DNA from: a virus
Virus record (IMG/VR): IMGVR_UViG_3300027901_000001
Direction: 5' to 3' (one strand)
DNA length: 64,000 nucleotides
A program made the position numbers and the translations under genes. The notes beneath the pieces are model-generated. The model did not search any database, was not told the DNA's origin, and saw only the letters and a list, made by a program, of their open reading frames with translations. The stretch's first letter is position 1. Every line of letters starts with the position of its first letter. Shown in pieces: positions 1-64,000 of the stretch.

Positions 1-1079
1 TCAATCTGACGATTGATTCCCATAATATACCGCTGGCCGTCATCTTCCAGCGCATCCCCGACCTCTTTCCAGATCCGGATATCATCTATATAGAGATACC
101 CGCTGTTCCCGGCATCCACATGCGATGTGATCTCCCATCCGAACCAACCATCATAGGGCGACTCCACCACTCCCGTTATGTGCACCCAACCAACATCAGG
201 GCCGCTATTGGTGAATGGTCGATCGACCACCGTAAAAGAAGCGCCGGTTGAAAGACCGTCCCGAAAAGCAAATCTAATTCTTTGCGTCGTGTCGTAAGTC
301 CAATTGTCAGTTCGGACATAGAATGAATAAAGTATTCGCTGTCCTTCTCGAACCGGATAAAGCACCCCACTGATACCATCTCCTGTATGAGGAGACAGAA
401 TCGCAATCCCATCGCTACCTCCAAAGCGGAAGGAATGGGTCAGCGACCTCTTAAAATTATCACTGTTCTCAATCGTTACAGAGCCCGTTGTGAGCGCCGC
501 GAAATATGGAAAGAATCTGTCAGCGGCCTTTCCAGGAACAGGGAGGTCTACGTTGCCACCCTCAACGATCTGCCGCCAATCGCGCATCCCCGTCGACTGG
601 TCCTGCCAGGCATCCCGCCGCCGATCCAGTGTGATGTTCGCAGCCGGAATAACACCCGACGCCGGAACCTCCACCTTTCCAATAACGACAATTTTTTCAT
701 CAGCATCTATATCTACTTGCGAATAAGCACGCCATGTGGCCTCGGTATCCGCATCGGTAACATAGGAAACTTCCAGACCGATGTAGACAGTGGTACCCGG
801 AATGCCGCCCGTGTTAAGGCTGAGAGTAGTAGTACCGACCTCGCGCACGGTCACCTGGCGACCGTCGGCGTTGGCATAGGTATAAACCGAATCACCGGTC
901 ACCGGATCTGGTGCAATCTCGACAGATAAAACCGCCAATGAGGCGGTCAGATTACCGCCCCTATTGATGCCACGCGGAACCGGCCCGTGGAGCTTTCTAT
1001 TAAGTCCATCGGAAACATAGGGCTCCCGCCACCGAATAGTGGTGGCTCCTTCAGGAAGCGTTGCCAGCGGTATGGACAT
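1..1079 (-). CDS. Partial tail fibre/baseplate-associated protein (3' end runs off the window)
   Basis: Not in the ORF track. ATG at 1079 behind AGGAG; hand translation MSIPLATLPEGATTIRWREPY... stays open for 359 codons to the window edge. The distal part resembles a beta-sandwich carbohydrate-binding module. It follows the tail-collar gene. Confidence 0.65.
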   Translation of the reverse strand, partial: MSIPLATLPEGATTIRWREPYVSDGLNRKLHGPVPRGINRGGNLTASLAVLSVEIAPDPVTGDSVYTYANADGRQVTVREVGTTTLSLNTGGIPGTTVYIGLEVSYVTDADTEATWRAYSQVDIDADEKIVVIGKVEVPASGVIPAANITLDRRRDAWQDQSTGMRDWRQIVEGGNVDLPVPGKAADRFFPYFAALTTGSVTIENSDNFKRSLTHSFRFGGSDGIAILSPHTGDGISGVLYPVREGQRILYSFYVRTDNWTYDTTQRIRFAFRDGLSTGASFTVVDRPFTNSGPDVGWVHITGVVESPYDGWFGWEITSHVDAGNSGYLYIDDIRIWKEVGDALEDDGQRYIMGINRQI

Positions 1080-1088
1080 CCTGGTCTC

Positions 1089-1796
1089 CTAAAAAATCAA
1101 CTCGATAAGATGATTGAATTGTATGCCCGTCTGCTCCTCCATCGGAAATGTCATGTAAGCCAACATGACACCGTTCGCGTCAAATACCCCCAGCTCAAAG
1201 AATCGGGGCGGGTTTCCCTGCTGGTCTGACAGCGCCTCGCTCGCAAGCACTATCGCCAGAATCTCGACGATGGCCGGGACCGCCGACGTATACAGCACAT
1301 CTCCAGCCGTCAAATCCTTCCGAAAAGTAAAAAGCGGTTCGTCTGCCTTCCTGACCGCCCGGCCCAAAGTAGTTGGGCCGACATAGTTCCCTGTAAGGGT
1401 GATGTGGGTATCATCTAGCACGTCAAACACCTCACCCCACCCGTCTATTTCGGAGCCCGGCACCCCGGCAGAGTAGGGATCCGCGCTGGGCGTCGGCCCC
1501 GGCTTGATCCACTGCCCCGGTGCCACATCAGCCAGAAATGAAGTCCCCACGCCGACCACGTTCGGGCTGCCGTTGGTGAAATCCGCAACGCCTCCACCGG
1601 CCAGCTCCTCACCCTCCGATTGAAGATCCAAGAAGGTGGGGTCAGGGGGGATAGGCTCCGGCGGCAAACCAGTATATGCCCCCTCGCCAATCTTGAAGCG
1701 CGTGATATCGGCCTTGGTATCAGCCGTGTCCCGCGCATAGACCCGCGCCAGAACCGCCTCCCAGCCTTCCTGTAATGTACCATCGGGTACCGCCAC
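1089..1796 (-). CDS. Tail-collar/tail fibre N-terminal-type protein
   Basis: C-terminal FFELGVFDANGVMLAYMTFP resembles the P2 gpH N-terminal (tail-collar) motif; lies directly downstream of the gpI-like gene. Confidence 0.55.
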   Translation of the reverse strand: MAVPDGTLQEGWEAVLARVYARDTADTKADITRFKIGEGAYTGLPPEPIPPDPTFLDLQSEGEELAGGGVADFTNGSPNVVGVGTSFLADVAPGQWIKPGPTPSADPYSAGVPGSEIDGWGEVFDVLDDTHITLTGNYVGPTTLGRAVRKADEPLFTFRKDLTAGDVLYTSAVPAIVEILAIVLASEALSDQQGNPPRFFELGVFDANGVMLAYMTFPMEEQTGIQFNHLIELIF

Positions 1797-1812
1797 TCTC
1801 CTTCTCCTCCTC

Positions 1813-3471
1813 CTATGGCGGCGTGCTCACCTGCACCGTCGGATTCAATGGCAATTGAACGGGGCCAACCACGTGAACTATCTCTGCTGTTCTAACATGG
1901 GCGGGCACCGCCTTATTAATTTTCCGTGTCAACCGGCCCATCGCATCATCCATAAGAGCATCCGGTTCATCCAGGACTTCAGCCGCTACGACATCTATCT
2001 TCAACAAGCTGGCTCGGCAGTAGTCGCAGCTCATCAGCAGGTGACACTCGTAATCGATGCTAACCTCGGTTCCGAAAACGGGAAAATCTCCCGCGAAAAT
2101 CTCGAATTCCCACTCACCCGCCGCCACCTCCACTGGCTGCGCTTCCAAATAAAACGCTCCTTCCATCGTCGAAAAATTGGCGTACCAGTAACCGATTGCC
2201 GCTATCGGCCACAGATCCACACCAGGACCTACACGAAGTCTCCAGCGCCCACTTCCAAGATCCGTTGAACTGATGATAGGCAGGTTCTCCAACACGAAAC
2301 CGATGGCCTCTTCCACGCTCATGCCATCCGGCGGTGACGGCACCGGAGGGGTAATCGCCTCGCTCGTCCAGTTCGGCGTTTCCCGGCAGGCATAATCTAA
2401 AGGAATGACATCGGCCGCAATTTCATCGAAGCGCGGAATAAGGGGATCCACCGTTGTGTAGTACTTTCCGCTGCCAGAAGGAATCTCGAACACCTCATCC
2501 GGCGACAGCCAGGACGGAACCGAGCTGATACGCCACAGGCCGTGGGCCACCACTCGGTACCCGGAAATCTTGCCGATGATGTCGTAGCCCCTCTGCGCGC
2601 CCTTCCTGATCAGCCACTGTTTGCCGTTCCGGACCGTGCTGCGCTGGAAGCTCTCCGGCTCATGCTGGTCCACCTCCAGGCCGAAATCCTCTCCCAGGTA
2701 GGGCAGCAGCGCCGGAGGATGGAGCACCGCCGGACCATCTGAGGCCGTCATCACCACCGCCAGGCCGGATACCTGGTCTGCCCCCTCCCAGGGCTCGGTC
2801 AGTACGATGGTGGTGTCATCCACCACTGTCTCCACTTTCCCTACATACTGACCGCCAGTGCTCCGGGCGAGATACTGTCCTGGAGATACCCTTTTGGATA
2901 CGTCCGGATCCGTCAAAAAGAGCGTTCCCGAGCCCGTAACGGTCGCTGAGCCCGCCGTAAAGCTGACCAGGCCCGTTAGCTGGGTGCCCTGGCTGAAGGC
3001 CGTCACGGGCAGCTCAGCCACGCCTGTTAGCTCAACCATCGGCCCGGCGCTCCAGAGCTTGTGCACCGAGTTGACGGTGTATTCACGACCCGCCTCGTCC
3101 TCCAGAATCCAGCCGATGGAGGTACCTTCCAGGGGATTGAATGGGTCGTCAGGATCCGTTTTTTCCAGCAGGGCCTCGATGGTGCGGCCACCCGCCGTCG
3201 AGTACGCTATCAGCAGGTTAACGTTGAGCCGCTCCTGGTATTGGCTCCTCACCAGGTCCGGGTCGCGCAGCGAACCGAAGTCCCGAACCTTCTGCAACAG
3301 CTCATCAAAGGACGGCCGGATGGTGTCGACGAAAGTCTCCAGACGATTGTCGGCCACATCCTGGTCGAGCCGCCGGTCCAGCTCCGGCAGGTCCTTGAAC
3401 AGCACCTGCTTCGACCAGTTGTATGAGCCGAAGGGGCCTGTTCCGAATGGCCATGAACCGAATCCCGGCAT
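1813..3471 (-). CDS. Baseplate wedge protein, P2 gpI / T4 gp7-like
   Basis: LLPYLGEDFGLEVD...QRSTVRNGKQWLIRKGAQRGYDIIGKISGY matches the gpI pattern (LPWLA..f.vd...R..i......KGT..ai......GY). Confidence 0.6.
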   Translation of the reverse strand: MPGFGSWPFGTGPFGSYNWSKQVLFKDLPELDRRLDQDVADNRLETFVDTIRPSFDELLQKVRDFGSLRDPDLVRSQYQERLNVNLLIAYSTAGGRTIEALLEKTDPDDPFNPLEGTSIGWILEDEAGREYTVNSVHKLWSAGPMVELTGVAELPVTAFSQGTQLTGLVSFTAGSATVTGSGTLFLTDPDVSKRVSPGQYLARSTGGQYVGKVETVVDDTTIVLTEPWEGADQVSGLAVVMTASDGPAVLHPPALLPYLGEDFGLEVDQHEPESFQRSTVRNGKQWLIRKGAQRGYDIIGKISGYRVVAHGLWRISSVPSWLSPDEVFEIPSGSGKYYTTVDPLIPRFDEIAADVIPLDYACRETPNWTSEAITPPVPSPPDGMSVEEAIGFVLENLPIISSTDLGSGRWRLRVGPGVDLWPIAAIGYWYANFSTMEGAFYLEAQPVEVAAGEWEFEIFAGDFPVFGTEVSIDYECHLLMSCDYCRASLLKIDVVAAEVLDEPDALMDDAMGRLTRKINKAVPAHVRTAEIVHVVGPVQLPLNPTVQVSTPP

Positions 3472-3483
3472 TGCTCCTCTACG

Positions 3484-3966
3484 TTAAGCGGACCTCCACT
3501 TTGCGTCCGTGTCATCGTAGTAAATGTCTTGAGCATCCCCCGGTTGAAGAACGATATCCCCCGCACCACCAAGAAGCAGAAATCGATTGGCGGTCAGCGA
3601 ACCGACATCCTGGTCTTTCAGGGTAATGTTAAAGGATCCCACGTTGATGAGCGTCTTTCGTTTGCCGGATGCCGGAAGATCAGTGGAGTTAATCCCCGTT
3701 ATGTCCCACGCCGCATCCGAGTACATCCGGACAACCGTTGCCACCAGAATATCGTCGGGATCCCAGTTGTCCTGGTCGGCTGTGATTTCCGGAGTGGTGA
3801 TTTCCATCGGCGCGCCGAACAACACAAAAGCCTGAATGGGATCACCGGTGATTAGAGTCAGAGCGTCCGCGTTCTCCGAATCCATGATGATCGCCCAGTG
3901 ATTCGGGCCGGGCGCTTCCGCCTGCGACAGCGGGAGTTTCACTATGTCGAGTTGCCCGTTAGACAT
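3484..3966 (-). CDS. Virion-type hypothetical protein with one copy of the ~100-aa island domain
   Basis: ITGIN...RKTLINVGSFNITL...NRF...IVLQPGD...YYDDTDAKWR motif shared with the genes at 7207 and 9805. Confidence 0.6.
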   Translation of the reverse strand: MSNGQLDIVKLPLSQAEAPGPNHWAIIMDSENADALTLITGDPIQAFVLFGAPMEITTPEITADQDNWDPDDILVATVVRMYSDAAWDITGINSTDLPASGKRKTLINVGSFNITLKDQDVGSLTANRFLLLGGAGDIVLQPGDAQDIYYDDTDAKWRSA

Positions 3967-3986
3967 TTACCTCTCCTTCGTATTCT

Positions 3987-4529
3987 CTAGGTGTAACTAC
4001 CCATCCAGGTGGACAGGTCCACCTCCCCATACAGAAACTCATAGAATTCGGTGATCGCCTGCGCCTTGGTTTTTTCTTCCGATGACATCTTGTACCGCAC
4101 CAGCCCATCAACGGCCCGCATCATCCATTCCGGGGCTTCGGTTTTCAACATCTTGGCCGCTGTGAACAAGGCGGAATACAACGCCTTAGATGGATCTGCT
4201 GGAGACGGCGGAGAACCAATCCCGCTTTTCGGCCCGGCCCAGCCCATGAGATCACGCAGTTCCTGAACGGTCATGCTCGTATTAAAGGCGAGCATTTTGG
4301 TCTTCAGCTCAGAGTCTTCCAGGGTAGCGGCGACATTGTGGATGGCCGTCACCAGCACGTTCTTGGCCACAGGCAGATTGGTATAGGCCAGCACCACGCA
4401 CCACATCCCTGGGTTCGGTGTCGCCTGGTAAATGTCCGCCGCTGGCTTATCGATCAACGAACTGACATCTCCCACGCACCACCTCTTGGTGCTGTTCAGG
4501 GTCCCCAAAAATTCTATCAGGTCGGCCAT
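3987..4529 (-). CDS. Island paralog family member D (helical, 180 aa, unknown function)
   Basis: WCVVLAYTNL, ELKTKM and terminal WMGSYT shared with the ORFs at 5767, 6440 and 10572. Confidence 0.8.
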   Translation of the reverse strand: MADLIEFLGTLNSTKRWCVGDVSSLIDKPAADIYQATPNPGMWCVVLAYTNLPVAKNVLVTAIHNVAATLEDSELKTKMLAFNTSMTVQELRDLMGWAGPKSGIGSPPSPADPSKALYSALFTAAKMLKTEAPEWMMRAVDGLVRYKMSSEEKTKAQAITEFYEFLYGEVDLSTWMGSYT

Positions 4530-4548
4530 AAAAACCTTTCACTTACGG

Positions 4549-5757
4549 CTATGGTGGCAGCTCTGGCCCAGTTGGGTATTCCTCATGGGGCGTCCATTCT
4601 AAGTCCGCAGGGTTGATCGGAACACGTGGGGTAAATGCTATCAGATAACAAGGCACGCCTTCGTCCTCTCCCGGTTCCACTTCTAAATAATAGTTGCCCT
4701 TGAACAGGCACATGCCTTTCGAATATCCCTTGAACGAAGGAAACGGGACGTGCTCGAAGTTATCAGGGCCATCCGCGCCCATCCGGCCGATTTGCATTTC
4801 CATTCCCGGAAGCAGAACGAGAACCGCTCCTCCCACAAGAAACAGCGCGCTCCTATTTATCACATCCCACACAGCGTAGGGTTCCGAGTGTTGCTCCCAG
4901 ATAAACGGCGACATAAGCCGATCGTTGATCAGCTCCCACGTTGCGCCGTCGGTAGATTGGATAAACCGTATGGTCCACGGAGGGTCCCATTCCGCCATCC
5001 CTTGCGCATACTCGGAAGACAGAGCCACGAATCGACCGTCGCCAGTAACTTCCAACTCTGTAAGCCCCTGCGATGCCCCTTGTGGCTGCATTCCGGGAGG
5101 CGTAACGTTTGTCCACGTCAAACCATGATCGTCGGAGTACTGAATAACATCGCGGGACCCTAAACCCTCACCATATTCCCCATAAGCCGCGCCGACAGCC
5201 ACCATCCGACCACCGTAAGAATCGATATTCCAAATAATGACCTCTTCCGTTTCCCCCGGAGGCACAGAGGCCCCATTGATCGCGGTCCAGTCGGTAACAT
5301 CAGCAGGCAACGCACGCTGAAACATCGGCAATGAAGATGGTGGCGCACCCGCACTTTCTCCTGACACGATGAACGCCGTACCGTCGAAATGGACGCACAT
5401 GAAATCGTCCACAAGACCCAGGCTCTCGTCATAATCCTGTTCTTCGATGTTCCAGTTGTAGTACGCATCGGGTCCTTCCGAGGTAAGTATATGCGAGTCA
5501 GTTCCCGAAAAAACGTATTTGCCGTCTCCATAGGCCACGTCGGTTATCTTGTAATAAAGCTCATAGATCGGGATAAAGGTGACGCCGTCCAAAGAGACAA
5601 ACAAGAGCGATTCGTCTTGCATGAACATATACCCGTTGGCCTCTATGGGCCTTCCAGGGTTGGTCCACCAATCATATACGCCAAACGTCAGCTTCGTATA
5701 GGACGAAAACCTGTCCTTCAAGACAGGATATGAAGCCCTCAAACTCGACATTTTCAA
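4549..5757 (-). CDS. BNR/Asp-box beta-propeller protein, possible receptor-binding protein or glycosidase
   Basis: Asp-box-like repeats FVSLDGVTF, IQYSDDHGLTWT and FIQSTDGATWE; acidic and aromatic-rich. Confidence 0.6.
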   Translation of the reverse strand: MKMSSLRASYPVLKDRFSSYTKLTFGVYDWWTNPGRPIEANGYMFMQDESLLFVSLDGVTFIPIYELYYKITDVAYGDGKYVFSGTDSHILTSEGPDAYYNWNIEEQDYDESLGLVDDFMCVHFDGTAFIVSGESAGAPPSSLPMFQRALPADVTDWTAINGASVPPGETEEVIIWNIDSYGGRMVAVGAAYGEYGEGLGSRDVIQYSDDHGLTWTNVTPPGMQPQGASQGLTELEVTGDGRFVALSSEYAQGMAEWDPPWTIRFIQSTDGATWELINDRLMSPFIWEQHSEPYAVWDVINRSALFLVGGAVLVLLPGMEMQIGRMGADGPDNFEHVPFPSFKGYSKGMCLFKGNYYLEVEPGEDEGVPCYLIAFTPRVPINPADLEWTPHEEYPTGPELPP

Positions 5758-5766
5758 AACCTCCGA

Positions 5767-6282
5767 TCAGGTGTAAGACCCGCGCCACTCTTCGAGTGAA
5801 ACCTGCGAACGATGAAAGTCAGCCGCCGTCTGCGCCGCCTCTACGATGGTTACACCTTTGGCTCTTTCATGTTGTAAAAAATAAGAGGCTGGCGCTTTGA
5901 TGTAGGGCCTTTGCTCATACCGTAAGAACTTGGCCGCCGAATAAAGCAACCTGTGTTCCGTCGGCAGCGCACCATTGCGCAGCGCTCCGGCCCATGCGAT
6001 CAAATCCTCGTACTCCTGGTCCGACATCGATGCGGTGACCGTGAGCATTTTGGTTTTCAGCTCGCCATCGTCGAGATCAGCCGCAACGTGTTGAACGACA
6101 GCGGCGATCAGATCCCGTGCCTTCGGCAGGTTCATGTAGGCCAATCCCTGACACCAGATATCCGGACGACGGCTGCTGTTGTACATCTCGGACGATTCGT
6201 CCTTGAGCAGCTTTTTCGCTGGACCGCACCATGTCCGGTTCTCATTGAACAACTCCAAAAAGTTTTCCTTCACCGTGGTCAT
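5767..6282 (-). CDS. Island paralog family member C (171 aa)
   Basis: WCQGLAYMNL, ELKTKM, LLYSAAKFL, terminal EEWRGSYT. Confidence 0.8.
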   Translation of the reverse strand: MTTVKENFLELFNENRTWCGPAKKLLKDESSEMYNSSRRPDIWCQGLAYMNLPKARDLIAAVVQHVAADLDDGELKTKMLTVTASMSDQEYEDLIAWAGALRNGALPTEHRLLYSAAKFLRYEQRPYIKAPASYFLQHERAKGVTIVEAAQTAADFHRSQVSLEEWRGSYT

Positions 6283-6308
6283 GCGCTTCTCCTTACAAAC
6301 GTATAACT

Positions 6309-6420
6309 CTAGGTATAAGTTCCACCCGCGCTAAACTGATCAAAGGTTACCTGACTTACAAACCAGGCTTTCAACCCACTCTTCTAACTGCGTAGTAAAA
6401 TACTCCTTCACCGTAGGCAT
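6309..6420 (-). pseudogene. Collapsed, frameshifted remnant of the island paralog family
   Basis: GGAGG RBS then MPTVKEYF (compare MPTIKQFL, MTTVKENF). Another frame ends SQVTFDQFSAGGTYT* (compare SQVSLEEWRGSYT*). Length 112 nt, not a multiple of 3. Confidence 0.6.
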
Positions 6421-6439
6421 AAAACCCTCCTAATACAAA

Positions 6440-6964
6440 TCAGGTATAGGATCCCCTCCACTCCTCCAATGTCACTTCCGAACGCAGAAATGTATAAAAG
6501 GTCTCCCTCGCCTGCGAAAGCCTCACTGTACTCTTCTCCCTTTCATAATCGATAAGATAGATTACCGGAGCCTTGATCTTGTCCTGGGCTTCCGTTTTCA
6601 AAAAAATGGCGGCCGAGTACAACGCCGAATGCAATTTCGGAAACGATACTCCACGGCGCAAGGGCTTTGCCCATGCGATGAGGGCATCATATTCCTCCGC
6701 CGTCAGCGAAACGGTCAGCGACTCCAGCTTGGTTCTCAGATCACCAGGATCAAGATCGGCCGCCGCGTTATGGATAGCCTGAACGATGACGGCTTTGGCC
6801 TTCGTCAAATTGGTATAAGCCAGCACCTGACACCAAAAATCCGGCCGATTTGTACCATTGTAGGTGTCCGCCGAATCTTCTTTTACGAGTTTCTGGGCGA
6901 ACGCACACCACGCCCCTGCCTTCTGCTCAAATAGTCCGTCCAAAAACTGTTTTATCGTAGGCAC
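6440..6964 (-). CDS. Island paralog family member B (174 aa)
   Basis: WCQVLAYTNL, HSALYSAAIFLKTE, terminal EEWRGSYT; AGGAG RBS. Confidence 0.8.
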   Translation of the reverse strand: MPTIKQFLDGLFEQKAGAWCAFAQKLVKEDSADTYNGTNRPDFWCQVLAYTNLTKAKAVIVQAIHNAAADLDPGDLRTKLESLTVSLTAEEYDALIAWAKPLRRGVSFPKLHSALYSAAIFLKTEAQDKIKAPVIYLIDYEREKSTVRLSQARETFYTFLRSEVTLEEWRGSYT

Positions 6965-6976
6965 AAAAGTCTCCTA

Positions 6977-7195
6977 CTAGGCGTCTTCTACCGCCACTGT
7001 AAGATCGTCGATCGACGTGGCGGAAGAGAGAATAAGCTCGCCCTCGATCATTCCGCCCGTTCCCTCCGAACGAGTAGTCACATGAAAAGATATTACCTTA
7101 CCCCCGGACACATCTGTCGCAAGATTATTCAACCACGTTTGCAACGCGGCTGCGTCAGCATAGGAAACGCTAACAGGTACCTTTGATTGCGCCAT
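6977..7195 (-). CDS. Small hypothetical protein
   Basis: 72-aa ORF with GGAG RBS, filling the gap between its neighbours. Confidence 0.6.
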   Translation of the reverse strand: MAQSKVPVSVSYADAAALQTWLNNLATDVSGGKVISFHVTTRSEGTGGMIEGELILSSATSIDDLTVAVEDA

Positions 7196-7206
7196 TGGAT
7201 TTCTCC

Positions 7207-8391
7207 TTACTTGTGGTATTCAACCTCAAGAATCACCGATAAATCTGTTACAACACCACCGGTGTCTACTTGATCAACGTCTACCGTTACCATTTCGCCC
7301 TGAGAAAAATCCCCCGCTTCGATAGCAGGTGCCGTATCCTTACCGTCTGCATCGTCATAGGGGATAGTCGGCCTGTTCGACTGAGTTGTAAAAATGGTTG
7401 TGCCCTCGATATTCACGTCCACTATCGTACTGCCGCCAGTGCCCGTAGTGCCCTTTCTGTAAGCAGTAGCCCTGATAATCCTTCCGTTGAACGGGGCCTC
7501 CCACGCACCGCCTTGCTCGCCACCCGAGGAAACCGTCCCCGCGATGAAAACCCGTACCGTGTTCGTGCGCCGACTGCCTAGTTTCCACGCACGCCATTTC
7601 ATCACGGTGCCCCGGCTGTCGTATATCAGTAGGACGCCATCGTCCTTTCGCAGCACTATTGTTTCTTGTGTATCCGTGAGAACCCTCTCATTTGCGGTGG
7701 CGCTTCCTGAGTTATGGGCGATACTCACACTATATGTATCGCTCGTGTTGAATAGAAATCTTATTGGTTTGACAGGGCTGGAGATGCCACTAAATACAAA
7801 AGAACTAACTATTCCGTTTATGAGCACATCTACCGACGGGGCAAGGCTCACAAAATCAGCCGACCCGCCCCAGCCGCCGCTGTAGGGAGAGGGAGGCCAA
7901 GAGTTATAGGTTGCCGTATCTACCGGGAGCCAGGGATAAGCGGGCGCATTCAGGTTCAAACTCTGCGCGACAAACCATCTATCATCGGTTGTATCGTATA
8001 TTATTTTGCATCCCTGCTTCGGGCCTAAGAACAAAGTGGTGTCATTCGGGCACTTGAGCCTGTTACTTGAAACAGTGTCGCTGTCGTGCAATAGCGCAAC
8101 GAAAGCGCTGCCCACGTTTATGATGGTCTTTTCACGCACGAAATCATCGGAACCAGCGTAATTTTGGAATCCGCGAATCATGGTTCCGGCGGATCCGGGG
8201 AAAAGAAGTAAAGTATGGCACTTCCGCCACTGGCTAGAAGATCCGGGTGCATAACTATTGTAAACACCTCCGCCGCTAGGATAAACGTATAAAAGGCCAG
8301 TCTGCGCTCGTATTAGGTGCTCAGCGTAAGGCGCGGCCAATATCTTGGCCCGTTCAGTTACAGGGTCAAAACTCTTTATCTGATCGGTCAT
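7207..8391 (-). CDS. Fibre/decoration-like protein: two island domains plus C-terminal jelly-roll-like domain
   Basis: Two copies of the ...N.G...H....NR...L...IYD...W domain; C-terminal WEAPFNGRII...GDFSQGEMVTVDV resembles domains at 28754-29896. Confidence 0.55.
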   Translation of the reverse strand: MTDQIKSFDPVTERAKILAAPYAEHLIRAQTGLLYVYPSGGGVYNSYAPGSSSQWRKCHTLLLFPGSAGTMIRGFQNYAGSDDFVREKTIINVGSAFVALLHDSDTVSSNRLKCPNDTTLFLGPKQGCKIIYDTTDDRWFVAQSLNLNAPAYPWLPVDTATYNSWPPSPYSGGWGGSADFVSLAPSVDVLINGIVSSFVFSGISSPVKPIRFLFNTSDTYSVSIAHNSGSATANERVLTDTQETIVLRKDDGVLLIYDSRGTVMKWRAWKLGSRRTNTVRVFIAGTVSSGGEQGGAWEAPFNGRIIRATAYRKGTTGTGGSTIVDVNIEGTTIFTTQSNRPTIPYDDADGKDTAPAIEAGDFSQGEMVTVDVDQVDTGGVVTDLSVILEVEYHK

Positions 8392-8426
8392 TAGATAACC
8401 CCAGAAGCTCGACTATCTTGCCAGCT

Positions 8427-9356
8427 TTAGTTGTTCCCGTGTCTATACTTCGCACCATAACGTTTCCTTATCAGATGCAGATATTTGGCATCGTTGGAAC
8501 AGTCGTTGACCAGAATATCCAGCCCATTACGCACAACGTACTCGATAATATCTACCGTGATAAACCTACTTTCGGTAGGACTGACCAGCCACGACTTGTA
8601 GACATAAGCCTCCTTTCCTACAACGTATCCTTCGGTTCCCTGGTGATGAATCATCAACTCGGCCAGGTTGAGCTGCGCCACCCCGCAATCTATAAGGATT
8701 TGCAGTTTCCCATCGTCCAACAGCCTCTTTCTAACCTGTGGAATAGACGGAATTTCAACGGTAACCTTGCCAATAATGTCCTTCACCAGAATGAGTTTCT
8801 CTAATACCTCATCACTGAAATCCGTGGCAGCCAGGTTGACCCGCAGCTCATCAAGCCCGGCGTCTTTGAGCTTCGCCAAGATATCCGAATCGACCAGCTT
8901 ACCATTAGTATAGGCCCAGAGATAAATAGCGGGAGCCGTTTTAGAGAAAAGAGTCAATATGGAAATAACCTTGTCTCGCTCCAGCAGAAACTCTCCTCCA
9001 GAAAAAGACACCCCCGTAATTTTCGGATTCTCAGCCATGATGTCCGACACGACCTGGACGGCGGATCGCGTATTAATATAAAGGTGCTCGTCATGGTCTT
9101 TTTTCGGGGGCTTTCTTGCACAGAAATCACAAGTTAGATTGCACCATCCTGTAGTAGGCAGGCAAATCCAGGTACCGGCCTTGCAAGCCCGACACCCTTC
9201 TGACAGTCCGTGACTTGAATTTGTATATATAGTGCGCCCTTCATCCTCGACACAGAGACCGCCATTTAGCAGAGCATACCTGTTACGGATTTGCTCCACG
9301 AACGTATCGCCATCAACGATATCCTGTGTGCCCATTCTATCCAACACCTGCATCAC
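8427..9356 (-). CDS. Radical SAM enzyme (COG2108-like, PFL-activase-related)
   Basis: CNLTCDFC (CxxxCxxC), GVSFSGGE, YTNG, upstream LSEGCRAC and late CSNDAK. Start reassigned to GTG 9356/ATG 9353 behind TAGGAG. Confidence 0.85.
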   Translation of the reverse strand: MMQVLDRMGTQDIVDGDTFVEQIRNRYALLNGGLCVEDEGRTIYTNSSHGLSEGCRACKAGTWICLPTTGWCNLTCDFCARKPPKKDHDEHLYINTRSAVQVVSDIMAENPKITGVSFSGGEFLLERDKVISILTLFSKTAPAIYLWAYTNGKLVDSDILAKLKDAGLDELRVNLAATDFSDEVLEKLILVKDIIGKVTVEIPSIPQVRKRLLDDGKLQILIDCGVAQLNLAELMIHHQGTEGYVVGKEAYVYKSWLVSPTESRFITVDIIEYVVRNGLDILVNDCSNDAKYLHLIRKRYGAKYRHGNN

Positions 9357-9366
9357 AAATCGGCTC

Positions 9367-9801
9367 CTATGGTGGCGGTGCACCAGGTACTTCCACTATC
9401 TCACCCTTCTCGATCGTAACAATGGCATCCGAACCAATCATCTCCGCCACCCGGCCAATCGGCACAATAAAGTAACCCCCAATCTGGTGGGGCGCGTTAC
9501 GGTAAGAACCAGCGCTACTATAGTTCAAATAGATATAATCACCGGCTGCCCAACTAGAGCCATATTGATAGGAGCTGGGAATAATAACGGGACCAGCGTA
9601 TGCGAAAAAACCATGATCAGGTTGAGCAACATCCGCTATAGCTGTTCCCCAATATTGTGCTTCAGCAAAAGATGTAACCCTCGCTATCTTCACATTTCTG
9701 TTGCTTGAAAAAACATATACCGGCTGCCCTCGATAAATCGTGGTGGCATCGGCATTATTCATATACCTTATTGGCAAAACTTGATTGGCAGGAACGTGCA
9801 T
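9367..9801 (-). CDS. Capsid-cement/decoration-like single-domain protein
   Basis: GQPVY...A...GTAIADV...G...AGDYIYL...G...P...PIG pattern typical of phage cement/decoration domains (recognised by eye). Confidence 0.4.
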   Translation of the reverse strand: MHVPANQVLPIRYMNNADATTIYRGQPVYVFSSNRNVKIARVTSFAEAQYWGTAIADVAQPDHGFFAYAGPVIIPSSYQYGSSWAAGDYIYLNYSSAGSYRNAPHQIGGYFIVPIGRVAEMIGSDAIVTIEKGEIVEVPGAPPP

Positions 9802-9804
9802 AAT

Positions 9805-10572
9805 CTATCCTCCCACCACATGCCAGGCCCAATAACCCCCCTCCGAACTCATAAACTGCCAGGTGACCCCAATCCACGCAAGACCAATAGGAATGTCCGT
9901 TGCCGCAGCGATAACACCTCCACTGATAGGATCTTCAATCTTTTGTGAAGCAGAATAAACATTGATAATCGCCGTGCTGCCGGTTACATTCTTTATTGCA
10001 AACAAGTCACCCATTGATGGACCGGGCGGAAATGTAATCCGTTTATTTCCTGTAAAACTCGCTGGCTCATATGGAACACGCTCTCCAACCGATCCTGTGT
10101 ATTCATTTAGCCGCCGCGACGACGTAGGCTCAAGATCATTACCTTTAGGTTTTGCATCGGTTTGATACCAGTGTTCTTCCTCTGTATCATAATAAAATAC
10201 AGCCAGGTCATCCTGAGCCAACTCTAAGAGTTCCCTCTGCTTGATAAAAATCTTGTCTTCTGCGACAGCACCCACATCCATGTGACTAATAAAAACAGAA
10301 TATGTGCCATCGTTCCTAATGATTTTCTTTTCGCCCTTAATCCCAGCTATCGGAGATGAATAAAATCCCTCAATATACACCGTACCAGTGGTGGGATTTA
10401 TAACCACCACATCTGCATCGGCCCAACCGGTAATGCCGTTCCCAAAATCACTGTAAGTTCCGGCAGGGACATCGACATCTATCTGAGACAACGGACCAGC
10501 AGCTCCGGCGGCAATCTCTGCCTCCAGCCGTTGAATTTCTGATAAAATATATTTTTTTGAAAAACCGCTCAT
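9805..10572 (-). CDS. Fibre-like protein (island domain plus C-terminal fibre module)
   Basis: N-terminal island domain (IEGF...KIIRNDGTYSVFISH...LELAQDDLAVFYYDTEEEHW); C-terminal RITFPPGPSMGDLFAIKN...W module similar to the end of the 11092 gene. Confidence 0.5.
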   Translation of the reverse strand: MSGFSKKYILSEIQRLEAEIAAGAAGPLSQIDVDVPAGTYSDFGNGITGWADADVVVINPTTGTVYIEGFYSSPIAGIKGEKKIIRNDGTYSVFISHMDVGAVAEDKIFIKQRELLELAQDDLAVFYYDTEEEHWYQTDAKPKGNDLEPTSSRRLNEYTGSVGERVPYEPASFTGNKRITFPPGPSMGDLFAIKNVTGSTAIINVYSASQKIEDPISGGVIAAATDIPIGLAWIGVTWQFMSSEGGYWAWHVVGG

Positions 10573-11090
10573 CAGGCGTACTCGCCCTTCCAGGTATTCA
10601 AATCCACCTGTCCACGCAAAAATGTGTAGAAAGTGGTTGTGGCTTCATCCATCGACACCGCACTCCTCTCGGCCTCCTTTCTTATCAAACAGTGAATGGG
10701 AACCGGAATAATCTCCGGACGCTCCTCTTTCAAAAACCTGGCGGCCCCGTATAAAGCCCCATGAAGAGCTGCCTCCGACGGCCCCTGTCGCAGAGGCCGA
10801 GCCCAGTCCATCAGAGCCGTGTACTCCTGGACTGTCATCGAAACAGTCAGCGATTCCATCTTGGTCTTCAGCTCGCTCGCGGAGAGCAGTGCCGCCTCGT
10901 TCTGAATCGCCTGAACAAGCACAGACTTGGCCGTCGCCAAATCGGTATAGGCCAAAACAACACACCACCATTCCGCATGAGTAGGACCGTTGTAAATATC
11001 CGCCGTGTCCTTCTCGAATAGCGGCTGCGATGACCGACACCACTTTTTCGTGGTGAATAGAGTAGCCAAATAATTGCGCAACTGGGTCAT
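10572..11090 (-). CDS. Island paralog family member A (172 aa)
   Basis: WCVVLAYTDL, ELKTKM, HGALYGAARFLKEE, terminal WKGEYA. Confidence 0.8.
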   Translation of the reverse strand: MTQLRNYLATLFTTKKWCRSSQPLFEKDTADIYNGPTHAEWWCVVLAYTDLATAKSVLVQAIQNEAALLSASELKTKMESLTVSMTVQEYTALMDWARPLRQGPSEAALHGALYGAARFLKEERPEIIPVPIHCLIRKEAERSAVSMDEATTTFYTFLRGQVDLNTWKGEYA

Positions 11091-11091
11091 C

Positions 11092-11982
11092 TTAACCTAC
11101 CATCCATCCGTTGCCCTTCACGCGCTCCAGCCGCAGGTACTCTCGCGGAGTTGTAAGCTGCCTAGAAGGAAGCCCCCCTAACAGCGGCCCCTGACCATCC
11201 ACCGTCACCACCGGCGGCGTCGCGGCATCGCTGATGCTGATCAGCTCCACCTTCTCCCCTGGGGTGCCCCTGGGCCTGAGCGTGAGGGTGAATGGCCCGT
11301 ACGTCGGGTCAATCCGGGCAATGCAGTTATTGGGAATCTCGGCCGCCTCGCCAATAATCGGCAGCACCTGGGGCGGTGTGTGCCAGCGGCCGATAAACCG
11401 CATGTGGCCGTTCAGGAACACACGACCGTCGACAACCACCTTACCGTCCACATTAATCTGGGTGTTGGGCAGCACGGATACCGAATCGCCCGGTGCCACA
11501 TATTTGAAAGCGCCGCCAATTCCGCCACCACCACCGCCGCCACCGCTGAAAAAATCCTCTGCCTCAATGACCGTCCCGGCCTGCATGATCATGGCGTTGC
11601 GAAAAATAAAATTCGTGCCGACCCGCAGCCCCAGGATAAGCGAATCGTCGGTGTTCAGAGCGATATTGGCGACCTCCGCCGCCACGTTCACGTTCTGCCC
11701 CGGATGCCGGGTGATCTCGGCCCGGATCACCTGGCCGTCGGCCGGAGCCAGGGAGTTGGCCACGATGCGCGTGAAAAACCCGGTGGAGGGCGAGAAAACA
11801 AGAAAAGCCTCGCTCCAGGTCAACCCGGATCCGCCGGGGGACCAGGACAACAGACCGCCACCGGTCAGGATAAGATTTCGATCCTCGCGAGCCGCGAAAC
11901 CGGAGGCATCCGTCGCCCGCACGAAATCGACGAATCCATCAAACCAGGGATCGTCGTGCTGGCTGGGATACGTCCATCCCAT
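11092..11982 (-). CDS. Fibre-like virion protein
   Basis: Start reassigned to ATG 11982 (MGWTYPSQ) so it does not overlap the 11996 gene. Has a poly-Gly hinge and a C-terminal IDPTYGPFTLTL...PGEKVELI...W module of the kind seen in long-tail-fibre proteins. Confidence 0.55.
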   Translation of the reverse strand: MGWTYPSQHDDPWFDGFVDFVRATDASGFAAREDRNLILTGGGLLSWSPGGSGLTWSEAFLVFSPSTGFFTRIVANSLAPADGQVIRAEITRHPGQNVNVAAEVANIALNTDDSLILGLRVGTNFIFRNAMIMQAGTVIEAEDFFSGGGGGGGGIGGAFKYVAPGDSVSVLPNTQINVDGKVVVDGRVFLNGHMRFIGRWHTPPQVLPIIGEAAEIPNNCIARIDPTYGPFTLTLRPRGTPGEKVELISISDAATPPVVTVDGQGPLLGGLPSRQLTTPREYLRLERVKGNGWMVG

Positions 11983-11995
11983 TCGTGGAGAGGTC

Positions 11996-12628
11996 TCAGA
12001 CACCTTCCTGCTTCTCCTTCTCCAGCTCCTGCTCGTAGTCATCATCCAGGGCGTACGCCGCCTCTTCGTGATGACTGCCTTCGTACGGATTCTCACCCCT
12101 CAGCCAGGCGGTAGTCCAGTTTCCGACACCCATCTGGATGTAGCCCGTGAGCCAGAGGAGCCCGGCGAGCACGTAGGAGGCAGTCGACTGCCCCACAGCC
12201 GCAACTAAGGCCGCCAGCACAAAGGCCCGCAGCATGGAAGCCTCGTATTGCTCAACGTGCACATGCTCATGGAACTGGACCGGCCGCCACGGCTTCCCCC
12301 TCGGGTGCCGCTTTAGCGGCCCGTAAAAGATCGCGTGCCCTATGGTAGATCCTCCCCAAGGGTACTTTGTCCCGTCCGGCAGCTCCCGCAGATACCAACC
12401 CTTCGGCCAACGACCCTCGCTCACCGGCCAGGAGCCCTTTTTCATCTCACAGGTCAGCGACGGGCCGCCCGGACCACCAGGCTTGGCAGCCGGATTATCG
12501 CGAGGATTTTCCCACTCCAGCCTGGTACCCCAGAGCGCTCGAATCAACAGGATACCCCCCCATACCAGCAAGTCCCACGGCAGGCAGAGCAGGTACAGCA
12601 CCAGGTGGCGCTTCGCCTTCAGGTTCAT
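11996..12628 (-). CDS. Putative membrane-associated HExxH zinc metallopeptidase
   Basis: STIGHAIFY, FHEHVHVEQYE (HExxH), later HEEAAY third-ligand-like motif; hydrophobic segments. Confidence 0.55.
   Translation of the reverse strand: MNLKAKRHLVLYLLCLPWDLLVWGGILLIRALWGTRLEWENPRDNPAAKPGGPGGPSLTCEMKKGSWPVSEGRWPKGWYLRELPDGTKYPWGGSTIGHAIFYGPLKRHPRGKPWRPVQFHEHVHVEQYEASMLRAFVLAALVAAVGQSTASYVLAGLLWLTGYIQMGVGNWTTAWLRGENPYEGSHHEEAAYALDDDYEQELEKEKQEGV
12179..12192. repeat. Dispersed 14-bp palindrome, copy 1
   Basis: GGCAGTCGACTGCC, exact; inside the HExxH gene (encodes G-Q-S-T-A). Confidence 0.9.
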
Positions 12629-14805
12629 GCCGCCGCCTCCACACCAGTCAAGGCCACCGACCCCTTGGTAATGACGTACTTCTCGGTGATGATGAGATTC
12701 CCATCAGCATCGATCGGAACCACGTCTCCAACAGTTCCGACGATCTTGACCACCGAGTAAGCCACGCCATCTACGCCGCCTATACCGGTTTGAGGATTCG
12801 GCGAAATTACCGTATCCAGGTTGGCCACTCGAAGAGAAGCCCCAAAGGCACGCACACGCAGCAGATCATCAACCGCCTTCTCGACGTTCGTTAAAACCGT
12901 CTGCTTGACGAACCCGGCCTTTATTCCAACGGTAATTTCGATAATTGCCGGAACCAGATACGCGCCGCCGGAGACCACCTCCGGCACCTGGGTGACCTCT
13001 TTGCGTGCGTCCAGGTAGGCCCGTAGCGAGTTGATCAAAGCGACTGGGGGCTCTTGGAGGAAGCCGTCCACGTCCCTGGTAAGGATCGGCACCTGGACCA
13101 GATTAGCCTTGCAATCAGCCGACAGAAAACCGTCCACATGGTCAAAAATGTTTTGCAGCTCAGTCTCGATCGCATCCTCAAAGCCCGTAGTCACACGGTT
13201 GTTAATAACGATCACCTGGGCCTCGATGCTGTCGAGCAGCGGCTCCATGTCGTCCAGGCTGGTCTGGGCCGTCGTGTTCTCCTCCTCCAGCTCATCTGCC
13301 TGCGTCTTAATACTGGCCTGCTTGTTCACAACAGTGGTCGCCTCTCCGTCGGCGGCTGAAGCGTCGCCCGAGATGTTATCCGCTTCCGCATCGATCGAGT
13401 CGAAGTAAGCCTTGAGCGCGTTCTTGGTATCAGCAGTTAGCTGGTCCGGGGTATCCGTCGTGATGGCGTCCACGGCGGCCTTACCATCGGTCACGTGGGT
13501 CTTGATGTCGTTGGCGTCTACCCCAATCTGGGAAGTCCTGTTTTTGATGGACCGGGCGGCAGTAATAGCGTCATCAGCATCCGACTCGATCCCGGTTTTC
13601 TTGGTTGCGATGACCCCCGTTGCATCGTCCGCCGTGTCCCGCAGCTCGTAGATGGCCATCCGATCCGGCTCGATCTGGTCCGTCGCCGCCTGCACGTCAG
13701 AGGCCAGGGAATCTCGTATGACTCTAATGTTGTCCAAGTAAATCTGGAGCTGGATATCGTCTTCCGCGCTATGGGCCGCGAACGCCTGAGCAATAGCCAC
13801 TTGGCCCGCCAGCGCGTCCACATAAGCCGTGGAAAGCCCCTCGTAGTCGCCCCTGGTCACCGCCACATCGCGGGCGTGATAGAACCGCTGAGCATTGGTC
13901 CGAGCTTTCTCCAGGTCCTCCCGATCCGCGCCCGGCGTCGAGGGCAGCGGGTTGGTAATGTTCAACGGAATAATGGTGGCCGCCACGACGAGGGGATCCA
14001 CTACATCGGTAATAGTATCGCTCTGGACAGCTCCCGCCTTGCCCGAATTGGCAACGTATTCGGCCCGGATTTCATCCCCTGCCGCTGGAATGTTCCCGGC
14101 AATACCATCACCAAATCGCAGGGACGGCGGCTCATCGTTGTAATTCACTTCAAACTGGTCGGTCATATCAAAGGTAATGATCTCGGACTCCGACCAGGGA
14201 AAACCGGCTACCCGGCACACAAAGCCATTACCAGCGATGTATCGTCCGCGCTGAGGGTTGAGCCGGAAAATCTGATTCTTCGCGCCATTCGAGGAGAAGA
14301 ACTCTACCCGCGTTTCGCCCTCTCTCACCCCAACGGTGCGCGGCGGACTCAAGGGACCCTCTCCTATCGGAAAGGTAACCGCCTCTACCGCCTCGAAAAC
14401 CAGGTTGTTCGGCCCCTGGAACTTGAATCCGATGGGTATAGTCACAGCAAAGGTCTGAACCTCTGCAAGGGTCACTTCCAAATCCACCGCTGCCGACACG
14501 GCCGCCGACATCTTGTACCCGAGCTGGCGCGCCAGCCTGCTGATGGCCTTCCTGGTGCGGGCCGTCGCCAGGTAAGATTCCGTAGCTTGCCGGTCGATGT
14601 AGAAGCTCAGCGTCTCACAGGCCCAACTCACAATATCGATGAGCATCTGGCCGACGCCCGAAACCACGAAGTCGTTGAATTCCGTGACAAACAACGCCTG
14701 GATCCGGGCGATGATGTCATCGACGAACGTGAAGAAATCCTTGCCAGCAAACCTGGCCCGGTTGATTTTCGCCTGGGGGCTTTCTATCTGGATCGGGTCA
14801 GCCAT
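12625..14805 (-). CDS. Baseplate J / T4 gp6-like wedge protein with a coiled-coil insertion
   Basis: YIDRQATESYLATARTRKAISRLARQLGY, LRFGDGIAGNIP and RDVAVTRGDYE motifs of the gp6/J family. Confidence 0.85.
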   Translation of the reverse strand: MADPIQIESPQAKINRARFAGKDFFTFVDDIIARIQALFVTEFNDFVVSGVGQMLIDIVSWACETLSFYIDRQATESYLATARTRKAISRLARQLGYKMSAAVSAAVDLEVTLAEVQTFAVTIPIGFKFQGPNNLVFEAVEAVTFPIGEGPLSPPRTVGVREGETRVEFFSSNGAKNQIFRLNPQRGRYIAGNGFVCRVAGFPWSESEIITFDMTDQFEVNYNDEPPSLRFGDGIAGNIPAAGDEIRAEYVANSGKAGAVQSDTITDVVDPLVVAATIIPLNITNPLPSTPGADREDLEKARTNAQRFYHARDVAVTRGDYEGLSTAYVDALAGQVAIAQAFAAHSAEDDIQLQIYLDNIRVIRDSLASDVQAATDQIEPDRMAIYELRDTADDATGVIATKKTGIESDADDAITAARSIKNRTSQIGVDANDIKTHVTDGKAAVDAITTDTPDQLTADTKNALKAYFDSIDAEADNISGDASAADGEATTVVNKQASIKTQADELEEENTTAQTSLDDMEPLLDSIEAQVIVINNRVTTGFEDAIETELQNIFDHVDGFLSADCKANLVQVPILTRDVDGFLQEPPVALINSLRAYLDARKEVTQVPEVVSGGAYLVPAIIEITVGIKAGFVKQTVLTNVEKAVDDLLRVRAFGASLRVANLDTVISPNPQTGIGGVDGVAYSVVKIVGTVGDVVPIDADGNLIITEKYVITKGSVALTGVEAAA

Positions 14806-15191
14806 CAGGCCGCACTCCTGGTCGCCATATCGACCGCCGTTTGCCTAATTTCCCCGCGCACTCGATATACCACGATCACCACCACCGTATAGCCTTTTGC
14901 GGCCCGGTTCTCCTTCTGAAGGGTGATTACCCGCAGCGCCTGGATGCGGGGCTCTCCGGCCGCCAGAGCGCGCCGCACCTCGTGGTTAATGCTGGCCCGC
15001 ATCATGGGGCCGATGTTCTCGAACACGAAATTCATCGTGTCACTACCGGCATTCGGCCGCATAACCCGCTCCCCGCGCCGGGTCTGGAGAATGCGCCGGA
15101 TATTGTCCTCAATCGTCTGGTCATCCTCGCTCTTCGCCGGAAAGCCAGTGGTATTCTTGTTGAACGGAAATGCTATGCCACGAATCGTCAT
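14805..15191 (-). CDS. Baseplate wedge protein, gp25/gpW-like
   Basis: GIAFPF, IEDNIRRILQTRRGERVMRP, EPRI motifs. Confidence 0.85.
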   Translation of the reverse strand: MTIRGIAFPFNKNTTGFPAKSEDDQTIEDNIRRILQTRRGERVMRPNAGSDTMNFVFENIGPMMRASINHEVRRALAAGEPRIQALRVITLQKENRAAKGYTVVVIVVYRVRGEIRQTAVDMATRSAA

Positions 15192-15243
15192 CTAGCCGTC
15201 CATCCTACCTTAAAGCCTCTGTTTTCCTCAATTCTCCGTCCTT

Positions 15244-15735
15244 TCATGTAATGGGCACGATCACCGGTGGAGCCGGTAGGATCGTGTACGTCACCGTCAC
15301 TGTCCTGGAAGCGGTATCCAACTGAGCCGCAATCGCTTCGGCCGCCGCCGCCTCCGGCTGCGGAGCTGAAAGAACCGCAGTCAGACCAGCGATCAAAGCT
15401 GGCTTGCCAGGAAAAGCAGTCACCGCACCCGCCCCACCTGGTGGAGTGAACACAACGGGCGGAAGCAACCAGAACGCCTCGATTCCATTAGCCAATGCCA
15501 TCGCGAAATTCGAGGGACTGGGAGACGGGGTTTTCATCGCGGTCTGGAGCATCGGACTCATCTTGGTGGCCTCTGTCCCTACCCACACGGGAAGCGCCAG
15601 ACCAGCTATCGCGGGCTTCGCGTACTTGGTATAGGCATCCGCCCAGCTCCGGGCGTTCTTGCCCTCGTCCGCTTCCAAGGCTCTCATCACCTTGAGCAGA
15701 GCAGTAGAAAGCTGTTTGACGACCATCGGCATCAC
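15244..15735 (-). CDS. Hypothetical baseplate-region protein
   Basis: Ala/Pro-rich ORF coupled to the spike gene by a TGA/ATG overlap. Confidence 0.6.
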   Translation of the reverse strand: MMPMVVKQLSTALLKVMRALEADEGKNARSWADAYTKYAKPAIAGLALPVWVGTEATKMSPMLQTAMKTPSPSPSNFAMALANGIEAFWLLPPVVFTPPGGAGAVTAFPGKPALIAGLTAVLSAPQPEAAAAEAIAAQLDTASRTVTVTYTILPAPPVIVPIT

Positions 15736-16511
15736 TTCACCTTGTTCACCTTCGATAAGGCCGTCTCTAGTCGGGCCTTGATTGCTTGAAAGGTCGCCAC
15801 GTTGACTGGCGGGCTGGTGGTGCCCGCCGGAGAAATCACCGTCAGTTGGGCAATCGCATCCAGCGTCTCCTCGAATAATCCCTTGAGCACATCCCCGAGC
15901 ACGGCCGCTTCGGTGGCCCCCTCTCCCAGGGATATCGTAGTGGTACCCGGCGGCACGCCTGGCAGCTCGAAGTTGGCGACCACGACGTTGCCCAGCTTAT
16001 CCCACTCAGCATACCCCCCGAGCTTGTGCTCGAACCGCACCTTCTCTTGACCCGTATCGTCGATGAGCAGGAGCTTGTGGCCGCCGGGCGTGACCCAGCC
16101 GTGGGCATCGACCGACTCCAACTCCGACGGCATCTCACCCTTGGCCCACCAGCCGCCGAACCACAGAGGAATATCCGGCTTTCCCCTTTCAAACTCGACC
16201 CAGGTGTGGCTCCCCTTGGGAGGCAGGCTCTTGAAGCCATACCCTGAACCTGCCAGCGGCGTCTTGGGATAGGCAACACGCGGCGGCGTCTCAGGCGTGT
16301 CACCGATACCCGGCACGCGCACCTTCAGCAAACCGATCTTGTCCAAATCGGCCCCAAGCCCGATGGCCCCCAGTTCAGAAAAACCCTTGTTATCGACCAC
16401 CTCAGCCCGATACGAACCAAAGTAGTAGCCCAGCCACTCCAGGCCCTCCATAACGATCCGGTCCATGAACCGGCGAAAGCCCGATGCCGAATACGCCAAA
16501 GAACCAGGCAC
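15732..16511 (-). CDS. Baseplate central spike protein (gpV / gp5 OB-fold)
   Basis: YRAEVVDN...LKVRVP...GYGFKSLPPKGSHTWVEFERGKPDIPLWFGGWW, then TPGGHKLLLIDD. Confidence 0.85.
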   Translation of the reverse strand: MPGSLAYSASGFRRFMDRIVMEGLEWLGYYFGSYRAEVVDNKGFSELGAIGLGADLDKIGLLKVRVPGIGDTPETPPRVAYPKTPLAGSGYGFKSLPPKGSHTWVEFERGKPDIPLWFGGWWAKGEMPSELESVDAHGWVTPGGHKLLLIDDTGQEKVRFEHKLGGYAEWDKLGNVVVANFELPGVPPGTTTISLGEGATEAAVLGDVLKGLFEETLDAIAQLTVISPAGTTSPPVNVATFQAIKARLETALSKVNKVK

Positions 16512-16522
16512 CCTTCAACCTC

Positions 16523-18010
16523 CTAAAAATCGCCCTTGACAGCATCAACAATAGTACCGCCCCCCGATGCCGCATCCACGCCCTCTTCCACCTCCTCAGT
16601 GTTGGTCTCCTCTGCCTGTTTTGCTAGAGCCTCATCGAGCCCACCAGCAGCCGACCCGTTGTTGATGAGCTTCAGACTCATCATCCACTCGGTGTCGTTA
16701 GCTTCGTGCGTCATAGATTCGAGCCAATAGTTGCTGCTGAAAATTCCTACACCACCCAGCTCCACAACGCTGCCCGGAAACAACTCCGGAATCGCATATG
16801 CAGAAATAGAAGCATTAATGCCGTACCGAAAAGCCAACGCATCCCGATGCGCCTGGCAAATATCTTTCGGCTCTCTAGGATCTCGCGCCGAAACAGGCAT
16901 AAATTGACCTGTACGCTGCGTACCTTCCGTAGCGGCCAGTTGCACCAATACATCCTCCACCAGCTTCTCGGTTGAATCCGGTAGTTTCCCATCTCCCAGC
17001 ACCGCTTCCTGCGCAGTAGCGGACGTAACTTCTATGTCCAGAACTTTCTTGCTCAGCGGATCCAGATCACTGCTCGTTGTCTTGATCGCCCCAGCCGGTA
17101 GATAAACACCCTGGGGCTCGATCTCAAACTCGAACATAGGAAAAGTATTCTGAAAATCGCAATTTCCGCGCATCAGAAATTTATAGAGAGGCGGCCTCTT
17201 TAGAGACTCTTTCCGCTTTCTCACATACAAAACATTCCCCCCCTCATCCTTCTGCGATGAAGCCAGAAAAGCATCACAACCGGCATCTCTCGTCATCTTC
17301 TGTACAAAAAACCAATCCGTCATATTGCCCTGGCTTACCTTGGTGCGCTTCTTTTCCAAAGGGTCTTCGTATCCAATCGCTGTCAGGGCTGACACGATCG
17401 CTTCGAGCCCGCTATCTTCTTTGAACACCACCTTCCATTTATGAGTCTCGGCAATTTCCTCAATAATCTCTTTGTACGATTTACCCTCGTACACTTTGGA
17501 AGATGTCCCCCGTAAAGAGGCCATATCACCGCCACCATTGAGGGTTGCCGTTAGCCCCTCATCACCAGTAATCCGAAGGGAAGGTTTCTGGGCCATCGTA
17601 GAAAACCAAGGGGTGAACCGGCCCAGCTTCGGATACCCAAGCTGCACCTCATAAAGGTTCCCTACGCGAAACAATGAACTCTCCAAGAGCTTGAGTCCCA
17701 GGTCGAACGGGGAGGCAATATTGATCGTCGTTTTGGCAACCATACCCAGGCTTATTTCCACAGACACGCTTTCCACAATCGGCAAGTCCAAACCGAGTAG
17801 GTCACTGGTACCCCCACCACCGCCAAGATCTAACACATCGTCGACCATGCCAAGCGCATCGCCCAAACCGCCACCAAGGTTCGGAATATCGGTGGACTCC
17901 TGTTTCATCCACAACGGTACACGCACGCCGTCCGTCGGATTTGTTACGGCCACCGATATCTGAAAACCAGAAGGATCGATCGGCCCGGCACCTCCAAGCC
18001 CGAGCACCAT
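16523..18010 (-). CDS. Baseplate hub protein (gpD / gp27 / VgrG-N-like)
   Basis: EVQLGY, KSYKEIIEEIAETH, QGNMTDWFFVQKM, IPELFPGSVVELGGVGIFSSNYWLESMTH; located between LysM and spike genes. Confidence 0.75.
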   Translation of the reverse strand: MVLGLGGAGPIDPSGFQISVAVTNPTDGVRVPLWMKQESTDIPNLGGGLGDALGMVDDVLDLGGGGGTSDLLGLDLPIVESVSVEISLGMVAKTTINIASPFDLGLKLLESSLFRVGNLYEVQLGYPKLGRFTPWFSTMAQKPSLRITGDEGLTATLNGGGDMASLRGTSSKVYEGKSYKEIIEEIAETHKWKVVFKEDSGLEAIVSALTAIGYEDPLEKKRTKVSQGNMTDWFFVQKMTRDAGCDAFLASSQKDEGGNVLYVRKRKESLKRPPLYKFLMRGNCDFQNTFPMFEFEIEPQGVYLPAGAIKTTSSDLDPLSKKVLDIEVTSATAQEAVLGDGKLPDSTEKLVEDVLVQLAATEGTQRTGQFMPVSARDPREPKDICQAHRDALAFRYGINASISAYAIPELFPGSVVELGGVGIFSSNYWLESMTHEANDTEWMMSLKLINNGSAAGGLDEALAKQAEETNTEEVEEGVDAASGGGTIVDAVKGDF

Positions 18011-18340
18011 CTAACGACCCTCCTCCCCCCTGCTCGGTCGCCGCAAAACATGAGTAAAAACTCGACGCTGAGAAGGAATCCTGATGACAGTATTCGGATT
18101 CAAATCACACGGCAGCAATTCCATGTTGTTGGCCAGGGCGATGATCCACCACAAGTCATCACTACCGTAGAATTTCCTGGCCAACCGATCGATCCGGTCG
18201 CCACGGTCTACGGTGTACCGCTTGTCGTCCGGAGCCGCCTCGATCTTCGGGTACACCGGCAGCTCCCAGTGCTCCACATCATCAATGGTGATGAGCCTGG
18301 CGAAAAGCAACCTCGATGTCTTTCTGACCCTAACCGGCAT
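18011..18340 (-). CDS. LysM-domain baseplate protein (tail X / gp53-like)
   Basis: YTVDRGDRIDRLARKFYGSDDLWWIIALANNM. Confidence 0.8.
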   Translation of the reverse strand: MPVRVRKTSRLLFARLITIDDVEHWELPVYPKIEAAPDDKRYTVDRGDRIDRLARKFYGSDDLWWIIALANNMELLPCDLNPNTVIRIPSQRRVFTHVLRRPSRGEEGR

Positions 18341-18350
18341 ACTCTACGTT

Positions 18351-21128
18351 CTACACCCCTTCTCGTTCCGCACCGCCCGCTTCGGCGGCCCGCGTTCGCC
18401 CTCCTCTGCGTGCTCTCTTGTCCCTCGCAGTAACTCCCGCCTCCACACCAGCAGCCACGAGCTTCACCGCCCGAGGATCTTTCAAAAAAGCCTCCAAAGG
18501 CTCAGCCGCCGCGCCACCTCTACCCCGAACCATGAAGGTTTCGGTCACAGCTACCTGAGCCTCCGCTGCGGCCTCCTGCCGGGCTGCCTCAACGGGCCTC
18601 TTTCCTTTTCCACGCCGCCGGGCCTTGGGTTCCGGCTTCTCAGTCTCCCTCCCCCGCCGCGCAAGCGCCTCGGTGGTCTTCGCGTAAATCCGCGCCTTCA
18701 TCTTCTCGACGCGCTCGATGCCGCGACCGCCTTCTTCCACAACGCCACTTAGCTCTTTCCCCAGATGCGAAAACTCCTTCCGCACGTCCATCCCTGCGGT
18801 TTCCATCCTTTTCAGACGCTCCATGCCCAGCCGGTCAGCCTCTGCATTCGAGCGCCTACGCGCATCCTCCTTTTCCTTAATATCTTCATCCAGCTCTGTG
18901 ATGTCCCTTCTGAGATTCTGGAGGGTCTGTTTCACCCCCTTATCCACCGACTCGGCCAGTCCCCCAAGGCCCACCATTTCGAGCGCATCCTTGGGCAGCT
19001 TGTCCACAAGGAACTGGACGATCTCCAGGATATTGGCCGCCCCCTGCTTCAACGCCCTGACCGTCTTCTGCAACCCGACATCGACCTTGAAGAAAAACCC
19101 CTCCCACATATCGATTACCCAGTCCATCGCGCCGCCGATCCCCTCCTTGATGAAAACCGCAACGGCCTTCGCGGACTTGCCGACGATCACAAACGCCCCA
19201 GCCATAACAACAGCCGCCGCCTTCACGATGGTCTTCACCCCAACAATCGTTGCAGCGATGGCGGCGGCCCCTGTCGCAATCATCATGGGAAGGTTCTTCA
19301 TGAACCACTTTCCAAAAGGCTTCAGCGTATCCTCCCACATGGAAATGGCACCGCCTTTGATCGCCTCCCAAGCATCGAGTCCCACCCGCTTGATCATCTT
19401 AAAGGCTGGACCCAGCTCCTTCTTCAGCACCCCCCAGATTTCCTTCAGAACCGGAGCGATCAGATCCCAGTTCTTGTAGACGAGATAACCGATCCCGGCG
19501 AAGAGCATCAGCTTGATGGACAGCATCCCAAATACTTTGCCCAGGCCACCAAAAACCTTGCCGAGAACTGCGAAACCACCGAGCATCTTGAATCCAATGA
19601 TCATCGGACCTAGCGACGTAACCACGTCGATGATGGCGTCACCCCATCCTTCGGTCATCGGCGCGACCTTCTGCAACCACTTGGCAACGCCTCCGAGTAT
19701 GCCGCCCCTACCCGCCAGCTTCTCCAGAGACGGAAGAATGCCGTGCACCAACCCGTGACGGCGTACATCCAAGAATAGCTGGAGCAGCTCGGCAAAGGGG
19801 CCGCCCTTCTTCCGCAAGTTGTCGATCGTGTCGCCCAGACGCTTCCACGCCTTGGCCTGACGCTTTACGACCATCGCATCGGTCTGGGAGGTCATCTTGT
19901 TCAGACGGTTGGCGAACCGCTCCTCCATCAGGTCCATCTGTTCGGAGAAGGTCCGCGCCGCGCCGGACGCCCCCTTTGCCATCCGGCCTAACGCGCCGGA
20001 AGCTCCTTCAATCGGCCCACGCATAGACTCTATGACCTTCGCGCCTTCTGCACCCGCCTTCACCATGAACTTGATGGACTCGGGGAGCTGTTCCAGCAGC
20101 CGGAACTTCCTGGTTTCGTCGAGCGAAGCGTAGACCTTCTGGATCTCCTGAATGAACAGAGCCGGGTCGTCCGCCATGACCTCGAAGGCTTTGTCGATGG
20201 ATCCGTAGGTTTCCGCGAGCCGGGCGGTCATCTCGGGGAACTCCCCGCCCAGGCCAGCAAAGGTGCGCGCCAACTCCCTCCGCGACTCCGTGAGCTTCTG
20301 CATCACGTCGACGGCCGCCTGGAACGATTGCTCATACGGACCGCCCAACACGCGCTGGGTCGACGCCGCCAGGACAGTCAGGGACTTGACGGTATCCTCG
20401 ACGCTTCCGGCCATACCCTCCGGCAACCCGGCAATGGCGGCATCAGCGGCCTTCAGCGCCTCCGGCATCTGCCGGATTGCGTCCGCACCCGCGCCGGACA
20501 CTTCTCCGATCTTGGTAATCTCGTCCAGAAGAAGACCCGCACCCTTGGCCCCCAAACCGTAGCCCTGGGCTAGGCTGGTGAGCGTGTCGGCGAGCTGGTC
20601 TCCGCTCAGAATGCCCGCCTGCATCAGACCGCCGATCTCCCGGACGTTCAGACCGTAATCTTCGAGCTTGGCCCCGGACTTGGTGAGCAAGGCAATGGCC
20701 TTGGTCATCTCGGCCGCGTCCACCTCTAGGGTAAAAGACACACCAGAGATGGCCCCTTTGTACTCGTCCACGGCCTTCTTGAACTCCCCCAGGCCAGCGG
20801 TGGCCTCCCGATAGGTCTTGCCGAACTGCACCCCCCACGACTCGATCTGATTGGCCTGGGCCGCGTCTCCGAGCCCAGCCTTTTCAGCCAGCCCCTCCAT
20901 CGCATCGGTGAGCCGGTGTACCTGAAGGAAGTTGAGCGCGTTGATGGCGTTGCCGAACTTCATCAACCCGGAGGTCTGCTTCCCCACCTGGCGGATACTG
21001 TCGGACATCTCCTCGAAGCCGCCGCCAATCTGCTCGGTAACCTTGACCGCGCCCTTGTCCTTGGCTCCGAACATGAAGCCAAGGCCCAAGAGCCGACCCA
21101 TGCCACCGCCGCCGCCAGTAATTGCCAC
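18351..21128 (-). CDS. Tape measure protein
   Basis: 925-aa helical Ala/Gly/Leu-rich ORF with a central hydrophobic region, directly after the frameshifting tail chaperone. Confidence 0.85.
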   Translation of the reverse strand: MAITGGGGGMGRLLGLGFMFGAKDKGAVKVTEQIGGGFEEMSDSIRQVGKQTSGLMKFGNAINALNFLQVHRLTDAMEGLAEKAGLGDAAQANQIESWGVQFGKTYREATAGLGEFKKAVDEYKGAISGVSFTLEVDAAEMTKAIALLTKSGAKLEDYGLNVREIGGLMQAGILSGDQLADTLTSLAQGYGLGAKGAGLLLDEITKIGEVSGAGADAIRQMPEALKAADAAIAGLPEGMAGSVEDTVKSLTVLAASTQRVLGGPYEQSFQAAVDVMQKLTESRRELARTFAGLGGEFPEMTARLAETYGSIDKAFEVMADDPALFIQEIQKVYASLDETRKFRLLEQLPESIKFMVKAGAEGAKVIESMRGPIEGASGALGRMAKGASGAARTFSEQMDLMEERFANRLNKMTSQTDAMVVKRQAKAWKRLGDTIDNLRKKGGPFAELLQLFLDVRRHGLVHGILPSLEKLAGRGGILGGVAKWLQKVAPMTEGWGDAIIDVVTSLGPMIIGFKMLGGFAVLGKVFGGLGKVFGMLSIKLMLFAGIGYLVYKNWDLIAPVLKEIWGVLKKELGPAFKMIKRVGLDAWEAIKGGAISMWEDTLKPFGKWFMKNLPMMIATGAAAIAATIVGVKTIVKAAAVVMAGAFVIVGKSAKAVAVFIKEGIGGAMDWVIDMWEGFFFKVDVGLQKTVRALKQGAANILEIVQFLVDKLPKDALEMVGLGGLAESVDKGVKQTLQNLRRDITELDEDIKEKEDARRRSNAEADRLGMERLKRMETAGMDVRKEFSHLGKELSGVVEEGGRGIERVEKMKARIYAKTTEALARRGRETEKPEPKARRRGKGKRPVEAARQEAAAEAQVAVTETFMVRGRGGAAAEPLEAFLKDPRAVKLVAAGVEAGVTARDKRARRGGRTRAAEAGGAEREGV

Positions 21129-21133
21129 CTACA

Positions 21134-21307
21134 TCATCTCCGAGATTTCAACCGCGCCGCTCTCCACCGATCCAGGTTTTCTTTTTCGTCCGCGAACCTC
21201 CGACGCCTCCCACACGGCATCTTCATCAAGACATCGTATGGTTGATGCAAAGCCTCCATCAGGTAGAGGACCTCTGCCTCCAGCGCCTGGAGGTTGCCGA
21301 AGGGAAA
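21134..21307 (-). CDS. -1 frameshift extension of the tail assembly chaperone (gpT / T4 gp51-like)
   Basis: Open -1 frame after the T8 run: FPFGNLQALEAEVLYLMEALHQPYDVLMKMPCGRRRRFADEKENLDRWRAARLKSRR*, ending 6 nt before the tape measure start. Confidence 0.75.
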   Translation of the reverse strand, partial: FPFGNLQALEAEVLYLMEALHQPYDVLMKMPCGRRRRFADEKENLDRWRAARLKSRR

Positions 21308-22320
21308 AAAAAGGTTCGCTGCGTCACGTCCAGTTCCGTCACGAATTCTCGCTTACAGAACTGGCATTTGATGTCTATTTCCATATTGATATCCGGTTCG
21401 TTGAGATAGAAATTCTCCCGTAGCTGGTCGCGGTCTCCAGAGGTCCACCCCTTCACGATCGGATAAAGCTGCTCCGCCTCCTTGCTGAGCTTGATCTTCT
21501 TAGCCGACCCAGCCCCATAGACGAAATCGTCGAGCCCCAGCCTCACGCTTTTTTCGTTGATGGACACCAGCCGCATCATGATGGCGTAGGTTAGAATCTT
21601 GAAATCGTCCGTGTCAGACGTTGCCACGGCCCTCATGATCTTCTCCTGCGGAAGCGAAGAAACACGCCACACGATCTCATCGCCGCTGTCGAGCAGCTTT
21701 ACCGAGAAGTCCCGCTTGCCCGGCTCCGCCATCTCGTAGGTTTCCAGGTGTCCCAGGTTCACCTGGTAGCTGCCCTCTCGCTGGCAGTTGTCGATGGGAC
21801 ACCGAATGTCCATCTCGTACATATCCTTGCGCCGCTTCCAGTGCGTAACACGCCGGATCGAAACCAGCAGATGCTTCCTGGACCCCATCGGCAGCCGGTG
21901 GATCGCCTGGGTAATCTTGCCCTTTTCGGTGAGCGTCCCGATGCGCTCGGTGCAGTTCACCATGATGCCGGTCAACCGATCGATGATGTCGATGTTGTCG
22001 TTGCTGATCAGCTCCTCTTCGTCGCCGCCCAGCGACTTAACGTGCACCTCGTTGTGGACCACCCGATCCTCGTCCAGGTAACCACCGACGATAGTGAACA
22101 CCCCGCTCTCCGCAGCCGCGTCCGTGATGGTCTCATAGTCCCCGCTGCTATCCTCAACAACATCGCCCTGAAGGGCCTGCTGAAGATGCGGCGACGGCGT
22201 TCCCCGCTCCAGCCCCGGACCGCCAGGCGGCGCGGGCTGTGGTGCTGGCAATTCACCTGGTTGTCCACCTGCCAGATTAACCGGTGCCTTGGCCTCGGCC
22301 TTTCCTGATCCTGCTCCCAT
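21259..22320 (-). CDS. Tail assembly chaperone (gpG / T4 gp26-like)
   Basis: Two Cys pairs (RCPIDNC, KCQFC), ends in FFFP over the slippery run, immediately upstream of the tape measure gene. Confidence 0.7.
   Translation of the reverse strand: MGAGSGKAEAKAPVNLAGGQPGELPAPQPAPPGGPGLERGTPSPHLQQALQGDVVEDSSGDYETITDAAAESGVFTIVGGYLDEDRVVHNEVHVKSLGGDEEELISNDNIDIIDRLTGIMVNCTERIGTLTEKGKITQAIHRLPMGSRKHLLVSIRRVTHWKRRKDMYEMDIRCPIDNCQREGSYQVNLGHLETYEMAEPGKRDFSVKLLDSGDEIVWRVSSLPQEKIMRAVATSDTDDFKILTYAIMMRLVSINEKSVRLGLDDFVYGAGSAKKIKLSKEAEQLYPIVKGWTSGDRDQLRENFYLNEPDINMEIDIKCQFCKREFVTELDVTQRTFFFPSATSRRWRQRSST
21304..21312 (-). promoter_or_regulatory. Programmed -1 ribosomal frameshift slippery site
   Basis: ACC TTT TTT TTC contains the X XXY YYZ heptamer T TTT TTC in the zero frame. 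Confidence 0.75.
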
Positions 22321-22354
22321 CTTCTCCTCCTTCTGTAGCTCCCACTACATTCAC

Positions 22355-23146
22355 CTATTGGATAATCTCGGACAGCCGTTCTATCCAACGGCTGCGCTCC
22401 TCTCCTTTCAACCTTCGCCTTCTGCGTCTCTTCTTTTTTTCACCCCCTATCGGCGTCACACGGCGCAATGGCGGCCCGAGGGGCACGTGGTACCGGGCGA
22501 TGTTCCCGGTCCCCATCACACCACTGGAGGCCCTGGTAGGCCCTACCTTGATAGGGGTCAAAACCTCTCCTGGAGGCGTCGCCTGCTCGGAGGCAGTCGA
22601 CTGCCTTTGGGGAATCGGCCGAATGGCCGTTATCTTGCACTTGTTGATCTTCTCAATCCGATTCTTTGCCGTCTTCTCGTGCGCCTCGCACACTGGAATA
22701 TATGCACGCCCATCTGCCCACTCGTAAGACTTGGTGGCCGGGCTATCACAGTACTTGCACTTCTGAGACTTCGTGGCTTTGCCCTCGACGAGGGACTCGG
22801 ATTTCGGGGGCTCTGGACCACCTGCGGCCGGGCGCGTGGGCGCACGCGGGGGCTGCTTCTTGGCGGTCTCGTCCTCCCCCTCTTTTCCCCCTTTGCCGGG
22901 CTCAGGAGCCGCTTTACTGCCCGGACGCGCCGGAGGCACCCTATCCCCCTTCCGCCGCTTCTTCTTGTCCTTGCTGGGCCTCCTCTTGCCGTACAGAGCG
23001 TCCTGCTCCTCCCCCTCCTCATCGCCCTGCATATTCAGGAAAAACACCGACAACGGAACGAGCTTCACCGCCGGAGCCGTCGGACCGTACATCCCGATGG
23101 TCCCGATGGGAGCGCTGACAGCGCGTGTGCTCATTCCGTACGTCAT
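22355..23146 (-). CDS. Low-complexity basic protein with a CxxC...CxxH zinc-finger-like segment
   Basis: KCKYCDSPATKSYEWADGRAYIPVCEAH; Pro/Lys/Arg-rich flanks. Confidence 0.55.
   Translation of the reverse strand: MTYGMSTRAVSAPIGTIGMYGPTAPAVKLVPLSVFFLNMQGDEEGEEQDALYGKRRPSKDKKKRRKGDRVPPARPGSKAAPEPGKGGKEGEDETAKKQPPRAPTRPAAGGPEPPKSESLVEGKATKSQKCKYCDSPATKSYEWADGRAYIPVCEAHEKTAKNRIEKINKCKITAIRPIPQRQSTASEQATPPGEVLTPIKVGPTRASSGVMGTGNIARYHVPLGPPLRRVTPIGGEKKKRRRRRRLKGEERSRWIERLSEIIQ
22592..22605. repeat. Dispersed 14-bp palindrome, copy 2
   Basis: GGCAGTCGACTGCC, exact; extends to 16 bp (A...T); inside a CDS (R-Q-S-T-A). Confidence 0.9.
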
Positions 23147-23164
23147 TTGCTTTTCAGCCTATCA

Positions 23165-23542
23165 TCACGAATTGAAATTCGTCACGCTCTCTGTAGCGAA
23201 CAGCTCCGCCTTCTCCACCAGCGTCTCACGGCGAGGAGGAGTCTCGCCGTGGTCCACCCACAATTCGTACTGATTCGCACCGGTTTCCAGCTTCTCGGTA
23301 TCCGCAACTTCCAGCGTTAGAATCGCCACACCATTTTCCCTGTCGATGATCTCGATGCCGCCGCCGGAATCCGTGGTCTTGGTAAAAAATACCGTGCTAC
23401 CCCGGAACGCCGTAAAAATAAGCCGCACCCCGCTGGCCAGCTTAGGCTTGGCCCCACTCTTCTTTTTGATGGTGATCTGGAAGGACTTGCTCTGTCCCTT
23501 CACCACGCGCAAGCTGTTCAGTAAATTCGGGGGATAGGCCAT
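23165..23542 (-). CDS. Hypothetical beta-rich virion protein (BppU N-terminal-like)
   Basis: LRVVKGQSKSFQITI...GVAILTL..ADT..L..G...YELWV pattern; start set at the TGATG overlap at 23542. Confidence 0.5.
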   Translation of the reverse strand: MAYPPNLLNSLRVVKGQSKSFQITIKKKSGAKPKLASGVRLIFTAFRGSTVFFTKTTDSGGGIEIIDRENGVAILTLEVADTEKLETGANQYELWVDHGETPPRRETLVEKAELFATESVTNFNS

Positions 23543-23676
23543 CAGCAATCCTCCACGGTGGCCGTCAGAGTGTCGGGCGCGTCGCCGACTATGGCCTCCA
23601 AGCCCTGGTCGCTTTCTTCCACCACGGCTGTCAGCGTGTCCGGTGCATCTCCTACTGTTGCCATCAGCTCATCCAT
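23542..23676 (-). CDS. 44-aa acidic protein with an internal repeat
   Basis: Below the ORF-track cutoff: MDELMATVGDAPDTLTAVVEESDQGLEAIVGDAPDTLTATVEDC*. TGATG overlaps at both ends. Confidence 0.65.
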   Translation of the reverse strand: MDELMATVGDAPDTLTAVVEESDQGLEAIVGDAPDTLTATVEDC

Positions 23677-24362
23677 CAGAAAATCCCACTAGCAACATTG
23701 ACCGCACCGGTTACAGCCCCGACCGCCCCAGAAATCCCCGGAGCGATGGTCGAAACCGTAACCTCCTGGACGTACTCCGGCTGCACTTCAAGCTCCACAA
23801 TCGAGACATCGCTGGCCGAAGCGTCAAAATCCGAACCCGCTTTGTACCTGGTCGGCACGCAGTCGTGCAGCGACCAGCACCGGCCGGGGATTCGATCCTC
23901 AATAAAACTCGCCAGAATAGCTCCTCCGGCTGCTCCGGTAACCCCTCCAGCCAGGCCGCTGGTGGCCAAACCAGCAGCAGCCCCGACCGCAGCCCCTACT
24001 GCAAGCTGCGCAGTTCCGCCACTCCGCAACCCTAAAAAGTGGATCAGAAACAAGGTCCTCCTGGAGGGATCCTCCCCCCGGATGGCCCTGGTGATCCAGT
24101 TATACATATCGGAGTCGTAAAAGCGCGCCCCACGGGAAAGGGTAATCGGCCCGGCGTCGGCGGTCTTGACCACCCGGCGCTTGTACTCCCAGTTGCCTGG
24201 CTGGATATCGCGCAGCTCGGTGGTGATCTCCGGCGCGGTGATGGCGCTGAACGCCAACGACGGATCGAGCACCGGAAACAGGATATTGCCCCCCATCACC
24301 CCGGCATCAAACAGCCAGAAGTTGAAAACCTGAAGTACGTCCTCAAGCCTCTCGCGGGGCAC
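23676..24362 (-). CDS. Tail tube protein 2 (T4 gp19 family)
   Basis: FNFWL...AFSAITAPEIT...ITLSRG...W; C-terminal PTRYKAGSDFDASASDVSIVELEV. Confidence 0.8.
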   Translation of the reverse strand: MPRERLEDVLQVFNFWLFDAGVMGGNILFPVLDPSLAFSAITAPEITTELRDIQPGNWEYKRRVVKTADAGPITLSRGARFYDSDMYNWITRAIRGEDPSRRTLFLIHFLGLRSGGTAQLAVGAAVGAAAGLATSGLAGGVTGAAGGAILASFIEDRIPGRCWSLHDCVPTRYKAGSDFDASASDVSIVELEVQPEYVQEVTVSTIAPGISGAVGAVTGAVNVASGIF

Positions 24363-24404
24363 CGTCAGCCTCCAGGTGGCCAGCAGGCCACAAAATCCTG
24401 GCGA

Positions 24405-24968
24405 CTACGGCAAGGATGCTTGAACACCAGGCGGGGTATAAATCTCCGGCCTTTCGTAATCGACATCCACCTCTGCCAGGCTGACATCCGAGGTGCTGGC
24501 ATCCAGGTCTCCAGCGAGTTTGACGCGAGCCGGTATCGCCTCTCGACAGATGTACACCTTGGAATTCTGCATCGTAAAATCGTTGGCCGCGTCGAAAGGA
24601 TAGGACCGCCCTTGTCTCATAGCGTGATAATAGACGAGATCGGTTCGATACTCGCGCCCTTCGGCCGCCGCGATAGCCCACACGTAGAACGCCGTGTCGT
24701 ACCTCGCCACACCTCTGCTGAGCGTCAAGGTGTTGGTAGATGGAATACCGGAATACTTCTGAGTGTATGTCTTGATCCCCTCTCGATACTCCGAAGTCTC
24801 TATCGTCAGTTCCGGAGACGTTGCTGCCTGGAATCCAGCTTCGGCCTCCAGGCCGACCCCGTAACCCGCCGCCGGTTGCAACGGATCGTCCGCAATACCT
24901 GGCACCGCACTCGCCCGGACGTGATACCGGAACGCATGAAGTGGATCTGTCGCCATCGCTCTTGCCAT
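24405..24968 (-). CDS. Tail tube protein 1 (T4 gp19 family)
   Basis: TDPLHAFRYHV, AGFQAATSPELTIETSEYREG, LTLSRGV, DLDASTSDVSLAEV. Confidence 0.85.
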   Translation of the reverse strand: MARAMATDPLHAFRYHVRASAVPGIADDPLQPAAGYGVGLEAEAGFQAATSPELTIETSEYREGIKTYTQKYSGIPSTNTLTLSRGVARYDTAFYVWAIAAAEGREYRTDLVYYHAMRQGRSYPFDAANDFTMQNSKVYICREAIPARVKLAGDLDASTSDVSLAEVDVDYERPEIYTPPGVQASLP

Positions 24969-24986
24969 GATCTCCTCCTGCTTCTC

Positions 24987-25559
24987 CTACCTTTCACCCG
25001 GAAGAATCATCCCGTCCAGCGGCGGTAAAAGATCTCCCAGGGTGGTATCTGCGCCTCTCCCCAGCTCCAGGGGCGAAGGCAAATTCCGAACTCTGTTCAC
25101 GAACTCGCGGAGCGTCATCTCCTGTTCCGCCATTTCATCCGCGATGAGGTTGTAGAGACTGGGCCACTTCTCGACCATCACCAGGATCTCCCCGGCCCGG
25201 TCCAGGTAGCTGTAATTGCGCTCGGCCGACCGGGTTCCACTGTCCCGCATCACACGTCCGAATCCGGCCTGGGGCATCATCTCCTTCAACTCGATACCGT
25301 TTTGGACCAGTTTTTCGGCATAGGCCGGGCCAAAGTGGGCCACGGCATTTTCCCGAATCCAGTTGCTCCAGCGCGGCTGATCCATCGACTCATGGCCCAC
25401 CACGACCAGAGGCAGCACTCCGTGAGCATCGCGGCCCGGATAGTTGTCGTGCCGCAGCCGCATCAGCTTGACGATGAACCCCATCTCGTCCAACGGCTCC
25501 GATCGAACCGCCATCGGCTCATCATATATGGCCTCTTCAAGCTGTTTTGCGATTCCCAT
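24987..25559 (-). CDS. Hypothetical protein, candidate internal head protein
   Basis: ORF with AAAGGA RBS; N-terminus MGIAKQLEEAIYDE matches a motif shared with two head-region genes. Confidence 0.6.
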   Translation of the reverse strand: MGIAKQLEEAIYDEPMAVRSEPLDEMGFIVKLMRLRHDNYPGRDAHGVLPLVVVGHESMDQPRWSNWIRENAVAHFGPAYAEKLVQNGIELKEMMPQAGFGRVMRDSGTRSAERNYSYLDRAGEILVMVEKWPSLYNLIADEMAEQEMTLREFVNRVRNLPSPLELGRGADTTLGDLLPPLDGMILPGER

Positions 25560-25606
25560 CTTCGGTCCTTTCTATCACACCCCTCTCAGAGGAGGCTACT
25601 TTTAGG

Positions 25607-26464
25607 TCATGCCTCCAGGCTCTTCGCTGCGTCATACCCCTCCTTCTGAATCTTTACCGCCTCATGGGGATCGAAGTGCAGCGGATCGTCATTCAGCAAA
25701 TGCGCGGCATGAATTATCCGGAGCTTGATCTTCTTTTTGCCCTCGATCTCTTCGTACTCCAGCAGCCGGGTCAGAAGCTGGGCGTACTTCGCGTCTACCC
25801 AGGTAAGCTGATCACTCATCACGTCGATAGAACGTATGGCCACATCTGGCCAATCCGGGTTACGCTCGAACTTCGCCGTCGGCTTGGGCGGATGGCAGAT
25901 TGACACATCGATTTCATCACAGCCCAGATCGATAAGGGCCTTCACCGGCGTCACGTGCCGCACGCCGCCATCGGTCCAGAGCTGGCCGTCGGTCTGAATG
26001 GGCTCGAAGAAAGCCGGGTAGCTGGCCGATGCCAAGACCGCCTCCGCCAACGGGCTGTAGGTCTCATCAAACAGCCGGTAGCTGGTGGTATCCAGCGACA
26101 CCGCGCCGATCCGGAGCTTCTTGCCGGATGCCCGGACCCTTTCCTCGTCCAGCGTCTTCTTCACCAATTCTTGAAGGGGCTTGCTATTGAGCGCGCTCGA
26201 CTTCCAAATGCTGACCTTGCCAAACAGAAACCAGCTCTTCCAGATGTCGGGGTCCTGAATCGGCGTGAACAGGTCCTTTAGATCCTGGGCGGCCTGCATC
26301 TCCTCACCCGTCTTATACTGAGTCAGGAAGGAGCCCACCAGTGCGCCCACACTCACGCCCGCATAGGCATCGTACTCGGTCCGCAGGTCACCCAGAAGGT
26401 GGTCAACCACTCCCACGTGGAACTGACCCCTAGACCCCCCACCGCTGAGCGCAAGTCCCCGCAT
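25607..26464 (-). CDS. Patatin-like phospholipase
   Basis: LALSGGGSRG, GVSVG (GxSxG), ASASYP and DGG motifs all intact; start at the TGATG overlap. Confidence 0.9.
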   Translation of the reverse strand: MRGLALSGGGSRGQFHVGVVDHLLGDLRTEYDAYAGVSVGALVGSFLTQYKTGEEMQAAQDLKDLFTPIQDPDIWKSWFLFGKVSIWKSSALNSKPLQELVKKTLDEERVRASGKKLRIGAVSLDTTSYRLFDETYSPLAEAVLASASYPAFFEPIQTDGQLWTDGGVRHVTPVKALIDLGCDEIDVSICHPPKPTAKFERNPDWPDVAIRSIDVMSDQLTWVDAKYAQLLTRLLEYEEIEGKKKIKLRIIHAAHLLNDDPLHFDPHEAVKIQKEGYDAAKSLEA

Positions 26465-27102
26465 CACTTCCAAAGCCGATAAGCAACCGTGATCTTCGGC
26501 TGCGTCCCTTCCGTCGCCACTGAATGGTATTTGGCTCTAAGTTTGAACCCAGTAGGAATGGAGGTGGACCCCTCAGAAACAGCCCCAACCTTCCCCGACG
26601 GCGGAATATAAACTGTTTCACCATACTGTCCCACAACGGCATCAGACCCATTCAAAACGAAAAGTTCAACGTAGTCCCCGTCGGTAAAATCTTTTACTTC
26701 CGCCAAAGCCCCTTGCAAAGCCATCGCTTCGGGCAGCGCATAGTCGTTATTAGTGTCGGTGTTCAGAGCAGCGTCGAACTGCACACCCTTAATAAAAAGA
26801 TGCTTGTTCTTGTTATCGGTAGGACACGCCCTGACGTAGGACACCACATCATCCGGCAACGGGAGGCCCGAGTGATTGCCGATAATGCCCCCACACGGAT
26901 TCGTGGTGTCTCCATCGAGAAGAGTCTTGTCGGCCGCAGGCAAGTCAGCCTTGAACTGAACTGTGAGGGCATCGCCGTTCACATTGACACCATCTAACGC
27001 AATAGTGATGGCGCTCAAACCAATTTCCTGGATAAGCCTGTCCGAATCGACCTTCCCGGAAATCACGTCCTCGCTGATGGTGTAATTAAAAATGCTGGCC
27101 AT
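26464..27102 (-). CDS. Hypothetical virion (decoration-like) protein
   Basis: Beta-rich ORF translationally coupled at both ends. Confidence 0.55.
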   Translation of the reverse strand: MASIFNYTISEDVISGKVDSDRLIQEIGLSAITIALDGVNVNGDALTVQFKADLPAADKTLLDGDTTNPCGGIIGNHSGLPLPDDVVSYVRACPTDNKNKHLFIKGVQFDAALNTDTNNDYALPEAMALQGALAEVKDFTDGDYVELFVLNGSDAVVGQYGETVYIPPSGKVGAVSEGSTSIPTGFKLRAKYHSVATEGTQPKITVAYRLWK

Positions 27103-28754
27103 CAATAGACCCTCCAAATTTCAATATAGGCGTTCTTTATGTATTGCGCGTTTCCATCCAGGCTTTGCCACTGAATCTTGAACGTTTTAGCCACCCCAGT
27201 AAAGACAATCTCCCATGCACTCCCATACTGGTCGTACCTATCGTTGCTATCCTTCACTCTAAACGGAATTTCCTCTAATGTTACAGCGTCCGTCACATTG
27301 TAAAGACGCACCTGCCCCCTTTTATCAGAGTTTTTTACCATCGCGCTATAAGCCACACGATAGGTTCCGGTCCTCGCGGGAACAACCAGGGTAACCTTGT
27401 CCTGATAGGCGAGGAGAGACGTGTTCTGCTCTCCCAGCGACTGCGCTCTTTGGTAATCAGCCCCGAAGATTCCACCGGTACCACCTCCACCAGGCACCCC
27501 AACAAGGTCGGTCCTTCTGAGATCAACATAAGCAGCGCCTGTTCCATCGCTACGGATCCGAGCCTTTGGGGTGTTGGAATAAGCAGTAGCTGTCTGGAAA
27601 ATGACAACGCCTATCGGTACCATCTCCGGCGTAGGCAGTCCGCTCAAAATTACATTCCTGATTTCTACTTGAGCGCCAGCCCTTGCATCCGAAACAGTGG
27701 AATAGAATTGCTGCCCTTGAATGCCAACAAACGGCTCACTGAGGTTGTTCGTTCCAAAAAACAAAACGCAAACAAAGTTTGCATTCGCTACCTCTGTTAG
27801 ACCCCAGACCCCACCCAGGTAACTGTTGTAGGGAAGCCGCTGAGCCGCCGGATATCCTGCCGTTCCCTGGTAAATAACAGGAAACGAATCCGCCGTCTTT
27901 TTGCGCCAATCACCAGCCGCTCCGCTACGATAATAAATTGGAATCTGCGCCGTCGGAGAAAGGGTCTGAGGACTACCGTTTACAATTGAAAAAAGCAGAT
28001 CCTCATCTCGAATCGCTCCATCCTGTACGGCAAATTGCGCATGACCGTTACTGCTTCCATCACCATCGGCCGTAATGCCTTGTAAAGCAAGGCCATCGGT
28101 CCACCGAGCACCGAATGAGAAATGCAAATGCAGGTGCGTCTCACCATTCATCTGAATGCCATGACGCTCGTCGGCAAAAAGGATCGAAGCCTTATTGGTA
28201 AAATCCCAGTAAAGCAGCGCCACAAGCGCGTATTTCAAAATGAGGTCGTCCGTAAAGGCTTGAGTAGTCTGGAGAACCCCCGCTGTATCAAAATAGAAGT
28301 AGTGAATACCCTCAGCGTCGGGCCATGTCCTGTTCTGTGCTGCCGTCTTCGTGTACTTGCTACCGGCGATATAAAAATCAAAGCTGGTAACCGCCGGTTG
28401 AACAGTAAAAGTTCGAGAACCATCTACCCGACTGATCGTGGAATCCGTCCTGTTGGGAAAGCCTGTCGGTTCCTGTTGGGTATCATGCAAGTTGTCGGTA
28501 TTCTTCGCCATCGCCGGAGCAGACGCCGCGTTCAGTGACTCCTCCTTGTTCAGGTCCTTTCCATCGACATTGAGGAGTACGTCCCCAGCATTGATGTAAG
28601 CTAGAAGCTCTGCATCCTCCTGAATATCCCAGACAAAGTTATAGGCCGTGAGAGTTACCTGTCCGCTGGCCGGAATCTTGGCATCGGGCGCGGACAGGTT
28701 CTTAAGCGGAAGATCACCGGCCGTCTGGTTCTTAGCTATGATGATCGTGGACAT
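27102..28754 (-). CDS. Multidomain fibre/decoration-like protein
   Basis: 550 aa, beta-rich, GGGGTGG linker before a C-terminal ~120-aa domain; TGATG overlaps. Confidence 0.55.
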   Translation of the reverse strand: MSTIIIAKNQTAGDLPLKNLSAPDAKIPASGQVTLTAYNFVWDIQEDAELLAYINAGDVLLNVDGKDLNKEESLNAASAPAMAKNTDNLHDTQQEPTGFPNRTDSTISRVDGSRTFTVQPAVTSFDFYIAGSKYTKTAAQNRTWPDAEGIHYFYFDTAGVLQTTQAFTDDLILKYALVALLYWDFTNKASILFADERHGIQMNGETHLHLHFSFGARWTDGLALQGITADGDGSSNGHAQFAVQDGAIRDEDLLFSIVNGSPQTLSPTAQIPIYYRSGAAGDWRKKTADSFPVIYQGTAGYPAAQRLPYNSYLGGVWGLTEVANANFVCVLFFGTNNLSEPFVGIQGQQFYSTVSDARAGAQVEIRNVILSGLPTPEMVPIGVVIFQTATAYSNTPKARIRSDGTGAAYVDLRRTDLVGVPGGGGTGGIFGADYQRAQSLGEQNTSLLAYQDKVTLVVPARTGTYRVAYSAMVKNSDKRGQVRLYNVTDAVTLEEIPFRVKDSNDRYDQYGSAWEIVFTGVAKTFKIQWQSLDGNAQYIKNAYIEIWRVY

Positions 28755-29482
28755 CAGACTCTCCACCTGACGATAAAGTAACCCTGCACGGCCGTAGTCA
28801 CGTTACCGCCCGACTGGTTGCGAGCAGCTAACACGCTGTGCTGAGCGAAATCAGCATTTACAGTATTGTCTGCTCCTTTCTGAGCTGCCGACGCCAGCGT
28901 TGCAATAGAAGCCCCATCGTCCATAATCTCAAAGGTCGCCGCATCCGTGTCGTCCCTGGTATAGCCTATCGCCACAACGGTTCCGTTGAACCTCGCGTCG
29001 TATCCATTGGTCGCTGAAAACGTCAGCCCCTCGGTACCTCCATAATAGCTGCCTGCGGCCGTGTCCTTCTTGGCTCCAAAAACAAATGTTTGAGCCTCAA
29101 CCGACAACCACTTTCCGCGCACCGAATCGTACTCCATCGTCATACGGAGTACGGTATTGAAATAGAGATCGCCGTTCTGCGGAGCCGGAGCCACCGGATC
29201 AACTGCACCCGGAGGATAGATTCTGATGGCAACTGGCTCCGTATTATCAACTTTCTGCCAGACCGTCCCATTGAAAATGGCCCAATCCCCTACCTGCCAA
29301 TCGGTGATGCCATCCAGATTGGTAGTCCCCGCAACCGACACCACATAGTAGTGCCCCTGAACACCAATACCACTGGCCAGCGCCGGATTGTTAGCCGCTG
29401 CATCCCAGGTCCCTTTATATGTAACGGCACCCAAGGCGGCACCTGGATCAGGTTGTAGACGACCGTTAATATAAAGAGGCAC
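28754..29482 (-). CDS. Decoration-like protein with Trp-rich module and C-terminal jelly-roll-like domain
   Basis: YKGTWDA...GHYYVVSVAG...DWQVGDWAIFNGTVWQKVDN module; N-terminus MPLYINGR. Confidence 0.55.
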   Translation of the reverse strand: MPLYINGRLQPDPGAALGAVTYKGTWDAAANNPALASGIGVQGHYYVVSVAGTTNLDGITDWQVGDWAIFNGTVWQKVDNTEPVAIRIYPPGAVDPVAPAPQNGDLYFNTVLRMTMEYDSVRGKWLSVEAQTFVFGAKKDTAAGSYYGGTEGLTFSATNGYDARFNGTVVAIGYTRDDTDAATFEIMDDGASIATLASAAQKGADNTVNADFAQHSVLAARNQSGGNVTTAVQGYFIVRWRV

Positions 29483-29485
29483 TCG

Positions 29486-29896
29486 TTACACCAGCGTCGG
29501 AATAATGGTCACGTCCAACTCGTCCACCGTACCAGATACGGCAGTTACTTCGAGCCAGACAAAGGAATCGGCCGGAATGGCCGCATTGTCGAACAAGATA
29601 ATGCTGCTGCCGTTACTTAAATCGTTAGTGGTTACTCCTCCTATATTGACCTCGGTACCTGCCGCATCACGGGTAGACGCAAATCTCACCGTCCACGTAA
29701 CCGACGGCGAAGCGGAGCCTCGGATCGCTGCTACTATCCGGGAAACGGTAAAGCCGTTTTCAGTGTAGAAAGAGTCTTCTTCCCCAGCGACAGTCGGAGA
29801 TTCCAACCTCAACTTCTTGGCCCCCACGTCACCGGCCCCAGGATTAGCCCCGTAGATTCTCAGGCTGGTGTCTCTGCCATTGGCATATATCGGCAC
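29486..29896 (-). CDS. Small jelly-roll-like decoration protein
   Basis: N-terminus MPIYANGR shared with its neighbour; domain resembles the C-termini of 7207 and 28754. Confidence 0.5.
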   Translation of the reverse strand: MPIYANGRDTSLRIYGANPGAGDVGAKKLRLESPTVAGEEDSFYTENGFTVSRIVAAIRGSASPSVTWTVRFASTRDAAGTEVNIGGVTTNDLSNGSSIILFDNAAIPADSFVWLEVTAVSGTVDELDVTIIPTLV

Positions 29897-29907
29897 GGAG
29901 ACACCTC

Positions 29908-30333
29908 CTACGTCATGGATGCAGGCTCTGGATGGAGGGGCCTCCCAATCACTCTGGCGAACATGGCGTTGGCCGCGCCGGAGGAGATGATCACGATGTG
30001 TTCGTCCGGGGCGAGCTGAAACTTGTCAGTGATGAGGATGTTGACCTCCAGGGGGTCGGTCGACTTGAATATCTCGATATCATCGGCCGCGCCGCCCGGC
30101 CCCCGGATCACGATGCTCTTGCTGCCGACCCCATTGAAATCCACAGCAATTTGCTGAATCTCCTTGAGGAAGTAGGAGGTAAAGTCGAATACGAACAGAC
30201 CGCCCTGAGCTGCTGGCGGGAACTTCTTGACCCCCTTGGTGGTAAAGTCGGGGGTAGTCAACGGCACCGTCCCATCCCAGTCGTTACCGGCTGTGATGCG
30301 CTGCTCAATTACAACGAACTGAGGGTCCGACAC
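29908..30333 (-). CDS. Hypothetical virion protein
   Basis: 141-aa beta-rich ORF with GGAGG RBS. Confidence 0.55.
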   Translation of the reverse strand: MSDPQFVVIEQRITAGNDWDGTVPLTTPDFTTKGVKKFPPAAQGGLFVFDFTSYFLKEIQQIAVDFNGVGSKSIVIRGPGGAADDIEIFKSTDPLEVNILITDKFQLAPDEHIVIISSGAANAMFARVIGRPLHPEPASMT

Positions 30334-30379
30334 GGCCTACCTCCTCCCGAAGGAAAGCGAGGAAAGGGAAGGTGGCAGC

Positions 30380-30784
30380 CTACGTCGTTACCTGAGCATC
30401 GTCATAGTATCTGCGCCACTGGGCGTTGGAGAAGTAGACCGGCACGCCGGTTCCAGCGCCTCCGCCCTCACCGGTCTTCCGACCGTTGGAACAGAAAGCC
30501 GTGCGGCCTTCGTACCCGGTGGGCAGATCGACGAAGGCATATATCTCCTTGGCCGCCGCGTTGAGCGCGCCCTGGGTCGCCACCGCCGCGTCCCTGGCAT
30601 CCGGCGTCACGGAGACCGACAGGTTCCCGGCTACCACCTGGCTCTTAATGACCTCGTTGCCATCGAGGTCGCCGATGGTGATGTCGTTCCAGTTCTTGGT
30701 TTCTCCGGAAGCCACCTCGATGTTCGGTCCCGGAATAAAAATGGGGTCGCTGATGGCCCCGGTGTGAGTGATCGCTGCATCCAT
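30380..30784 (-). CDS. Hypothetical virion protein
   Basis: Start set at ATG 30784 after AGGA; lies directly after the sheath gene. Confidence 0.55.
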   Translation of the reverse strand: MDAAITHTGAISDPIFIPGPNIEVASGETKNWNDITIGDLDGNEVIKSQVVAGNLSVSVTPDARDAAVATQGALNAAAKEIYAFVDLPTGYEGRTAFCSNGRKTGEGGGAGTGVPVYFSNAQWRRYYDDAQVTT

Positions 30785-30855
30785 TTTTTTCCTCGCTGTT
30801 TCTCCTGGCGGTCCGACCGCCAAAAACCTCTAAGCCCTTGTTTCAGTACAACCGT

Positions 30856-33387
30856 TTATGCCGCCATCGCCGTGAACATCTGCTGGATACGGAACACGAT
30901 AAACTCGCCGGGCCTGTTGGGAGCGACGAATATATCGCAGATGACCTCACCCGCCTGCTCCACCTCCGGCGGGTTATTGGTCTCGTCACAGATAACCTGG
31001 AAGCCCTCACTGGGCTTGGTACCCGCAAAGATCCCCTGGTTGAACAGCCCCAGCAGGAAAGTTTCGACGCTGAGCTGGATCCGACCCCGCAGGGATGCGC
31101 CCACGTCCTCGAATACGAAACCGTGGGTGCTGTTGTAGATCGACGCCTTCAGGAAGTTGAAGAGCCGCCGCACGTGAACGAACTGGAAGTCGCCCGGCGG
31201 GCTCTCCAGCGTGCGCGCACCCCATACCACACGGCCGGTCTGCGGCGTATCCATGAGAGCGTTGACCTGGCTCTGGAAAAAGGTGTCGATTTCGGCGAAC
31301 TCCAGCCTGCGTTCCAGGCCGGTGGACCAGTTGAGCACGCCGTCCCTGGTCCCTGCCGGAGCCTTGCCCACGCTCCGATTCACATCCGTGCGCGCATATA
31401 CGCCCGCGATATGACCTTGGGGCGGGATATTCAGGCTGTTGTCCGTTACGGGATCCGCGATGGTGATGTAGGGGTAGTACAGCGCCGCGTAGCTGCTGGT
31501 AATGCCCAGCGTGTTACGCCGCCAGTCCTTGACCTGCTGCGGGTTCATGCCCGGCGGCGAGGCCAGGATAATGAACCACTTGCCGTTGGTCTCGGCTTCG
31601 GCCACCTGGTCGACCGCCATCGTCACGTTCCCGGCCGCGTCCGGAATGGCGATGTTGAGCAGCTCATCGGGCACCAACAGGGCGTACATGCCCTCTCTGG
31701 CCGTTTTCAGCGTCGGATCAGTCAGCTCGTTACGGCCGATAGACGCCGTTCCGTCTGAACCGCCGTAGAAATCGTCTTCATTAAGGGTGTCGCCCGGCTC
31801 CACGTAGTGCTGAGCATCGACCTTCGAGCCCGGAACCAGAGCTGTCGGCGGAGTCGCGTGCGAGGTCTCGGCCGCTGATACCGCTACAAGCGTCTTGAAC
31901 GCGAACTTGCCGTTTTCGTAGTCGACCTGATTGAAGCCCACCGGAGCCGCCGGATCGATATCGCCGATCAGGTTTCCGTTGCCATCGTCAGTGATGGTTC
32001 TAACCACTCCGGCCGTGTCGGTGTAGGTGATCGACAGAGAGGTGGGCTGAACAGGGGTTTCCAATGCCGTCGACCGGATACCGACCGGAATGTCCGGGTA
32101 GCCGTCCGGATCGGCCGTACCAGTGGAACCGAACTCCGTGGCTGCGCCGTTACCGGCCCCGACCCATCGCGTTCGCTGCTTTCCGTCCAGGTTGCTCGGC
32201 TTGTTGTCATCGTTGGACGGGTCGACCAGCTCCACCAGCTTCGAGCCCGTGGTCGGCTCATTCATCTTGGTGATCACGTAGTCGGCCGCCGTCGGATCGG
32301 TGAACTGGATGGCGTCGAAAATCTCCAGGATCTCGTCATCCAGCACCACCAGCACGTCGTGCTTGGAATACGAAGCCGTCGCCCTGGTGAAGTAGTCCTC
32401 GTTGCCCCTGGTCTGGAGCTGGAGACCGTTACCCCATTCACCCTCCGAGATCGGATCAGCGTCAAAGGCGTTCTGGATGTAGGCCGCCTGGATCGGGTTC
32501 AGATCGTGCGGGGCTGCCGAAGTCGCCGCGATCGTAAAAGACACCGCACCGGTGATGTAATCGATGGTTGGTGCGGGAGCCGCCGCCACCGTCGGGCCTT
32601 GAAGCGCACCATCACCATCGTCGGTCACGGTCTGCTCGGTGCCCACCGGCGTGTAATCGGCATCGATGGTCGAGGCCGCATCTGGCGCGGCGGTACCGAC
32701 CGCTAGGTTGTAATGACCGGTCACGTAATCGATGTAGCCCCGGACGTTTGCCGCACCATCCTTGAGCAAGCCGTCCTTGGCCGGGTCGGTGTAGGTCACC
32801 GGAGCCGCCGCCACCGTGGTGGTCAGCGTCACGGTGCCCGGTACGATAGGCGGACTCCCGGCGATCCGGCCAGTGAAGTCCACAGCCGCCGCGTTCGGAG
32901 CCGGATTGGCGTTCGTGTTCTCGCCCACTACTGGCGTACCGGCCTCTTTGTAGGTGATGGACACGGAACCGGGCCGACAGGGAAGCTCGGTCAGAGTTCC
33001 GGAAATCGCCTTTGTTGCGCCGTCGCCGGTATCGATCGTCTCCTCGGAAATCGGGTTGCCGATACCGCTGCCGATCCGGGGATTGCTGGCCGTCACCGCC
33101 GGAGACAAAGCCTTCACCGCGTCCGATGCCACGACGCGCACGATATAGGCGCGCACGCCGTTGTTGGCGAAGAACGCGAACAACTGAGTCATCACCTGGC
33201 CCTTCTCGGTGAAGGAGCCGAAGGTGCGCTCAGCTTGCTCGAAACCGGTCGCCAGCGTCGCTATGTTGGTGGGGCCTTTGGGGGTGAAGCCAACGGTCCC
33301 GTAATTCGACGTTGAGACGCCCTGGATCGCGGTCAGACCACGCCGACGTTCTTCAACGTACACTCCTGGATGCAGTCGCTCTGCCAT
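30856..33387 (-). CDS. Contractile tail sheath protein
   Basis: LHPGVYVEE, FFANNGVRAYIVRV, YAALYYPYI, PPQGHIAGVYARTD, VWGART, VHVRRL, DETNNP, VAPNRPGEFIVFRI. Confidence 0.95.
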   Translation of the reverse strand: MAERLHPGVYVEERRRGLTAIQGVSTSNYGTVGFTPKGPTNIATLATGFEQAERTFGSFTEKGQVMTQLFAFFANNGVRAYIVRVVASDAVKALSPAVTASNPRIGSGIGNPISEETIDTGDGATKAISGTLTELPCRPGSVSITYKEAGTPVVGENTNANPAPNAAAVDFTGRIAGSPPIVPGTVTLTTTVAAAPVTYTDPAKDGLLKDGAANVRGYIDYVTGHYNLAVGTAAPDAASTIDADYTPVGTEQTVTDDGDGALQGPTVAAAPAPTIDYITGAVSFTIAATSAAPHDLNPIQAAYIQNAFDADPISEGEWGNGLQLQTRGNEDYFTRATASYSKHDVLVVLDDEILEIFDAIQFTDPTAADYVITKMNEPTTGSKLVELVDPSNDDNKPSNLDGKQRTRWVGAGNGAATEFGSTGTADPDGYPDIPVGIRSTALETPVQPTSLSITYTDTAGVVRTITDDGNGNLIGDIDPAAPVGFNQVDYENGKFAFKTLVAVSAAETSHATPPTALVPGSKVDAQHYVEPGDTLNEDDFYGGSDGTASIGRNELTDPTLKTAREGMYALLVPDELLNIAIPDAAGNVTMAVDQVAEAETNGKWFIILASPPGMNPQQVKDWRRNTLGITSSYAALYYPYITIADPVTDNSLNIPPQGHIAGVYARTDVNRSVGKAPAGTRDGVLNWSTGLERRLEFAEIDTFFQSQVNALMDTPQTGRVVWGARTLESPPGDFQFVHVRRLFNFLKASIYNSTHGFVFEDVGASLRGRIQLSVETFLLGLFNQGIFAGTKPSEGFQVICDETNNPPEVEQAGEVICDIFVAPNRPGEFIVFRIQQMFTAMAA

Positions 33388-33447
33388 CGTCTTACCCTCT
33401 CATCCCCCTTTGCGGGGATGTCACTGAGAAAGAGATTTTGTTTCCGC

Positions 33448-33849
33448 TTACTGACGCCGCTGACCTGTCCTCCTTTTACGCGACGACTGCTCCTTCTCCT
33501 TCTCCGTGGGCTTCTTCGACGATGAGCCCTCTCCTTCTGTATCCTTCGGGGCATCTCCTGGCTGTGATGGTATCACAGCATCCGTCGACTCAGGCTCAGA
33601 ACTGTCATCCTCTGCCGTCGTCTCGGGGGCACTTTTGGGCGGTGGTAAGGGCTTCTCCTCGGCCTCCTTCGGCCGTTCCTCCGGCGGAGGATCCGGAAGC
33701 CTGCGAACGAGCTTGATCTTCAATAGGTGGGACACGGCCGACTGCGGGGCAAAGAATTTCTGACGTGGCACCAGGACAACCGCCCCCTTCCCTGGAATGT
33801 CAATCGGCGTGGTGGTTCGACCTCTGTAGTACCAGTATGGAAGTGCCAT
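33448..33849 (-). CDS. Hypothetical protein with a disordered C-terminus
   Basis: ORF between tail-completion and sheath genes. Confidence 0.55.
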   Translation of the reverse strand: MALPYWYYRGRTTTPIDIPGKGAVVLVPRQKFFAPQSAVSHLLKIKLVRRLPDPPPEERPKEAEEKPLPPPKSAPETTAEDDSSEPESTDAVIPSQPGDAPKDTEGEGSSSKKPTEKEKEQSSRKRRTGQRRQ

Positions 33850-33857
33850 TCAGAACC

Positions 33858-34532
33858 TCACAGACCGCCAAGACTGATCCTCGAAGATGTCGGCAAAATA
33901 ACCGGCTCCTGGAAGTCTAACTCAGCCTCGACTCTCATTGAAATTGTATGTCCTTGCAACCTGTCCGCGATATCGGTGATCTCACTCAGATTATCAACAC
34001 TTTCCACAAAAGCGTAATAACCGCGCTCCTCCCCCTCAGAGTCGATGAGAAAGATCTGCCCGTACGCCCAGTAATAGCGCCCCACGTATTGGAGCATGAG
34101 ATCCGCCTGCCACCTCAGCCGCGCTCTGAGATGCAGGTCGTAGGTGATCTCGAAAGGAAGCGTCCAATACTTTTTCTCGATTTTATCCGGGAGCTGCCGT
34201 CCACCAGGTCCGTCAATCCACTTCGCGTTTACCGCCGGAACTTGGTACTCGTAGCCACCTGGAAACCAGCGCGCCATCGCGGGGGTGATGGAACCCCGCG
34301 AAATGACAATTTGCGGTAGGAACTGTTCCTGGAAGGCATCTTCTGGGTCCGCCATGCTGACAGGTATCAAGCCCTGGTACTCGTCGGGACCTGTGACTCC
34401 CTCGATTCCCACGGCATAGGTCTGTACCAGCTCCCCATCGCGCTCGATGTTTATCAACTCCGACCCGATGGTGGTGGCCACACCTATGTCGAAGTCCTCA
34501 AGCCGGACTCGACCTGTCCTTCCATCCGCCAT
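33858..34532 (-). CDS. Putative tail terminator/completion protein (T4 gp15-like)
   Basis: LPQIVISRGSITP..AR, PFEITYDLHLRAR pattern; located upstream of the sheath. Confidence 0.55.
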   Translation of the reverse strand: MADGRTGRVRLEDFDIGVATTIGSELINIERDGELVQTYAVGIEGVTGPDEYQGLIPVSMADPEDAFQEQFLPQIVISRGSITPAMARWFPGGYEYQVPAVNAKWIDGPGGRQLPDKIEKKYWTLPFEITYDLHLRARLRWQADLMLQYVGRYYWAYGQIFLIDSEGEERGYYAFVESVDNLSEITDIADRLQGHTISMRVEAELDFQEPVILPTSSRISLGGL

Positions 34533-34545
34533 TCACCAGGCGAGA

Positions 34546-34902
34546 CTAAGCTGAGAGGTGTTGAATCGTCTGCTCGACCAGATTCGATTTCTCAACCGCC
34601 TCCAACCAGGCTTCCACGTCCTGCTCGGTGGGACTGTCGAGCCCGAAAATCTCGGGCAGAGTGCCGTTGTCGGCCATGACTCCAGCAACCTCGACGATAG
34701 CGCTGATGGCCGCCTCGTCTTCCACCTCGCATTCGGCTACCAGCCGGTCCGCCAGATCCCCGATGATCGCCTCGAACCGAGTGGGCTCGTCATCGCCACT
34801 CTCGATGTCGGACAACACCAGGTCCCGGAGGGCTTGGGCCTCTCCTTCCTGGATCCGAACCAATGCCTTCGACAGAACCGAATTTACCTTGTCGATATTC
34901 AC
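34546..34902 (-). CDS. Acidic hypothetical protein
   Basis: 118-aa ORF with AGGAGG RBS. Confidence 0.6.
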   Translation of the reverse strand: MNIDKVNSVLSKALVRIQEGEAQALRDLVLSDIESGDDEPTRFEAIIGDLADRLVAECEVEDEAAISAIVEVAGVMADNGTLPEIFGLDSPTEQDVEAWLEAVEKSNLVEQTIQHLSA

Positions 34903-34913
34903 GGTCTTCCTCC

Positions 34914-35717
34914 TTAACGGCCACCAGCCGCTATATGGTCTTGAAATCCCTTAACCCTTCTCGCGGTAGATGCCTTTTCTCGCTGTTTCCTTACTCCCAC
35001 CTTCCACCGGCGCTCCGATGGCACTGTTAGCCATCGTACCAATTTTCTCAGTACTCTCGTTACATATCTGCGCCTGGCAGCCCTTATTGCTGGACGCCAG
35101 TGTGCCTGATGTTTGGTGTTGATGCCAAATTCTTTGCGTAACACCTCGAAGGCGATGTCCCTGGTAACACGCCTCTGAACCAGCGTGGGATGAAGACGTT
35201 TCGCCTCAACCCCGGCCTCCTTTAATTCCGCCTTAACCTGGGGGAGATCCGCCTTCCTACGAGCCTCTATTTTCTGAGCCTCCCGCATCGTCACCTTCCT
35301 GGATCGCATGGAGGCATCACGCCGCTCGGGCTCATAAGGCAGCGTGGTCATCGTCCAGGGATTCCTCTTGGCCAAGATAACCGCGCCGGGATCCAGGGGT
35401 CGCCCCTTATACTCCCTGGGCATGACGTACAGAACGGTATCCTTCACATCCGCCGTCCGTAACCTCTGAGAATGTTCATAGCCAGGCACGATAATGCCCG
35501 TCGCCGAATCAACCCCTGGTATATCGATCTGCCGCAGCTTGAGCATTTTCGGATACCCCTGGATATCCCTGGGGGCGTCCCTCTGAAGCTCCTCATATAC
35601 CAGCTCCGCTATCAGCTCAGGGAAACGCACTATAATGGCCTCCACTCGCAGCGGCAGCTCATCCACCAACTGGTAGACCTTCTTATTGTAGGCATCCTGC
35701 TTGACGAAAAATTCCAT
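34914..35717 (-). CDS. Basic hypothetical protein, possibly tail completion
   Basis: Coupled ORF in the neck/tail-completion region; Arg/Lys-rich C-terminus. Confidence 0.55.
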   Translation of the reverse strand: MEFFVKQDAYNKKVYQLVDELPLRVEAIIVRFPELIAELVYEELQRDAPRDIQGYPKMLKLRQIDIPGVDSATGIIVPGYEHSQRLRTADVKDTVLYVMPREYKGRPLDPGAVILAKRNPWTMTTLPYEPERRDASMRSRKVTMREAQKIEARRKADLPQVKAELKEAGVEAKRLHPTLVQRRVTRDIAFEVLRKEFGINTKHQAHWRPAIRAARRRYVTRVLRKLVRWLTVPSERRWKVGVRKQREKASTARRVKGFQDHIAAGGR

Positions 35718-36064
35718 CAGCCAACTGCCTTACGGGGATCTTCCACCGGAATCAGGCGCTCCAAAGAAGGCAGATGCTTCTTACAAACCCCGACAAATCG
35801 ATCGGGTTGCTGGCGCGAGGTAACCGCCTCCACCGCCGGTGCACCGCACCGAAAGCACATGGTCGCCAGGGAGGTGATGGTCAACGGCCCCTCGTACATG
35901 GGAAAGCTCATCCCGGCCATCGGACCGCCACAGTCCTTACCGGGCATAAAGGCCACCTCGCACATATCGAAGCCCTTGGCCTTGGCACGCCAAAGCCGTT
36001 TGCAGCAGGCACACGGGAAAGCAAACCCCTCCCTTAGAAACCTCTGTACGACTTCATCACTCAT
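35717..36064 (-). CDS. Cys-rich zinc-finger-like protein
   Basis: CACC, C..C, CFRC, CKKH; start reassigned to the ATGA overlap at 36064. Confidence 0.55.
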   Translation of the reverse strand: MSDEVVQRFLREGFAFPCACCKRLWRAKAKGFDMCEVAFMPGKDCGGPMAGMSFPMYEGPLTITSLATMCFRCGAPAVEAVTSRQQPDRFVGVCKKHLPSLERLIPVEDPRKAVG

Positions 36065-36426
36065 GCTTGGAAAACCCGGTACCTCTTCCCCAAGGTCGCA
36101 GCCCCTGGGTTGGCCCCCCTCAAATTCAGCTCTGGCTGCCTGCTCGGTGTAGGAGCGCCACCAGGAATCTGCACGTCCCTGACCCATACGTCATACATAC
36201 GGGGATCCACATCTACCTGAACATCAGAGCCAGACCCCAGATCGGCTACCCGGATGGTGTGCGTACGTGGATTTAATTGCTGAATGGTACCGGTGATCAC
36301 CAGCTCCCCGGCACGGGTTCTCACCTCCACGAATTGGCCAATACCCAGACGTACCTTCTCGGCATTCTTCGGAAGGGGCTCCTGGGGCTCCCAGACGGCC
36401 CGAGCGAGCTGTTCTGCAAGGCTCAT
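36061..36426 (-). CDS. Hypothetical protein, candidate internal head protein
   Basis: N-terminus MSLAEQLARAVWE; SH3-like beta-rich core. Confidence 0.55.
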   Translation of the reverse strand: MSLAEQLARAVWEPQEPLPKNAEKVRLGIGQFVEVRTRAGELVITGTIQQLNPRTHTIRVADLGSGSDVQVDVDPRMYDVWVRDVQIPGGAPTPSRQPELNLRGANPGAATLGKRYRVFQA

Positions 36427-37016
36427 GTGGAGGTACCCTCCACCTTGCGGCCCGGCTCGAATTTGGTCCGCTGCTTCAGCTCAATCCGGTACTGGACGTA
36501 TTCCGGTGTGGACATAATATGACCGTCCGGGTTGGCCCTGGTCACCTCCCAGTATTTGAACTGGCGCAGAAATGGCGTTGCCTTATCGCCCCAGAACTCG
36601 ATCACGTCACCGATCTTCGGGTCGGGCGCGCCCACATCCTCAAACTCCTTGCGGGCAATCCAGAGCACCGCATTGGATGTCTTACCCAAACCTTCAGTCG
36701 TGGCCTCGGATTCGACCTCCTGGGCCTCATCAAATTCCAGGCCCCCCGCCATTTCATACGGTCCGTTGAACGACCACTCCTTGCCACCAAATGACGGCTC
36801 ACCATAAAGCGGATGACGGTGCTTAGCACGCCGCAGCGACCACAGTTTCACGTCCACGCCCGATAGCTTGGCGGGCTCGGACGCGATGGAATCCCATAGC
36901 GGCCTCTCGCTTACATCCGCATCGGGGAACAGCCGCCGGACATTATCGACACCGCCCCCGGTAAGGGTCGTGTCGCCGCCGTGGCAGCTCCCCAGAGTCT
37001 TGATCTTGCAGGTCAC
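36423..37016 (-). CDS. Neck / head-closure protein (T4 gp14-like)
   Basis: HPLYGEP, APDPKIGDVIEF, YWEVTR pattern; located two genes after the gp13-like gene. Confidence 0.6.
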   Translation of the reverse strand: MTCKIKTLGSCHGGDTTLTGGGVDNVRRLFPDADVSERPLWDSIASEPAKLSGVDVKLWSLRRAKHRHPLYGEPSFGGKEWSFNGPYEMAGGLEFDEAQEVESEATTEGLGKTSNAVLWIARKEFEDVGAPDPKIGDVIEFWGDKATPFLRQFKYWEVTRANPDGHIMSTPEYVQYRIELKQRTKFEPGRKVEGTST

Positions 37017-37261
37017 TGTCCTTCAACCACCTGCCTGACGGGTATCCATCCCGGCCCCGACAAGGCCCCTGTAAGGGCCGCCCTCTGCCTGGCCAGGTTA
37101 CTCCGCGCCACAGCGTCCTCAGCCGCCCGGCGCTTGCTACGCTTCTTGGATGGCCCGATCCGCCGGTGCTGCCGGACAACCTTGAACCGCTCGCCGCCCT
37201 TGCTCACCGAATGGGCAGAAACGGCCGAAGAGAACTTGCCGTCCTTGGCGTGATAGCTCAT
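37013..37261 (-). CDS. Small basic protein
   Basis: YHAKDGKFSS motif (resembles the phage hp.r..GkF motif); coupled overlaps. Confidence 0.5.
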   Translation of the reverse strand: MSYHAKDGKFSSAVSAHSVSKGGERFKVVRQHRRIGPSKKRSKRRAAEDAVARSNLARQRAALTGALSGPGWIPVRQVVEGQ

Positions 37262-37914
37262 GTTCGCGCTCCCTTCGGGAGAAATTCGTTCTCCACATCC
37301 CTGAACATCTTGATGAATCTATTGTACTTGCTGATGCCGGTGCCCGGTAGTCCACCACCCAACGGCCCCTTTTCCATGCCGTGCTGGAAGGACCGGCGTA
37401 CCCCCTTCTGGGTCTGTTTTACGGCTTTCGGCAGCTTCGTGTTCCGGCGATACGGTCCTGCCAGATAACCGTACTTTGTCATGGCCCATCGGCAAATATT
37501 CCAGGCCGCTTCCTTGGATTTTCCCCGCTTCTTGTGCACCGCCATCATGCAGTGTGCGATCTGGGCCGGAATCATATGCAGGCCGGGAGGCTTCGGGGGC
37601 TTCCGCTTTTCACGGGCTTTGGCTTGGCGCGCCCCGGCCGCTGCCTTACGGCCCATTCTCCCCTTCTCCAGAGCCTTGACCTTCTCCTTGCGCTTCTTCT
37701 CGGTCTCCTTCCTCTGCTTTTTGCGCTGTTTGGCGGCAGCATCCTTCTCCTTTTTGACCTGACGCTCCTTATCCTGCTGCCGTTTCCGCTGCTCCTTCTC
37801 CCTGCGAGCCTGGGCTTTTTTGCCAAAGATCCTCTCATACCCACGACGGTACGCCGGAGTCGCCACCTGGGGCAGCCGGGCCTCAAAAAACGCGCTGATA
37901 GGCACCGGGTCCAT
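37258..37914 (-). CDS. Highly basic hypothetical protein (possible DNA-condensing/core protein)
   Basis: Lys/Arg/Glu coiled-coil run; start set at ATG 37914. Confidence 0.55.
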   Translation of the reverse strand: MDPVPISAFFEARLPQVATPAYRRGYERIFGKKAQARREKEQRKRQQDKERQVKKEKDAAAKQRKKQRKETEKKRKEKVKALEKGRMGRKAAAGARQAKAREKRKPPKPPGLHMIPAQIAHCMMAVHKKRGKSKEAAWNICRWAMTKYGYLAGPYRRNTKLPKAVKQTQKGVRRSFQHGMEKGPLGGGLPGTGISKYNRFIKMFRDVENEFLPKGART

Positions 37915-37918
37915 AGAC

Positions 37919-38695
37919 TCACCCGATGAGAAAGGGAACACCCTCGTTCAGCTCCACAATTTCCGCGTCGAGCTTCTCGATTTCGCCCTGTGCCTCGCCC
38001 AACAGCGTGTCGCCGTCGAGGTTTTTCGTACCGCCCGCCGACGGAAATTCTGTGTACTTGGACCGAACGCGGCCGAGTCGCTCTTTCGCCTTGGCCACGG
38101 CGTACCGAAGAATCAGGTCACGATGCCGGAACCGCAGCCTCTTGAAATCGTTGACCGGTGTGGTGGCCGGGGAAACCGGATCTTCCACTCCCAGCGTCGT
38201 GCTGATATAGCGCGCCAAGGCCATCCCGACACGCTGATTCCGTGGCGCGATATGGATGATGTTGGTGTCCTTGAAATACTCCCAAGCTGGCTCGGATCCC
38301 ACGACACGCCGGGCCGTTTCCGCATGGGCAAGGATCTGGTTAAAAGTCCCGTAAAATGAACCACCCGGAATGCCCGTAATGGCCTGGTACGCTACCGGGA
38401 GCTGGTCGATGTCAATGAAGGCGTAAGGATTGACCGCCGCGATGATGTCGATCTGGACACCGGGAAACCAAACCTCCAAGACTTCATCACAGTCCTGCGG
38501 CATCTCATATTCCTGAACACCGGGAGACAGATTCTGGACAGCACGCCGCTTTATTCCCTTCCGGCCTATGTACCAGCGGATAGCATCATCAAAGGAATCG
38601 CAGAAGTGTTCCTCGCACAGCTCCAGGACGACTGCTCCGCCGCCTATCGCTCGCCTAACCCACTCCAGGGCATCTGTTTTCGTAAGGGGATCCAT
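37919..38695 (-). CDS. Neck / head-tail adaptor protein (T4 gp13-like)
   Basis: RRAIGGG...LELCEEH..D..DDA, YAVAKAKERLGRVRSKY...P..GG...LDGD.L..EA..E.EKL. Confidence 0.8.
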   Translation of the reverse strand: MDPLTKTDALEWVRRAIGGGAVVLELCEEHFCDSFDDAIRWYIGRKGIKRRAVQNLSPGVQEYEMPQDCDEVLEVWFPGVQIDIIAAVNPYAFIDIDQLPVAYQAITGIPGGSFYGTFNQILAHAETARRVVGSEPAWEYFKDTNIIHIAPRNQRVGMALARYISTTLGVEDPVSPATTPVNDFKRLRFRHRDLILRYAVAKAKERLGRVRSKYTEFPSAGGTKNLDGDTLLGEAQGEIEKLDAEIVELNEGVPFLIG

Positions 38696-38722
38696 CCCCA
38701 GGCTACCTCCTGGGGGCTATTA

Positions 38723-39079
38723 CTACTGTGCCTCCAAGATGGCATCCACCATTTCGCCCTTGTTCATCGCAGCGTCCAGCTCCGCTCCCATCTTGGCACC
38801 GAGCGTGCCCAGCTCAGCCTTGGTCATCTTCTCCAGGTCTGCCTTGGAGAGCTTCGGAGCAGCCTTCTTCGCAGCAACCCTCTTCTTGGCCGCCGCTTCA
38901 GCAGCCTTCTGCTCTTTCTCCATGTCGACCTGTTCAACAAAACCCATGCCGACATACCTGGCCAGACGGGAATCTGGATAAATCACGCCGTCCATGAGCT
39001 TCTTGTCAGCACGGCCGACCTGCACGGTCAGGTCCTTGCCAACGTACTTCGGTGCCTTCCTGTATCCGATTTTCGCCAT
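38723..39079 (-). CDS. Protein with a C-terminal Rho_N/HeH-like helical motif
   Basis: DLEKMTKAELGTLGAKMGAELDAAMNKGEMVDAILEAQ. Confidence 0.55.
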   Translation of the reverse strand: MAKIGYRKAPKYVGKDLTVQVGRADKKLMDGVIYPDSRLARYVGMGFVEQVDMEKEQKAAEAAAKKRVAAKKAAPKLSKADLEKMTKAELGTLGAKMGAELDAAMNKGEMVDAILEAQ

Positions 39080-39092
39080 ATCAAATCCTCCC

Positions 39093-39106
39093 GGCAGTCG
39101 ACTGCC
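39093..39106. repeat. Dispersed 14-bp palindrome, copy 3 (intergenic)
   Basis: GGCAGTCGACTGCC, exact; abuts the GGAGG RBS of the 38723-39079 gene. Confidence 0.9.
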
Positions 39107-39123
39107 TCAGTAAGAATATCCTA

Positions 39124-39714
39124 TTACCGCTTGAGCCGCTTCTTCAATTCCGCCTTGATCGCCTTGGCCTCCGGCCCTCGAAAGGTCGCGGCATTGGCAA
39201 GGAAATAGTTAACGATGTGTGAGCCCGGATCCATCATGTACTGCGCCTTATAAGGGTCCATCTCATCGAAGGTCGCCATCGCATCCAGATACGGCTTGGC
39301 CGCATAGTTGACCTTCTTCCAGGTACGGCGAATCACCCGCGCCAGTTCCCCCAAGGTCATCTGACTGTAGTTCTGAGCCAGTTCCTGAAGCTGTCTCAGC
39401 TCCGCCTTGACTTCCTGAATCCGGCGCTCGCGCACGTCGGGGAACAGTGATGTGGTAAATTCCAGCCGCGCCAGCTCTTCCTCGACCTCCTCCTTGCTCC
39501 GCACGCATTCTCCTGTACCTGGACCGAGGCCGGTACCACGAAACGGCCCTTTGCCACCACCCGGACCAAGCCCACGACCACCCGCAGGCTTGGCAGTCCG
39601 CAGTCCTCTACCTCCCGGCGTCTTACGCTTTCCCCGACCCATGCCCGCAACTTCTTCCAGTCGCATCTCCCGGTCGATATCCGGCGCACCATAAAACTCA
39701 AATCTTCCGTGCAT
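39124..39714 (-). CDS. Hypothetical head-region protein
   Basis: Gly-rich N-terminus; C-terminal module W.KVNYAAKPYLDAM...YFLANAATFRG..AKAIKAELK. Confidence 0.6.
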   Translation of the reverse strand: MHGRFEFYGAPDIDREMRLEEVAGMGRGKRKTPGGRGLRTAKPAGGRGLGPGGGKGPFRGTGLGPGTGECVRSKEEVEEELARLEFTTSLFPDVRERRIQEVKAELRQLQELAQNYSQMTLGELARVIRRTWKKVNYAAKPYLDAMATFDEMDPYKAQYMMDPGSHIVNYFLANAATFRGPEAKAIKAELKKRLKR

Positions 39715-39723
39715 GGCTCTCCC

Positions 39724-40524
39724 TCACAGTATCCGTATCTTGTTCGAGGCGGGTTTCGCAGGGCTCCCTGTTTTCGCATCTACTAGCCGACGCGATTTCC
39801 CCTTCCGCAAAAGCTGAGACAGCTCCGCTTTCATCGCAAAAATCCACTCTTTTTCATCGTCCTTGTCGGTCAGCCACGGCGTCGAGATTTCGTACCGAAG
39901 ACCTCTCTCTCCTGCCTCCAGTTTGGCAACCAACATCACCTCGTCCTTGGGAGCCATCCCTGGACGCTTGGGGCCGCGACGGCTTTCCCATTTCTTAGAA
40001 ACGACCTTTACATCTTTCGGCCACACCTCGTAAGTGAGCGGCCTATCCACGGCCTCTGCCTGCTGTTCACCCCTTTGAGAGACCTTTCCGAATGTCCTCA
40101 GTTTGCGATTGTGGTAGATGGCCATCGGCTTCAGCTTCTTGCCACCAGCCGTCATAAAATCTGAAATCCATCTGGGATCATACGCCGTGTACTTGGAGGT
40201 GGCTGACATCACGCCCTTCTCCTGCCGTACGTCCCGCCATGCAGTGGTCTTTATCGCGGGCAGATTCCACCCTTTCACCACCATCCAAAAGGGCGTGTAG
40301 TACGACATGATGGTCGCCTCGTTCCGGCCACGCTTCGGAACGAAATCTACGGTGTGCTCACTGACCGAAGAAAGGTACCCTTCCACCTTGTCGATGGCTC
40401 CCATCGGCGACGAAAAGTAGATGGTGACCTTCTCACCCTTGACGGCCGGTTTACGGCGGCCTCCCATGATGGCGAGGCTGCGGCGTTCTTGAAGCGCCGC
40501 TTCAAGCTGTGCCGAAAAGGTCAT
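39724..40524 (-). CDS. Hypothetical protein, candidate internal head protein
   Basis: Start reassigned to ATG 40524 behind GGAGGTGAGG; N-terminus MTFSAQLEAALQE. Confidence 0.6.
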   Translation of the reverse strand: MTFSAQLEAALQERRSLAIMGGRRKPAVKGEKVTIYFSSPMGAIDKVEGYLSSVSEHTVDFVPKRGRNEATIMSYYTPFWMVVKGWNLPAIKTTAWRDVRQEKGVMSATSKYTAYDPRWISDFMTAGGKKLKPMAIYHNRKLRTFGKVSQRGEQQAEAVDRPLTYEVWPKDVKVVSKKWESRRGPKRPGMAPKDEVMLVAKLEAGERGLRYEISTPWLTDKDDEKEWIFAMKAELSQLLRKGKSRRLVDAKTGSPAKPASNKIRIL

Positions 40525-40543
40525 TCCCTGCCTCACCTCCGTT

Positions 40544-40578
40544 AAAGCAAAACGGGAAGGGCAGATGCACCTTCCCGT
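40544..40578 (-). terminator. Intrinsic terminator after the major capsid gene
   Basis: ACGGGAAGG-9 nt loop-CCTTCCCGT followed by TTTGCTTT on the minus strand. Confidence 0.65.
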
Positions 40579-40619
40579 CTCGCGTACGCGCCCGCCCGCG
40601 TAGACGGGCTTCTGAGGGC

Positions 40620-42128
40620 TTACAAGCCGCCCGTGATGGTCACCCGGCCGTACCACTCGTCACGCAGCCGCTTGGTCGCGTAACGGGTCCTCATACCCTT
40701 CTTGTAGGTCTGATCCTCCGGGTCGAGGAACGTGGGGGTCATCTGAAGCGGCACGTACGGCGCGAACACGAAGCCCGCGTCGAGGTAGCTCTGGCCCCGC
40801 AGACCGAGCATGATTTGGTTGAAGGTGAAGAACGGATCCTGATAGCCCCACCACTTGTTGGAGAGCAGGCCCAGCTTCAGGATGCCCTGGTGAGAGCTGA
40901 TCGGACCGTACGAGGGCGGCGTCTGAATGCCATCGAACGGACCGTACGGTTGCGGACCGGATACCCAGATGGGCCGGTAGTCACCGTGACTCTGGAGCTG
41001 CACCAGCTTGGCCGATACCTCCGGAGAGGTCACGAACCAGTTGGCGGGCGCACGCAAGGTCTTTTTGTGGATGAGGTAGCTGACCGCGCTCATCCTGGTT
41101 AGGCACGACCTGATGTGATCCAGCTCGTTGACACCGGCAGGTACGGTGAAATCGAACGTCGAGGTCGTGATAATCGAAGCCGCGAAAAGCTGGCTGAGGA
41201 TGTCCCTGTCCAGCTCCAGCGCAATCTCCTGTGAAATACCGGCCACCAGCTCGGTTTCCGCATCGACCCCGTGGAATGCCCTCAAGTCGTCTGCGGCCTC
41301 TGCCGACCAGCGGCTCTTGAGCTTCCTGGTAGTCGCCCGGATTTCCTGGAAGCTGATGTCCAGGTAGACATCCGGCACCTGACGGTTAGCCTCGGAATCG
41401 TAGTAGTACGTCGTCACGATCTTCCGGTTACCCGCGCCCAACGCCGGGATATTCTGGAACTTGAAGTTGGTCACCTGGCCGGTTGCGTAATTGACGGAAC
41501 CGGACACCGCACCGCCGGTCGGAACGAAGGTAAACCCGCCCGCACCATCATCGGTGGCCGTCTGAATCACCGTGCCGTCGGCATCCTGATCTTCTATCAC
41601 CAGCGACAGACCCAGGGCCGCATTCAGAGGTCGGACCGGGCTGTACTGGAGAATCACCGACAGAGCTGCGCCGCCGCCGCCGTAGTTCACGCCATCGGGT
41701 ACCGCAATCTGCTCCTCCGGGATCTTCTCTGACGAGTAGTTCTCATCGAAGTTCTGGATCAGATTGCTACCCGCAACGGTCGTACCCTTGCTCTTACCGT
41801 GCTTGTACTCGAAGTAGAACACGGCCCCGACCGGCGCGGTCATAGGCTGAACGCTCACGATCTCGTTGGCGATCAAGTTGGGAAAGACGCGCCGCAACAC
41901 CGGGAAGATGTACTTGGTGTACGAACCCGCGTTCACGGACAGCGTATCCTCCTGCAACTGATAGCGCATGTCCTCGAACTGGTTTTCGTACATCATCGCC
42001 ATCACGCGGCGAACGTACGGGTCGTGGACACCTTCCAGGAAATTACCCCATTTGTCTTCCAGCAAGGCACCGTACGAATCGTCACGAACCGTCCTGGCAC
42101 CTGCCGCCAGCATGTTTCGAGCTTCCAT
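40620..42128 (-). CDS. Major capsid protein (T4 gp23 family)
   Basis: FPVLRRVFPNLIANEIVSVQPMTAPVGAVFY, TRKLKSRWSAEAADDL, ISQEIALELDR, GFVFAPYVPL, MRTRYA. Confidence 0.95.
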   Translation of the reverse strand: MEARNMLAAGARTVRDDSYGALLEDKWGNFLEGVHDPYVRRVMAMMYENQFEDMRYQLQEDTLSVNAGSYTKYIFPVLRRVFPNLIANEIVSVQPMTAPVGAVFYFEYKHGKSKGTTVAGSNLIQNFDENYSSEKIPEEQIAVPDGVNYGGGGAALSVILQYSPVRPLNAALGLSLVIEDQDADGTVIQTATDDGAGGFTFVPTGGAVSGSVNYATGQVTNFKFQNIPALGAGNRKIVTTYYYDSEANRQVPDVYLDISFQEIRATTRKLKSRWSAEAADDLRAFHGVDAETELVAGISQEIALELDRDILSQLFAASIITTSTFDFTVPAGVNELDHIRSCLTRMSAVSYLIHKKTLRAPANWFVTSPEVSAKLVQLQSHGDYRPIWVSGPQPYGPFDGIQTPPSYGPISSHQGILKLGLLSNKWWGYQDPFFTFNQIMLGLRGQSYLDAGFVFAPYVPLQMTPTFLDPEDQTYKKGMRTRYATKRLRDEWYGRVTITGGL

Positions 42129-42204
42129 TATTTTCCTCCAGTGAACACCGGCCTAATAATTGACCTACAGCAGCCGCCTTGGTTTTTGCAACTTTTCCGT
42201 ACCG

Positions 42205-43839
42205 TCAGGCCCCTTTCCCGGTGCCAGCCAGTCTGTTGAAGTCACTCGTCTTGAGCCCGACTTCTTCCAGGGGGCTGCTTCCCCTTCCGTTATCAGGCCC
42301 GCCCTGTGGCTTTCCGTGCGTGTCCTCATGGAGGTCACGCGGCTTACCTCTATTGATCCGCGCCCGTATGCGCTCGGCTTCATCGTCGTCTGGCGTGCGC
42401 TGAGGCACATACCTCTCGACAATGCGGTCCACCTCCTCAGTGGCCACGGCATTCTCGCATAGCTCGCGGAGAGTATCGCGGTCCTTGCCCGGAAAAGATC
42501 CGATTCGCTTTTCCAGATGAAGCTGAATCTCCAGGCTTTCCGCCAGGTCGACGGCCTTGCGTGCGTTCTTCTCGGCCACTTCTGCCCTGTCGAGCGCGCC
42601 CGCCTTGGCCTTCTTCGCCTTCTCCAGATCCCCCTCCAGCTCCTCCACGCGGCCTTGAAGCTCCTCGATGGTCTCGTCCTTGTTCTCCTCTTCTGGATCA
42701 TCCTGCTCGGGAAGGGTTCCACCGCGCCGATCCAGCTCGGCCTTGACGGTCTCGATCCGCTGGTCCAGGGCTTCCTTGGACTCGAACTGAAGCACATCAC
42801 CGACCAGGGCTTCGATGGCCTCGCGGGACGGATGCTGACCGATGGCGCGCTCGATGTGCAGCTTGTAAGCCGCCTCCTTGGCCAGCTTCCTCATCTCCTC
42901 GGATTCTGCCTTGTACTTCTGAACCTCCAGCTCACGGTCGGCCAGCTTCTGTTGTAGCTCACCGATCGTATTCTCCTTGCCCATGAGCTGCTCCTTGGCC
43001 TCGGGATCGATGCCATAGGAACGGACCATACTCACGATCTGCTCCAGCACCTGCCTGGCCCCGGCAACCTCCGGGTCGGACATCAGCTCACTGCGTACAC
43101 TGGCGCGGGCTTCCTCATCGATCACTTCGAGACTCCGGCGGAGCTGGTCGGAAAACTGTTCGGTCAGCCGCTCCTCGGTCCGCTGTTCGGCCTCCATAAT
43201 GGCCCTAGCCACATTGTCGCCACCGTTCGTCCCTGCGATGATCTGTTCGGTCAGCTCAGCCACCAGGCCGGGGTAATGCTGCTTCAGTTTCTCGATCGTC
43301 AGCTCCACTTCGGCCTCCTGAATAAATTGCCGCTCCTCTGCGAAAACCTGCGGATAGGCGGTCTTCGTCGCCGGATCGGCCACGAGATCGAAGGTATGCA
43401 GGCTGAAATCCTCCTGAACCTCTTGAGTGCCATCCGGCAACGTTTTGGTGCTGCCGTAACCACGGCTCGACACCCCCATCTGAGCATTGGCCTTCGCTAC
43501 CGCCTTGGCAATTCGGCCATTTGGCGTGTCGAGAATTTCCGCCACGCCAAGCACCTCATTGCCTTCCACACGCAAGTCGGTGATAAGATGGCTGATACGC
43601 TGCAACTTGGTGCGGCCATCAGCCGGATGATCCAGCTCGCCGAAAACCCGGCGACTCTTCATCGCCTCGCCCAGCTTGGTAAATTCGCGCCGCCACAGGT
43701 GTTCGCTGTACACGCGCTTGTTATCGGTAGCCACGCCAGCCTTGGCGAACTGTCCACGCAGAATGTACTTGCCAGGCTGAGCGGCGTCCTCCTCCAAGGA
43801 GAAGGTAACCGGCATTGAATCTATGAGCAGCTCGGGCAT
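42205..43839 (-). CDS. Prohead protease fused to a scaffold-like coiled coil (T4 gp21 plus gp22-like)
   Basis: GELDHP, GVSSRGYGS and FDLVADPA protease motifs, followed by ~350 aa of acidic coiled coil. Confidence 0.9.
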   Translation of the reverse strand: MPELLIDSMPVTFSLEEDAAQPGKYILRGQFAKAGVATDNKRVYSEHLWRREFTKLGEAMKSRRVFGELDHPADGRTKLQRISHLITDLRVEGNEVLGVAEILDTPNGRIAKAVAKANAQMGVSSRGYGSTKTLPDGTQEVQEDFSLHTFDLVADPATKTAYPQVFAEERQFIQEAEVELTIEKLKQHYPGLVAELTEQIIAGTNGGDNVARAIMEAEQRTEERLTEQFSDQLRRSLEVIDEEARASVRSELMSDPEVAGARQVLEQIVSMVRSYGIDPEAKEQLMGKENTIGELQQKLADRELEVQKYKAESEEMRKLAKEAAYKLHIERAIGQHPSREAIEALVGDVLQFESKEALDQRIETVKAELDRRGGTLPEQDDPEEENKDETIEELQGRVEELEGDLEKAKKAKAGALDRAEVAEKNARKAVDLAESLEIQLHLEKRIGSFPGKDRDTLRELCENAVATEEVDRIVERYVPQRTPDDDEAERIRARINRGKPRDLHEDTHGKPQGGPDNGRGSSPLEEVGLKTSDFNRLAGTGKGA

Positions 43840-43840
43840 A

Positions 43841-44044
43841 TCACCACTTTCGCCAGCGCGTCCGAGAAGCGTAAGGGGTCCTGGCTATCAAACGCCCTGG
43901 CTTTTCTATAGGGGGTTCTCTCTTGGGTTTCACCTGCACCTTGGGAAGGTCATAGCCGATCAGCTTTTTCCTTCCACTTCTATAGGCAGTCCTCCGTTTT
44001 ACCGCCCCTTCTCCGAGGAGCGCGCTGAGGGGAATAAGGATCAC
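43841..44044 (-). CDS. Small basic protein
   Basis: 67-aa ORF with a GTGA overlap; fills the gap before the protease gene. Confidence 0.45.
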   Translation of the reverse strand: MILIPLSALLGEGAVKRRTAYRSGRKKLIGYDLPKVQVKPKREPPIEKPGRLIARTPYASRTRWRKW

Positions 44045-44895
44045 GCGGCCTGGGCGTCGGCCTCCGGCTCGTCCTCCGTGGCCTCGATAACATCCATCAG
44101 AGACGGAGCACCCATCGCCTCATAGACGCGCAGCGCCTTGATGACGCTTTCCAGGACGCGCTCAAGCTGGCCTTCCTGGTCCTCCTCCAGCTCGTCTTCG
44201 TCGTTCAGGTTGGCCCATGCCTCCGACAGTTCGGCAGCCTTGTCTGATACGTCGTACATGGTCTCGGCCGACTGAACTTCACCTGCGGCCTCGAAAATCT
44301 CGCCCAGGTACAGCGCCAGCATTCCAGCGCTGAACGCTGCCTCCTCGTAAGGATTGCTACCCTCCGCACCGCCGCCGGTGTTCAGGTCTTCCTGAAGATT
44401 GGCCAGGGCCTCGTTGCCCATGAAGATGCGCCTGCCCATCTTGTGGAGCTTCTCCAGCCCGGCCTTGCCGAACTTCTTGAGCTTGATCTTGGCGCGCTTC
44501 AGGATCTTCTTCTTGGCCTTCTTGTAGTACATCTTCGCGGCGCGCTTGATCTTCGCCTTTCGCTTCTTGCGAACACGCTTGGCCGCGAGCCTTTCGGCCG
44601 CCGTCACACGCTTCTTCCTAACGATCTTTATGGCCTCTTCCAGGTCCTCACCACCACCGGACGCGGGCGCGGGAGTCCCGCCCGGTTGCTGGCTGACCTC
44701 CTGGAGACCTTGACGCGGTTGCTGCTGCTGAGACTGGGTGTAGCCCGGAGCACCACCGCCGTTCCCACCGCCCATACGTTTGTTAATGAGATCGGTGGTG
44801 CGCTGGATTTCGCCGATGGTCTTCTGGGGATCCAGCCCCATATCCTTCAGTTCCTCTTCGAGAGGCCGAACTTGCCGGTTTCTGTTGAGCGACAT
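44041..44895 (-). CDS. Putative prohead core protein (gp67/gp68-like)
   Basis: Lys-rich helix (KRVRKKRKAKIKRAAKMYYKKAKKK) after LEEA, acidic C-terminus; located between portal and protease; start set at ATG 44895 behind GGAGG. Confidence 0.5.
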   Translation of the reverse strand: MSLNRNRQVRPLEEELKDMGLDPQKTIGEIQRTTDLINKRMGGGNGGGAPGYTQSQQQQPRQGLQEVSQQPGGTPAPASGGGEDLEEAIKIVRKKRVTAAERLAAKRVRKKRKAKIKRAAKMYYKKAKKKILKRAKIKLKKFGKAGLEKLHKMGRRIFMGNEALANLQEDLNTGGGAEGSNPYEEAAFSAGMLALYLGEIFEAAGEVQSAETMYDVSDKAAELSEAWANLNDEDELEEDQEGQLERVLESVIKALRVYEAMGAPSLMDVIEATEDEPEADAQAA

Positions 44896-44905
44896 GGTTT
44901 TCCTC

Positions 44906-45838
44906 CTATGCTGCAACCGCCTCGAATCGTCGAGCGAGCTTTTCTGCGAAGGCCGCAGCTAGTGTCCATTCAAAAGCCTGGTCCGCGATCCCATCGTGAA
45001 CCCTGGCCAAACATTTGACGCAACCATCCCCCGATACTGCCATAGCATCGTTGATAATCCCTAATACTCTGTCCAGGTCTTCGGTGTACCCGATGACGAA
45101 TTCAACGAAGTCCGATGCCGTCATGCTATCGCCGCCGCCGTCACGGAGACGATGGTTCTCGGTCACCTGACACGCTAACGCGGTCCGGCTCCGCATATTG
45201 GCGAACGCGGCCTTCAGCTTCTTGAGCGCCGCAATCACACTGTCACGATGATTCTCGGCTTGGTCCTCATCGACCCCATCCTTGAGGAGAGCTTCAAACT
45301 GGGGTTTCGGAACCTCCAACCGCACTACTTCCGCCCCCAGAAATGACCGGATCTCATGCTTTTTCTCCTCAACAGCCTTGAACCAGTCCTCCTCGAACCA
45401 GGTCTGTTTGTTGAAAAGATCTTCCACACCTTCGGCCGTCAGGCGCACTCCGGACTTCACCAACCGGTACAGCGCCCGCAGCCGCTCCTCCGGTACACGA
45501 CCGGCCATTATCTCCTTGGTGGTTTGCAGGGCCTCGTCGCGGACCTGAGTACCCATCGTGTCGGCCTCATACACCGGCACCTCGATTTCCTGGATATCGG
45601 ACAACACTACCTCGTTATCCTCATCCAGCGACCATTTCCCACGGAAAAATTCGCCTTCCTCATTGGCCACGATCATGTGATCGGGATAGGTGGCAATCGT
45701 CCGGATTGATTCGGCAGTGCCGTTGAACAACTCAGCATTGGCCTCGACGGCCTCATCCACGGCCCCCACGGCGGTCTCGTAAGATCCGTCTACGAGCTTC
45801 GCCAGGAAGTCCGCATCCACTAATTTTTCCGTCGTCAT
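44906..45838 (-). CDS. Acidic hypothetical head-assembly protein
   Basis: 310-aa ORF after the portal with a GAGG RBS. Confidence 0.6.
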   Translation of the reverse strand: MTTEKLVDADFLAKLVDGSYETAVGAVDEAVEANAELFNGTAESIRTIATYPDHMIVANEEGEFFRGKWSLDEDNEVVLSDIQEIEVPVYEADTMGTQVRDEALQTTKEIMAGRVPEERLRALYRLVKSGVRLTAEGVEDLFNKQTWFEEDWFKAVEEKKHEIRSFLGAEVVRLEVPKPQFEALLKDGVDEDQAENHRDSVIAALKKLKAAFANMRSRTALACQVTENHRLRDGGGDSMTASDFVEFVIGYTEDLDRVLGIINDAMAVSGDGCVKCLARVHDGIADQAFEWTLAAAFAEKLARRFEAVAA

Positions 45839-45884
45839 TTAGCCTCTTTTCCTGCTCGGCCAGAGATCTCGACAGATGAAACTC

Positions 45885-45914
45885 ACGGTATTCCCCGCGA
45901 AAGTCCTATGTCAA
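45885..45914 (-). promoter_or_regulatory. Sigma70-like promoter for the head-assembly operon
   Basis: TTGACA-N18-TACCGT in the ~100-bp intergenic gap. Confidence 0.45.
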
Positions 45915-45937
45915 GTTATTGGCCACGTAGGGTATCG

Positions 45938-47797
45938 TCACGCCATAGGACGCATTGTACCGCGAACATCCTTCAAAAGTCCCTGAATATGTCTGATACG
46001 TCTGGAGAGGTCGGGGTCGCCCTTCAGCGCCTCTATTAACCTCGCGTCAGCATGACGAGTCAGCCGCGCCTTCCGATCGAAGCTGCGCTCGATGTGATCC
46101 TGGTGCCTTTGCAGCATCCGACCAATACGCTTTTCGAGCATCAGCATGTCCTTCGAGGTCACGAACTTCGACGCCATCTCCGGGCCACCGCCACCGCCGG
46201 GCTCAGCCTCAGCGCCTGCTTCGCCGCCGCCCCCAGCCTCACCTTCTGCCCCGGCTTCCGCACCTGCCGCACCCATTTCCGGCGGAGTCTGAGCCATAGT
46301 CAGCAACCGCTGAGATTCGGCTTCGATCTTGGCCTTCCGGATGGCGTCCTTATCCTTGTCCTTCATCAAATCTTCGGCCTCTTCCTCTGAATACTTGAAC
46401 AGCGTGGTCAGGACCCATTTGGTGGACAAGAATTCGCCGGTCCGGGCCGCCAGGTCCGCCGTCGCGCTCATCACCTCTATCTTGGCCAGCTCCAGAATGG
46501 CGCTCGGCACGCTCATCTTCACGTCATACTCATGCCGATTCACATCCGCCCCTTTCGCTATCAGATGGATGCGGCAAACCTTTCTCGTGCCGGTGCGCGT
46601 CTCGCGCTGAAGCCTCATCACTGTCCTGGCGAACCTGATATCCTCAGAGCTGAGGGCGCTCCGGCTCGATTCACCGCCGAATCCCATGTAGTTCTTCGGC
46701 ACCTTGAGCGCGCTGACCAGGGCATCGCGGTGATACTCTACGGTATCCGTCTCGGAGTAGTCCGGCCCCTGGAGCACCTCGATCCTGGTGGAATCCTTGC
46801 CGCCCTTGCTGGGGATCCAAAAGTCCTCGTCATGGGCCAGCGGGTTATGGCGCATGTCCATCTTGCCCGTGGCCGGATTGATGAACTTCTTTTTCACAAA
46901 CTGATTCTTAACCCGGTTGACATAGGCCAAACCGCGCTCGTTGTCGTACTCACCGATGTCCACGTAGAAAGCGTACCTGGCCGGGGCTCGGCTGAGCTTG
47001 TAAATAAGCAGCGCATCTTCCAGCAACACTAGGCGTTTCCAGACCCAGCGCGCCGGATCAGCGACACCGTGACCATACGCAGAGTTCAGGTGCTTGCCAC
47101 GCAACCTCCAGTGCACAACCTCCCAGTCCTCGAATACCGTCAGCACACCAGGGGGGCGTTTTTGTTCAGCCTCGGTGCCACGCTGAGCCGCCAGCTTATA
47201 GAAATCCTCGATAGAAAGATTGAACTCGCCCCGGATATCCTGAATAAATCCCAACAGACGACCCTGTGGGTCTTCCACACGCCGCATGGTAGGCGGCGGC
47301 AGAAAATTGAGACCGATCACCCCCTCCTCGGAAACGAGTATCTCCCCGAATCCGTTGCCGTATTTCCCTATGGTGCGTTCCAACCCCCAGATGTGCTCCT
47401 CAATAAGGACCCGCTTGTGGAGCATGTCGTTCAAATCGTTCTCAGTCGTTTTGTTATCCGATACGACCCAAATCGACTGACCGCGTTCCATGTCCGGCAT
47501 CGCCGAATCGTCGGCATAGATATCGTAAGCCGTGCTGATGGCCCCGTATTCATCCATCTCCTCGTAATCGCTGTACCGGGCCTGGAGGCTTTGATCGATC
47601 CGGAGATGTTGAGCCAGGCTGTCGTATCCAAACTGGTTGGCCAAGCTGAAGGGCAGCCCAGCACGCTCGGCTGTTGGCGTACCACCACGTTGCAGCTCTG
47701 CGGCCTCGACCTCGGGAGCGCGGGCGAAGAAATGGCGGATGGCGTTCACAACGTCCGGGGAAAAACCCTCGGTGAGTCGGCTGAATGGGCTGGCCAC
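45938..47797 (-). CDS. Portal protein (T4 gp20 family)
   Basis: YEEMDEY..ISTAYDIYADD, LVLLEDALLIYKLSRAPARYAFYVDIG, EDFWIP..GG..STRIEVLQG, ALKVPKNYM, EDIRFARTV. Confidence 0.95.
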   Translation of the reverse strand: MASPFSRLTEGFSPDVVNAIRHFFARAPEVEAAELQRGGTPTAERAGLPFSLANQFGYDSLAQHLRIDQSLQARYSDYEEMDEYGAISTAYDIYADDSAMPDMERGQSIWVVSDNKTTENDLNDMLHKRVLIEEHIWGLERTIGKYGNGFGEILVSEEGVIGLNFLPPPTMRRVEDPQGRLLGFIQDIRGEFNLSIEDFYKLAAQRGTEAEQKRPPGVLTVFEDWEVVHWRLRGKHLNSAYGHGVADPARWVWKRLVLLEDALLIYKLSRAPARYAFYVDIGEYDNERGLAYVNRVKNQFVKKKFINPATGKMDMRHNPLAHDEDFWIPSKGGKDSTRIEVLQGPDYSETDTVEYHRDALVSALKVPKNYMGFGGESSRSALSSEDIRFARTVMRLQRETRTGTRKVCRIHLIAKGADVNRHEYDVKMSVPSAILELAKIEVMSATADLAARTGEFLSTKWVLTTLFKYSEEEAEDLMKDKDKDAIRKAKIEAESQRLLTMAQTPPEMGAAGAEAGAEGEAGGGGEAGAEAEPGGGGGPEMASKFVTSKDMLMLEKRIGRMLQRHQDHIERSFDRKARLTRHADARLIEALKGDPDLSRRIRHIQGLLKDVRGTMRPMA

Positions 47798-47799
47798 GC

Positions 47800-49905
47800 T
47801 TATCCTTTAATAAATGGCATCGGCTTCTTGCTGGGATCGTCCGGTCGTGTGCCCACAATACCCCCTTCAGAAGGGGTTTTGCTACTTTCCTGCCGAATCA
47901 GCGTCTGGCCGTCCGTTACCCAGGAGTGATCCTCTACCTCTATTGTGTCCCTATCTGTCGGGCCTGCCTGAATCGGTACCGGCATACTCGGTGCTCGTTT
48001 GGTAAGATTGTACACCACCGCCGCCAATGAATCGGCCACATCTTTCGTGCCAGGTTTGCCATCGGGACCAATCTTCGGGTGATCAATCTTAAAGCCCTTG
48101 CCGCGCAGCTTCGGCACGCGCTGGAGCTGCGTGATCTCCCGCTGGCACCAGGTGTGCAGGTGCATCCGCAGCCGTGACTCGTACATGGTGGTTTTTAATA
48201 CATCGTATGGCTCCGTGGTCTTGTCCACCGACAGCACCTCTGCCTCAATACCGCGCTTACGAAGCTGCTGAATGGCATCTGCCGACTGGTAAGAGTCCAT
48301 CGTCACATACCGAATATTGAAGCCGTGCTCGGTAAACTGGTAAACGATGGCACGCACATCACTGAGCAGGATCTCGTCCCCCGGCGGCGGCACGACCCTC
48401 AGCACCAGGTCGGTCTCGATAAGGGGAGCCAGCTCGCTGTACTCTTCCATCGCTTTGTCGCGCCGTACCACTTCCGTCCAGCCGGAAATGTGGGCGATGG
48501 TCAGGCCGGTACAATCGCCACTCAACGATGGGTCGATGTGCGCGTACCGGATGGCGTCAGGATGCCGGATCGGTCGCCAAGCCACCTCGGTATAACCACC
48601 AGGCAACCGCCGCGAAAAGCTCTTAGCAATCTTTCCCCAGTGGATATCCAAAGGCGTGCTAGCCAGCCAGTTCTCCTGAATCTCTCCGGGGTCCGGACCG
48701 CCCATCGGACACACCAAAGTATCATCTGCGGCCTCGTACACCATCTCGGTACGGTGCATATACGGACTGACCGCCATCGTGGCATAGCCCGCGATATCCC
48801 GAATTGCGCCGTCCAGGTCACGCTCGAAATCCCCCTTGTACTCCATCGGAACCTCAATAATTTGAAGTTCCAGCTTGCGAAATTTCTCCTCCTCCTCCGG
48901 ATCGCCGCTCAGGATACGCGAATGGTGCTTCTCGTTGCCGACCACAACCTTGAAGGTCTCGGCCGTAAAGCTGCCCTTAGCCTTCACGTCCCAAGTGGCA
49001 TACTCCCGGACGAAAAAGTGCGGGTCCGCTTGCTCCCGCGCCTGCTCGATCCGCTTCTCAACGAAAGCCGTCGGCCGCTCCTTTGAGGAGGCCAGCATCA
49101 TCAGGCCAGGCAGTCGACCGACCTTCAGGAACCGCGACTTCATGCGCCGCAGAATCGACTTGTAGATAGCCTCGCCCTTGTCGGTGATGACCTCCCGGCC
49201 CATTCGGTCAATTTCCTTGACCGTACCCATGAAGCTCGTCTCATCGATGAACCCAGCAAAGGCGTTCATGCCGATGATGGCCGATGAACCGGTCGAGCCC
49301 GCGACCACCATGATCTGCTTCGGGAACCGAATCTCCAGTAGGCTTGGAGCCGCTTTGGAGGGAAACTTCTCCTTAAAATACCGGGAATGGGTAATCTTTC
49401 CCAGCAGCTCGTTGACGGGCACACGCCGGGCCACGCGCTCGGTAACTGACAGCATGGCCAGGTAAATATGGGAGCCCGGAGCGATGCCATACGCGCTCTG
49501 CGGGTCCCGCAAACAGGACATCTGGTACAGAACATAGCTCATCGCCGTGGTGGCAAAGAACGTCTTTCCCCAGCCCAGACTGCCACCCAGGGCCGCCTCG
49601 TGGTAGTCGCCCTCGAACAGCTCCACCAGGTCGTCCTTGAGCTGATCCCAAAGCGAACCGCCAGTTTCCCCCAAAAAGAACGGATCCGTCAGGTAGGTCC
49701 GGATGTCGGCCGGGGCCGTCTCATACTCAATGTTGGCTATCTGCTCATAGTCGTCCTGCTCGCCCGCTTGGAGCTGTTTGTACATCTCCATCAGGGCCTT
49801 GCGTTCCGATTCGGGTAATTGGCCAATATCGCCCGCCAGAACCTGAACTTCCTCCTCGGGAGTCCGAACAGACCGTGGCCGCCCCTCCTTGTCGAGTATC
49901 GGCAC
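47800..49905 (-). CDS. terL: Terminase large subunit
   Basis: Walker A GGSLGWGKT, Walker B GFIDETSFM, nuclease HIDPSLSGD, YVTMDSYQS, KDVADSLA. Confidence 0.9.
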   Translation of the reverse strand: MPILDKEGRPRSVRTPEEEVQVLAGDIGQLPESERKALMEMYKQLQAGEQDDYEQIANIEYETAPADIRTYLTDPFFLGETGGSLWDQLKDDLVELFEGDYHEAALGGSLGWGKTFFATTAMSYVLYQMSCLRDPQSAYGIAPGSHIYLAMLSVTERVARRVPVNELLGKITHSRYFKEKFPSKAAPSLLEIRFPKQIMVVAGSTGSSAIIGMNAFAGFIDETSFMGTVKEIDRMGREVITDKGEAIYKSILRRMKSRFLKVGRLPGLMMLASSKERPTAFVEKRIEQAREQADPHFFVREYATWDVKAKGSFTAETFKVVVGNEKHHSRILSGDPEEEEKFRKLELQIIEVPMEYKGDFERDLDGAIRDIAGYATMAVSPYMHRTEMVYEAADDTLVCPMGGPDPGEIQENWLASTPLDIHWGKIAKSFSRRLPGGYTEVAWRPIRHPDAIRYAHIDPSLSGDCTGLTIAHISGWTEVVRRDKAMEEYSELAPLIETDLVLRVVPPPGDEILLSDVRAIVYQFTEHGFNIRYVTMDSYQSADAIQQLRKRGIEAEVLSVDKTTEPYDVLKTTMYESRLRMHLHTWCQREITQLQRVPKLRGKGFKIDHPKIGPDGKPGTKDVADSLAAVVYNLTKRAPSMPVPIQAGPTDRDTIEVEDHSWVTDGQTLIRQESSKTPSEGGIVGTRPDDPSKKPMPFIKG

Positions 49906-49913
49906 GCCAACTC

Positions 49914-50639
49914 CTATTCTTCAGAAGCAGGCCGTGGAAGGGGCAACGTCTCCGAGGGCAACGGGAATCTCGCCTTACCGAATCTGGTCATCCTCTCCAA
50001 CAGAGACATGATCCGGTGCCGGGACTCTGGATTGCTCAACACCTCCATCGTCTCCTGACTGTAATTCTTGATGCTCAGGCTCATCTCGATGCCTTCCGGC
50101 TTCCCCTGGTTCAGCTTTGCCTGAGCTTGGATACGCTTCCAGAGCGTCTCATCCATGCTATCGAGCGCTCGCGTGGTAATATCGCTGAAGGCTCCGCTCA
50201 GGGCCTCCAGCTCCAGCATCCGGTCACACCGATCTCGCTTCACCAGGTAGGACGCCTCCAGCTCCAACATATCCTTAACACCGCCTTCGGCGCGTTTGTA
50301 AAGGGACCTGGCTACTCTGCCAGGAGTCGCTGGCAATCGCCGGTATTTAATCATCGCCCGCAGGTCATCATCTTCGCCCCAGTCAGTGGACTGGGGCGCT
50401 CCCCACCAACCGTCTGTCTCTTGCTTCTGACGCCGCCGGACTGTCAGGGCATTGGCCAAGCTCTCAGGATTGATGTCCGTCAGCTCGCCTTTATCGTGCT
50501 GGATAAATTGCGCCACGATCGAAGAAGGAACGTTCTCGATGAGCATCTCATCGATCTCGCCCAGGAACGGTAACGCCTCAACGAGCTTCCCGACCTTTTG
50601 CTTGGCGCGTGGCCGTGCTGGTCGCTTGGCTGTGGCCAT
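49914..50639 (-). CDS. Candidate terminase small subunit
   Basis: Helical ORF immediately upstream of terL; no diagnostic motif, call is positional. Confidence 0.45.
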   Translation of the reverse strand: MATAKRPARPRAKQKVGKLVEALPFLGEIDEMLIENVPSSIVAQFIQHDKGELTDINPESLANALTVRRRQKQETDGWWGAPQSTDWGEDDDLRAMIKYRRLPATPGRVARSLYKRAEGGVKDMLELEASYLVKRDRCDRMLELEALSGAFSDITTRALDSMDETLWKRIQAQAKLNQGKPEGIEMSLSIKNYSQETMEVLSNPESRHRIMSLLERMTRFGKARFPLPSETLPLPRPASEE

Positions 50640-50696
50640 ACCCTCTCATTCTTGACGAATCAGGCTCGTATGGCAAGGACCGTTGGATCAAGGCGA

Positions 50697-50710
50697 TGCA
50701 GTCGACTGCC
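50697..50710. repeat. Dispersed 14-bp palindrome, copy 4 (13/14, intergenic)
   Basis: tGCAGTCGACTGCC; shares TGAGGCAGTCGACTGC (minus strand) with copy 3; abuts a stop codon upstream of the candidate terS. Confidence 0.85.
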
Positions 50711-50953
50711 TCATGTGGCCGCCAGCGCTTCCAACTTGCCCGCTATTGCCATCAGCTCGGCCCGGAGCTGGTTCTCAGGAATGGCGTCCAGGTCGGCGAT
50801 CGACACAGCAACCGGAATCCCCCCTGGGTAAACCGGGCTCTCACCGCCCCCTGGATGCGCCTTCATTGGACACTCGATGTCCTTAATCCAGCTCTGAAGC
50901 TGCTCAACGGTCAGCCTTAATTCCGCCAGGACGTGTTCTCTGCTCACCTGCAT
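50711..50953 (-). CDS. Small hypothetical protein
   Basis: 80-aa ORF with a TGATG overlap. Confidence 0.55.
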   Translation of the reverse strand: MQVSREHVLAELRLTVEQLQSWIKDIECPMKAHPGGGESPVYPGGIPVAVSIADLDAIPENQLRAELMAIAGKLEALAAT

Positions 50954-51921
50954 CAGCCGCCCTCCTCCAGAATACGGTCGATGGTCTGCTCCCCAAAAAT
51001 GGGCTTCATTGTCCCCCGATCAAAAACCACCAGGTTCACGGCCAGAAGCCGCTCAACTGACCGCAACAGCTCATTGCGGAAGTTCACCTGGTGCTCCTTC
51101 TTGCTACTGCCGACGGTACCGCCGTACACCGCCAAAAAAGTAGTAGCAACCAGGTCCAGCAAGACCCCTTTGCCGACATCTTCAACCTCGACCATCTCAT
51201 TGGCCCGGTCAATGGCTTCCTCGACGTTTTTACGCTGAGGACCGTCCATGTAAATCGTCCAGCGCGTCCGGAACTCCTCCTCATCTTCCTCGCTCAACGG
51301 ACTAACGCCCGTACCCTCCTGCCCGGATTCCCCCGTGTCGGGCTGAGGCAGTGGCAACGATGCCCCATCGTCCAGAGAATCCTCCGCCATAGCAGCCTCT
51401 GTGGTTTTCTGAGGCTTCAATTTTTTTGCCTCGCTCCGTATCGATCGGCGGCTTTTGTTGGCAGCTTCAAGCGCCATCTTGCACGCTTCACCCAGTTGCT
51501 TGACTCCCAACGTTTTTGCCTTCTCAACCCACACATCGACGTTATTGCTATCCACAACGCCCACCAAAATGGCCGCCTTGTTCCACCCCACTTCCCTTAC
51601 CTTCTCAAACACATCCGGGTCCTTGAGTTCTCCCGCAAACCACCACCAGATGGACATCAAGTACTTGGCCTTGCGAAACGCGAAATTCACCTCGTGCTCC
51701 ACATAGTCGCAGAAATTCTGGTACGGCTCGCCGTCCGGACCATTCCACTGGCGATAGAGTTGCTCCTCGTTCACCCGATAGAGCAGCCTCCCTAACTCGA
51801 AATACCCCTCCGTCATTTCATCGCGCAGCCGGAGCACGCGCACCCGGATCTTTTCCGATTCCGCGTGCTTGGAAGGAGTCATCGAGCGAGCCCCCTTCAC
51901 CACCATCGCTGTCTCTGTCAT
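50953..51921 (-). CDS. Putative DNA-binding protein (DUF3102-like N-terminus)
   Basis: FELGRLL..V....LY..W...Y.NF.DYVE.E..F..RKA..LM pattern. Confidence 0.45.
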   Translation of the reverse strand: MTETAMVVKGARSMTPSKHAESEKIRVRVLRLRDEMTEGYFELGRLLYRVNEEQLYRQWNGPDGEPYQNFCDYVEHEVNFAFRKAKYLMSIWWWFAGELKDPDVFEKVREVGWNKAAILVGVVDSNNVDVWVEKAKTLGVKQLGEACKMALEAANKSRRSIRSEAKKLKPQKTTEAAMAEDSLDDGASLPLPQPDTGESGQEGTGVSPLSEEDEEEFRTRWTIYMDGPQRKNVEEAIDRANEMVEVEDVGKGVLLDLVATTFLAVYGGTVGSSKKEHQVNFRNELLRSVERLLAVNLVVFDRGTMKPIFGEQTIDRILEEGG

Positions 51922-52541
51922 TCCGAAACCTCCTTCTCCCGTGCGGCCACCATGTCGAACATATACCTTGCAACAATTGTGGCATCGACTTCCAGATCGT
52001 TATCCACCGAAACCCCCAATCCCGTCTCTACCACGTCCCTCAGCTCCTCCCGGTTGACACGCCCTCCACGATCCATCACGTGCCTCCTGGCAACCCTGGG
52101 CGCAACCACCTCCGTCAGCATCCTATTTTTAGACCAGAGGTAGGCTTTTATCACCCCACAGACCTCTCCAAGCTGGTGCACCTGCCACTTCGCATCGTGC
52201 GCGTATCCCTTAATGCCGACATGCCGAATTTTGAACAATTCCACCGTTTTGAGAACCTCCTTGGCAATCTCGACCATCGCACCGATAGATTCCAGCGGCG
52301 AAACAGCAGGTTCGTTCTTGTTACTCCGGGAAAACTTCTCCCTGACCGTAATGCAACGCTGATGATGACCGTGGGCCGTATAAATGGAGAGCGCCGCGCC
52401 CTCAAGTGATAGGGCGACCCCCATTACTGGCCCAGAGCATCGCCACCTCGACGCAATTGCACTCCCCGTACGGGCTTTTTCCTCCATACGGACAATCCGG
52501 GATCGGCTTGGTTTTATCCGCGAGCGCTTCTCTGAGACCAC
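51918..52541 (-). CDS. RuvC-like protein with degenerate catalytic residues
   Basis: GVALSL, GIKGY, LGEVCGVIK, EVVAP, DLEVDATIVA follow the RuvC layout. Start uncertain; ATG 52424 is plausible. Confidence 0.6.
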   Translation of the reverse strand: MVSEKRSRIKPSRSRIVRMEEKARTGSAIASRWRCSGPVMGVALSLEGAALSIYTAHGHHQRCITVREKFSRSNKNEPAVSPLESIGAMVEIAKEVLKTVELFKIRHVGIKGYAHDAKWQVHQLGEVCGVIKAYLWSKNRMLTEVVAPRVARRHVMDRGGRVNREELRDVVETGLGVSVDNDLEVDATIVARYMFDMVAAREKEVSE

Positions 52542-53316
52542 GAAATTTCTCCTTCTCCTTGTGCATCAATTTTGGGTCGAAACTGACCTTATGCTCCACC
52601 ACTCCTTCCTCCAGGGTCTTGGCCCCAGGGTTCACATACAACAACCGCCCGCGCCGACATTTACTCGGCCCCATGTACCACTGAAGCTGGGTGACATCGG
52701 CTGGCCACGGTGCCGTCCGCACCCGATCCAGGTTACCAGTCGTCTTTATATCGAGAAACTCGGGGTAGTACGCCGGGAGCTTCAGCAGACCGTCCGTACG
52801 GCCCCGAACCTTTAGATGAGGGTCGTGCACCCAGGGCTCCACGTAATGAAACGGCTCCATCGGATGGTTCTTGAACTCGCACTGCGAGCACTCGTCCGGC
52901 ATCTTCACAGAGGTCTGCGGCGTCACCCAGGTCGCCCGGTCCGCTATCCAGAAAGGCGGCTCCGTTTCAAAATCCGTCCCGTGCACGTGCCCGCACGCGG
53001 GGCACCGCCAGCCGCCCAGAAGCCAGCCCAGCGGCCCCAGCCACAGCTCCTGGATAACCGCGTGCATGGCCGTCCCCTTGTCCATACGCCAACGACCCAG
53101 GGCGTCTACCTCATCCACCATCGGCACCCTGAGCCGGTTAACCATCACCATTGCGCGGGGACACAAGACGGGAGCTTTACTTATGCTGAACCAGGTGTCC
53201 GGCCCCGGTGGGGGCACCTCCCGGCTGCTGTACAGGTTCTCCAACAAGAGCGGCAGCAGAAACTCGCTGTCCTGCCGCTGCGCCCTCACGTCATCGAGTA
53301 CATCTGCAATACCCAT
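52402..53316 (-). CDS. Cas4-like / PD-(D/E)xK exonuclease
   Basis: CPR, GTAMHAVIQ, RGRTDGLL, LDIKTT, QLQWYM, C-terminal C..C.C cluster. Confidence 0.8.
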   Translation of the reverse strand: MGIADVLDDVRAQRQDSEFLLPLLLENLYSSREVPPPGPDTWFSISKAPVLCPRAMVMVNRLRVPMVDEVDALGRWRMDKGTAMHAVIQELWLGPLGWLLGGWRCPACGHVHGTDFETEPPFWIADRATWVTPQTSVKMPDECSQCEFKNHPMEPFHYVEPWVHDPHLKVRGRTDGLLKLPAYYPEFLDIKTTGNLDRVRTAPWPADVTQLQWYMGPSKCRRGRLLYVNPGAKTLEEGVVEHKVSFDPKLMHKEKEKFRGLREALADKTKPIPDCPYGGKSPYGECNCVEVAMLWASNGGRPIT

Positions 53317-53690
53317 CAGTCCGCCTTCCTCTTCTTAAGCAGTCCGAGCCGCTCCATCACCTTCCGGGTGTGGTTGTCCTTCTTCTCAGCATACTGCTCG
53401 GCCAGAATTCTGGCACTCGTCAGCCACAGCGCCGTCGTATGCAGAGCCATCAAGAGTTTGTCCGACTTGTCAGCGTCCGCCTTCAACGCCTCTTTCATAG
53501 CCCACTCCTGGAGGGCCGCCAGGGGCCTGCCAACGCCGTGCCCTTTCATCTCGTCCAGCTCACTCACGATAATTTTCGACACGCGCTCCCAGGGCTCACC
53601 CACAAGCTCATAAGCATTCCAATCCGGCTGCTTTCCTTTGGAAATCTTCTGCACAACCTTCTGGAGGCTATCCGATACAACGGCGCTCAC
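53316..53690 (-). CDS. Hypothetical helical protein
   Basis: Start set at the GTGA overlap at 53690. Confidence 0.5.
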   Translation of the reverse strand: MSAVVSDSLQKVVQKISKGKQPDWNAYELVGEPWERVSKIIVSELDEMKGHGVGRPLAALQEWAMKEALKADADKSDKLLMALHTTALWLTSARILAEQYAEKKDNHTRKVMERLGLLKKRKAD

Positions 53691-54130
53691 AAATCCAGCC
53701 CCTTCTCCCCAAGGGCCTCCAGCATCGCCTGGAAGGTCATCAACGGCACCGCAATCCAATCTGTGCTAGCCGGTTCTTCACCACGATGCCGGGCTACCCC
53801 GCCTACTATGTGCTCATCAAACTGGACAGCGAGCGCCGGGTGCCTCCCGGAGGCCAGCGCCTCATTGGTAATCTTTGTCAGGTGCGAAACCTCCAGACGC
53901 AAGCTCAATTTCCCCGTCCGTTTGCACTCGACCAGCAGCGGGAACCCTTCATGCTCGCGTTTCACATCGCCCTTGAGCGAACCAAACGCGCCGGACCCCG
54001 GCTGCCGTCGGCCGCCCAGGGCCTTGGCAACCTTTTTCTCCTGCTTCCGGGGCCGCCGGTGATAGGACTCGCGCCGCTTCTGCTCCCCCTCATCTTGAAG
54101 AAGAGGGGGAACCTTTCCCTTCGAGATCAT
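53687..54130 (-). CDS. Hjc-type Holliday junction resolvase-like PD-(D/E)xK nuclease
   Basis: QEKKVAKALGGRRQPGSGA..KGDV...LVECK. Confidence 0.75.
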   Translation of the reverse strand: MISKGKVPPLLQDEGEQKRRESYHRRPRKQEKKVAKALGGRRQPGSGAFGSLKGDVKREHEGFPLLVECKRTGKLSLRLEVSHLTKITNEALASGRHPALAVQFDEHIVGGVARHRGEEPASTDWIAVPLMTFQAMLEALGEKGLDL

Positions 54131-55398
54131 CGCTCCCCCTCCAGAAGTTCTCTGAGCAGCTCCTTTTTCACGGCATCGAAAAAAGCCGGGTCGTCCTTCA
54201 AGTCAATCTTGAGAGCTTTTTGAGTAGTGTATTCCCGATCCAGTAAGTAGTACCTCTTCACTTTCTTATTCTGCCGGACCAACGGAGAGTGCATAAGGCG
54301 CTTGAAAACGTCATCTTCTTCAATCACACGCCCCATATCCTTGGCCCGCATCGACTGGGTATAGAACCCGTTGACCTTCTTCGTGCCAGCGGTCTTGTTC
54401 TTGGTCACCTCGAAGTAAAAGGTCTCCTCAACCGGAACCCGATCAATCTCTTTCTTGTCCGTACTGCCATACACGTCCTCGACATATTTCACTGCGCCAT
54501 CAGCGAATTTAATTTCGGCACAGACCGCGAATTCCTGACCCTTACCACCGGGCTTCACGGTGGGATCACGAAATCTGGTACCGATCTTCTCGCGCATCTG
54601 GTTAACCCAAATCTGCGTAATGGCCCGCTTCTCCCGCGCCACCATCGATGAGCCGGACACGAGCTTGCGCACAGCTTTGTTCATCAACCGCGCATGGAGA
54701 CCTTGCTGCCATTCCGTTGTCGATTCCACCAGCTCCGCCGTCGGCACAAGCTGAGCTATCGAATCCAGAGCCAGGAAATCGGCCTCGACGGTACACACCA
54801 CAGCGTGCATGAGATCGATGCCTTCTTCCGCCGACTCCGGCCGGATGTAGAGCACACGCCGGGTATCCAGCCCGAGCTTGGCAGCGTACTTTTTATCGAA
54901 TGTCCCCTCTGGATCGATCCAGACACACACCAACTCCTCATAGCTGTTTTTCTCCAGCTTCTTGCGCCATTTGGCCACGCGCTCCTTGTAACTTTTCTCC
55001 TTCTCGTCCTTCTCCTTTTGCGGTTCATCGGGTTTGTAAAGCCCATCCGCGAAGCAAGTACACTCCCCTTTGGCGCTCCACCTGGCCTCCGGATCCTCTG
55101 CCAAATCCTCCTTACTGGGAGGTACCGCCTCGACATTCTGAGCTAGCCGGTAACAGTTGCGACAGTGATCCTGTGCGATGGCGAGCGCTCGGATGGTGGT
55201 GGTGGTCTTACCGCCAGACTTCGCGCCGTACACCGAATGCGCCCAACCTACACGCCAGCCGCCACCAAGAGCACGGTCGAGCGCAAACGATCCAGATGGC
55301 AACCGCCGGTCATCGGAAGGCGTTGTATCGGCCCGGCCCACAACTCCGCCGTACTTCTTCTTCGCGTTCTTGGCGAAGATTACGAGCTTCCCCGGCAC
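54127..55398 (-). CDS. recA: RecA/UvsX-like recombinase with a Cys-rich insertion
   Basis: PSGSFALDRALGGG, GAKSGGKTT, WIDPEGTFD, ALDSIAQL, ARLMNKAVRKL, NQMREKIG, PGGKG. Confidence 0.9.
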   Translation of the reverse strand: MPGKLVIFAKNAKKKYGGVVGRADTTPSDDRRLPSGSFALDRALGGGWRVGWAHSVYGAKSGGKTTTTIRALAIAQDHCRNCYRLAQNVEAVPPSKEDLAEDPEARWSAKGECTCFADGLYKPDEPQKEKDEKEKSYKERVAKWRKKLEKNSYEELVCVWIDPEGTFDKKYAAKLGLDTRRVLYIRPESAEEGIDLMHAVVCTVEADFLALDSIAQLVPTAELVESTTEWQQGLHARLMNKAVRKLVSGSSMVAREKRAITQIWVNQMREKIGTRFRDPTVKPGGKGQEFAVCAEIKFADGAVKYVEDVYGSTDKKEIDRVPVEETFYFEVTKNKTAGTKKVNGFYTQSMRAKDMGRVIEEDDVFKRLMHSPLVRQNKKVKRYYLLDREYTTQKALKIDLKDDPAFFDAVKKELLRELLEGER

Positions 55399-55413
55399 CT
55401 GGACTCTCCCTGG

Positions 55414-55749
55414 CTAGATAGGCCCCGTCTTTCCTTTGTGTCCCCGTGCTTCCGCAACCTCTTTCCGAACGCGGTCCTCGCAGAATTGGGCAGCCCATTT
55501 ATCAGCCTTGGCTATATCCGACAGGTAGCAGGGCACTTCCACACTCACGTCAATCCTGGCCGACTCGTAGTTCCCCTGGTTCAGTGTGAGGCCGTATCCC
55601 CGTCGCACAACAGCGGGCGTGGTCTCGAACTTCTTGACCTCGACCACTTCATCTTCTGCCGTGATACAGGTCTCGGTACCGTCACCGTGGACAAATCGGT
55701 TGTCCACTCTGACAATCACCAGTCGCTCCTGCTCTTTCGCCTTCGCCAT
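55414..55749 (-). CDS. Hypothetical protein
   Basis: TLNQGNYESARIDVSV motif; start set at the TAATG overlap at 55749. Confidence 0.6.
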   Translation of the reverse strand: MAKAKEQERLVIVRVDNRFVHGDGTETCITAEDEVVEVKKFETTPAVVRRGYGLTLNQGNYESARIDVSVEVPCYLSDIAKADKWAAQFCEDRVRKEVAEARGHKGKTGPI

Positions 55750-56288
55750 TATGATGCCTTCTCCTTCACTACCGTCGCCTTCAACGCCGGTTTGAGTTTT
55801 TTCCTTTGATAGTTCACGGGCACACCAAGCTCGCGCCACCTCCTCTTGATCTCGTGATACATCGCCTCATCCACAGGAAACAGGCGGCGCTTTTCACCGA
55901 TCACGTCCTTCACCACCTGCATCATCTCGATGGTGTAGTACCGGAAACCTCTCCTATCCCGGTACGGCGTAATCGGCAGGAGCTTAGGCTTCGTCTTCTC
56001 CCAGTGGTTGATAGACTGCACACTACGACCCAGAAACAAGGCAAAGAAACCAACGGATAGAAGCTGAATCTTCCCTCCCTGAACATCGAATTCCCGAGGA
56101 ACCTGATACCGAGGCACCCTTGCCGGAACCTCCTTCTCGCTCCGCTTCCTGTCCCGGTAATTCTGGGAAGCCTTCAACACACGCTCCCGATATTCTGGAT
56201 CTGTGTGATACCGCTTCTTCCTTTTCCTGTTTATTTTGCGCTTGTTCTTCTCGTAATAGTCCTCGAAGTAACCGGGTGGGTTCGCCAT
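55749..56288 (-). CDS. MerR-like winged-HTH DNA-binding protein
   Basis: FALFLGRSVQSINHWEK...RDRRGFRYYT; basic N-terminal helix; AAAGGAGG RBS. Confidence 0.65.
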   Translation of the reverse strand: MANPPGYFEDYYEKNKRKINRKRKKRYHTDPEYRERVLKASQNYRDRKRSEKEVPARVPRYQVPREFDVQGGKIQLLSVGFFALFLGRSVQSINHWEKTKPKLLPITPYRDRRGFRYYTIEMMQVVKDVIGEKRRLFPVDEAMYHEIKRRWRELGVPVNYQRKKLKPALKATVVKEKAS

Positions 56289-56306
56289 CCAGTGAAGCCT
56301 CCTTTT

Positions 56307-56347
56307 TCAAGATATCTTAGCGTATGGGATGCGACTGTCAAGATATC
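56307..56347 (-). promoter_or_regulatory. Sigma70-like promoter overlapped by two 10-bp direct repeats
   Basis: TTGACA-N16-TAAGAT (56341-56314); TCAAGATATC at 56307-56316 and 56338-56347. Confidence 0.6.
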
Positions 56348-58167
56348 GCACCGCCAACCTTGGCCTTCACCGAACGATAGAATTCCATCCGGCTTTTTCG
56401 ACGCTTCTGGGCCAACAAGATATTTCTGTCCACGATGTCAAAAACCATTGTCCTGGGCTTAGCCTTGCACTCCCCGGCACGCCACGAGCAATAGTGCTCG
56501 CACATCTCCGGCGTCGATTCTCCGCCTTCGGACACCGGTACGCAGAACCGACGCACACGGCCAAAAGCCTGCTCCGCGTCGCTAACCGGCGAGGCAAATC
56601 CCAGGGTATCTACCGCTGGCTGGTCGATGCCCTCGCCGCACATTTGGTAGGTAACCCACATGACCCTGGCGCGTTCGGCCTCGTACAGCTCTGCCTCAGT
56701 CACCGGCCGCTTCTTCTCGACCTTTTTCTGGGCGATCCCGAACTCCTTGGCGATTTTGAACAAGAGAGAATCCGCCGCCAGCACAATCTTTTCCCTCTTC
56801 TCTCCCCACTGCTCCGGGTTTATGCCGTTAGGCGGCTCTGGATTCCACTCGTACAGGCCGTCCAGATCAAGCCACCGGTCTTTTTCCAGCAAGATGTGTC
56901 TGCGACCGTTCTCATCCTTCTCACCCCTCAAAGCCCGGCGACGCTTGAAGCTCTCGAAAATGGTCTTAATGGCGCGCTCACGGCCTTCGTCATCCATCGT
57001 CCAATAGCCCTTCATCAGACGCGGGGGCTGCTCACCGGTAAACCACTCACCGACGTAGAAGCCCGTGGTAACATCCTTCAGGTCCTCCCCCTCGCAGGCT
57101 TCCCGCAACATCTGGTCCAGTTCCCGAAGATGCTCCAGACGCTCGGACAATACCATCAGCTTCCTCTGATGAGGTGATCTCAGGGCCTTCACAATCTCGG
57201 AGATGATCACCCTGTTGCGCCAGGTCAGCCTGGTCAGGATGTTGATGACAATCGGGATGGCGGCATTCTTCTCCCGCATGATGCCCGGCCCTCTGGACCT
57301 GCTCTCAACCATCCGCACGTTCGGAATCGGCATTTTAGTCTCGGCGGAATACCGGATCTGGCCAATGTGCCACCAGAACACATCATCCGCGCCATCGTTA
57401 CGCCGGGGCGTCGCCGACAGCCCGAGCCGGAACTGGGACCCGAACATCTTTGGAATCGGAGACCAGGTAGGCGCGCCGATTCGGTGCACCTCATCGACCA
57501 CCAGGATGCCGGGCCAATTGTAGAACTCCTGCGGATACCGGCGCTTGCCATTCTGCCCCTCCAGGGCAAGCGACTGGGCCATCGCTACCACAATATCCCG
57601 GTCCTCGAACTGGCACTTGCTCTCCTGGACAATGCCTACCCGCGCCCCCGGCAGAAACTTCTCGACGCGCTGCTGCCACTGCACCATCAGACGCTCTTTG
57701 TGGACAATCACCACTGCCGTCATCCCGAGCCGGTGAACGATCGACAACGCCGTGTTGGTCTTCCCGAAGCCGGGATCGGCCCGGACAATCGCCCCCAGGT
57801 GCTTCCCGACGGTCATCGGGTTTACCGCCTGGACGCCCTCAAACCAATCCAGAACGGCCTCGACAACGCGGCCCTGCTCCGCGTACACCCCCTCATGGAG
57901 AATCCGGCTTTCGTACTCCACAAAGTCCCCGCAGGCCATGTCCCACACGATGTCGTGCTCCTGCTGGGCCGTGGCGAAGAAGTAGTCCCTCGGAATGCCG
58001 AACTCGGTGGGGGTCTCCGACCAGCACTCGATGGGCGTCGGCGGCGTATCATCGAAAGCCAGCGACTTGCGCGGCACGATACGGAGCGCCTTCTTGAAGT
58101 AGGCAACACCCTCTGCTCCCAGGTCGGTCTTCGGGAGCCACGCCATTCCTGCGATCCGTACTTTCAT
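56338..58167 (-). CDS. Superfamily 2 DExH helicase (UvsW/Res-like)
   Basis: ADPGFGKT, VVDEVH, LGLSATP, TYQMCGEGID, EQAFGRVRR. Confidence 0.9.
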   Translation of the reverse strand: MKVRIAGMAWLPKTDLGAEGVAYFKKALRIVPRKSLAFDDTPPTPIECWSETPTEFGIPRDYFFATAQQEHDIVWDMACGDFVEYESRILHEGVYAEQGRVVEAVLDWFEGVQAVNPMTVGKHLGAIVRADPGFGKTNTALSIVHRLGMTAVVIVHKERLMVQWQQRVEKFLPGARVGIVQESKCQFEDRDIVVAMAQSLALEGQNGKRRYPQEFYNWPGILVVDEVHRIGAPTWSPIPKMFGSQFRLGLSATPRRNDGADDVFWWHIGQIRYSAETKMPIPNVRMVESRSRGPGIMREKNAAIPIVINILTRLTWRNRVIISEIVKALRSPHQRKLMVLSERLEHLRELDQMLREACEGEDLKDVTTGFYVGEWFTGEQPPRLMKGYWTMDDEGRERAIKTIFESFKRRRALRGEKDENGRRHILLEKDRWLDLDGLYEWNPEPPNGINPEQWGEKREKIVLAADSLLFKIAKEFGIAQKKVEKKRPVTEAELYEAERARVMWVTYQMCGEGIDQPAVDTLGFASPVSDAEQAFGRVRRFCVPVSEGGESTPEMCEHYCSWRAGECKAKPRTMVFDIVDRNILLAQKRRKSRMEFYRSVKAKVGGAIS

Positions 58168-58182
58168 GTTTCACGTGAAACA
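58167..58182. promoter_or_regulatory. parS centromere-like site (ParB-binding consensus)
   Basis: TGTTTCACGTGAAACA, a perfect 16-bp palindrome identical to the bacterial parS consensus; its last base is the A of the helicase ATG. Confidence 0.8.
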
Positions 58183-58246
58183 CCCCCCGCCACCGAGCAG
58201 GCGCTGGGGGGGGAAACGCCTATGGGCTCAGGTGACGGGGAGCGAA

Positions 58247-58837
58247 TCATTTTAACCGCGTCTCTTCCGCCAACAAGTTCGTTGCGTCCAGAAAAGCCGC
58301 ATACTTTCCCAGCCCCTCCAGCGTTGACGGCATCATAGATATTGTCGTTACACGGGCTTTTTCAGCGGGAACAATGAACCGTGCCAGGAGCCTGTCGTCC
58401 TCGATGCACAGAAGGTCCAGAAAATCGCAGTCCTCGCACCTTTTGATGCTCCCGAACTGATACCACCCGGTGCTGTTCAGCGTAGAGGTCTTAACGTCGA
58501 CACGGCTTCCATTCACGAGAAGATCGAAAGGAGACTTTGTGGTCTGGCGCTCGACCTCAAAACCCATCTCAGCAAAAAAATCCGCCTCACGATCTTCCCA
58601 TTTAATACCCCGATGCGTCTCTGACTCTTTCACACCAACCCCGATTCGAGATGCCCAAAACCGAAAACCACCGTGACGAGAAAGGGCACATGCCAGATCG
58701 TTGCCCCCGCGCTCCCTTAGCTCACTCGCTGAAGGCATCCTCCCAAACTCAGCCACGTGTAACGCGAGCTGCTGTCGTATCTCCGCTTCAGACCACTGCT
58801 TACCGTGAGACCATCCCATAACCAGAGATGGTAACAC
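58247..58837 (-). CDS. Free-standing homing-endonuclease-like PD-(D/E)xK nuclease
   Basis: N-terminal homing-endonuclease-associated-repeat-like WSEAEI...FGRMPSASEL; C-terminal E...GFEVE...PFDLLVNGSRVDVKTS. Confidence 0.6.
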   Translation of the reverse strand: MLPSLVMGWSHGKQWSEAEIRQQLALHVAEFGRMPSASELRERGGNDLACALSRHGGFRFWASRIGVGVKESETHRGIKWEDREADFFAEMGFEVERQTTKSPFDLLVNGSRVDVKTSTLNSTGWYQFGSIKRCEDCDFLDLLCIEDDRLLARFIVPAEKARVTTISMMPSTLEGLGKYAAFLDATNLLAEETRLK

Positions 58838-58856
58838 GACGTTTTATAGAAAACTA

Positions 58857-59645
58857 CTAATACGGGATGTCATCGTCAAGGCCCGCATTGTCTTCGGGCT
58901 CATCGGGCGGCCCGTCCTCACCGGCTGCGGTCGCGCCGCCGCCCTTGGAAAACATCTCCTTTAGCTTCTCGATGGGAAGCGGATTGATGACCTCGCTGAA
59001 ATCGAACGGTTCCCAGGGATTGCGCTCCCAGAGCTTCTCCGTGGTAGTCCGCTTGTCCTTCTCCACGTTCTCGTTGAGCCGCTTGGCGTAGGCATTAAGC
59101 TGGTCCATCGCATACGTCTTAATATCGCCTGGCTCGATCACCTCCACCAGCTCAAACTCGCTGCCGCAGCTTTCGGTCTTCTCGCCCGGCCGTTCAACAT
59201 CGTAAACGTAGCCGCGCAATCGACCCTGCTTCTCGCACATCTTCCGGACCTTCTTGAGCACGCCGGGCTTCTTGTCGCCGCCCAACTTCGGCGCGAAAAT
59301 CTCCCGCTGAAAGTTGACCTCCACCTTGGTTTTCTTGGTGAACCAGGCCGTCATATTGATAACGGTCAACAGCCCCGCGAAGTAGGGATAACGGTCGTCC
59401 CACGCATCACAAATCGGACACTCCGGCCCGAGCTTGTTGCGCGTAACGCACGGCTCCCAGTTACGCCACTTCCGGTTCCCCCACTTGTAGTTGTGTTCCC
59501 ACAGAGTGGTTGGATCGTCTTCCAGGAACAACAACCGGTTTGTCTGCGTAGGCGGTATCCACACACGCCGTTGCCCCCGGTCACCATTACCTACATTGTC
59601 CCATGCTGAGTCGAGACTACCCCAGCCAGACCCCATCCAGCTCAT
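58857..59645 (-). CDS. Single-stranded DNA-binding protein (gp32-like)
   Basis: Zn-type C...CPICD, acidic tail ending DDDIPY; located in the replication block. Confidence 0.75.
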   Translation of the reverse strand: MSWMGSGWGSLDSAWDNVGNGDRGQRRVWIPPTQTNRLLFLEDDPTTLWEHNYKWGNRKWRNWEPCVTRNKLGPECPICDAWDDRYPYFAGLLTVINMTAWFTKKTKVEVNFQREIFAPKLGGDKKPGVLKKVRKMCEKQGRLRGYVYDVERPGEKTESCGSEFELVEVIEPGDIKTYAMDQLNAYAKRLNENVEKDKRTTTEKLWERNPWEPFDFSEVINPLPIEKLKEMFSKGGGATAAGEDGPPDEPEDNAGLDDDIPY

Positions 59646-59714
59646 ATTGTTCCTCCTTGTACGTGTTCAACCAGAACAGCTTTGCAACGTTTGCAATCTG
59701 CAAACAGAATAACG

Positions 59715-59743
59715 ATTATTATAGCATATAAGCCCTTTGTCAA
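59715..59743 (-). promoter_or_regulatory. Strong sigma70-like promoter of the SSB gene
   Basis: Perfect extended -10 TGCTATAAT (59726-59718). TTGACA at 59743-59738 lies 17 bp from an alternative AATAAT. Confidence 0.65.
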
Positions 59744-60930
59744 GCAGCCTTTGCAAAGGGCGGAGGCCCCAGCAGGGCTAAAAATTGGTCGTCAGTCATC
59801 TTGCCCGGATCGAGGTTGTTTTCCAGCTTTTTAACTGTCACCGGCACTCTCTTCGCAACCATCTTCTCGATACGCTGCCCCATCTCCCAGCCCGCTTCGT
59901 TACCGTCTGGCACCACGATGATCTTCGACCACATCCTGATCAGCTTCTCCACCTGGAGCGGACTCGGATGCGAGCCCAGAAGCGCCACCACTGGCCGGTA
60001 CCCGGCCTGCCACATCTTGATCATGTCCAGGTGCCCTTCAACCACGTACACCCGGCCGTCCGGGGCCGTTTCCTGGCGGTGCTCGCCGTACAGGATGACC
60101 CGGCGCGGAAAGCCCTTGGAGTGCAAATACTTCGGCGGCTGCATCATCCCGCACCGCGAGCAGCACGGCCGCGTCGGTCGGTAGGTGCCTCCGTCAGCGC
60201 ACCGCAGCTCCTCCTCCATAAAATGTGCCGATTCAGGCTCCCCACAGCTCTCGCATGGCCGAATCCAGGCCCCGCCGCACCGTGGACAGTCATCGACATA
60301 GATCCGGCCGGAAATGGCCACCAGACGGCCCTTCCGATCCCGGATGGGAAAGAGCAGCCGCTTCATCTCCTTGTCGTGGCCCAGCTCCCACTCCTTGCAG
60401 GTCTCGATGGTCAGGCCCCGGTCGTCCAGGGCGTAGCGGGGCACACTACCGGCGTATGGCTCGTAGACCTCCCAGGACACCTCCCGGACCTCTTTCTCGG
60501 CTTCTTCGACCGCCTGGTAGTCATAAAATGGTCTCTCCGGAGCCTGCCGGTGTCGGACCGTCAGCGGGTTGAAGCCCTGCCTGGAATCGCGCTTGAACTC
60601 CGCCCTCAGCTTCTCGGCCTTCGACCGCGCCTTCTCAATTGAGGCATCGCCGTCGAGCACCTCGATCCACCGGAACGTATCTTTCCCTCGCGTCCAGAGA
60701 AACAGCAGCATGTCCCGCAGCGAGCCCCGGTCGTGACAGGACAGGCACGTGTAAATAGGTCGGCCGCGCTCCCCTTCAGTGAAGACCACCATTGACGGCC
60801 GACTGTCCCGCCCCTTCGGATGCGTCCACCAGGCGAGCGGGCAACAGCAGGTCACCTTCTCATGGGACACGACCCTCACCTGCTCCGCGCCTACACCACG
60901 GAGGATGGCTGCTACGGTATCGACCTCCAT
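59740..60930 (-). CDS. DnaG-type TOPRIM primase
   Basis: N-terminal CCP...H...C..C zinc finger, RLLFPIRD..G..VAISGR, PKYL, VVEGHLD, VALLG, DP. Confidence 0.9.
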   Translation of the reverse strand: MEVDTVAAILRGVGAEQVRVVSHEKVTCCCPLAWWTHPKGRDSRPSMVVFTEGERGRPIYTCLSCHDRGSLRDMLLFLWTRGKDTFRWIEVLDGDASIEKARSKAEKLRAEFKRDSRQGFNPLTVRHRQAPERPFYDYQAVEEAEKEVREVSWEVYEPYAGSVPRYALDDRGLTIETCKEWELGHDKEMKRLLFPIRDRKGRLVAISGRIYVDDCPRCGGAWIRPCESCGEPESAHFMEEELRCADGGTYRPTRPCCSRCGMMQPPKYLHSKGFPRRVILYGEHRQETAPDGRVYVVEGHLDMIKMWQAGYRPVVALLGSHPSPLQVEKLIRMWSKIIVVPDGNEAGWEMGQRIEKMVAKRVPVTVKKLENNLDPGKMTDDQFLALLGPPPFAKAA

Positions 60931-60931
60931 G

Positions 60932-61378
60932 CTAGCCCGTCATCACACCGGCAGGGTCGAGCTGGCTTTCCTGAACGTTCCACCAGGGCTGAAAACCATC
61001 GTCCACCGCCTGGCACTTCTCCGGGTCGAGCACACGGATCAAAAGGCCATCGGCCGCCGGACCACTCGAATACTTGGGGTGCTTGAACCGCATATCCCCC
61101 GGCAGCCGCGTTCCGTGCTTCCGGCTGAACATCACCACCTCTCCCAGTTTAATATCCGGCATAGGCAGTCGACTGCCATCCGGCCCTATCCGACCGGGAC
61201 CGATGGCGATCACTTCTCCGTACCGCCACTCACTTGCCCGGTACCTGCCGAACTGGGTTTTACTATCGCCGTAGTAGATACCGCCGCTCGTCATATCCGG
61301 CTGACCATAATCGCACACGAAAACGAAATCGTGCAGGGGCCGTATATTGAACCCCTCCACCATAATCCCCTTCTCCAT
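60932..61378 (-). CDS. groES: GroES-like co-chaperonin (T4 gp31 analogue)
   Basis: IRPLHDFVFV, TSGGIY, GEVIAIGPG, KLGEVVMF. Confidence 0.85.
   Translation of the reverse strand: MEKGIMVEGFNIRPLHDFVFVCDYGQPDMTSGGIYYGDSKTQFGRYRASEWRYGEVIAIGPGRIGPDGSRLPMPDIKLGEVVMFSRKHGTRLPGDMRFKHPKYSSGPAADGLLIRVLDPEKCQAVDDGFQPWWNVQESQLDPAGVMTG
61164..61177. repeat. Dispersed 14-bp palindrome, copy 5
   Basis: GGCAGTCGACTGCC, exact; inside groES in a different frame (G-S-R-L-P). Confidence 0.9.
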
Positions 61379-61379
61379 C

Positions 61380-61925
61380 CTACTTCTCCTTCTTCTCCTT
61401 CGTCTTCAGCTTTCCCTGGTGCACCGGCGGCTTTTCCGCCGCTCGCGCCGCTTTGACTGCTTCAGCGGCCTCTTCCTTACCGCCTATCATCGCATGGGCT
61501 TCATCTTCGGACAGCGGTCTATCGCTGGGCACCACGATAGTGTCCTCCGGCGGCTCACCCTCGTCCGCTGGTGGCGGCTGCATCATCGATATAGGCATCG
61601 GCGGTGGGCCGCCTCCCCTCGCCACCTTACGAACCCCGGCGTCCACCAGGGCCAGTCCCTCGTCAGCGGCATAGGCAACCAGGCTAATGAAACCACCCAT
61701 GATGATGACAGCCGACCAGGGAGCGGCTTGCTCCAGTTTCCAGAGCGCGCCGACCACGAAACCCACCGATATGGTGCACGTCAACAGCTCCCCGAGCAGC
61801 CGCAGCGGATTAGCCCGGACCGTGAACCCCATCAACCATTCCCGGAACCCGCTGAGCCATTTGCCCACCGAAATGAACAGCGTCAGCCCGACTAGGCCCG
61901 CGATCGTCAGAACATCTCCCTCCAT
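61380..61925 (-). CDS. Membrane protein (DUF1360-like or holin-like)
   Basis: Three hydrophobic segments, GELLTC motif, charged C-terminal tail. Confidence 0.45.
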   Translation of the reverse strand: MEGDVLTIAGLVGLTLFISVGKWLSGFREWLMGFTVRANPLRLLGELLTCTISVGFVVGALWKLEQAAPWSAVIIMGGFISLVAYAADEGLALVDAGVRKVARGGGPPPMPISMMQPPPADEGEPPEDTIVVPSDRPLSEDEAHAMIGGKEEAAEAVKAARAAEKPPVHQGKLKTKEKKEK

Positions 61926-61939
61926 GTCTCCTTCTCCTT

Positions 61940-63274
61940 CTAATAGGGCACTGCTCCAGCCTCAGCATCCTTGTAATCGTCTACCGACACCCGCGTACCG
62001 ATCTCATCAAAATCCATCGTCACCATATCCCACTTCACCACCAGGCTGGATAGCTTAGCCATCCGTCGAGCCTTCAACGGCACGTACATGAGCTGATTAT
62101 CCTGTTTCATGTACTCGTCCTGGTACATAGCGAACAGGTTGTGACAGGCCCAAAAAACCTCATCGGAAATGGCGACGGTATCCTCCAGGCCGCCAGTGCC
62201 GCGCCCGGCTTTTATCGCTCGCGCCGCCTCCTTCTTGAGATGGCCACCGGTCCGGGCAAGCTGACTAATACCCACCAACGGAATTCCTTTCCGGCGGCTG
62301 AGACCCCGGAACCACTCTACCGTGTCGATGATTCTGTCCCGGCGGTCGCCTCTACTACCCGGCCCTTTTTTCACCCGCCCCAGAATCACCTTCAGCATGT
62401 AGATGGAGTCAATCACAGTCAGATGCGGCCCAAAGGCGTCGATGGCCTGCTCGATATTATCCGGATTCAGCCGCTCCTCATCGTCCAGAATAGCGATCCC
62501 TTGACCTTTTTCCTCCAGCTCCTTGATCGCCTCCTTAAACTTCTTCTCGGCCAGCGACCCCAAAGTCGCCCCTACAATGTCCCGGTGGGAAAACTGGCCG
62601 TACTTGGCGACCATACGCTCCGCCAGCTCCACGCGGCTCATCTCCGGTGTTACGAACAGCACCTTCAGCCCCTTCTGCCAGGCATGGAGCGCCAGGATCA
62701 CCCCGGTCCAGGTCTTGCCCATCCACGGCCGCGCCACGAAAAAAGTCACTGTTCCGGGCCACATCCCCAGGGTCATATCGGTCATCGTCTGCCAGGGAAA
62801 CGGAACACCGGTCTCGCCCTTCTTCACACGCTCGTACAGGTCGAGCACTTCTGGAGCTACTATCGAAAGAGGATGAATCTGGAGCTGGGCGAACTTGCTG
62901 GACCGTAGGTGATCGGCCAGCCTCAGCACCTCCTGGACCGCCGCCTCCTGATTGCCATTCTCCAACTCCTCTTCGGATTTTCCCAAACCGTACTGGAGAG
63001 CGCGAAACTGAGCGCGGCCATACAACTGTTCGGCCAGGTAAGTGAGCTGAACACGCTCCACCTCTTCCGGCGGCTGTATAAGACAACCGCTGTTGGCAGT
63101 AATGATATCGGTGCTGGGGATGCTGCCGTGCGCGGTCTGGTATTCGTCAATAAAAGACCAGGCAGCCTTAGCGTTCCCCAGAAACAGTGCCGCATTGATC
63201 CCCAGTTCTTTAGCCTGTTTCAACGCCGCTTCACTGCGCGTAGCAAGCCAAATAGTAGACGCATCTATGTCCAC
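61940..63274 (-). CDS. dnaB: Replicative helicase (DnaB family)
   Basis: VARPWMGKT, FVTPEMS, VIDSIYML, GISQLAR, LKARR. Confidence 0.9.
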   Translation of the reverse strand: MDIDASTIWLATRSEAALKQAKELGINAALFLGNAKAAWSFIDEYQTAHGSIPSTDIITANSGCLIQPPEEVERVQLTYLAEQLYGRAQFRALQYGLGKSEEELENGNQEAAVQEVLRLADHLRSSKFAQLQIHPLSIVAPEVLDLYERVKKGETGVPFPWQTMTDMTLGMWPGTVTFFVARPWMGKTWTGVILALHAWQKGLKVLFVTPEMSRVELAERMVAKYGQFSHRDIVGATLGSLAEKKFKEAIKELEEKGQGIAILDDEERLNPDNIEQAIDAFGPHLTVIDSIYMLKVILGRVKKGPGSRGDRRDRIIDTVEWFRGLSRRKGIPLVGISQLARTGGHLKKEAARAIKAGRGTGGLEDTVAISDEVFWACHNLFAMYQDEYMKQDNQLMYVPLKARRMAKLSSLVVKWDMVTMDFDEIGTRVSVDDYKDAEAGAVPY

Positions 63275-63327
63275 AAAAGCTCCCTGTCCCTCGTCCCTGG
63301 CATAAAGGCGGGAATTACAGTTCTACA

Positions 63328-63975
63328 CTAAATAGCGAGGGCTTTGCCAAGTTTTTGCTGCGCCTCGTTACGATAGTTTTCCCCCTCGACCTTCACCGGC
63401 AACATCATCTCCTTCATCACTTCCAGCATAGACATTTTATATCGCTCTTTTAGCCCCTCATAACCCATGTTGGTTGTCATAAAGGTCGTGAGACGCGCTG
63501 CACTACGCTCACGCAAAAGATTCTCCAGCGTCCGTTCGGCAAACCCGCTCCTGCCCGGATGCTCCTTGCCCAGATCGTCCAGCAGCAAAAAATCGACTGT
63601 CCGCGCCCGGTCGAGCAAGAGCCCTTCTTCCACCTCGGTCTTCTCCAGCACCGACTCGATGAGCGACGCGGCGGTGAGCATCAACACCGATGCACCGGTA
63701 CGCCGCACCTCGCGAGCCACAAAAACGGCCGCACACGTCTTGCCGTGACCACTCTTGCCCCACAGCAGTAAACCGTCGCCGTTATCCAACATCTCATCGA
63801 GGTTTTGGAGGTAATTCCGTATAACCCCTTTCACATCCGGCTCGATCTGATCAAACGTCACCTCCCAGAAGCGACGCGGAATCCGCATCAGCAGGAAGTG
63901 TTCGGCCGTCAGGCGGCCTCTTTGACCAACGATTCTCATCTTATAATTGTATTGTAATGCAACGTCACGGCACAC
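63328..63975 (-). CDS. DnaC/IstB-like helicase loader ATPase
   Basis: LLLWGKSGHGKT, LLLDDLGKE, LLRER, TTNM, ERYKMS; adjacent to dnaB. Confidence 0.85.
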   Translation of the reverse strand: MCRDVALQYNYKMRIVGQRGRLTAEHFLLMRIPRRFWEVTFDQIEPDVKGVIRNYLQNLDEMLDNGDGLLLWGKSGHGKTCAAVFVAREVRRTGASVLMLTAASLIESVLEKTEVEEGLLLDRARTVDFLLLDDLGKEHPGRSGFAERTLENLLRERSAARLTTFMTTNMGYEGLKERYKMSMLEVMKEMMLPVKVEGENYRNEAQQKLGKALAI

Positions 63976-64000
63976 GCCATCCTACATATCCTACCCCCAA

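Follow-up and report, generated by a model that had tools for sequence, protein, structure and literature searches.

An invariant 14-bp palindrome dispersed along a large phage genome as a putative site for a dimeric phage protein

The window, a stretch of 64,000 nucleotides, is part of a viral contig of 191,670 bp. The uncultured phage looks lytic and T4-like, with its genes in one long co-directional array and no sign of lysogeny. A recombination module in the window comprises a RecA/UvsX-like protein, a Hjc-like resolvase and a PD-(D/E)XK exonuclease. The most repeated 12-14-mer of the window is, by far, the palindrome GGCAGTCGACTGCC. A motif search confirmed all copies listed in the first-pass annotation: four exact ones at 12179, 22592, 39093 and 61164, and one with a single mismatch (TGCAG...) at 50697.

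Site 1 (12179..12192) is exact and lies inside the minus-strand gene 11996-12628, where it is read as G-Q-S-T-A and spelled with the rare codon ACT (fraction 0.13). Orthologues in the relatives G2 and G3 align through this place without a gap, reading HAVA and HWMA. Site 2 (22592..22605), also exact, is read as R-Q-S-T-A inside gene 22355-23146. Site 5 (61164..61177) is an exact copy inside the gene of a groES-like Cpn10 protein (60932-61378), read as G-S-R-L-P. The frames reported earlier, Q-S-T-A at two sites and G-S-R-L-P in the Cpn10 gene, are thus borne out.

The other two sites are intergenic and share the sequence TGA-GGCAGTCGACTGC on the gene strand, in agreement with the earlier description. 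Site 3 (39093..39106, exact) fills the gap from the stop codon region to the ribosome-binding site and ends directly at the GGGAGGA of gene 38723-39079. Site 4 (50697..50710) carries its mismatch at the outermost base; it directly follows the TGA stop of an 80-aa ORF (50711-50953), 58 nt before gene 49914-50639. A two-mismatch relative, GGCAGTCGACCGAC, occurs at 49109..49122 inside gene 47800-49905, with the left half alone intact. It is possibly a chance match or a decayed copy and was left out of the site count, because about 0.5 such matches are expected by chance.

Six matches with up to two mismatches were found in the window versus 0.47 expected from dinucleotide shuffles, and none of 100 shuffles reached six. 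Shuffling synonymous codons in the 72 window genes yielded 0.01 expected exact copies versus the three observed. The claim that the copies are not due to chance therefore stands. Nine further copies were verified beyond the window on the same contig. The contig-wide counts, gaps and placements cover 123 kb of the 191,670 bp and comprise 14 sites, 10 of them letter-perfect. Nine sites are located inside ORFs and five in intergenic DNA, an enrichment (P = 1e-4) given that such DNA makes up only 3.6% of the total. One copy lies in the sole divergent promoter region, approximately 40 nt downstream of a promoter-like stretch (TTGACA/TATAAATA); it adjoins the GGAGGA of a 337-aa gene, opposite the gene for a 98-aa helix-turn-helix (HTH) protein. 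The bases on either side of the core are preferentially A or T (18 of 28 half-sites), which extends the palindrome to the 16-bp form AGGCAGTCGACTGCCT. Site 2 is the only perfect 16-bp copy in the window, and site 1 has the A/T flank on one side only. Beyond the 14-16-bp core the flanks of the copies are unrelated. A Chi-like role of the half-site was rejected: GGCAGTC/GACTGCC occurs 16 times versus 6.8 expected, but 10 of the 16 derive from the palindromes themselves. These account for the whole excess, and half-sites alone are not enriched.

The gaps between sites range from 1.4 to 16.5 kb over the 123 kb. Intervals of 10-16 kb, as first described, hold inside the 64-kb window and not contig-wide. 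The spacing is nevertheless more even than random, with a coefficient of variation of the gaps of 0.49 (P = 0.004 for the 123 kb; P = 0.005 for the window alone).

Selection acts on the DNA rather than on the peptide, as had been proposed; the synonymous shuffle and the different residues which relatives carry at the places of the coding copies both argue for it. Rare codons are also used in these copies, including AGT (0.11) and CGA (0.08) besides ACT. Alignments of orthologous proteins show neither gap nor frameshift at any of the three coding copies, which indicates that the copies were written in by substitution. A REP- or MITE-like mobile mini-element was rejected on the same lack of indels and on the absence of a shared flank beyond the core.

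Sites 2, 3, 4 and 5 are kept in Ga0452208_000102, a 163-kb relative with about 75% DNA identity. The place of site 2 is occupied by GGCAaTCGACTGCC (L247:21155), and the same sequence is present in the Cpn10 gene at the place of site 5, where it changes Ser to Asn. The copy corresponding to site 4 follows a TAA stop and reads GGCAGTCGAtTGCC (L246:10643). Site 3 is conserved in 14 of 14 positions in the contigs L248, L249 and L250 (70-74% identity, 48-52% GC) and in 13 of 14 in L247; the order of stop codon, motif and Shine-Dalgarno sequence is retained in all four while the flanks diverge. Arithmetic on the DNA identities gives a chance of about 1e-4 for the positional retention in each set. 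Conservation at orthologous positions had been suggested as a check and was found for sites 2-5 in Ga0452208_000102 and for site 3 in three more contigs. With 14 sites in 123 kb and the same places occupied in the closer relatives, the proposal of a genome-wide, clade-conserved system is upheld.

Other relatives lack the motif. It is absent from five relatives of similar capsid-protein identity (G1 to G5), two of which are complete genomes; sites 3 and 4 are missing in all five. No copy with at most one mismatch occurred in 58 loci related by their major capsid protein (704 kb), and in IMG/VR only 30 contigs carry the 14-mer, one copy each. A host genome rich in the motif was sought among species genomes as well. 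The only multi-hit genome among the matches listed was a Bacteriovoracales MAG, in which the matches belong to a longer unrelated repeat at contig ends. Dispersed palindromes of their own were not found in G2-G5. The 80.8-kb G1 contains GGCA-N6-TGCC 13 times versus 2.5 expected, mostly with a CG centre, in mixed frames and with uneven spacing. For the one copy compared, at 28867 near the counterpart of the site at 69830 (window numbering), the place differs. These sequences may be decayed copies and were not used as evidence. At the counterpart of site 5 in G1, the two halves are parted by one inserted codon (GGCAGTC-GCC-GACTGCC).

Ga0452208_000102 provides a natural variant of the site. In 38 kb of its sequence there is no GTCGAC, the recognition sequence of SalI, versus 12-28 expected. 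An identical single transition, at motif position 5 or at the mirror position 10, removes GTCGAC from all five copies in this relative; three copies have it one way and two the other. In the Cpn10 copy, silent changes at positions 6 or 9 could also have removed GTCGAC, and Ser was replaced by Asn instead. The occurrence of the escape variant in both orientations shows, at the level of the sequence, that the palindrome is read as symmetric, double-stranded DNA, as the first-pass annotation had assumed. The studied phage does not avoid GTCGAC (44 occurrences versus 36-51 expected). The variant amounts to a natural 'mutagenesis' which indicates positions tolerated by the reader, and together with the wild-type sequence it forms a ready probe pair for fishing out the reader protein.

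Three proteins of the window, encoded at 55749, 51918 and 50953, had been named as candidate binders. These proposals lost their support because all three proteins have orthologues in the five relatives, including the two complete motif-free genomes. The protein encoded at 55749 belongs to the MerR type, with PF13411 in some homologues and a match to a PHROG 'transcriptional regulator', but genomes without the motif have almost the same recognition helix (RSVQ[SA][IL]NHW). A 124-aa protein at 53316-53759 was rejected as a lineage-specific binder on weak syntenic homologues in G2, G4 and G5. The 98-aa HTH protein of the divergent region has three homologues only, none of them detectable on the 163-kb relative. 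The lineage-specific region encodes a 75-aa Arc-like ribbon-helix-helix (RHH) protein. The 80-aa protein beside site 4 differs much in its helix region between two motif-bearing phages. A sequence search of four candidates against solved structures gave no match. The 123 kb yielded no HTH-bearing homologue of ParB or KorB; the sole, weak match was to ParB_N alone, in a 116-aa protein (L251:1235-1585; E = 1.5e-4, 22.2 bits versus a Pfam cut-off of 26.3). Neither a KorB homologue nor a KorA/TrbA-type clamp-locking partner occurred among the proteins scanned with Pfam and PHROGs.

The palindrome is best explained, with somewhat better than even confidence, as a putative site on double-stranded DNA at which a dimeric protein of two-fold symmetry, encoded by the phage, would bind and act genome-wide. 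Selection on the DNA, the symmetric reading of the duplex, the conservation of position across lineages and the even spacing are direct observations; binding by a protein, its encoding by the phage and the outcome of binding are inferred. Since GC content varies from 48 to 64% among the carrier phages, and restriction avoidance is not the same in all of them, their hosts probably differ and the binder is probably carried along by the phage. The roughly 192-kb genome would keep about one site per 8 kb, distributed more evenly than chance, and sites would be written where they cost least, in stop-to-RBS gaps or in variable protein stretches. The protein may then load or nucleate at the sites and, from there, cover, organise or mark the entire phage chromosome, much as KorB starts at O_B on plasmid RK2, ParB at parS and Noc at NBS. 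Such a loading or nucleation role is, in our view, more likely than the control of single promoters. The intergenic enrichment fits cheap placement but equally a link to gene expression. That 10 of the 14 copies are letter-perfect speaks against a binding site, since most operator sets are less strict, and a nuclease or a recombinase would fit this strictness too. The absence of the motif from relatives of similar capsid-protein identity likewise counts against it.

Less probable, at something under one chance in five in our estimate, is a set of operators scattered over the genome, at which a global transcriptional repressor or an elongation roadblock would shut down or time many operons together. 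The enriched intergenic placement, the copies directly between a stop codon and the next RBS, the copy near the promoter-like stretch opposite the 98-aa HTH gene and the Arc-like RHH protein are consistent with such operators. However, most sites lie within ORFs, up to several hundred bases from gene starts; no sigma-70-like promoter was found at site 3 and site 4 has just a weak one, and promoter-linked sites are not expected to be evenly spaced. The L5 stoperators and the P1 C1 operators are many repressor sites spread over the genomes of temperate phages, acting outside the immunity region; they are asymmetric, oriented with transcription and intergenic. An L5-type stoperator was rejected, as the site here is a perfect palindrome with 9 of its 14 copies inside ORFs, and the lytic appearance and the single co-directional array of the phage also argue against this type of control. 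A sigma-54 promoter (consensus GG-N10-GC) was rejected on the motif spacing, which by inspection is GG-N9-GC.

Recognition by a cutting, nicking or recombining phage enzyme is improbable. A restriction-like or homing nuclease, a terminase with many pac sites or a recombinase would thereby create ends for recombination-dependent replication or for packaging. The near-absolute conservation, the perfect palindrome with a type II-like 6-bp core and the recombination module would suit an enzyme, even spacing would suit replication or packaging starts, and one copy, with the 80-aa ORF and the 241-aa gene on its two sides, is in a frequent pac position upstream of the 701-aa and portal genes. No nuclease is linked to the motif, though; motif-free relatives conserve the recombination genes as well as the 80-aa and 241-aa proteins, and the helix region of the 80-aa protein diverges as described. 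Double-strand cuts at every site would be costly for the genome, and the assembly runs unbroken through every site.

An RNA hairpin with a 5-bp stem and a UCGA loop, serving as a signal for processing, stability or translation, is very unlikely. It is predicted at four of the five sites, the genes lie on one strand, the palindrome is identical when read as RNA, and several intergenic copies adjoin the 5' edge of a Shine-Dalgarno sequence in the studied phage and four related contigs. Folding brings little advantage (z = -1.5 to -1.8), site 4 does not fold, no T-run follows and no Rfam family matches, and most copies are within ORFs. The loop is as invariant as the stem, compensatory changes are absent, and three of the five copies in Ga0452208_000102 place an A.C mismatch rather than a G.U pair in the stem. 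An intrinsic terminator or other structured RNA was rejected on these grounds.

Mutational drive without function, in which a sequence-specific methyltransferase or a repair bias would turn near-matches into the palindrome as proposed for the cyanobacterial HIP1 palindromes, is hardly credible. The phage does encode an MT-A70 adenine methyltransferase, which G1-G5 lack, and it tolerates GTCGAC. Methyltransferase sites measure 4-8 bp and not 14-16 bp, neither GTCGAC itself nor the half-sites alone are enriched, and the even spacing as well as the 13/14 retention in a GTCGAC-purging relative would be left unexplained. An origin as adapter or assembly artefact, or as a tiny mobile insert, is next to impossible and was dismissed: the half-word GGCAGTC is similar to the terminus of an old 454 primer and the 14-mer lies at contig ends in two unrelated MAGs, but frames and protein alignments cross all coding copies without indel, the flanks match no adapter, the same sites recur in assemblies made independently at other sequencing centres from other samples, and the MAG matches are one longer unrelated repeat and one contig overlap.

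The putative binding sites resemble the O_B operators of KorB, near-perfect short palindromes with about a dozen copies over the whole replicon, some at promoters and some kilobases away. The KorB dimer loads at its sites and slides, which results in replicon-wide silencing and partition. The same layout is found here (14 sites in 123 kb, 10 exact, 5 intergenic and 9 in genes), but the O_B sequence differs (TTTAGCSGCTAAA), its replicon is a plasmid and not a lytic-type phage, and most copies here are intragenic. Noc-NBS, SlmA-SBS and MatP-matS rely on 12-14-bp palindromes scattered in coding DNA, which are read by dimers and mark or organise chromosome regions. Unlike the present motif, they belong to host division or chromosome layout, with degenerate sites confined to chromosome regions. 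The motif matches neither the parS consensus TGTTNCACGTGAAACA nor the NBS consensus ATTTCCCGGGAAAT. Canonical parS sequences are present separately at 58167-58182 and at L254:10874.

Cluster O mycobacteriophages carry a 17-bp dyad repeat, TGTTCGG-N3-CCGAACA, in more than 30 invariant copies; it is found inside and between ORFs, is conserved cluster-wide and has been assigned neither binder nor function, and intergenic DNA and gene starts account for about two thirds of the copies (PMC4351075). The studied palindrome is likewise an invariant inverted repeat, conserved among related phages and located inside and between ORFs. The Cluster O phages differ in being Mycobacterium siphoviruses, in the sequence and the 3-bp free spacer of the repeat, and in that no link to restriction avoidance was reported. 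The system had been called undescribed, which applies to its sequence and clade and not to its kind, with the Cluster O repeats and the KorB operators as precedents.

More tentatively, and rather less likely than the binding site as such, a 'self-tagging' of the phage may be envisaged. A putative phage protein would load at the evenly spaced palindromes and coat or organise the chromosome for protection, silencing or packaging choice; the SalI-pressed lineage would have kept every site via one escape variant, with site and reader co-evolving. Dispersed invariant palindromes are known from few phage groups, such as Cluster O, with no function assigned. New here are positions kept across phages 25-30% apart in DNA and 16 GC points apart, a spacing beyond chance evenness, and a GTCGAC-purging lineage which kept all sites despite an amino-acid change. 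If the reader is a chromosome-coating or self-marking protein, the genomes of large lytic phages would prove to have a new level of organisation.

The window derives from the 191,670-bp metagenomic contig ENA ERZ27275860 k141_4294888, where the record position equals 94905 minus the window position p. All real genes of the window lie on the minus strand. Their content is that of a contractile-tailed phage, a distant kin of T4. The structural genes comprise tape measure, baseplate wedge, sheath, major head protein, prohead protease and portal. The replication and recombination block comprises a RecA/UvsX-like protein, a Hjc-like resolvase, a PD-(D/E)XK exonuclease, a SNF2-type helicase, a primase, Cpn10 and a DnaB-like helicase. 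No cultured relative was found in the phage collection, with no DNA match and capsid protein identity below 60%. Cargo unusual for a tailed phage includes a patatin-like phospholipase within the tail gene block (25607-26473), a radical-SAM protein among the distal tail genes (8427-9383) and, just beyond the window, a 678-aa RelA/SpoT-domain protein (L252:18385-20421, a further stretch of the contig).

A motif search of the window recovered the 14-bp palindrome as the first-pass annotation had described it, with exact copies at 12179, 22592, 39093 and 61164 (sites 1, 2, 3 and 5) and a one-mismatch copy at 50697 (site 4); reading frames and neighbours also agreed. A two-mismatch half-copy at 49109 brings the matches to six, against 0.47 expected. 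The motif is the most repeated 12-14-mer of the window, and similarity among the copies is confined to 14-16 bp. Exact-protein look-ups extended the reading to record positions 18907-141787 (123 kb) and yielded nine additional copies at window coordinates 69830, -2741, -4121, -14575, -20360, -29456, -33171, -38335 and -44329, negative values lying beyond the window start. Ten of the resulting 14 sites are exact. Their spacing is more even than random (coefficient of variation of the gaps 0.49, versus 0.96 under random placement, P = 0.004). Five are intergenic, though intergenic DNA makes up only 3.6% of the window (P = 1e-4), and these occupy the few bases separating a stop codon from whichever Shine-Dalgarno sequence or start codon follows it. 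The outer flanking base is A in 18 of the 28 half-sites, which suggests the 16-bp palindrome AGGCAGTCGACTGCCT as the preferred site.

Selection on the DNA rather than on the peptide, claimed earlier for the coding copies, is confirmed. The proteins of relatives align across all three coding copies without gaps or frameshifts and carry other residues there (QSTA in this phage versus HAVA/HWMA, QSTA versus TTTA/TTSA, GSRLP versus GIIRP/GIRMP). These alignments rule out an assembly artefact or an insertion. Synonymous-codon shuffling of 72 genes gave a mean of 0.01 exact copies, versus three present, and the three coding copies use rare codons. Taken together, these results show that the word was built by substitution into existing genes under selection at the DNA level.

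Five IMG/VR relatives (G1-G5; two complete; capsid protein 76-84% identical) contain no exact motif copy, no motif at the counterparts of sites 3 and 4, and no dispersed palindromes peculiar to themselves. In G1, the Cpn10 copy consists of two intact halves parted by one inserted codon (GGCAGTC-GCC-GACTGCC), indicating that the site already existed before G1 split off and was subsequently broken up in that lineage. Protein searches revealed closer relatives. JGI Ga0452208_000102 (163 kb, of which 38 kb were read; about 75-77% DNA identity, 63% GC) keeps the word at the positions orthologous to sites 2, 3, 4 and 5 and has one additional copy in the stretch read. Site 3 is retained 14/14 in Ga0309772_1004542, ERZ27256778 k141_2059169 and ERZ27271454 k119_546734 (48-52% GC, 70-74% identity), with the stop-motif-Shine-Dalgarno layout kept and left flanks that are unalignable. 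Simple arithmetic from the measured identities puts the chance of either result at about 1e-4. The conservation at orthologous positions asked about in the first-pass annotation is present.

The slot from the major head gene to site 3 (39107-40619; matching stretches L247, L248, L249 and L250 of the relatives) holds different genes in different relatives. It encodes 310+196 aa here and 120+510 aa, 620+90 aa or nothing in the others, with the motif as its fixed downstream edge. Other repeated words were observed as well. The dyad TGTC-N6-GACA has seven copies in the window (305, 5712, 10254, 17381, 38446, 41357, 55701), where other spacings lead one to expect 0.6; these copies have different centres and apparently unrelated contexts. 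G2 (LNFM01000122.1) bears the promoter-like word CTTGACAGACGC at 11 places, e.g. 14689, 150035 and 182415, with a TAnnAT-like box about 11 bases further on. They probably represent early promoters of G2; no equivalent occurs within the window. In the Bacteriovoracales MAG APA_bin_12, the 14-mer lies within a longer repeat on four contigs (L149, L150, L185, L194; 45-51% GC, no phage similarity), at most about 110 bases from the contig end on three of them. This repeat is probably an unrelated multi-copy element.

The centre of the motif is GTCGAC, a SalI site. GTCGAC is not avoided in this phage (44 seen, 36-51 expected). It has been purged from G1 (0 versus 27-52), G4 (1 versus 28-69), G5 (0 versus 21-46) and the 38 kb read of Ga0452208_000102 (0 versus 12-28). 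All five motif copies of the latter carry an identical change: position 5 goes from G to A or, in mirror image, position 10 goes from C to T. The escape variant AGGCAATCGACTGCCT is thus a single asymmetric word, found in one orientation in three copies and in the opposite orientation in two. In Cpn10 the change replaces Ser by Asn, despite silent changes at position 6 or 9 (AGT to AGC, CGA to CGN) that would likewise abolish the SalI site; the DNA word is therefore more constrained than the protein at that place. The uniform change suggests that the putative reader tolerates positions 5/10 better than 6-9. Orientation is immaterial, as expected if duplex DNA is read symmetrically. This phage alone encodes an MT-A70 adenine methyltransferase (L251:7488-8720, same contig), which has no homologue in G1-G5.

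The motif copies are genuine sites on duplex DNA, spread genome-wide, conserved in the clade and under strong purifying selection. Most likely, a dimeric phage protein that acts across the whole chromosome docks at them. Two live rivals assign them to a global repressor or roadblock, or to a cutting, recombination or packaging enzyme. An action of the palindrome as RNA hairpin fits less well: the hairpins predicted are weak (z = -1.5 to -1.8) and site 4 has none, the motif sites have no T-runs and no Rfam match, and the escape variant would form a G.U pair in one orientation but an A.C mismatch in the other, the commoner one (3/5 in Ga0452208_000102). A Chi-like signal is argued against by half-sites that alone lack enrichment, and on inspection the motif spacing GG-N9-GC does not fit a sigma-54 promoter.

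The binders first proposed for the docking sites, encoded at 55749, 51918 and 50953, are not borne out, since all are kept in the five motif-free relatives. The first (179 aa, 55749-56288) is a MerR-type HTH protein with a recognition helix nearly the same in those genomes. Better placed candidate readers sit beyond the window, on stretch L256 of the contig, in a region specific to the lineage. A motif copy there adjoins the Shine-Dalgarno sequence of an operon that includes a 295-aa J-domain protein (L256:18912-19799), and a 98-aa HTH gene (L256:17345-17641) lies divergent to this operon. The same region encodes a 75-aa Arc-like RHH protein (L256:268-495). None of the three has a homologue in G1-G5, and no homologue of the HTH protein was detected on Ga0452208_000102. 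The first-proposed binder at 50953, an 80-aa ORF (50711-50953, minus strand) just upstream of 241-aa, 701-aa and portal genes, is kept in all relatives and has no Pfam match; by eye, its N-terminus looks like the winged-helix domain with which lambda Nu1 binds DNA. The only ParB-like match in the 123 kb was a sub-threshold ParB_N-only protein. A perfect canonical bacterial parS, TGTTTCACGTGAAACA, lies at 58167-58182, right after a G run and within the gap that is found upstream of the SNF2-type helicase gene. It recurs without mismatch 76 kb away in the same genome (L254:10874-10889, window coordinate -18194). The 163-kb relative has a one-mismatch parS at the orthologous place (L246:3197), and G2 and G3 have one each.

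Dispersed sites of this kind are already known, as Cluster O repeats (PMC4351075) and KorB operators (PMC11790492). New are the motif sequence, its clade, the even spacing and the interplay with restriction avoidance.
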